DNA of 27,882 nt from an uncultured Owenweeksia sp. (GTDB taxonomy: Bacteria; Bacteroidota; Bacteroidia; Flavobacteriales; Schleiferiaceae): contig CAYXHJ010000001.1 in NCBI GenBank assembly GCA_964464855.1, positions 1-27,882 on the forward strand. The letters are read 5' to 3'. Below the pieces are notes generated by a model. It saw only the letters and a program-made list of their open reading frames with translations, was not told the origin of the DNA and made no database searches. A program made the translations under genes and the position numbers. Shown here piece by piece: positions 1 to 27,882 of the stretch. Position 1 is the first letter of the stretch; each line of letters opens with the position of its first letter.

Positions 1-1482
1 GCCCAGCATCACATACGCCTGGCGGTGTTCGGACCAGTTGACGCGCTGGGCCCAGAAGCGGGCGATTCCCAGCAGTACTTCCAAGCCAAATTCAGCCAAG
101 TAGGTGCGGTCCAAGGTGTAGCGCTCGTAGGTGTAAATGCCGTAGGCAATGGCGCCGTTGCGGTGGATTTCCTCAAAGGTGATCTCCCATTCGTTGTGGC
201 ACTCCTCCCCGTTCATGGTGACCATGGGGTAGAGGGCGGCTCCGTTTTTGAAGCCGAGTTTGGCCGCGTTTTCGATGGCCTTGTCCAGGTGTTTGTACCG
301 GTATACCAGCAAATTACGGGCCACTTTGGGGTCCGCGCTGGCGAGGTAGAAAGGAAGGCAGTAGGCCTCGGTGTCCCAGTAGGTCGAGCCGCCGTACTTC
401 TCGCCGGTGAAGCCCTTGGGTCCAATATTCAAGCGTTCGTCGACGCCCGTAAACGTTTGCAGTAGATGAAAAATATTGAACCGGATGCCCTGCTGCGCGG
501 CCTCATCTCCGTCGATCGCAATGTCTGCCGTGTCCCACTTGGCGCGCCACGCTGCGCGGTGTTCCGCCAACAGGGCGACCCAACCCGCCGCCGCCGCCTC
601 GCGTGCCCGCTCGGCCGCGCGCGCCGGAACTTCCTCCGCCGGAGCGTTGAAGGACGAAACCACGCCGGCGTACTTGGTCAACACCAGCGTTTGGCCGGCA
701 TTGACGGGGCCCTCCCAGGCGTTTTCAGCCCAGCCGGTGCGCGCTTCCGCGCTCCATGCACCCGTGGTGGCATCCAGCTCGCCTCCATCCGCCCATTCCC
801 ACGTGCAGTACTGTGCGGCGGCCACGCGAAAGGCGGTTTTCTTGGTTTCGGAAACCACCCAGCCCTCGCGGTTGGCGGCCTGTGCGTCTTGCGCGTTCCA
901 AAACGTCTCTTCCCAGTTGGCGTCGTGGTTGGTGACGTTGAAATCCAATGCGGCGGCCAGACGGAGGTTGGCGGCACGGTCCGTTCGAACGGTGTAACGA
1001 ACGGCGCCAATTTCGTCCCGAACGATGCTGAGGATGCGTGTAGCGTCTACGGAAACCGCGGTGCCGTCGGGCATTTGGGCCGTAAACGTTCGGGTCAAAA
1101 CGCCGTGTTCCAAGTCCAGTTCGCGGTAAAAGGATTCTACCGCACAGGTGTTCAAATCCAGTTCGACGCCGTTGATGTGCGCGCGAATGGCGATCCAATT
1201 CACGCTGTTCAGGACCTTGGCGAAGTACTCCGGATAGCCGTTTTTCCACCAGCCCACCTTGGTCTTGTCTGGGTAGTACACGCCGGCGATGTAGGAGCCG
1301 GGCAGGGTGCTGCCCGTAAACGTTTCTTCGTGGTTGGCGCGTTGCCCCATGCGGCCGTTGCCCAAAGCAAACAAGCTTTCGGATTCGATGTGTCGGTCTG
1401 CATTCCACTGGTTTTCAACTAGTTTCCAGGGATGTATGGCCACATGAGAGGCGCGTTTGGTGCTGAGAACGGAGGAAGACAT
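1..1482 (-). CDS. GH65 family maltose phosphorylase-like glycoside phosphorylase (5' part; runs off the window at position 1)
   Basis: Missing from the ORF track because its stop lies outside the window. Translated by hand from ATG at 1482: MSSSVLSTKRASHVAIHPWKLVENQWNADRHIESESLFALGNGRMGQRANHEE...GSYIAGVYYPDKTKVGWWKNGYPEYFAKVLN...QQGIRFNIFHLLQT...RLNIGPKGFTGEKYGGSTYWDTEAY...GLEVLLGIARFWAQRV...YVMLG. These are hallmark motifs of Bacteroidota GH65 maltose phosphorylases, and the gene is adjacent to pgmB. Confidence 0.92.
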   Translation of the reverse strand, partial: MSSSVLSTKRASHVAIHPWKLVENQWNADRHIESESLFALGNGRMGQRANHEETFTGSTLPGSYIAGVYYPDKTKVGWWKNGYPEYFAKVLNSVNWIAIRAHINGVELDLNTCAVESFYRELDLEHGVLTRTFTAQMPDGTAVSVDATRILSIVRDEIGAVRYTVRTDRAANLRLAAALDFNVTNHDANWEETFWNAQDAQAANREGWVVSETKKTAFRVAAAQYCTWEWADGGELDATTGAWSAEARTGWAENAWEGPVNAGQTLVLTKYAGVVSSFNAPAEEVPARAAERAREAAAAGWVALLAEHRAAWRAKWDTADIAIDGDEAAQQGIRFNIFHLLQTFTGVDERLNIGPKGFTGEKYGGSTYWDTEAYCLPFYLASADPKVARNLLVYRYKHLDKAIENAAKLGFKNGAALYPMVTMNGEECHNEWEITFEEIHRNGAIAYGIYTYERYTLDRTYLAEFGLEVLLGIARFWAQRVNWSEHRQAYVMLG

Positions 1483-1498
1483 GCGCGTTTCGTTCGTT

Positions 1499-2278
1499 TT
1501 AGGAGGGGAGGTTGGTGTTGGGGGTTGCGGCGGAATCGGCGGCCGCGGCGCCATCAGCAGCGTGGTGAGTGGCAGCGGCGTCCTTGGCCTCAACGGGAGC
1601 CGCCGCGTTCGCCCGCGCCGCCGCGCGCGCTTCTACGTCTGCAACCAAGGCACGCGGATCTTGGCCTTGAAGGTCCGGGAGCACGCGGTGCGCATGGGGC
1701 AGGGCTTCCGGCGTGCCCAAGCCCAACGCAAGCATTCCGGCGCGGAGTGCCGCTTCGATTCCGGCAGCGGCGTCTTCCACCACCAGGCATTCGTGGGGGA
1801 GCAGGTTCAGTTTGCGCGCACCTTCCAAAAAGACCGTCGGGTCCGGTTTGCTGGCAGTGACGTCGTTGCCGTCCACCGTGGCGTCAAAAAAGCTCAAAAG
1901 TCCCACTTTGTCCAAGATGGGCAGCGCGTTTTTGCTGGCTGAACCCAAAGCAATGCGGTAGCCGGCTTCGCGCGCGCCACGCAGGAATTCGGCCGCACCG
2001 GGGAGGACGTCGGCCGTGGTCATGGAGGAAACGTCGTCCAAGTACCACGCGTTTTTGGTGGTCATCCAGCGTTCCATCTCCGGCTCGGGCAGGGTGAGCC
2101 CGCCCCAGGCGAGGATTTTTTCCAAGGAGGCCCTGCGGGAAACGCCTTTGAGTTGCTCGTTTTCGTCGTGCCCAAAGGCAATTCCCAACTCGCCGGCCAT
2201 GCGCTGCCACGCCAAAAAATGAAATTTAGCGGTATCGACCAAGACACCGTCCAGGTCGAAAAGAAGGCCGCGGATCAT
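1499..2278 (-). CDS. pgmB: Beta-phosphoglucomutase (HAD superfamily) with Ala-rich C-terminal tail
   Basis: HAD motif I FDLDGVLVDTAKFHFLAW, LKGVSR, SASKNA, SKPDP and VVEDAAAG. Sits next to a GH65 phosphorylase, which produces beta-glucose-1-phosphate. Confidence 0.93.
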   Translation of the reverse strand: MIRGLLFDLDGVLVDTAKFHFLAWQRMAGELGIAFGHDENEQLKGVSRRASLEKILAWGGLTLPEPEMERWMTTKNAWYLDDVSSMTTADVLPGAAEFLRGAREAGYRIALGSASKNALPILDKVGLLSFFDATVDGNDVTASKPDPTVFLEGARKLNLLPHECLVVEDAAAGIEAALRAGMLALGLGTPEALPHAHRVLPDLQGQDPRALVADVEARAAARANAAAPVEAKDAAATHHAADGAAAADSAATPNTNLPS

Positions 2279-3153
2279 GCGCTTGCGGGCTGCAGAATGT
2301 GCAACACGTCCAGGTGGTAGCGAATCAAATTGTTCACGGGCTTAGCTTGGGTTCTTCCGTACACCAGTCCGCGTTTGTTCACCTCTTCCACCAGCAATGC
2401 TTCAAACGTTTTGGCCACCGATCCCACAAAATTGACTTCAGCGGCACCGGTTCGGGCTTCCTCAAAGCACAGCACGTGGATGTCTAGAAACTTCGCAAAA
2501 CCGTCGCGTACGATGTTTTCGATGTACGGGTGGCTGGCGTGAGCACCGGCAAACCGACTGTACGAAGCCAAGTAAACGTTGGCGTGCGGCTTGTTGTACA
2601 CCGACGCAAAGATTTCCTCTTTGCTGGGGTGGTACGTTTCCACAAAGTCTGCGTACAGTTCAGCGGGCATCAATTTGTAGAGGTAGTCGGCCACCAAGCG
2701 CTTCCCAATGAAGCTGGCGGAACCTTCGTCGCCCAAGATGTAGGCCAGTGCAGGCACTTCTTCACGGATTGTACTGCCGTCAAAGTAGCACGAATTGCTG
2801 CCCGTGCCCAAGATGCACGAGATCTGGGGCTTGCCAGCGTACGTAGCGAAGGCGGAGGCATACAAATCGTGGTCTACGCGCACGGTGGCTTGCGTAAATA
2901 CGCGGGACAAGCCTTCCGCCACCACGGCATTGAGGGCGTCGCTGCTGCAGCCTGCGCCGTAGAACCAAACCTGAAGGACTTGCGACGCGTAGCCCATCAA
3001 CTCCGATTGAGCCCGGAGTTCGTGTTCGATGACGTCTGCGGAGTGAAAGAAGGGGTTGAAACCCATGAGGTTCCAACGGTTAATTTCCTCGCCTTGACCG
3101 TTGAGCAACACCCAGTCGGCCTTGGTGGAACCGCTCTCTACAATGAATACCAT
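2275..3153 (-). CDS. BadF/BadG/BcrA/BcrD-family ATPase, N-acetylglucosamine-kinase/glucokinase-like sugar kinase
   Basis: N-terminal IVESGSTKADW, GFNPFF, FYGAGC, ILGTGSNSC and ILGDEGS motifs of the ASKHA NagK-like family. Its stop overlaps the pgmB start by 4 bp (ATGA). Confidence 0.85.
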   Translation of the reverse strand: MVFIVESGSTKADWVLLNGQGEEINRWNLMGFNPFFHSADVIEHELRAQSELMGYASQVLQVWFYGAGCSSDALNAVVAEGLSRVFTQATVRVDHDLYASAFATYAGKPQISCILGTGSNSCYFDGSTIREEVPALAYILGDEGSASFIGKRLVADYLYKLMPAELYADFVETYHPSKEEIFASVYNKPHANVYLASYSRFAGAHASHPYIENIVRDGFAKFLDIHVLCFEEARTGAAEVNFVGSVAKTFEALLVEEVNKRGLVYGRTQAKPVNNLIRYHLDVLHILQPASA

Positions 3154-3162
3154 GGCCTCAAG

Positions 3163-4185
<1,023 letters not shown>

Positions 4186-5157
4186 TTAGATGGAAAGAAT
4201 CTTGGCCATGCGCAGGAGTTCCAAATCCAGCGGGGCTTTGTTGAAAATTGCTTGTTGAAAGAAGGTGTGGGTAATGCGACCGTCCACAACGCCCACCATC
4301 AAATCGGTCTTGCCGTTGAGCAAGGCCTCCACCGCTGCAACACCCAATTGACTGGCGTTCACACGGTCCAAACAACTGGGTGCGCCGCCGCGTTGAAGGT
4401 GGCCCAAAATGGTGACTTTGGTGTCCGCATCCGGGAAGCGCGCCCGGACGGCGTCCGCAATCGCGAAGGTGGACCCAATTTTATTTCCTTCCGCCACTAC
4501 AATGATGTTGGACGTTTTTTTGTTTTCCGCTCCGCGTTCCAAGGCCGTGATGACCTCCTCCAGGGTGGTGTTTTGCTCCGGCAAAATAACGGCCAAGGCG
4601 CCTGTGGCCAAGCCCGTGTGCAGTGCGATGAACCCAGCGTCGCGCCCCATGACCTCCACAAAAAAGAGTCGGTTGTGGGAATTGGCCGTGTCCCGAATCT
4701 TGTCGATGCATTCCATGACCGTGTTGCACGCGGTGTCGTAGCCAATGGTCAGGTCCGTGCCAAAGAGGTCGTTGTCTATGGTTCCTGGGATGCCTACCAC
4801 GGGAAGGGCGTGTTCTTCCCACAGCAAGTGTGCACCGGTGAAGGTTCCGTTTCCACCAATCACCACCAGGCCATCAATTCCCTGCGTACGCATTTGCGCC
4901 GCGGCCTCAGCCCGTCCTTCCGGCGTGCGGAAACGATCCGACCGCGCCGATTTCAACACGGTGCCGCCCATTTCCAGGATGTTTTTAACGCTCTTGGCGT
5001 TTAACTCCGTGGTTTCGCCGGCGATCAAACCGTCGTATCCGCGGTACACGCCCAACACGCGTTTGCCGTAAAAAACACCGGTCCGCACCACAGCGCGGAT
5101 GGCGGCGTTCATGCCAGGAGCGTCGCCCCCTGAGGTTAAAACTGCTAACGTTTTCAC
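4186..5157 (-). CDS. pfkA: ATP-dependent 6-phosphofructokinase
   Basis: GTG start. Motifs LTSGGDAPGMNAAIRAVVR, GGTVLKSAR, PGTIDND, EVMGRDAG and LGHLQRGG. Gly at both specificity positions indicates the ATP-dependent type. Confidence 0.96.
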   Translation of the reverse strand: MKTLAVLTSGGDAPGMNAAIRAVVRTGVFYGKRVLGVYRGYDGLIAGETTELNAKSVKNILEMGGTVLKSARSDRFRTPEGRAEAAAQMRTQGIDGLVVIGGNGTFTGAHLLWEEHALPVVGIPGTIDNDLFGTDLTIGYDTACNTVMECIDKIRDTANSHNRLFFVEVMGRDAGFIALHTGLATGALAVILPEQNTTLEEVITALERGAENKKTSNIIVVAEGNKIGSTFAIADAVRARFPDADTKVTILGHLQRGGAPSCLDRVNASQLGVAAVEALLNGKTDLMVGVVDGRITHTFFQQAIFNKAPLDLELLRMAKILSI

Positions 5158-5191
5158 GAGTGCAAAGATGCGTCTTTTTTAAGCGCGCAAC

Positions 5192-5199
5192 CAAAGATA
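5192..5199 (-). promoter_or_regulatory. Bacteroidota -7 promoter element TATCTTTG for the pfkA operon
   Basis: Plus-strand CAAAGATA is a perfect TAnnTTTG on the minus strand, about 35 bp upstream of the pfkA start. Confidence 0.7.
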
Positions 5200-5217
5200 G
5201 TGTATTTTTTACACTAT
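5197..5217. promoter_or_regulatory. Candidate NrtR-family operator 1 (ATAGTGTA-TTTTT-TACACTAT)
   Basis: Perfect 8-bp inverted repeat with 5-bp spacer. It contains the GT-N7-AC core described for NrtR-family sites and overlaps the pfkA -7 element. Confidence 0.8.
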
Positions 5218-5224
5218 ACAAGAT

Positions 5225-5241
5225 GGTGTATGCATTACACT
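5225..5241. promoter_or_regulatory. Candidate NrtR-family operator 2 (GGTGTA-TGCAT-TACACT)
   Basis: Second GTGTA-N5-TACAC copy 26 bp from the first, lying 8 bp upstream of the regulator's -7 element. Confidence 0.75.
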
Positions 5242-5249
5242 CCTTCGTT

Positions 5250-5257
5250 TATCTTTG
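5250..5257 (+). promoter_or_regulatory. Bacteroidota -7 promoter element TATCTTTG for the regulator-MFS transcript
   Basis: Perfect TAnnTTTG ending 7 bp before the ATG at 5265, implying a nearly leaderless mRNA. Confidence 0.7.
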
Positions 5258-5264
5258 TTAACCT

Positions 5265-5957
5265 ATGGTAAATCCAAACGTTTCCGTGGACTGCGTCGTA
5301 TTTGGTTTCGACGGCGACGGACTCAATGTATTGTTGATCGAACAGAAGGACGTAGGTCAGCGCATCCGCCTGGCTTTGCCGGGGGACTTGGTGCTGGACG
5401 AAGAGAGTTTGCACGAGGCCGCGCAGCGGGTATTGTGGGAATTAACCGGCCTGGCGGGCGTCTACCTGCACCAATGCGGGGCCTTTGGCGATCCCAACCG
5501 CGTTCGCGACGTGAAGGACTTGGCTTGGTTGCAGAGTTACCGCGAAAACCCGCAAGCGCGCGTCATCACGGTGGCCTATTTTGCACTTTTGAAGAGTGAG
5601 GACTTTAATCCGCACGCTTCCAGTTTTGCGGAACGCGTATTTTGGCAGCCCGTCTACCAGGTTCCGGAATTGGCATTTGACCACAACGCCATTTTCAATC
5701 AAGCGCTCAAAATCCTCCGAAAGGAGATGCGCCACCGCCAAGTAGGCCACGAACTGCTTCCGGAGAAATTCACCTTGAGCCAGTTGCAAACCCTGCACGA
5801 AGCCATTTTTGGTGAAGTCTTGGACAAGCGCAACTTCCGCAAGAAAATCATCAAAGAAAAGTGGGTTTTGCCCCTGGAAGAAAAGCAAAAAGGAGTGGTG
5901 CACAAGCCGGCCCGACTCTACGAAATCAACGCAAACACCCCGGTATTGGAGGAATAA
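5265..5957 (+). CDS. NrtR/AraR-family transcriptional regulator (degenerate Nudix domain plus C-terminal winged HTH)
   Basis: SVDCVVFGFD...LPGDLV..ESLHEAAQRVLWELTGL (Nudix fold), RVITVAYFAL, LAFDH, and the wHTH segment LLPEKFTLSQLQTLHEAIFGEVLDKRNFRKKI...HKPARLY. Confidence 0.9.
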   Translation: MVNPNVSVDCVVFGFDGDGLNVLLIEQKDVGQRIRLALPGDLVLDEESLHEAAQRVLWELTGLAGVYLHQCGAFGDPNRVRDVKDLAWLQSYRENPQARVITVAYFALLKSEDFNPHASSFAERVFWQPVYQVPELAFDHNAIFNQALKILRKEMRHRQVGHELLPEKFTLSQLQTLHEAIFGEVLDKRNFRKKIIKEKWVLPLEEKQKGVVHKPARLYEINANTPVLEE

Positions 5958-6074
5958 AGGCCCGGCCCGTTGCGGGATAGCGCGTTGGACGTGCTGCACC
6001 AATGCGGGCAATGAACGTCCTCCACCGTGTTTAAACCGGTACCAATTCCACTCAACGATTGAACAACCTACCGC

Positions 6075-7418
6075 ATGGAACAAAAAAGACTTTCCTTTTG
6101 GCAAATCTGGAACATGAGTTTTGGATTCTTGGGCATTCAGTTTGGCTTTGCCCTGCAAGGCGGATTCATGTCCACCATCTTCCAAAACCTGGGCGCCAGC
6201 AAAGACGAATTGCCCGGATTGTGGATTGCCGCGCCGCTCACCGGTCTGCTGGTGCAGCCGATCATTGGTTATTTGTCCGACCGCACGTGGAGTCCGCGTT
6301 GGGGCCGACGTCGTCCGTACTTCTTGGTGGGCGCTGTCCTGAGCACCTTGGCGCTGTTTTTTGTACCCAGCTCGCCAACCCTTTGGATTGCAGCTGGTTT
6401 CCTCTGGGTTCTGGACGCGTCGATCAACATTTCCATGGAGCCGTTCCGTGCCTTGGTGGCCGATAAATTGCCCGACGAGCAACGTTCGTACGGTTTTGTG
6501 GCACAGACCTTGATCATTGGTATTGGTACGTGGATTGCCAGCAACTTGCCTTGGTTGGTGAGCACCCTGGGCGTCTCCACCACCGCACCGGAGGGTGAAA
6601 TACCCCCATCCGTGCACTGGGCTTTTGCCATTGGTGCTCTAGTTTTCATGGGCTCCATTTTGTGGACCGTCTTCACCACCACCGAAGAACCGCCCTCCGA
6701 TCTGGACGCTTTTCGGGCACACCGACGCGAAACGGCCGGCATTGCGGGCGCTCTGCGCGAGATCACCAGCAGCTTTCGGTACATGCCGTCCGTGATGTGG
6801 AAGTTGGGATTGGTGCAGTTTTTCAGTTGGTTTGCCTTCTTCACCATGTGGAACTTTGCATCGCCTGCTTTGGCCGAACACGTGTACGGCGCGGTGATGC
6901 CGTTGGAGGGCGCTGGGGACTACTTGGCGCAAAAAGCAGCCTACAATGAGGCCGCTGCCACCGTGGGCAGTTCCATGGGCATGTACGGCTTGAGTTCCAT
7001 GGCCTTTGCCTTTTTGCTCACGATTTACGCCGCCAAACGCGCTTTGAACCGACGGTTGGTGCACTTGCTTTCGTTGGCCGCCGGGGGTGCCGGTTTCTTG
7101 CTCATGGTGTACGTTACGGAGCAAAACGACGGCCTCCTGAATGTAGCTTTTGCTTTAATTGGAATTGCATGGGGCAGCATTTTGTCCATGCCGTACGCCA
7201 TTTTGTCCAGCGAAGTGGACCCGTCCAAGATGGGCATCACCATGGGTCTGTTCAACATGTTCATTGTGATTCCGCAAATTGTTGCTGCGTTGGGCGGAAT
7301 CAATTGGGCGTACAAGACGTTTTTGGGCGAGGCCACCATCAATACGATGGTTTTGGCGGGCATCAGCTTGCTCCTGGGCGCGTTGTCCTCCCTGGTACTG
7401 CCCGCCAAGAAGGGGTAG
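6075..7418 (+). CDS. MFS transporter, SLC45/GPH sucrose-maltose-like (probable maltose/maltooligosaccharide permease)
   Basis: LSFWQIWNMSFGFLGIQFGFALQ N-terminus, SDRTWS.RWGRRRPY loop, EPFRALVAD and GLFNMFIVIPQI, with about 12 hydrophobic segments. Typical of Bacteroidota maltose loci. Confidence 0.85.
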   Translation: MEQKRLSFWQIWNMSFGFLGIQFGFALQGGFMSTIFQNLGASKDELPGLWIAAPLTGLLVQPIIGYLSDRTWSPRWGRRRPYFLVGAVLSTLALFFVPSSPTLWIAAGFLWVLDASINISMEPFRALVADKLPDEQRSYGFVAQTLIIGIGTWIASNLPWLVSTLGVSTTAPEGEIPPSVHWAFAIGALVFMGSILWTVFTTTEEPPSDLDAFRAHRRETAGIAGALREITSSFRYMPSVMWKLGLVQFFSWFAFFTMWNFASPALAEHVYGAVMPLEGAGDYLAQKAAYNEAAATVGSSMGMYGLSSMAFAFLLTIYAAKRALNRRLVHLLSLAAGGAGFLLMVYVTEQNDGLLNVAFALIGIAWGSILSMPYAILSSEVDPSKMGITMGLFNMFIVIPQIVAALGGINWAYKTFLGEATINTMVLAGISLLLGALSSLVLPAKKG

Positions 7419-7441
7419 TTTGGAGATCGGTAAGGATCGGG

Positions 7442-7485
7442 AAAAAAAGGCACCCCGGGCGCGCAGCGCCCGGGGTGCCTTTTTT
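7442..7485. terminator. Bidirectional intrinsic terminator between the convergent MFS and GH13 genes
   Basis: A7-GGCACCCCGGGCGC-GCA-GCGCCCGGGGTGCC-T6, a perfect 14-bp stem with tracts on both sides. Confidence 0.9.
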
Positions 7486-7515
7486 GATGCCTTTTTTGAT
7501 TCCTTTTTTGATGCC
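7477..7515. repeat. 12-bp tandem repeat (GCCTTTTTTGAT) x3 plus GCC
   Basis: Units at 7477, 7489 and 7501 (the third has TCC for GCC). The first unit is the terminator's 3' arm end and T tract. Confidence 0.85.
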
Positions 7516-7552
7516 GTTGGCGACGTGTGTGTGCCGCGGAGCACCCATGAGT

Positions 7553-9430
7553 TTACCGCTGAAATTCAAAGATTTCAGACGACCACGCTCCCGCCTCCCA
7601 ACGTTCGTTCAAGCGAACCGGGGTTCGGTCCAAAGCGCGAACCGCGTCCCGTTTTTTGTTGAGCAACTCGTCGAACCGCTCCATGGAAACCGATGCTGGT
7701 TGGTCGCTGGCGTTCACCACCGTTAAGATCAGTCGGTCTTGGGTGTACCGGGCTACTACGTACAAGCCGTTTTCCGGTGCAAACTGCATCATTTTTCCGT
7801 GGTGCAGTGCGGCTTGAGAACGTCGGTAATTGCCCAACTTTTGGACGAAGTCAAAGGCTTCCTGCTCCTGCGGCGTCCGACCGGCGGCGGTGAACGCATT
7901 GCGCGGATCGCCCGGCCAACCTCCGGGAACGTCTTCGCGCATGGTGCCGTGGTTTTCCGTGGACCTCATCAGTAACTCAGTGCCGTAGTACAGGCAGGGA
8001 ATGCCTCGGAGGGTGTAGAGAAGGGTCAGTCCCAGCTTGTATTTGCGAAAGTCCTCCCCGCACAGGCCAAAATACCGACCTTCGTCGTGGTTGTCCGCGA
8101 AGGTCACGAGTCGGTACGGATCCTGGTACAGGTAATCGCCGGCCAGGGATTGGTACAGTTTGCCCACCCCTTCGTTCCAGCCCGACGGCTTCGTCACGGT
8201 CTCTTTGATGGCGAAATACGTTTGAAAATCGGTGACGGAATTCAGTCGATTGTCCGACGGCCGAAGTGGAAATCCGCCCGCGAAATAGGCCTGGCTTTGG
8301 TGGTTGTGCACCCAGGTTTCGCCAAACAAGACCATGCGCGGGTAGTGCGTGCGCACCACCTTGTTGAGGCGGGCCATGAAGTTCTGGTTGGGATAGGTGT
8401 AGGTGTCGATTCGGAGGGCGTCGATACCCGCCTCTTCAATCCACCACAAGGTGTTTTGAATTAAGTAGTTGGCAGCGTCCTTGTTCTCCAAATTCCAGTC
8501 CGGCATGGCGTCGTCGAACCAGCCGCGTTCAAAGAAGTCCTTGTCTCTTTGGGAGGCGTACGGGTCAAACAGCGTGGTTTCCCGGTAGTTGGAGCGCGGG
8601 TATTTCTTTTTGGGGTTGAACCACGAGGAATCCGGTTGCGCTTGGTGGAGGTAGTGCATGTCGCCGGCGTGGTTGTAGACCACGTCCATCACGTGCTTCA
8701 TGCCGCGTGCGTGCAGGGCGTCGGAAAGGCGCAGCAAATCCGCGTGCGTCCCAAACCGGGGATCCACCAGGTAGTGGTCCGTGATGGCGTACCCGTGGTA
8801 GGAGGCGCGCACTTGGTTGTTGGCCAGCCACGGGTTGATCCAAACCGCCGTAACGCCCAAGGATTGAACGTAGTCCAAGTGTTTTTCAATTCCTACTAAA
8901 TCGCCGCCGTGGCGGTCGTAGGGAGCTTTTCGGTTCAAACTCATCTCCAATTGGCCGTCTATGCGGTCGTTCTTGAGGTCTCCGTTGGCAAAGCGGTCCG
9001 GCGTAATCAAGTACATATGGTCCGACGCGTCCAGCCCCATGAGCTGTCTTTTGGAGGCGTCGCGCGGTTTTAAGGCGTAGGTAAAACTCAGGTTGCCCGA
9101 CGGTGTTTGCACGGTAAAGGGCAGGTTTACGGGTTGTGCGTTGGGGTTCAACCACAGCACAATCTTTAGGTAGCCACCGTTTTTCAACACCGTGGACGAC
9201 AGCATCCGTACCTGAGTACTTTTGAAGGCAGGAATCACCGTGCACTTTCCTTGCAAAGTGGGTGATTTAACCAACAAACGCAGCGTATCGTTGGCCATAC
9301 CCACCCACCAATGGGGCGGATCTACCCGTTCGGGGGCGGTTGGGCCTTTGTCTGCCCAGGCAATACCCGCGGTGAGGAGCAGTAGAGCAACGATACTTAG
9401 GGTGCGGTTCACTAATTTTTTCCGGAACAT
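7553..9430 (-). CDS. GH13 neopullulanase/cyclomaltodextrinase (SusA-like), with signal peptide
   Basis: N-terminal RVDPPHWWVGM, YLITPDRFANGD, HGGDLVGI, YHGYAITD, region I MDVVYNH, region II ALRIDT, region III GETW, region IV FADNHD and LYYGTE. SPI-type signal with no lipobox Cys. Confidence 0.92.
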   Translation of the reverse strand: MFRKKLVNRTLSIVALLLLTAGIAWADKGPTAPERVDPPHWWVGMANDTLRLLVKSPTLQGKCTVIPAFKSTQVRMLSSTVLKNGGYLKIVLWLNPNAQPVNLPFTVQTPSGNLSFTYALKPRDASKRQLMGLDASDHMYLITPDRFANGDLKNDRIDGQLEMSLNRKAPYDRHGGDLVGIEKHLDYVQSLGVTAVWINPWLANNQVRASYHGYAITDHYLVDPRFGTHADLLRLSDALHARGMKHVMDVVYNHAGDMHYLHQAQPDSSWFNPKKKYPRSNYRETTLFDPYASQRDKDFFERGWFDDAMPDWNLENKDAANYLIQNTLWWIEEAGIDALRIDTYTYPNQNFMARLNKVVRTHYPRMVLFGETWVHNHQSQAYFAGGFPLRPSDNRLNSVTDFQTYFAIKETVTKPSGWNEGVGKLYQSLAGDYLYQDPYRLVTFADNHDEGRYFGLCGEDFRKYKLGLTLLYTLRGIPCLYYGTELLMRSTENHGTMREDVPGGWPGDPRNAFTAAGRTPQEQEAFDFVQKLGNYRRSQAALHHGKMMQFAPENGLYVVARYTQDRLILTVVNASDQPASVSMERFDELLNKKRDAVRALDRTPVRLNERWEAGAWSSEIFEFQR

Positions 9431-9452
9431 GAGCGGTATAGCGTTTGAGAAA

Positions 9453-9460
9453 CGAAGGTA
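9453..9460 (-). promoter_or_regulatory. Possible -7 promoter element (TACCTTCG) for the GH13 gene
   Basis: One mismatch to TAnnTTTG, located between the upstream terminator and the GH13 ATG. Confidence 0.4.
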
Positions 9461-9471
9461 GGGTATTGAGC

Positions 9472-9503
9472 AAAAAAAGGGGCCGCAAGCGGCCCCCCTT
9501 TTT
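9472..9503 (-). terminator. Intrinsic terminator after the small T9SS cargo gene
   Basis: Minus strand GGGGCCG-CTTG-CGGCCCC-T7, about 20 bp after the stop at 9524. Confidence 0.85.
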
Positions 9504-9523
9504 CCCTAACCCAGAGAAAAATA

Positions 9524-10294
9524 TTACTTGGTAACGAATACCTTTTCTACGGATTTAACGCCGTTGGCAACGATTTCAACCATGTACGTGCCCATTTCAA
9601 CAGCACCGCCGTTGTTGGCATCCAGGTTCCAAACGAAGCTGTGGTTACCGGCTTCCAAAGAACCAGCAGCCAAAGTCTTCACTTCCTGACCCAACAGGTT
9701 CAAAACGCGTACGGATACGTCGCCAGCCTTGCGGGTAGAGAAAGCTACTTTCGTGAAGTCAGCAGCAGGGTTTGGAGAAACGGTCAAGTCGTTCAAAGAC
9801 AACTCGCGGGTGCTCAAGTTCGGTGAAGAACCGTCGCACTGGAAGCAAGCGTCGTAGCAGAACAAAAACGCGGCATTGGCAGTAGGAATTACCAAGGTGC
9901 GGTTGATGTTGCCGGAGCCGTCGTCCACGCCGCAGTTATCCGTTACGATGGTGCTACCACTTCCACCTTCGTTGGTACCCCAATCGTTATTGACAAACTT
10001 GTACTGTTGGGTTGCGCCAGCTGAGGCAGCTGGGTAATCCACGGTGATGGACCAGATGTTGTTGCCTTCGTCCGTCATGGCAGATGCCGCGTTGCTGGGA
10101 GACCAATCGGCCATGGCCGTACCGCCGGTGGTAGCACCTTGGGTTTGGAAGTTACCGCCTACGCGCATGCCGTTAGCACCCAAGGAGTTGCCTGAAGCCA
10201 AGTAATCAGTAATGTCCACTTTGTAAGTCACAGAGACTTGAGCGAAAGCTGCGCTGGCAACCAGAGCAGCAGCAAGAGTAAGGGTTTTTTTCAT
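9524..10294 (-). CDS. Small secreted protein: signal peptide + single CBM20/48-like beta-sandwich module + T9SS type A C-terminal sorting domain
   Basis: Signal MKKTLTLAAALVASAAFAQ. Module VTYKVD..GMRVGGNF..W.P...MTDEGNNIWSITV...QYKFVNNDWG..E...C...NRTLVI..FCYDAC..C. CTD LTVSPNPA...VRVLNLLGQEV...GTYMVEI....KVFVTK. The CTD call is strong; the CBM identity is inferred from the motif pattern and context. Confidence 0.75.
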   Translation of the reverse strand: MKKTLTLAAALVASAAFAQVSVTYKVDITDYLASGNSLGANGMRVGGNFQTQGATTGGTAMADWSPSNAASAMTDEGNNIWSITVDYPAASAGATQQYKFVNNDWGTNEGGSGSTIVTDNCGVDDGSGNINRTLVIPTANAAFLFCYDACFQCDGSSPNLSTRELSLNDLTVSPNPAADFTKVAFSTRKAGDVSVRVLNLLGQEVKTLAAGSLEAGNHSFVWNLDANNGGAVEMGTYMVEIVANGVKSVEKVFVTK

Positions 10295-10329
10295 TTTGTT
10301 GTGTGTATTTAGGAAATTGGGTTGAGGGT

Positions 10330-10337
10330 CTAAGATA
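10330..10337 (-). promoter_or_regulatory. Possible internal -7 element (TATCTTAG) for the small T9SS gene
   Basis: One mismatch to TAnnTTTG in the 65-bp AT-rich gap after susD. Confidence 0.3.
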
Positions 10338-10359
10338 GAAAAGAATTAGCTGATGGAGC

Positions 10360-11970
10360 TCAATAATCGGGGTTCTGAATAAGGTTGGGATTGGCCAAGA
10401 CGTCAGAGGCAGGCAACGGGTAAAGGTCTAAGTGCAGACCCGTAGGCATGCCCTCTTTCACTCCACCCTTGAACGGCCAGATGTAGGCACTTCCGGCAAA
10501 TTTACCAAAGCGAATCAAGTCTTGACGACGGTGTCCTTCGTAGTGCAGTTCGCGCATGCGCTCGTCCAAGATCAGCTGCAAGTTCAGGGAACCAACGTGG
10601 TTGCTGCTGTTGCCGTACGCACGGGTGCGCAAATCGTTGAAGTACCCCAATGCCGTACCCAAATTGGTTCCGGTGCGCACAGCGCATTCGGCGTACATCA
10701 AGTAAATGTCTGCCAAGCGGAACATGGGGAAGTCCACGTCAACAAAAGTAACCGGCTCCACACCGGGATTTCCGTTCCGATCCACGTTGCGCCACTTGGT
10801 CAAAACATAACCTTGATACGGGTCTGCAAAATCGTCGATGGTGTCCGATTGACGCGTATAAGTGGTGTCAGCATTGGCGCCCGTTCCGGAGATTTCACGT
10901 CCGCGGATGGCAAAGGTGTACCGTGCGTCAAGGGTGTCGTTGAGCACATCGCTAAATGTTTTACGAGCGCGAAGGCCCTGCCAAGCGGAGGTAGTACCGT
11001 AGTCAATTCCGTAAATCTGGTTGTGCATGCTTCCGTGAACCAAGAAAGTTGTTCCGCCGTAATTGCGCGTACGGTTACCATCAAACGGTACGGAAAAGAT
11101 AAATTCTGGGCTCAAGTGGTTGTCTGCCAAGAACATGTGGCGGTAGTTGGGATCCAACGAGTAGCCTTCTTGAATGGCCTTTTCGCAGTCGGCCATGCAT
11201 TCTGCCCATTTGGGCGCACCGGTATACACCTCAGCGTTTAAGTACACCTTTGCGCGCAGGGCGTACAACGCTCCTTTTGAGGCGCGACCGTATTGGGTGT
11301 TCATACGGTTGGGCAAGTCGGCCTCTACAGCATTCAACTCGCTGAGCACGTATGCGAATAGGTCCGGGCGGGTGATGCGTTCCGGATAGTATACACCGGG
11401 GCGGTCCGACTCGTCCACAAATGGTACGTTTCCGTACAAATCCATGGCGTGGTAGTAGCTCAAGGCGCGCAGGAAGCGTGCTTCCGCTTTCATTTGCTTA
11501 ACAACAGCCTTTTGCTCCGCTGTGAACCCTTTGCTGTCCATCCACTCGTCCGTGGTGTACCGAATGAATTCGTTGGCCAACGCAATCTGGTAGTAGGTTC
11601 GGTAGTAAAAGCTGTTGACAAAAGAGCTGGTGGGGTCCCAGGTCATGGTGACCAATTCCGGTACGCCGGGATCGTTCCAGCCGCAAACTACCTCGTCCGT
11701 GGGCAACTCCTGCAAGTTCCACAGCAAGCGAATGTACTGGGAGAAGCCTTCGTCGATTCCGGAAATATCGGGCTGTCCCGCAGGGCCGTTGTTGCCCGAT
11801 ACGGCCAGACCTCCGTACAGCTTAGCCAATACGTTGTCGTAGTTTTCAAAGTCGGAGTACACCGCTTCGGCGTTCATTCCGTACTTGGGCGTGAGGTCCA
11901 AGTCTTTGGCGCACGAACCCACCAGCAAAGCGATGCCGGTCAAAAGGGAAAGATTTTTCACAATTTTCAT
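10360..11970 (-). CDS. susD: RagB/SusD-family outer-membrane glycan-binding lipoprotein
   Basis: Lipobox LLVGSC, ELPTDE, EARFLRALSYY..DLYGNVP, GRASKGA, FRLADIYLMYAE and ERMRELHYEGHRRQDLIRFG. It resembles starch-type SusD (GLAVSGNNGP.GQPDI.GIDEGF) and lies directly after susC. Confidence 0.95.
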   Translation of the reverse strand: MKIVKNLSLLTGIALLVGSCAKDLDLTPKYGMNAEAVYSDFENYDNVLAKLYGGLAVSGNNGPAGQPDISGIDEGFSQYIRLLWNLQELPTDEVVCGWNDPGVPELVTMTWDPTSSFVNSFYYRTYYQIALANEFIRYTTDEWMDSKGFTAEQKAVVKQMKAEARFLRALSYYHAMDLYGNVPFVDESDRPGVYYPERITRPDLFAYVLSELNAVEADLPNRMNTQYGRASKGALYALRAKVYLNAEVYTGAPKWAECMADCEKAIQEGYSLDPNYRHMFLADNHLSPEFIFSVPFDGNRTRNYGGTTFLVHGSMHNQIYGIDYGTTSAWQGLRARKTFSDVLNDTLDARYTFAIRGREISGTGANADTTYTRQSDTIDDFADPYQGYVLTKWRNVDRNGNPGVEPVTFVDVDFPMFRLADIYLMYAECAVRTGTNLGTALGYFNDLRTRAYGNSSNHVGSLNLQLILDERMRELHYEGHRRQDLIRFGKFAGSAYIWPFKGGVKEGMPTGLHLDLYPLPASDVLANPNLIQNPDY

Positions 11971-11982
11971 CGGTTCGGGAGA

Positions 11983-14900
11983 TTAAAGTTGAACGTTGAG
12001 TTGGATGTTGAACACGCGTGGGCGGGGATACAGGTTGTTGTCAATACCGCCTGCAATTTCAGGATCCAGGCCGCGGTACTTGGTGATTACCAAGGCGTTT
12101 TGCATGGAAATGTTCAAGCTGGAGGCAAAGCGATCTTTGTACAATTTGCCCAAATTGTAGGAGAGGTACAGGTTGTCCAAACGCAAGTAGGAAGCGTTTT
12201 CCAGGTAGTAGCTGGACAGGTACTGCGGAGTGCGGAATTGGCTCTCCAAGAAGTCGCTGGTCAGGTTGGTCAAATGGGGTTGTGAACCACCTACGGAGAA
12301 GTAGTTTCCGTTAACGGAACGAACGTTGTTGTACACGTATTGTCCCAATTCAGCACGGACGGTGGCGCCACCGCTCCAACGCTTGTGCGTGAAGTTCAAG
12401 CTCATGCCGAACAAAGTGCGGGGCTCTGGGGTCAGATTGCGGAAGACCTTCAAATCTGCTGTGTTGATGACGCCGTCGCCGTTCTGGTCTACGTAGGCTT
12501 CGATGTCGGAGATTTTGCCGTCGCCGTCTGCGTCAACAACACCGGAATAGCTGCCCAAATTGGGTGTGTTGCTCTTCTCAATGGGTCGACCGTTGGCATC
12601 AAATCGCTGTTCGAAGGCGAAGTAGGTGAACATCGGGTTGTTTAAGGCGTGGATTTGGATGGTGTTGCCTACACCACCGGAAATACCACCCACTTGAATA
12701 CCCGGGCTGGCGGTGTCGTCCACCAGGGCCAACTTCAGGATTTTGTTGCGGTTCAGTGCACCGTTGAGGCCAATTTCAAAAGAAGACGTCTCGTTGGAAA
12801 CCAATACGAAATTGACGTTGGCTTCAATACCGCGGTTGGACATTTGACCCACATTGGTCAAAACGCGGTTGGAGAAGTTGGTTCCGGCCGGGATGGGCAC
12901 CACGCCCAACAGATCGTAGGTGTATTTCTGGTAGACATCCACCGCGCCGTTGATGCGGTTTTTCAGGAAACCAAAATCCAATCCAATGTTGGTAGTGGCC
13001 GTCTTCTCCCACTGCAAGTTGTAGTCGTACGCATCCGGACGCAGCATGGTCACGAAATCGTTGCCAAACTGGTACGAAGCTGTGCTGGAGCTGGGCATGT
13101 AGTTGGGGATGTACGCATAATCGTTGAAGATGTCTTGCTGACCGGTAATGCCCCAGCCGGCGCGCCACTTCAAGGTGGAGAAGGTGGAATTTCCAGCCAA
13201 GAAGCTCTCTTTCAAAAGGTTGTGTGCAATAGCTGCCGAGGGGAAGAGGCCCCATCGGCTTTCTTTGGAGAAGCGTGAAGAACCGTCTTGACGCAACGTG
13301 AAGGTGAACAAGTACTTGTCGTAGGCGTTCACGTTCCAGCGTCCGTAGAAAGACATCAATGCGTTTTCGGTAAAGAAATCATTGGCAGCAGGAGCCACGA
13401 TGGTGTCGGATTCGTCGGCATTCAATACCGGAAAGGTGGGGCTGGTGGTGCTCCAATGTTGAAAGGAATAACCGCCGGTTAGGTCCGTTTTGAAGTTCGC
13501 AGACAGGTTGGTTTTGTAGTTGAAATACGCTTCCAACAGTCGGTTGGTGCGGGTAGAGGCGTACTGTCCTTTTTCCCCGCCTTGGAACCACTGTGCAGCT
13601 GCCGTTGCTGGCGTAAAGAAGTTGCCGTGTGTGTTGGAGTGTTCTCCACCCAAATTCAAGTAAAGATGAAGCTTGTCGTCTGCCGTTGCTTTGTAATCAA
13701 ACAGTACGTTGCCCAACAAGCGCGTGTTGTGGCCAACGTCCGTGCGCTGTTCGATCAATCCCAAGGGGTTTTTGGGAGACAATCCGTTGGGTTCGTTGTT
13801 CCGAGTCCACTCGAAGAATCCGCCTAAAAAGGAGGTATCTCCGCTGTATACCGGACGCGTGGGGTCAAATGTGACGGCTGTTCCGATGGCACCGGTATTT
13901 GAGTAATTCTGTGTGGAATTGATCAACTTTCCAGAAATGTTGGCCTTGAGTTTGCCTTTAATCAATTCCGGTGAAGCATTCAAACTAGCGCTGTAGCGAG
14001 CCAGTTCCGAACGGCGCAAAACGCCGGTTTCGTGGTAGCGGCCCAAGCTTAAACGGTACGGCAAGTTTTTAATTCCGCCCGAAAAAGCAATATTCACGTC
14101 TTGCACCATACCGGTTTGGTAGATGACGTCTTGCCAGTTGGTGCGTGTGGCGCTGTCCGTTGGGATGATGGAGTCGAAGGTGCTTGCACCGTTGCGGGCC
14201 ACTTTGGTCCAACCTGGAGCCGTTGCCAATCGTGCAATTTGCGCCTTGGTACCGTAGGTGTTTACGGCATTGGCAAACTCGTCAGCGGTCAATACATTGA
14301 CCTGATTGCGGTTGTTGCGCACCGAATAAACCACATTTAAATCTGCATTAAACGCTTTGCCGGCTGCACCTTTCTTGGTGGTCACCAAGATGACACCATT
14401 CGCCGCGCGCGAACCGTAAATGGCCGCTGCGGAGGCGTCCTTCAAAATCGTGAAGCTTTCAATATCCGCTGGATTGATCAACCCCAAGCCGTCGGCGGGG
14501 AGACCGTCGATGACCACCAAAGGATCGTTGCTCGCATTGAGCGAAGAACCGCCGCGAATGCGGATTCTACTGCCTGCGCCCGGTTGGCCGCTGTTGGAGG
14601 TGATGCGAACGCCCGGGGTCTTACCCACAATGAGTTGTTCCGGTGTGGAAAATGCACCGCGTTGGAAGGTGCGGGATTTCACGCTGACCAACGAACCCGT
14701 CAAGTCTTTGGTGTTGGATTGACCGTATCCGATGACTACTACATCGTCCAATACCCGGACGTCTTCCGCAAGGGTGAAGTTGAGGGTGTACTCTTTACCC
14801 GCAACAACCGTTCCCGTCTTGCTGGAGCTTTTGTACCCCATACCGCTGACCAGCAACTTATACGTGCCGGCAGGTACGCTCAATTGGTACACGCCGTTCG

Positions 14901-15072
14901 CGTTGGTGACAACGGCATAGGATTTGCCTTCAACTTTTACGCTAACGCCCGGTAACGTTTCGCCTTTGTCGGACGAAACGGTGCCGCGAATGGTTCCGTT
15001 TTGTGCTGCTGCGGATGCGCTGAGTCCTAGGGACAATGCAGCGGCAGCCAGCCAGTGTAGGGGTTTCATCAT
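11983..15072 (-). CDS. susC: SusC/RagA-family TonB-dependent transporter
   Basis: Signal peptide, carboxypeptidase-regulatory-like N-domain, VVVIGYG, plug motifs IRIRGGSSL..NDPLVVIDG and LKDASAAAIYGSRAANGVILVTTKKG, DGSSRF, LQWEKT, ENASYLRLDN, and C-terminal YPRPRVFNIQLNVQL. Start may be 15072 or 15069. Confidence 0.96.
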   Translation of the reverse strand: MMKPLHWLAAAALSLGLSASAAAQNGTIRGTVSSDKGETLPGVSVKVEGKSYAVVTNANGVYQLSVPAGTYKLLVSGMGYKSSSKTGTVVAGKEYTLNFTLAEDVRVLDDVVVIGYGQSNTKDLTGSLVSVKSRTFQRGAFSTPEQLIVGKTPGVRITSNSGQPGAGSRIRIRGGSSLNASNDPLVVIDGLPADGLGLINPADIESFTILKDASAAAIYGSRAANGVILVTTKKGAAGKAFNADLNVVYSVRNNRNQVNVLTADEFANAVNTYGTKAQIARLATAPGWTKVARNGASTFDSIIPTDSATRTNWQDVIYQTGMVQDVNIAFSGGIKNLPYRLSLGRYHETGVLRRSELARYSASLNASPELIKGKLKANISGKLINSTQNYSNTGAIGTAVTFDPTRPVYSGDTSFLGGFFEWTRNNEPNGLSPKNPLGLIEQRTDVGHNTRLLGNVLFDYKATADDKLHLYLNLGGEHSNTHGNFFTPATAAAQWFQGGEKGQYASTRTNRLLEAYFNYKTNLSANFKTDLTGGYSFQHWSTTSPTFPVLNADESDTIVAPAANDFFTENALMSFYGRWNVNAYDKYLFTFTLRQDGSSRFSKESRWGLFPSAAIAHNLLKESFLAGNSTFSTLKWRAGWGITGQQDIFNDYAYIPNYMPSSSTASYQFGNDFVTMLRPDAYDYNLQWEKTATTNIGLDFGFLKNRINGAVDVYQKYTYDLLGVVPIPAGTNFSNRVLTNVGQMSNRGIEANVNFVLVSNETSSFEIGLNGALNRNKILKLALVDDTASPGIQVGGISGGVGNTIQIHALNNPMFTYFAFEQRFDANGRPIEKSNTPNLGSYSGVVDADGDGKISDIEAYVDQNGDGVINTADLKVFRNLTPEPRTLFGMSLNFTHKRWSGGATVRAELGQYVYNNVRSVNGNYFSVGGSQPHLTNLTSDFLESQFRTPQYLSSYYLENASYLRLDNLYLSYNLGKLYKDRFASSLNISMQNALVITKYRGLDPEIAGGIDNNLYPRPRVFNIQLNVQL

Positions 15073-15106
15073 GCGAATATTTTTGTGTTGCCGTGAAAAG
15101 GTGGCA

Positions 15107-15114
15107 CCAAAGTA
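15107..15114 (-). promoter_or_regulatory. Probable -7 element (TACTTTGG) of the susC promoter
   Basis: One mismatch to TAnnTTTG, about 35 bp upstream of the susC ATG. Confidence 0.45.
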
Positions 15115-15121
15115 GGCAATA

Positions 15122-15138
15122 AGTGTATAAAATACAAT
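15122..15138. promoter_or_regulatory. Candidate NrtR-family operator 3 (AGTGTA-TAAAA-TACAAT) at the susC promoter
   Basis: Same TGTA-N5-TACA core as the sites at 5197 and 5225, 7 bp upstream of the putative -7 element. Confidence 0.65.
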
Positions 15139-15226
15139 ATACCCCCTGCGGAGCCGTTAACATTTTTTTAACCGACTGTGCGCGCGCCCCTCGGGCAGGT
15201 CCGTCCCCGAGGGACGGATTGAACAC

Positions 15227-15254
15227 AAAAAAACCGCCCCGTTTTGGGGCGGTT
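15227..15254 (-). terminator. Intrinsic terminator (minus strand) downstream of the bacilliredoxin gene
   Basis: Minus strand AACCGCCCC-AAAAC-GGGGCGGTT followed by a T tract. No T tract on the plus strand. Confidence 0.85.
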
Positions 15255-15344
15255 GTGCGGAATTTCGAGCAAATTTATGCGACCGAATTAAGGAGACTGC
15301 TTGCATCGGTAAAAGCAAAATGATAACGGAGCGGGAATCACCCC
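15227..15344 (-). ncRNA. Candidate structured 3' UTR or small RNA between the brx stop and the terminator
   Basis: About 90 nt between the stop codon and the terminator, able to form ACCGA/TCGGT and ATTTTGC/GCATAAAT stems, with a perfect TAAATTTG element inside. No family assignment possible by eye. Confidence 0.25.
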
Positions 15345-15764
15345 TTAAGCACAGTGCTCTTCAAACGCTTGCATCAAATTATCGGCAATCATGTGGGCCG
15401 GACGCCCTTCGATGTGGTGGCGTTCAATCATGTGCACCAATTCACCGTCTTTGAACAGCGCCATGCAGGGCGAAGATGGAGGAAAGGGCAGCATCAGCTC
15501 GCGAGCACGGTTGACGGCCTGCGTGTCGTTGCCGGCAAAAGCCGTAACCAAACGGGTGGGTTTGTGGTTTGCTTGCTGCACGGCAGCAACAACCCCCGGG
15601 CGCGCCGTGCCTGCAGCACATCCGCAAACCGAATTGACCACAAACAATGTGGTTCCTTCCGCGTTTAACAAGGCAGCGTCCACGGCTTCCGGGGTACGCG
15701 CTTCAACAAAACCTGCGTGCACCAATTCTTGGCGCATGGGAGCAATCAAATCTTCGGGGTACAT
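15345..15764 (-). CDS. BrxA/BrxB-family bacilliredoxin (YphP/YqiW)
   Basis: MYPEDLIAPMRQEL...GF.E..T.EAV, VVNSVCGCAAGTARPG (CGC motif), TAFAGND..AV..AR, PPSSPCMALFKDGELVHMIERHHIEGR. Confidence 0.93.
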   Translation of the reverse strand: MYPEDLIAPMRQELVHAGFVEARTPEAVDAALLNAEGTTLFVVNSVCGCAAGTARPGVVAAVQQANHKPTRLVTAFAGNDTQAVNRARELMLPFPPSSPCMALFKDGELVHMIERHHIEGRPAHMIADNLMQAFEEHCA

Positions 15765-15788
15765 ACCTTTGGAGCGTCTAGATTTACA

Positions 15789-16574
15789 ATGGAAACAAAG
15801 TTACGCCGTTTGGGTTCACGCCAAGGATTTTGGACCCTCTTTTTGATTGCGATCCTCGCTGTCACGGGCACGGTTGCCGCTCAGGACGCCAAGGCTTGGG
15901 TGGCCGCTGCGGAAGCCAGCCAAGTGCGCTACAACGCCTACTCCACCGTTCGGGTTTCGTCGGTTCGACCTACCTACACTCGGGTGATGGAGGTGCGGGC
16001 TTGGACGCTGGGCAACACCCACGCTTTGGCGGAAGTTTTGGCACCGGCACAAGACAAGGGAATGGCCTACTTGCGGACCAACCAAAAAATCTGGAGTTAC
16101 CTTCCCAAGGCGAAGCAAGTGGTGCAGTTGCCGGCGTCCATGCTCATGCAAGGTTGGATGGGCTCGGATTTGCAGTTGGATCAGTTGCTGGGTGAGGCCT
16201 CTTTTTCCAAAGACTACGCGTTGACGCTACGCGAAGAAACCGTCACCACAAACGGCCGCAAGTGCCGCGTGATCTCTGCTGTTCCCAAGCCTGGATTGCC
16301 GGTGGTTTGGTCTGAGGTTCGTTTGCATCTGGCGCACGATAAGTCCGACGTAGTGCGCGTGGAGTATATGGATCGTCGGGGCAAATTGGCCCAAACCCTG
16401 GACGTTTTGGTGTACAAGACGTTCGACGGCGTTCGCATGCCCGCAGACCTTCGTTTTCAACCGGCAGGCAAGAAGCAGCATACCCGAATGGAAATTCTGA
16501 AATGGGAAAAACGCCCCGGATTGACGACGTCGTTCTTTACGGTGGATAAACTGAAGGCGCTTCCGGCCCAATGA
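15789..16574 (+). CDS. Outer-membrane lipoprotein-sorting (LolA-like) periplasmic protein
   Basis: Signal peptide then VRP...R.M.V.AW..G, APAQDKG.AYL....IW.YLP....V..LP.SM..QGWMGSD, which fits the LolA_like family. Start placed at METKL (15789) because the ORF-track start overlaps brx. Confidence 0.78.
   Translation: METKLRRLGSRQGFWTLFLIAILAVTGTVAAQDAKAWVAAAEASQVRYNAYSTVRVSSVRPTYTRVMEVRAWTLGNTHALAEVLAPAQDKGMAYLRTNQKIWSYLPKAKQVVQLPASMLMQGWMGSDLQLDQLLGEASFSKDYALTLREETVTTNGRKCRVISAVPKPGLPVVWSEVRLHLAHDKSDVVRVEYMDRRGKLAQTLDVLVYKTFDGVRMPADLRFQPAGKKQHTRMEILKWEKRPGLTTSFFTVDKLKALPAQ
15796..15803 (-). promoter_or_regulatory. -7 element TAACTTTG for the bacilliredoxin gene
   Basis: Perfect TAnnTTTG about 32 bp upstream of the brx ATG. 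It lies inside the first codons of the divergent LolA-like gene. Confidence 0.55.
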
Positions 16575-17788
16575 GCGCGTACCGCATACCGTCTGGGGCG
16601 GCCGTGCGCTTGGCGCTGCGTTTGGCGTGGCGAAATTTGGGGCGCAACCGTCGCCGAAGTGCTATTTCCCTAGCGGCCGTAGCCTTTGCATTGTTTTTTG
16701 CGGTGGTCATGCGCTCGCTGCAGCTGGGTGTGTACGGCCACATGATTGAAACCCTGGTGGGCAATGTTTTGGGATATACGGAAGTGGCGGCAGAAGGATA
16801 TTGGCCCTTGCAGTCCTTGGATGCGGCCTTGCCAGAAAATCCCGAGTGGTTAGCGGCCGTGGAGGCTGATGATCAAGTAGGCAAGGCCGCGCCGCGCGTT
16901 GCCGGTTTTGCCTGGCTCAGCGGAGCCAAGGGCGGGAGTGCCGCACAGTTGGTGGGTATTGACGCAGCCCGCGAAAAGCGCGGCGTGGGCGACGGCCCGC
17001 CCGGAAGTATTTGGCTGGGGCCCGGGTTGGCGCGGCAGCTGGGCGTAACCGTGGGCGATTCTGTAGTGGGTTTGGGCCAAGGGTACCAAGGAAGCTTGGC
17101 CAACGGCGGTTTTGTAATGGCCGGGGAAGTCACCGTGGGCAACCCGGATTTGGAGAAGCGTTTGGCCGTTATTTCTCTGCCCGACGCGCAACAATTTTAC
17201 GGTGCTTACGGGCTGTGGACCTCCGTAGTTTTGTCGCCGGACGAACCTACCAACCACCGCGCCGTAGCGGCGCGACTGCCCCAAGATTATCCTTTGGAAG
17301 GAGCCGTTTGGCGCACGTGGGAGGAGCGCATGCCGGAGCTGGACCAAGCCATTCGCGCGGATTCCACGGGCGGATTGGTGGTCCTTTCCGTTCTGTATGT
17401 GGTCATTGGTTTTGGCTTGCTGGGCACGATGCTGATGCTTGCGGAGGAACGCAAACGCGAGTTCAGCATGCAAATTGCATTGGGCGTTTCTCGTCGACTC
17501 CTGGCCGCCACGGTCTTTCTGGAGGCGACCTTTCTGGCGGCATTGGGTGCTTTGATTGGCGGCGGAGCCGGCCGATTGGCCATGGAAATCATGAACGTAT
17601 ACCCCCTTCGTTTGCGCGGAGAATTGGCGGAAGCCATTGTGCGTCAGGGCTGGGCGCCCATTTTGCCCCCCAGCATGGACCCTTCCATCGTGGTGACCCA
17701 CGCCTTGCTCATTTGGTTGTTGGCCGTTCTCGTTGCTTTGTGGCCGGTGCGCGCTGTGTTTAATGCTCCAACGGTTTTTCGCGGATGA
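16571..17788 (+). CDS. ABC transporter permease, LolC/E-FtsX/MacB-like
   Basis: LAWRNLGRNRRRS N-terminus, periplasmic domain, GLLGTMLM...ERKREFSMQIALG and a 4-TM pattern. ATGA overlap with the upstream gene. Confidence 0.88.
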   Translation: MSAYRIPSGAAVRLALRLAWRNLGRNRRRSAISLAAVAFALFFAVVMRSLQLGVYGHMIETLVGNVLGYTEVAAEGYWPLQSLDAALPENPEWLAAVEADDQVGKAAPRVAGFAWLSGAKGGSAAQLVGIDAAREKRGVGDGPPGSIWLGPGLARQLGVTVGDSVVGLGQGYQGSLANGGFVMAGEVTVGNPDLEKRLAVISLPDAQQFYGAYGLWTSVVLSPDEPTNHRAVAARLPQDYPLEGAVWRTWEERMPELDQAIRADSTGGLVVLSVLYVVIGFGLLGTMLMLAEERKREFSMQIALGVSRRLLAATVFLEATFLAALGALIGGGAGRLAMEIMNVYPLRLRGELAEAIVRQGWAPILPPSMDPSIVVTHALLIWLLAVLVALWPVRAVFNAPTVFRG

Positions 17789-19041
17789 CACCCGGTTTGG
17801 TACTCCTGCTGCGCATGGCGTGGCGCAACATCTGGCGCAATCCCGTGCGGAGTTCCGTGGTATTTGTTTCCATGGGATTGGGCGTTTGGGCTGGGCTCTT
17901 CCTCATGGGCTGGGCCAGCGGCATCAACGACGCCCGCGTGCAAGACGCCATCGACGACTATTTGGCCCACGGCCACGTGCACGTTGCGGGCTACACCGCT
18001 GACGGCACGAATCTTCGCGCCCTTCTACCCAATGCGTCGGCCACCTTGGAGCAGTTGGAGGCTCGGCCGGACGTGCGCGGGGTGGCTCCGCGTTTGCAAG
18101 TACCCGCCATGGTACAGGCGGCCTTGGGTTCCAGTGGATTGCTCCTCCAAGGAGTGGATCCTGTACGCGAGGCAAAATTATTCACCGTTCCGCACCGCTT
18201 GCCCGACGGCGCTTTTTTGGCGGACACCGCGCGCGAATTCAACGGTGTGGTGGTGGGTCAGGCCTTGGCCAACCGCTTGGATTTGCGCGTGGGCGACCCC
18301 GTTGTTTTTACCTACCAAGACACCGCCGCCACCGTGCACAGCACCCTGTACACCGTGGAAGGGCTCTACGACGGAACGTCTAACCTCACGGAGGAAGCCG
18401 TGGCCTACGTTCGCTTGGACCGTCTGGCCTCGGAGCTGGGCGTGCCGAATGCAGCGCACGACGTGGCTTTTCGGGTAGATCCGTCGGCTGCGCGTCAAAA
18501 AGAATCTTTGGAAGCCGTTTGCACCCAGATCCAAGCTGATTTTCCGGAACTTCAAGTGAAATCGTGGCGCAAAACGGCCCCGGAAATGGGGTATGTCGAT
18601 GAAATCATGGCACAAGCTTTGCTCCTGTTTATGGGAATCATGCTGTTGGCCATGGCCTTTGGCATCCTGAACACCATGCTCATGGCCATTTTGGAACGCC
18701 AGCGGGAACTGGGCATGTTGATGGCCGTAGGCCTCACCCGCCAGCGAGTTTTTGCGCTGGTGGTGTTGGAGACCGTCTTGCTCACCGGCATTGGACTCCC
18801 CTTTGGTCTCTTGTTGGGCCACACCACGCTGGTGGTCACCAACCGCACCGGCATTTCCTTGGAAGCGTTTGCCGACGGCCTTGCTGAATTTGGCATTTCG
18901 CCCGTCATTTACCCGCAAGTAGTGACCCACTGGTACCTGCCGGTGGTGGCCTTGGTTTTTGTTTTATCTCTTTTGGCGTCGCTGATGCCCGCACGCAAAG
19001 CCGTCTCCCTCAACCCCATTGAAAGCATGCGCGCCTTATGA
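17785..19041 (+). CDS. ABC transporter permease, LolC/E-FtsX/MacB-like
   Basis: MAWRNIWRNPVRS, GILNTMLMAILERQRELGMLMAVG, and C-terminal PARKAVSLNPIESMR. ATGA overlap. Confidence 0.9.
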   Translation: MTPGLVLLLRMAWRNIWRNPVRSSVVFVSMGLGVWAGLFLMGWASGINDARVQDAIDDYLAHGHVHVAGYTADGTNLRALLPNASATLEQLEARPDVRGVAPRLQVPAMVQAALGSSGLLLQGVDPVREAKLFTVPHRLPDGAFLADTAREFNGVVVGQALANRLDLRVGDPVVFTYQDTAATVHSTLYTVEGLYDGTSNLTEEAVAYVRLDRLASELGVPNAAHDVAFRVDPSAARQKESLEAVCTQIQADFPELQVKSWRKTAPEMGYVDEIMAQALLLFMGIMLLAMAFGILNTMLMAILERQRELGMLMAVGLTRQRVFALVVLETVLLTGIGLPFGLLLGHTTLVVTNRTGISLEAFADGLAEFGISPVIYPQVVTHWYLPVVALVFVLSLLASLMPARKAVSLNPIESMRAL

Positions 19042-19724
19042 GCCTGATTACTCTTTCCAGCCTCCGCAAAGTATATACCGAAACGGCCTCCGACGTGGTG
19101 GCGGTGGATTCCGTTGATTTGACTTTAGAGGCCGGCGAATTCGCCGCACTCGTAGGACCGTCGGGTTGCGGAAAAACCACTCTACTCAACTTGATTGGGG
19201 GGCTGGACCGACCCAGTGCAGGAAGGGTGGTGGTTAGCGGCACCGATTTGAGCACCCTTTCCGATGCGGACTTGGTTCGGTTCCGATTGGAGCACATTGG
19301 CTTTGTTTTTCAGGCCTACAACCTCATTCCCGTATTGACGGCCCTGGAGAATACCGTCTTTATTCTGGAGTTGCAGGGCGTTGCCGCAGCCGAGCGCAAT
19401 AAACGCGGCATGGAGCTTTTGGACGCCGTAGGTTTGGCAGACAAGGCCCACCACCGTCCGGCACAACTGTCTGGTGGTCAGCAACAACGCGTAGCTGTGG
19501 CGCGCGCCTTGGCGTCCAAGCCTGCCTTTGTTTTGGCGGACGAACCCACGGCCAATTTGGACTCAAAAAGTGCCTCCACCTTGTTGGACATCATGGTGGA
19601 CCTGAACCGCACGGAGGGCACGCTGTTTTTGTTTTCCACCCACGACCCCCGCGTGGTGGACCGTGCCCGCCGCACCTTCCACTTGGAAGATGGACGGGTA
19701 GTTTGGGAAGAGAAAAAGTCCTGA
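19038..19724 (+). CDS. ABC transporter ATP-binding protein, LolD/MacB-like
   Basis: Walker A GPSGCGKTT, GFVFQAYNL, signature LSGGQQQRVAVAR, Walker B LADEPT and H-loop STHD. Confidence 0.93.
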   Translation: MSLITLSSLRKVYTETASDVVAVDSVDLTLEAGEFAALVGPSGCGKTTLLNLIGGLDRPSAGRVVVSGTDLSTLSDADLVRFRLEHIGFVFQAYNLIPVLTALENTVFILELQGVAAAERNKRGMELLDAVGLADKAHHRPAQLSGGQQQRVAVARALASKPAFVLADEPTANLDSKSASTLLDIMVDLNRTEGTLFLFSTHDPRVVDRARRTFHLEDGRVVWEEKKS

Positions 19725-19795
19725 TTCAGGCAGCGGCACGCACGCCGGGCGCGGACACATGCTGCCCCCGCATTTTGCGGTTTAACGGGTAAATC

Positions 19796-21622
19796 TTATT
19801 GGTTTTCAGCCTCCTGGGCGTCCAATGCCGTCTTGACGGCGGCGGCCTTTTTGCTGCCCACTACTGCAGACACTTCGTCGAGGGTTGCTCGTGCAATGCC
19901 CGCAGCACTTTTGAAATGCGAGAGCAACAGTTCAACCGTGGCCGGCCCCACCCCGGGAATGGACTCCAGCTTCGTGGCGATGGTTCCCTTGCTTCGGCGG
20001 TTGCGGTGGTGCGTAATGCCAAATCGATGCGCCTCGTCGCGCGCGCGCTGGAGCACCTTCAGCGTTTCCGATCGTTTGTCCAAGTACAATGGATCGCTGT
20101 CTCCCGGGTAGTAGAGCTCCTCCAATCGTTTGGCAATCCCGATGATGGAAATTTTCCCGCGTAAACCCAATTCGTTTAGGGCCTCGACGGCTGCGGACAA
20201 CTGCCCTTTGCCGCCGTCCACCAGAATCAACTGCGGCAGTGGTTGCTCCTCCTCCAACAAACGTTTGTAGCGACGCGTGATGACCTCCGCCATGGTGGCA
20301 AAGTCGTTGGGTCCCTCCACCGTTTTCACGTTGAAATGGCGGTAGTCCCGTTTGGAGGGTTTGCCGTCTTTGAACACCACGCAGGCACTCACCGGAAAAT
20401 CTCCGTGAAAATTGGAATTGTCAAAACACTCAAAATGCCGCGGTTCCACCGGCAAGCGCAGGTCCGTCTGCATCTGTTTCATCAGCCGATTGACGTGTCG
20501 GTCCGGATCCACAATGCTCAAATTCTTCAGCTTTTCCAGGCGGTAAGCGCGCGCGTTGCGCAGGGATAGTTCAATGAGCCGAAGTTTATCGCCGCGCTGC
20601 GGTACGGCCACTTTGACTCCGTCGATCTCCAAGTCCAACGGTTGAGAAAGCAGAATTTCCGACGATTCGGAACCGAAGAGCTCCCGCAGTTCGGCCACAC
20701 CTACGGCCAACAATTCAGCGTCGGATTCGTCCAGTTTCTTTTTGAATTCCAAGGTGTGACCGCGCACCACGGCGCCTTCGCGCAGCACCAAACCGTTGAC
20801 GTACGCAAACTCAGCGTCGCTCAACAACGTAAAGACGTCGGCGTCCCCAACGGTGGGATTGACTACGGTTGATTTGGCCTGGTATTTCTCCAGCAAGAGC
20901 AAGCGCTCCTTGGACTCTTGTGCCGCCTCAAATTCCAGAGCGGCCGCATGCTCCTCCATCTGCTGTTGAAGGATCTTTTTGGCGTGGCGCAGGCGTCCTT
21001 TCAGCAGCGAACGAACGGATTCCAGCGTGCGGTTGTATTCGGTTTCCGACTGATCCCCTACGCACGGTCCCTTGCAGTTTTTGAGGTGGTACTCCAAACA
21101 TACCTTGAATTTGCCTTGGCGAATATTGTCTTGCGTCAGTGCCAAATTGCAGGTGCGCAGTGGATACAGTTGCTTGATCAGGTCCAACACGGTGTACATG
21201 CCTTTGCTGGAGACGTAGGGGCCGTAGTATTCGCCTTCGCGCGGCTTGAACTGGAAGGTGGGGTACACCCGCGGGAATCGCTCTTTTTTGATCACAATCC
21301 ACGGGTAGCTCTTGCCGTCCTTCAGGTTGATGTTGTACTTGGGCTGCTCTTTTTTGATCAGGGTATTTTCCAGCAAGAGCGCCTCGTACTCGGTCTCCGT
21401 CACCATGAATTCGATCCGACGGACCTGCATCACCAGGTTTTGGAGTCGTTGGTTGTCGTGTTTCCCGCGGAAGTAGGAATTGACCCGGTTCTTTAGATTC
21501 TTGGCCTTCCCGATGTAGAGGATTTTATCTTCCGCATCCAAGTGCTTGTAAATGCCCGGTTTGTCGGGCAAGCTGCGCAGAAATACACGCAAATGGGCAA
21601 AGGGATCCAAACCGTCGGGCAC
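19796..21622 (-). CDS. uvrC: Excinuclease ABC subunit C
   Basis: GIY-YIG (PGIY...LYIGKAKNLKNRV.SYF), Cys cluster, UVR domain (LEFEAA...), RNase-H-like ECFDNS...DYRHFN...DDF-like PNDF, LVDGGKGQL, RARDEAHRFGITHHR and HhH IPGVGP. GTG start. Confidence 0.96.
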   Translation of the reverse strand: MPDGLDPFAHLRVFLRSLPDKPGIYKHLDAEDKILYIGKAKNLKNRVNSYFRGKHDNQRLQNLVMQVRRIEFMVTETEYEALLLENTLIKKEQPKYNINLKDGKSYPWIVIKKERFPRVYPTFQFKPREGEYYGPYVSSKGMYTVLDLIKQLYPLRTCNLALTQDNIRQGKFKVCLEYHLKNCKGPCVGDQSETEYNRTLESVRSLLKGRLRHAKKILQQQMEEHAAALEFEAAQESKERLLLLEKYQAKSTVVNPTVGDADVFTLLSDAEFAYVNGLVLREGAVVRGHTLEFKKKLDESDAELLAVGVAELRELFGSESSEILLSQPLDLEIDGVKVAVPQRGDKLRLIELSLRNARAYRLEKLKNLSIVDPDRHVNRLMKQMQTDLRLPVEPRHFECFDNSNFHGDFPVSACVVFKDGKPSKRDYRHFNVKTVEGPNDFATMAEVITRRYKRLLEEEQPLPQLILVDGGKGQLSAAVEALNELGLRGKISIIGIAKRLEELYYPGDSDPLYLDKRSETLKVLQRARDEAHRFGITHHRNRRSKGTIATKLESIPGVGPATVELLLSHFKSAAGIARATLDEVSAVVGSKKAAAVKTALDAQEAENQ

Positions 21623-21680
21623 AGTGCAAAACTACTGCGTACAGCAACAGTACGGTTGGAAAACAAAGGGGTATAAAACA

Positions 21681-21709
21681 GCGAGGGCCGCCCAACGGGC
21701 GGCCCTCGC
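21681..21709 (-). terminator. Intrinsic terminator after the type B T9SS cargo gene
   Basis: GCGAGGGCCGCCC-AAC-GGGCGGCCCTCGC, a perfect 13-bp stem followed on the minus strand by TGTTTTAT. Confidence 0.75.
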
Positions 21710-21744
21710 ATCGGCGCGCCTGTGGGCGCGCGCAAAAAGAATCA

Positions 21745-23928
21745 TTACTTCCGCAGCAAGGTAACGTTGCCCTTCCACTGCCGACGACGACCGGCGTACG
21801 CAGGCGGTGTATTGTTGGCAGCGTCAAAGGCCTCTACTATGTAGAAGTACACACCGGCCGGAAGCGGTTGACCTTGGCGGTCTTCACCCTTCCATGGGTT
21901 GCTGTTGTCGTAGTTGTAGTTCTCGTACACCAAGATTCCGGTTCGATCGAAAATCTTCACAATCCGATCCGTTTGGTAACTCATCAAACCGCGAATGGTA
22001 AATCCGTCGTTTTGGCCGTCTCCGTTGGGCGTGAAGACGTTCGGTACCGTGAGCGAATCAATGGGCGGAATTGGAGGAACGGGTTCGCCAACCTGAATCC
22101 AGTTGGACCACGCGGTATCTTCCGCAGAAACCTGACTCATGTTCCGCACCGTACGAATGCGCACGGCATACAATCCGGGACCAAGGTTTGGGTGTACCAC
22201 GGTTGCGGTGGTATCTCCGTTGGGCGTGCCGTAGTTCTCCCACAGCCACTGGTTCGGCCCAATGCTTGTTCCCCATTGGATTTGGTACTGTGGGTTGTTC
22301 CAACCGTTGTACTCGTTCCAAACAACCGGCACGCTGGAAGCCGTAGTTAAGTCACCGCGCAACCACATGCTGTGCACCACGTTGGTGGGCGGCATTTGCT
22401 GCTGGTTCAAAATCATCTGCACATAGTAGCGGTAGGAACGAGCATCAACTTTGGCGGCATCTACGCTAACATCCACAAATTCGCGTGCTGCGGAATCGTT
22501 GAGCGAGGCAATGGCTTGATACGATGCACCACCGTCCGCGGAACGGTAAATGCGGTACAGGTTGAACAGATACGACGGGAAGGTAGCGGGATCTATGCGC
22601 CAATAGAGGTGCGGGTGTTCGTCCTCATCGATGGAGACGTTCCGCAGTTGCATGTCCAAATTGATGCAGTTGTTCACCTTCAGGATGATGGTGTCGAACT
22701 CGTTCATGTCTTTACCGCACTTGTTCAGCAGGGTATTTCCATCGTTCCCCACTTTGGAGTACAAATAGTAGTCGCCGTTCAACGACAAAGGCTTGCTCAG
22801 TTTGACCAACAAACTGTCCGTTTCACCGTTGTAGTCTGGGTAACCGACCAAATTTAAAATTGGAATGGGCTGGCCGTTGGGGGAAGTCAACCGGAAGTCG
22901 GAGCCGTCCGGAGATACAGAGGCCATTTCCACGGGCAAGGTAAAGCGAAGCATCACGGAAGAATCCAAGCAGTCGTATTGACGAACTTGGCGCCCGCGGT
23001 TGTCCAAACTCACACCGGGCGAGGGAAACTTAAGCTTCACGCCCGCATTCACAATGGGCAAACAGTTGTTGGCAACAGTGACTTGGATTTCCCGATTGGA
23101 GGACCCTACTTTTTCCCAAAAACCATAAAGTGTATCGTATCGGTATTCGTTGACCCGTACGGCAATGACCGAGGTCTCCGCTTGAGTAGCTGTAAACGTA
23201 ATGTTTCCTGTCTGGGCATTCAGTGCAAAGGGATTTGCTGCACTGGTGGTGATGGGGGAGGTGTAGGTGTAACCTGCATTGTATCCCAGAGCAACTCCGG
23301 TGGTACCACCCAGTTGACGAGCAGGTACCAATTCGTACGAAATGGAATCTCCGTCGATTTCCAATGCATTTTGGAGGTAATTCGTATATCCACCAATGCA
23401 GATGTAGCTCAATGGAATTGACACAAAGCTCGGTGAAGAGTTTTTGCCCAACGTGTTGTTCAATTCCGCCTCAAAGTAGAAGCCCTGACCGCCGGAATTG
23501 TTGAGCGAGGTGATGTTGAAGACGCGGCAGCACGTTTGCCAGTACATGTAGTAGTCGTTGCAGACCTGGGGCAATACAACGTAGCCGTAGTGTACGTTGA
23601 TCATGGGGCTGTACACGGAACTACCTGCTCCTTGCTGAATGCAGTCGTAGGCGCCCAAAGACATGGCGTTGATGGCCGCACCCGGACGGGTTACCGTGAC
23701 GTTGGTGTTGATGTTGCAGCTCGCTGAACGGATGGTCACCGTTTGTGTGGCACCGGGGTCAAAGGAAGTCTGTTCCCAGTAGATAACCAGCTTGATGCGG
23801 TACTGGTTGGGTACGCCGGTGGAGTCGCCTACGTATTTGTATTGAATGTCTCCACCCAAAATGTGCGATGCGCGTGCGCCAAAAGATGCCGTGAGCACCA
23901 GAGCAAGGAGAAGAAGAATGCGTTTCAT
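21745..23928 (-). CDS. Secreted protein with T9SS type B (gliding-motility-associated, CHU_C) C-terminal domain
   Basis: Signal peptide then SHILGGDIQY, TCCR, NSSPSF, GDSISYEL, VRVNEYR. C-terminal VPNVFTPNGDGQNDGF...KIFDRTG..VY......W.G....G..LPAGVYFYIV.....KGNVTLLR. Confidence 0.88.
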   Translation of the reverse strand: MKRILLLLALVLTASFGARASHILGGDIQYKYVGDSTGVPNQYRIKLVIYWEQTSFDPGATQTVTIRSASCNINTNVTVTRPGAAINAMSLGAYDCIQQGAGSSVYSPMINVHYGYVVLPQVCNDYYMYWQTCCRVFNITSLNNSGGQGFYFEAELNNTLGKNSSPSFVSIPLSYICIGGYTNYLQNALEIDGDSISYELVPARQLGGTTGVALGYNAGYTYTSPITTSAANPFALNAQTGNITFTATQAETSVIAVRVNEYRYDTLYGFWEKVGSSNREIQVTVANNCLPIVNAGVKLKFPSPGVSLDNRGRQVRQYDCLDSSVMLRFTLPVEMASVSPDGSDFRLTSPNGQPIPILNLVGYPDYNGETDSLLVKLSKPLSLNGDYYLYSKVGNDGNTLLNKCGKDMNEFDTIILKVNNCINLDMQLRNVSIDEDEHPHLYWRIDPATFPSYLFNLYRIYRSADGGASYQAIASLNDSAAREFVDVSVDAAKVDARSYRYYVQMILNQQQMPPTNVVHSMWLRGDLTTASSVPVVWNEYNGWNNPQYQIQWGTSIGPNQWLWENYGTPNGDTTATVVHPNLGPGLYAVRIRTVRNMSQVSAEDTAWSNWIQVGEPVPPIPPIDSLTVPNVFTPNGDGQNDGFTIRGLMSYQTDRIVKIFDRTGILVYENYNYDNSNPWKGEDRQGQPLPAGVYFYIVEAFDAANNTPPAYAGRRRQWKGNVTLLRK

Positions 23929-24043
23929 CGTTGAGTCGATTGGAATCGTTGGGAATTTTTGCAGTTACGAATGTAGCAATTAGTCACCTATTTTAACCGG
24001 TCAATGAGAGAACGACGCCCTCCATCTACCTACCGCTTCGGTG

Positions 24044-24670
24044 TTACCAACGCACGACCAATAACGTCACTGCGGGCAGTGCGCCAAAGAGGAGTCCCCA
24101 ACCTATCTCCGCGGGGGTGTGCGCACGGAGTTGGAGCCGTGCAGCGACAATGGCGGTGAGGATAAGAATGGAACACAGCAGCGGCCAAGGAGACCATCCC
24201 CATTCCAACGACGCCAAGGCAATGGAGCTGCTGGCGGCAGCCATTCCTGCCGTGTGGCCGCTGGCTTTGGTCCACAACAAAGCACCGTATACCAAGAAGA
24301 CAGTAGCACAGCCGGCCAACAGGGACCAGGTCAATACTTCCGGAAATCCCCAGCGAGCATTCAACTTATACGCCCAGTAGAAGCCGGCAGCGGCCACGGC
24401 GAGCGGCCATTGACGATCGGTTCGAAGCGGTAGCTGAAATGCGCTGACCAAGTTCATGCGGTGAAGCACAAAGGCCGTAAGTGCTGGGGCTACGGCAGTA
24501 CCCAGGAAGACGCCCCCTAAACTCCACGTAGAGCGTGCGTTCCAACCGTCGGGTGCCGACGTTAAAAACAATAGGGCCAGTTGTGTGGGCATGATCATGG
24601 GGTGAAAAACCGTGGAAACCACGTACGCCCAACGGGAATGGGAGCCAGAATTAAACGCCAAGCGGCTCAT
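24044..24670 (-). CDS. Multi-pass membrane protein, PAP2-superfamily-like
   Basis: About 6 hydrophobic segments, VSTVFHP, KASGH (C2-like) and ARLQLRAHTPAE (C3-like). ATGA overlap with rpoN. Confidence 0.65.
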   Translation of the reverse strand: MSRLAFNSGSHSRWAYVVSTVFHPMIMPTQLALLFLTSAPDGWNARSTWSLGGVFLGTAVAPALTAFVLHRMNLVSAFQLPLRTDRQWPLAVAAAGFYWAYKLNARWGFPEVLTWSLLAGCATVFLVYGALLWTKASGHTAGMAAASSSIALASLEWGWSPWPLLCSILILTAIVAARLQLRAHTPAEIGWGLLFGALPAVTLLVVRW

Positions 24671-26154
24671 AACGTTTTGCGCAATCGTGCCACAGGAATC
24701 CCCAATTGCTCCCGGTATTTGGCCACCGTGCGCCGGGCAATGGGGTAGCCTTTTTCTTCTAAGAGTTGCGCAAGGGCATCATCTGTCAGCGGATTTCGTG
24801 TGTCCTCGTCGCCAATGGAGTCCTCCAAAATCTTCTTGATTTCTTTCGTAGAAACCTCTTCGCCTTCGGAGTTCAACATGGACTCGGAGAAGAACGTTTT
24901 AATCAAAAAGGTACCGAAGGGCGTTTGCACGTATTTGTTGCTCGCCACGCGGCTGACGGTGGAGATGTCCATGCCCACTTGATCTGCGATATCCTTGAGG
25001 ATCATGGGTTTCAAGTGCCGCTCGTCGCCGGTCAGGAAGTACTTTTCTTGGTACTTCATGATGGCAGACATGGTTAAGATGAGCGTTTGCTGGCGCTGTT
25101 TTATGGCATCGATGAACCACTTGGCAGCGTCGATTTTCTGCTTCACAAAAAGGAGCGCTTCTTTGCTCGCGGCGGAAGCATTGCCCTTGCTTTCTTTGTA
25201 GTGCGACAGCATCTCTTTGTAGTCGCGGGAAATGTTCAGTTCGGGCGCGTTGCGGCTGTTCAACTGCAATTCCAGCCGGCCGTCGTGCACGGTGATGAGG
25301 TAATCCGGAACGATGACCTCGCCGCTGGGAGCGCCGGAACCGCCCACGGAAAGTCCCGGCTTGGGGTTGAGTCTTCCGATTTCCGCCAACACCTCTTTCA
25401 GCGTGGATTCGTCGGTGTGCAATAGATCCAACAGCTTGGCGTAGTGTCGTTTGGCCAAGGCATCGAACCCGCTTTCCACCACCTGCAAGGCCATGCGGGT
25501 CATGGGGGTAGCTGGGCGCTTTCGTTCCAATTGAAGTACCAGGCATTCTTGAAGACCGCGCGCGCCAATTCCCGGTGGGTCCAACGATTGGATGCGCTCA
25601 ATCAGTCGTTCCAAGTCCGCTGGCTCCACAATTACACCCAGGGTAAAGGCGAGGTCGTCGCAAATGTCCAACGTGGCCCGACGCAAATATCCGTCGTCGT
25701 CCAAGGTGCCAATCAAGTACTTGCACAGGGTTTCGTCGTTGGGAGAAAGGACAACGGTAGACAACTGCTCCAGCAGGTAATCCTGCATGGACTTAGCTCC
25801 CACGAGTGGGGTTTCGTAGCTCTCGTCGTCCGCACTTTGGTTGCTGGTTTGCGTTTTGTAGTCCGGGGTGTCGTCGTCGAAGTAATCTGAAAAATCGAGG
25901 GCATCGCGTTCTTCCCGGGAATCATCGCCGTCGTTGGCGTCGCGTTCGTCGGGAAATTCTTGGTCCCATTCGTCGGCGGGCGCTTCGTCGGCGGATCGGT
26001 CCACTTCGCCCTCCTCCAAAGCAGGGTTGATTTCCAACTCCTCCTGAATGCGTTCTTCCAAAGACTGCGTCTGCAACTGAATCAGCTTCATGAGCTGAAT
26101 CTGCTGCGGGCTCAGCTTTTGCTGCAGCTTTTGGGAGAGGTTTTGGTGAAGCAC
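24667..26154 (-). CDS. rpoN: RNA polymerase sigma-54 factor
   Basis: Gln/Leu-rich region I (QKLQQKLSPQQIQLMKLIQL...EINPALEE), DPPGIGARGLQECL, KPMILKDIA...DISTVSRV and RpoN box ARRTVAKYRE. GTG start. Confidence 0.97.
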   Translation of the reverse strand: MLHQNLSQKLQQKLSPQQIQLMKLIQLQTQSLEERIQEELEINPALEEGEVDRSADEAPADEWDQEFPDERDANDGDDSREERDALDFSDYFDDDTPDYKTQTSNQSADDESYETPLVGAKSMQDYLLEQLSTVVLSPNDETLCKYLIGTLDDDGYLRRATLDICDDLAFTLGVIVEPADLERLIERIQSLDPPGIGARGLQECLVLQLERKRPATPMTRMALQVVESGFDALAKRHYAKLLDLLHTDESTLKEVLAEIGRLNPKPGLSVGGSGAPSGEVIVPDYLITVHDGRLELQLNSRNAPELNISRDYKEMLSHYKESKGNASAASKEALLFVKQKIDAAKWFIDAIKQRQQTLILTMSAIMKYQEKYFLTGDERHLKPMILKDIADQVGMDISTVSRVASNKYVQTPFGTFLIKTFFSESMLNSEGEEVSTKEIKKILEDSIGDEDTRNPLTDDALAQLLEEKGYPIARRTVAKYREQLGIPVARLRKTL

Positions 26155-26189
26155 GGGTGGGGCGAAGGATTTGTTTTGACGGTAGTGGC

Positions 26190-27623
26190 TTAAAATTCGG
26201 CCTTGCCCGGGGTGCGCGGGAAGGGAATGACGTCCCGGATGTTCCCCATGCCGGTGATGAATTGCACCATACGTTCAAAGCCCATGCCAAATCCTGCGTG
26301 GACGCACGTGCCAAATTTGCGGGTGTCCAAGTACCAGTCCAAGTGTTCCGGATCGATTCCAACCGCCTTCATTTTTTCCACCAAGACGTCGTGGCGTTCC
26401 TCGCGCTGGCTGCCGCCGATGATTTCGCCAATTCCGGGGAAGAGGACGTCCATGGCGCGGACGGTTTTGCCGTCTTCGTTCAAGCGCATGTAGAAAGCCT
26501 TGATGTTGGCGGGATAGTCGTACAGGATGACCGGTGCTTTGAAATGCTTTTCCACCAAATACCGCTCGTGTTCGGACTGGAGGTCAATGCCCCAACCCTC
26601 AACGGGGTACTGGAATTGTTTCTTTTGGTTGGGCTTGGAGCGCTGGAGGATTTCCACGGCCTCGGTGTAGGTGAGGCGGACGAAAGGATTGTCCAAAACA
26701 AAGCGCAATTTGTCCAAGAGCCCTTGTTCGGAGCGCTGCTCTTTTGGTTTTTGCTGTTCTTCTTCGGCCAGGCGCTGATCCAAAAAGGCCAGATCTTCAG
26801 GACAACGTTCCAATACGTATGCAATGATGCTTTTCGAAAACGCTTCCGCCAAATCCATGTTGGCATGGAGGTCGTAAAACGCCATTTCCGGTTCAATCAT
26901 CCAAAACTCGGCCAGGTGGCGTGCGGTGTTGGAATTCTCGGCTCGAAAGGTGGGGCCAAAGGTGTAGATTTTGCTTAAGGCCATGGCGCCCAATTCCCCT
27001 TCCAATTGACCGCTTACGGTAAGGTTGGTGGATTTGCCAAAAAAGTCTTGGGCAAAGTCCACCTCACCGGCGTCGTTGGTGGGGGCGTTTTGAGGCGGGA
27101 GGGTGGTGACGCGAAACATTTCACCGGCACCTTCTGCATCGGATGCGGTGATGATGGGCGTGTTGAGGTAGAAAAAGCCTTGTTCGTTGAAGAAACGGTG
27201 CACGGCAAAAGCCGCGTGGTGACGCACCCGCATGACCGCGCCAAAGGTGTTGGTTCGCATGCGCAAATGCGCAATTTCCCGCAAGAATTCCAGCGAATGC
27301 TTTTTGGGCTGCAGCGGGTAATCTTCCGGATTGGAATCGCCCAAGATTTCCAATTTGGTCACGGCCAACTCTACGGACTGTCCTTTTCCTTGGGATGCGG
27401 TCAGGGTTCCGGTGACCCGAATGCAAGCCGACGTGGTGATGCGCTTGAGAAACTCCGGTTCGAACGCTTCAAAATCCACCACGCACTGCAGGTTGTCCAA
27501 ACAAGAACCGTCGTTCAACGCAATGAAGCGGTTGCTGCGGAACGTTCGAACCCAGCCGGAAACCGTAAGCGGTTGGTCGGAGGGGGAAAGCTTGAGGATG
27601 TCGCGTATGGCCTGCTGTGGCAT
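26190..27623 (-). CDS. asnS: Asparagine--tRNA ligase
   Basis: OB-fold VSGWVRTFR...[72 protein letters not shown] and GFGMGFER. Start placed at MPQQAI (27623). Confidence 0.96.
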
Positions 27624-27752
27624 GATTCGTGATGGGGATGGTTTCGCTCTTGCAAAAGTGCGCAATCTGCGCCAATTATGGAACCGCGCAAACAATAATT
27701 GCATCCGACCGCAAATAGGGGGGCATTATTTAGAAAAATTCAAGAAAACCAG

Positions 27753-27781
27753 GGAAACATTTTATTATGTAAAACGTTTCC
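27753..27781. promoter_or_regulatory. Inverted repeat GGAAACATTTTA-TTATG-TAAAACGTTTCC, candidate transcription-factor operator
   Basis: 12-bp arms with one mismatch and a 5-bp spacer, 6 bp upstream of a perfect -7 element. Confidence 0.55.
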
Positions 27782-27787
27782 TATGCG

Positions 27788-27795
27788 TACCTTTG
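27788..27795 (+). promoter_or_regulatory. -7 element TACCTTTG for a gene starting near the right edge
   Basis: Perfect TAnnTTTG followed by CA. Confidence 0.7.
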
Positions 27796-27855
27796 CACCC
27801 GATTTCGCAAAGTTATAGCTCCGTTTTTGCAAATTGCGACCGCAACTACCTGAAA

Positions 27856-27882
27856 ATGAACCCCGTGGAAGACGCACCCAAA
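27856..27882 (+). CDS. Probable start of a CDS (MNPVEDAPK...) running off the window
   Basis: ATG after an A-rich stretch (TGAAA) about 60 bp downstream of the -7 element. Only 9 codons are visible, so the product is unknown. Confidence 0.35.

Follow-up and report, generated by a model that had tools for sequence, protein, structure and literature searches.

The window analysed here comprises 27,882 nucleotides of a contig from an uncultured Owenweeksia sp., the genome of which is 86.6% complete, and its genes were identified by Pfam and NCBIfam profile searches. On the minus strand, a unit headed by the ATP-dependent 6-phosphofructokinase gene pfkA (positions 4186 to 5157; TIGR02482, 396 bits) continues with the type I glyceraldehyde-3-phosphate dehydrogenase (GAPDH) gene gap (3163 to 4155, the true ATG being at 4155; TIGR01534, 441 bits), a sugar kinase gene of the ASKHA/BadF/GlcNAc-kinase family (2275 to 3153), the beta-phosphoglucomutase gene pgmB (1499 to 2278; TIGR01990, 216.5 bits against a cut-off of 189) and, as the last gene, a GH65 maltose-phosphorylase-like gene (1 to 1482; Pfam Glyco_hydro_65N and 65m, E 1e-58; NF010380, 641 bits). 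The ATG of the latter is at position 1482, 16 nt past the pgmB stop codon, and its C-terminal part lies off the contig end. The spacers between GH65, pgmB, kinase, gap and pfkA are 16, -4, 9 and 30 nt, respectively, and no convincing internal terminator was found when the unit was scanned. The tight minus-strand unit described in an earlier note on this DNA is therefore real. The PDB homologues of the kinase (e.g., 1zxo and 8oqk, E ~1e-45) are Bacteroidetes GlcNAc/MurNAc kinases and BT/PG proteins, and the Pfam match to BcrAD_BadFG is weak; a glucokinase role is predicted solely from the gene context.

The genes for an NrtR-family, AraR-like regulator (5265 to 5957) and an MFS/GPH-type sugar permease (6075 to 7418; PF07690, TIGR01301), the latter predicted to be a maltose/maltodextrin importer, are located on the plus strand, divergent from the pfkA unit, as had been reported. 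Neither a -7 box nor a terminator was found in the 117-nt gap between these two genes, and the permease is probably co-transcribed with the regulator; the permease orthologue in the relative G010 has an operator of its own. A bidirectional intrinsic terminator (7443 to 7485), which has a stem of 20 bp and T-runs in either orientation, lies between the permease gene and the GH13 gene that follows.

The starch-uptake genes, all on the minus strand, encode a SusC-like TonB-dependent transporter (11983 to 15072; TIGR04056, 667 bits), a SusD-like starch-binding lipoprotein (10360 to 11970; PF07980; NF033071 for starch SusD, 376 bits), an X25-like starch-binding module that is secreted and carries a T9SS C-terminal domain (9524 to 10294; PF22058, PF18962, TIGR04183) and a SusA-like GH13 cyclomaltodextrinase/neopullulanase-like enzyme (7553 to 9430; Pfam Alpha-amylase and Cyc-maltodext_N/C). 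Adjacent susC and susD genes together with alpha-glucan CAZymes and binding modules (the TIGR04056, NF033071, PF22058 and GH13 matches) identify a Sus-like alpha-glucan PUL. Its content resembles that of the SusR-controlled Sus of Bacteroides thetaiotaomicron (SusC, SusD, a surface starch binder and GH13), and SusD fits the starch-SusD model. However, the SusE/F position is occupied here by the T9SS-secreted X25 module, no SusR-type membrane sensor is encoded at the locus, and a cytoplasmic repressor is predicted instead. The earlier note had grouped susC-susD-CBM-GH13 as converging on the regulator and permease genes. This order was confirmed, but the four genes do not clearly form one transcript, because an intrinsic terminator (9472 to 9496; hairpin 9496-9479, GGGGCCGCTTGCGGCCCC plus TTTTTTT in the minus-strand reading) lies between the X25 and GH13 genes. 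The region upstream of the GH13 gene contains no operator, and this gene may be outside the susC transcript; its orthologue in G017 does have an operator. In four freshwater/outdoor metatranscriptome runs we observed scattered near-identical fragments of the kinase, X25 and susC genes, for which DNA carry-over is possible; the depth was higher for X25 than for GH13, the fragments being too sparse for operon definition.

In databases the regulator is named "jgi: 8-oxo-dGTP diphosphatase", "NUDIX hydrolase" or "MutT", and these annotations would suggest an active Nudix hydrolase (8-oxo-dGTPase/MutT) without a regulatory role. The N-terminal domain indeed has the Nudix fold (PF00293, E 6e-8; PF19368 was also matched), but its Nudix box reads G40-x5-E46 ... 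R55-V-L-W-E-L-T-G-L, compared with the signature GX5EX7REUXEEXGU. The presence of RVLWEL instead of REUXEE means that two catalytic Glu residues are lost, and, judged from its sequence, the domain is most likely an enzymatically dead sensor. The C-terminal domain is an NrtR winged helix (PF21906, E 1.1e-23, 83.5 bits against a cut-off of 27). Moreover, the best structural match is itself a regulator, AraR of B. thetaiotaomicron (BT0354; 5BS6, 5DDG and 5DEQ; PMC4666351), which has the same two-domain fold, 32-34% identity and a likewise degenerate Nudix box. The AF2 model (pLDDT 84) matched 5BS6 in Foldseek with TM 0.77-0.80, as well as 3GZ5, and the sequence matched 5BS6 with E 2e-35. Since a cognate palindrome also co-occurs with the regulator gene, as described below, a purely enzymatic function appears extremely improbable.

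The recognition helix DKRNFRK is identical in the two proteins. In the 5DDG complex, AraR residues K179, R180, N181 and K184 read GTGT in the GTGT-N7-ACAC operator (PMC4666351), and the helix including these residues was invariant in 22 aligned orthologues of the regulator; the operator geometry is also alike. Two of the three sugar-contacting residues are kept, as R79 and H140 align with AraR R86 and H131 and are both invariant in the orthologues, whereas AraR R34 is replaced by Q27, and a conserved 15-residue insertion, VRDVKDLAWLQSYRE, follows R79. The wing differs as well (HK here, KR in AraR). AraR places a cytoplasmic sugar pathway and SusC/D-type PULs under one control, which is also predicted here, but its targets are arabinose genes, whereas those predicted here are alpha-glucan/maltose genes, PFK and GAPDH. 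The regulator gene showed no AraR- or XylR-type linkage to ara or xyl genes; it is linked instead to pfkA-gap-kinase-pgmB-GH65 here, as it also is at about 59 of 105 regulator loci included in the tree. This implies that it is not an AraR orthologue. XylR (BT0791) and other Bacteroidetes pentose NrtR-like regulators belong to the same sugar-responsive NrtR branch in the same phylum (PMC2330246, PMC3878776). They share the divergent regulator/operon layout, but the regulons predicted for them concern xylose and the pentose-phosphate pathway, and a hexose/glycolysis regulon appears in neither PMC2330246 nor PMC3878776. Several NrtR paralogues in other genomes also carry DKRNFRK, so that in multi-paralogue genomes a site is not assignable to one protein. 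Within the genus, the paralogue nrtR2 (contig C81, after a GH3 gene) was rejected as the binder, its helix being DKANFRK and the insertion being absent; around nrtR2 in G006 no PWM site was found within 16 kb.

The pattern TGTA-N5-TACA, which had been noticed at the pfkA/regulator and susC promoters, occurs exactly three times in the window (at 5201, 5227 and 15124) versus 0.15 expected by chance, and none of 100 shuffles reached three. The operators are 21-bp palindromes with the core AGTGT-N7-ACACT. Operator 1 (ATAGTGTATTTTTTACACTAT, 5197 to 5217) has perfect 8-nt arms and the top PWM score of the genome (30.5). It overlaps the pfkA -7 box (TATCTTTG, 5192 to 5199, minus strand), which is of the Bacteroidota TAnnTTTG type and invariant in the genus alignment, and it fills the pfkA -33/-7 spacer; the operator was invariant in seven genus loci, and equivalent sites were present in about 40 loci of several orders. 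Operator 2 (5223 to 5243, core GTGTATGCATTACAC) is weaker (PWM 16.0) and lies within the promoter spacer of the regulator gene itself; the -7 box of this promoter (TATCTTTG, 5250 to 5257, plus strand) is invariant in the genus. Operator 2 is partly kept in the genus (GTGTC/GTGTA-N5-TACAC) and missing from L027. Operator 3 (TAAGTGTATAAAATACAATAT, 15120 to 15140), in the susC promoter spacer, has the second best score in the genome (24.9), and both its footprint and the -7-like box of susC (TACTTTGG, 15107 to 15114, minus strand) are invariant in five genus members. With TACAA, the susC site is not a full match to the consensus. Immediately upstream lies a conserved GTTAA-N7-TTAAC palindrome (15156 to 15172), which may serve a second factor (e.g., an activator) or represent the -33/UP region.

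Scanning the whole genome with the PWM, as the earlier note had proposed, ranked the pfkA/regulator, susC and a secreted GH13/CBM48 gene as the top three; GTGT-N7-ACAC occurs only 16 times in the 1.78 Mb genome. At four promoters, those of pfkA, the regulator, susC and the distant T9SS-secreted GH13/CBM48 gene (contig C69), the operator is situated between the -33 and -7 elements. In addition, a conserved operator precedes a second GAPDH gene, gap2 (contig C250), and another covers the -33 element of a candidate small RNA of ~75 nt (contig C103), which matched no Rfam family and had BLAST matches confined to the genus. In the genus footprints at the susC, gap2, pfkA and small-RNA promoters the half-sites are invariant, while the flanks or the spacer are variable. 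Intragenic matches at C2:3769 and in C149 were treated as chance. No sites were found at pgi, fba or other glycolytic genes in this 87%-complete genome. In proposing control of the whole route from glucan import to PFK and GAPDH, the earlier note thus went slightly too far; the GH13 gene at 7553-9430 also lies behind a terminator.

The position of the operators within the -33/-7 spacer suggests repression, and the characterised NrtR-family members, AraR included, are all repressors released by a ligand (PMC2330246, PMC4666351). The gap2 operator, however, is located ~60 nt upstream of the gap2 -7 box, which is not the classic occlusion position. Together with the sites found in some relatives before pckA and a CitMHS-type transporter, and with the insertion and the R34-to-Q change that alter the pocket, this could indicate an activator or dual regulator that recruits RNA polymerase at gap2-type distal sites and, like Cra or CggR, senses flux by responding to a glycolytic intermediate, not to the substrate. 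In view of the four spacer-located operators and the behaviour of the family, we consider such a mode of action rather unlikely.

Divergent regulator and pfkA genes with an operator between them were found in about 20 of the 28 relatives' loci, and many of 80 loci drawn from several orders show the same pairing. It spans at least four orders, namely Flavobacteriales, Cytophagales, Chitinophagales and Sphingobacteriales. The genome of G019, in which the regulator gene lies apart from pfkA-gap, has a single site, and this one is upstream of pfkA-gap. The susC orthologues of G020, G017, G023, L013, L022, L024 and L054 are likewise preceded by sites, and those of GH13/CBM48 and gap2 were seen again in G006, G008, G010, G013, G017 and G024. 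Hence the motif is conserved at pfkA/regulator and, in the genus footprint as well as in more distant genomes, at susC. Of the 17 exact sites in five relatives, 13-14 lie in front of pfkA, gap2, susC, GH13, GH31, GlgE-like or X25 genes; weak GH13 matches in distant loci were left out of the evidence as unreliable. Four relatives with a pfkA gene but lacking any NrtR homologue served as a negative control and contained no operator. Counted per genome, the exact pattern was no more frequent than the reversed-pattern control in five relatives, whereas the counts of AGTGT-N7-ACACT exceeded it in G008, G021 and G024. Because the exact-pattern counts are near the control, our argument is built on site placement and conservation.

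These data also bear on a narrower explanation, according to which control by the regulator is limited to its own gene and the divergent pfkA operon, the other sites are chance occurrences in AT-rich promoters or are bound by another factor, and the PUL is induced by its own regulator (SusR-like, HTCS or other) elsewhere. The off-consensus susC site, the adjoining palindrome and the near-control counts agree with it, and the incompleteness of the genome leaves room for a second regulator outside the assembly. Yet the susC operator is invariant in five genus members, independent sites stand before susC orthologues in more distant genomes, and the GH13/CBM48 and gap2 sites recur in relatives. 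Furthermore, no LacI, SusR or HTCS-like gene was found in the window by Pfam/NCBIfam, in agreement with the earlier note, and no Y_Y_Y match indicative of HTCS was above the cut-off in the genome. The sole LacI-family gene (contig C13) heads an unrelated TonB-receptor-MFS-GH100-like-kinase locus, which is accessory and missing from five genus relatives, and it was rejected as the alpha-glucan regulator. We regard control of only the pfkA operon and the regulator gene as quite improbable.

Taken together, the regulator at 5265-5957 is probably an AraR-like NrtR-family repressor of the starch PUL and of pfkA/gap, for which we infer the binding, the repression and the effector, whereas the gene identities, the site positions and their conservation, and the co-occurrence of sites and regulator were observed directly. 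The motif conservation, the genome scan, the operator-free controls and the BtAraR-identical helix, all sequence-derived, favour the combined PUL and glycolysis regulator envisaged earlier. The protein would bind the 21-bp palindromes as a dimer and most likely block four promoters by occupying the -33/-7 spacer, namely those of pfkA-gap-kinase-pgmB-GH65, its own gene (and probably the permease gene along with it), susC-susD-X25 and the distant GH13/CBM48 enzyme. Binding of a cytoplasmic sugar in the Nudix pocket would then make it leave the DNA, as arabinose does with AraR; our best guess for this effector is glucose or maltose, the alternative being a hexose phosphate. Its release would jointly turn on glucan capture, maltose import, phosphorolysis, hexose activation, PFK and GAPDH.

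CggR of Bacillus subtilis and HexR of Pseudomonas and Shewanella are likewise gap-adjacent repressors tying glycolytic genes to sugar supply, but the analogy is one of role alone. They belong to unrelated families (SorC/DeoR-type and RpiR/SIS-type), respond to FBP and KDPG and control no outer-membrane glycan-import locus; the domain search with our regulator returned only NUDIX and NrtR_WHD, and no SorC/DeoR- or RpiR/SIS-type architecture. A bolder interpretation, which we offer tentatively and with some doubt, is that hexose catabolism in the non-Bacteroidales Bacteroidota is governed by this insertion-bearing NrtR subfamily, which would be its long-missing master regulator, a switch comparable to Cra, CggR or HexR whose repurposed Nudix pocket senses a hexose or hexose phosphate. 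Under its control would come glucan capture by PULs, PFK, two GAPDHs and the small RNA and, in some lineages, gluconeogenic pckA and dicarboxylate transport.

A full-text search of the literature revealed NrtR regulons for NAD, arabinose and xylose only, and, as far as we could find, a starch and glycolysis NrtR regulon has not been described. Little is known about the control of central carbon metabolism and polysaccharide loci in Bacteroidota outside the gut genera, and here one repressor/operator pair is predicted to join outer-membrane starch uptake to phosphofructokinase and GAPDH. Thousands of homologues are now annotated as DNA-repair or Nudix enzymes. If our reading is true, this widespread mis-annotation would be corrected, and the reach of the NrtR family would grow from NAD and pentoses to the control of hexoses and glycolysis. 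Regulons could then also be predicted in environmental metagenomes from a defined operator, and the genetic tools for Flavobacteriia and Sphingobacteriia would gain a compact switch that responds to sugar.

The window, 27,882 bases long, starts at the beginning of a 30.9-kb contig, which belongs to a genome (G000) of 1.78 Mb in 272 contigs (86.6% complete, 54% GC). By protein searches it falls within the Schleiferiaceae, order Flavobacteriales. The earlier note proposed that one NrtR-type regulator governs both a starch utilization locus and the pfkA-gap unit, and profile searches bore out all the genes it had named. On the minus strand, pfkA (4186-5157), gap (3163-4155, with its true ATG at 4155), a BadF/GlcNAc-kinase-family sugar kinase gene (2275-3153), the beta-phosphoglucomutase gene pgmB (1499-2278) and a GH65 maltose-phosphorylase-like gene (1482 to the contig end) form one tight unit with spacers of 30, 9, -4 and 16 nt, in that order, and a terminator search inside it revealed no credible one. 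The nearest solved relatives of the kinase are Bacteroidetes GlcNAc/MurNAc kinases (E about 1e-45). The regulator gene, encoding a 230-aa protein with NUDIX and NrtR_WHD domains (5265-5957), and an MFS/GPH permease gene (6075-7418) lie on the plus strand, divergent from pfkA, and a strong bidirectional terminator (7443-7485) separates the permease from the genes that converge on this pair: susC, susD, whose product matches the starch-SusD model, the gene of a T9SS-secreted X25-like starch-binding module with a T9SS sorting domain in the SusE/F position (9524-10294), and a SusA-like GH13 gene. For this susC-susD-CBM-GH13 side the gene identities stood, but a single transcript is in doubt, as the minus strand carries a canonical intrinsic terminator (9472-9496; hairpin 9496-9479 followed by a T-run) 3' of the X25 gene, between it and GH13. 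The GH13 gene (7553-9430), for its part without an operator, would thus be transcribed either by read-through or independently.

Freshwater metatranscriptomes contain fragments of the locus, and these contigs show no more than the presence of parts of it in RNA libraries. In four metatranscriptome runs the contig depth over the X25 gene was far higher than over the downstream GH13, which is weak evidence.

The pattern TGTA-N5-TACA, which had been noticed at the pfkA/regulator and susC promoters, occurs three times in the window (5201, 5227 and 15124) against 0.15 expected, and none of 100 shuffles gave three. Operator 1 at the pfkA promoter (ATAGTGTATTTTTTACACTAT, 5197-5217) has perfect 8-nt arms, operator 2 at the regulator promoter (GTGTATGCATTACAC, 5226-5240) is weaker, and operator 3 (TAAGTGTATAAAATACAATAT, 15120-15140) belongs to the susC promoter. 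Each of the three predicted operators lies in the spacer between the -33 region and a Bacteroidota-type -7 box, which reads TATCTTTG for pfkA (5192-5199, minus strand), TATCTTTG for the regulator (5250-5257, plus strand) and TACTTTGG for susC (15107-15114, minus strand). In footprint alignments across the genus, with five or six genomes each, operator 1 was invariant and operator 2 partly conserved; the susC site claimed from the single sequence was likewise invariant in five genus members, together with its -7 box. A further palindrome, GTTAA-N7-TTAAC (15156-15172), abuts the susC operator upstream and is kept in five genus members; a second transcription factor may bind there, or the palindrome may serve as a promoter element. 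GTTAAC is also found at 5258-5263, between the -7 box of the regulator and its ATG.

Among solved structures, AraR, the arabinose repressor of B. thetaiotaomicron, is closest to the regulator (sequence E 2e-35), and the AlphaFold model of the regulator (pLDDT 84) superposes on it with a TM of 0.77-0.80. In the AraR-DNA complex, K179, R180, N181 and K184 of the recognition helix read the GTGT of a GTGT-N7-ACAC operator (PMC4666351). The recognition helix of the regulator, DKRNFRK, is identical to that of AraR and invariant in 22 orthologues. Two of the three sugar-contacting residues of AraR align with invariant residues of the regulator, R79 and H140; the third, R34, aligns with Q27. After R79 the regulator has a conserved insertion of 15 residues. 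Its Nudix box is degenerate, with RVLWEL where REUXEE is expected. The protein is therefore a sensor, and the names in the source annotations, "8-oxo-dGTP diphosphatase", NUDIX hydrolase and MutT, do not fit it.

Orthologues of the regulator (49-98% identity) occur within the family, in 21 of the 24 genomes sampled, and also in other families of its order; the proteins of Schleiferia thermophila and Thermaurantimonas aggregans are 65-66% identical to it. The expected motif upstream of pfkA in relatives was indeed found: at about 20 of 28 loci (T)TAGTGTA-N5-TACACTA(A) lies between the regulator gene and the divergent pfkA-gap, and at several of these susC with a second site comes after the regulator. 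A scan of one genome per species added 80 loci; among these, members of Schleiferiaceae, Cryomorphaceae, Crocinitomicaceae, Cytophagales (Marivirga sericea DSM 4125), Chitinophagales, Saprospirales and Sphingobacteriaceae (Pedobacter, Mucilaginibacter) again show the regulator gene and pfkA as a divergent pair, accompanied by gap, kinase, pgmB and GH65 genes in combinations that differ among loci. Culturable carriers of the pair are Marivirga sericea DSM 4125, Pedobacter spp. and Schleiferia thermophila. Where the exact pattern is missing, the loci have variants in which AGTGT-N7-ACACT is retained. In one relative (G019) the regulator gene lies away from pfkA, yet the sole site in the genome is upstream of pfkA-gap. 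Four related genomes that possess pfkA and have no detectable NrtR homologue served as the negative control; GTGT-N7-ACAC was upstream of pfkA in none of them, and each held 0-1 copies of the pattern genome-wide. In some relatives, per-genome counts of the exact pattern were not above those of a reversed-pattern control. When 105 regulators were placed in a maximum-likelihood tree, those linked to pfkA or a kinase gene grouped together far more than under shuffled labels, with none of 500 shuffles scoring as low.

The exact GTGTA-N5-TACAC was located in five relatives, where 13-14 of 17 copies are upstream of pfkA/regulator, gap2 (a second GAPDH gene), susC, GH13 genes, GH31, a GlgE-like GH13 or an X25 protein gene. 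Five more relatives have sites upstream of GH13/CBM48, MFS, gap2, a glycogen-phosphorylase-like gene, a CBM20/CBM48 protein gene, pckA and a CitMHS-type transporter gene. AGTGT-N7-ACACT was seen upstream of pckA, a CitMHS/Na-sulfate-symporter-type transporter gene (two genomes) and a glycogen-phosphorylase-like gene (loci L168 in genome G024, L157 and L162 in G021 and L167 in G008). These sequences hint at a regulon, of this regulator or of a paralogue, that in some lineages takes in gluconeogenesis and organic-acid uptake. In Pedobacter and Mucilaginibacter (loci L114, L117-L119, L121, L126 and L132) an NrtR-like gene lacking the insertion forms a divergent pair with a pfkA-kinase-gap operon; a locus can hold as many as three AGTGTGTA-N5-TACACTA sites, and another kinase gene comes after the regulator. 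Since several paralogues elsewhere have the same recognition helix, the assignment of sites to proteins is ambiguous in multi-paralogue genomes.

A weight matrix made from the orthologous sites of relatives was run over the G000 genome, and its best three matches were the pfkA/regulator site, the susC site, both named in the earlier note, and a site on contig C69. Immediately downstream of the latter come a -7-like box and the start codon (ATG) of the gene for a 933-aa T9SS-secreted GH13 with CBM48. Even the relaxed core GTGT-N7-ACAC has only 16 copies in 1.78 Mb. One lies at gap2, which encodes a 488-aa PRK08289-type GAPDH paralogue (contig C250, locus L036, 520-1986): the site (2075-2095), a conserved GTGTG-N5-TACAC about 60 nt upstream of the -7 box TACCTTTG, forms a conserved island in the genus alignment, in which the surrounding intergenic region is scrambled, and gap2 orthologues in G013, G017 and G024 have consensus sites upstream. 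An exact AGTGT-N7-ACACT (TTAGTGTACGGTGCACACTTTG) overlaps the -33 element TTTG of a candidate small-RNA promoter between a flippase gene and ileS (contig C103, locus L034, 1117-1239), with the -7 box TATATTTG at 1150-1157. The candidate transcript of about 75 nt ends near 1239 in a strong hairpin with a U-run (fold -31.3 kcal/mol, z -3.45). In six genus genomes AGTGT and ACACT of this promoter are invariant and the seven central bases vary; no Rfam family matched the RNA, and its BLAST matches were confined to this genus.

As had been stated, no LacI, SusR or HTCS regulator gene was recognized in the window by the profile searches, and no HTCS-type match above cut-off was obtained in the 86.6% complete genome. 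The sole LacI-family gene of G000 was rejected as the regulator of the starch locus: it belongs to an unrelated accessory locus (contig C13, locus L150, 1196-8076) that five genus relatives lack, and which it heads, divergent from a TonB-receptor-MFS-GH100-like-kinase operon. Its intergenic region holds ATTGTGTCCCATTAACACTTG at 2297, with the NrtR-like GTGT-N7-ACAC geometry. The second NrtR-family gene (contig C81, locus L037, 3825-4562, minus strand), right after a GH3 beta-glucosidase gene, encodes a 44% identical protein without the 15-residue insertion and with the helix DKANFRK, in which the intercalating Arg is replaced. No weight-matrix matches were found around it. Its product probably acts as the regulator for another sugar, with another operator.

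We propose that the regulator is a ligand-released repressor, as predicted from these sequences. Without sugar, a dimer would sit in the promoter spacers and block the uptake genes, the permease, maltose phosphorolysis, hexose activation, PFK and GAPDH; with sugar present, cytoplasmic sugar would enter the Nudix pocket and rotate the winged helices off the DNA, as in AraR. By analogy with AraR and XylR we favour free glucose or maltose as the effector; a hexose phosphate is a possible one. The sites that relatives have at pckA and transporter genes would agree with a wider role in sensing flux.

The regulons listed in the foundational literature on the NrtR family are confined to NAD, PRPP, ADP-ribosylation, arabinose, xylose and pentose-phosphate (PMC2330246, PMC3878776, PMC4666351), and a full-text literature search for a pfkA, gap or alpha-glucan regulon of this family found none. 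The role resembles that of CggR and HexR, but those belong to other protein families, so the relation is one of analogy and not of membership. By its predicted pfkA, gap and alpha-glucan targets, the regulator would be a functional variant within the known NrtR/AraR family. This type of regulator is widespread across Bacteroidota, currently mis-annotated and open to direct test.
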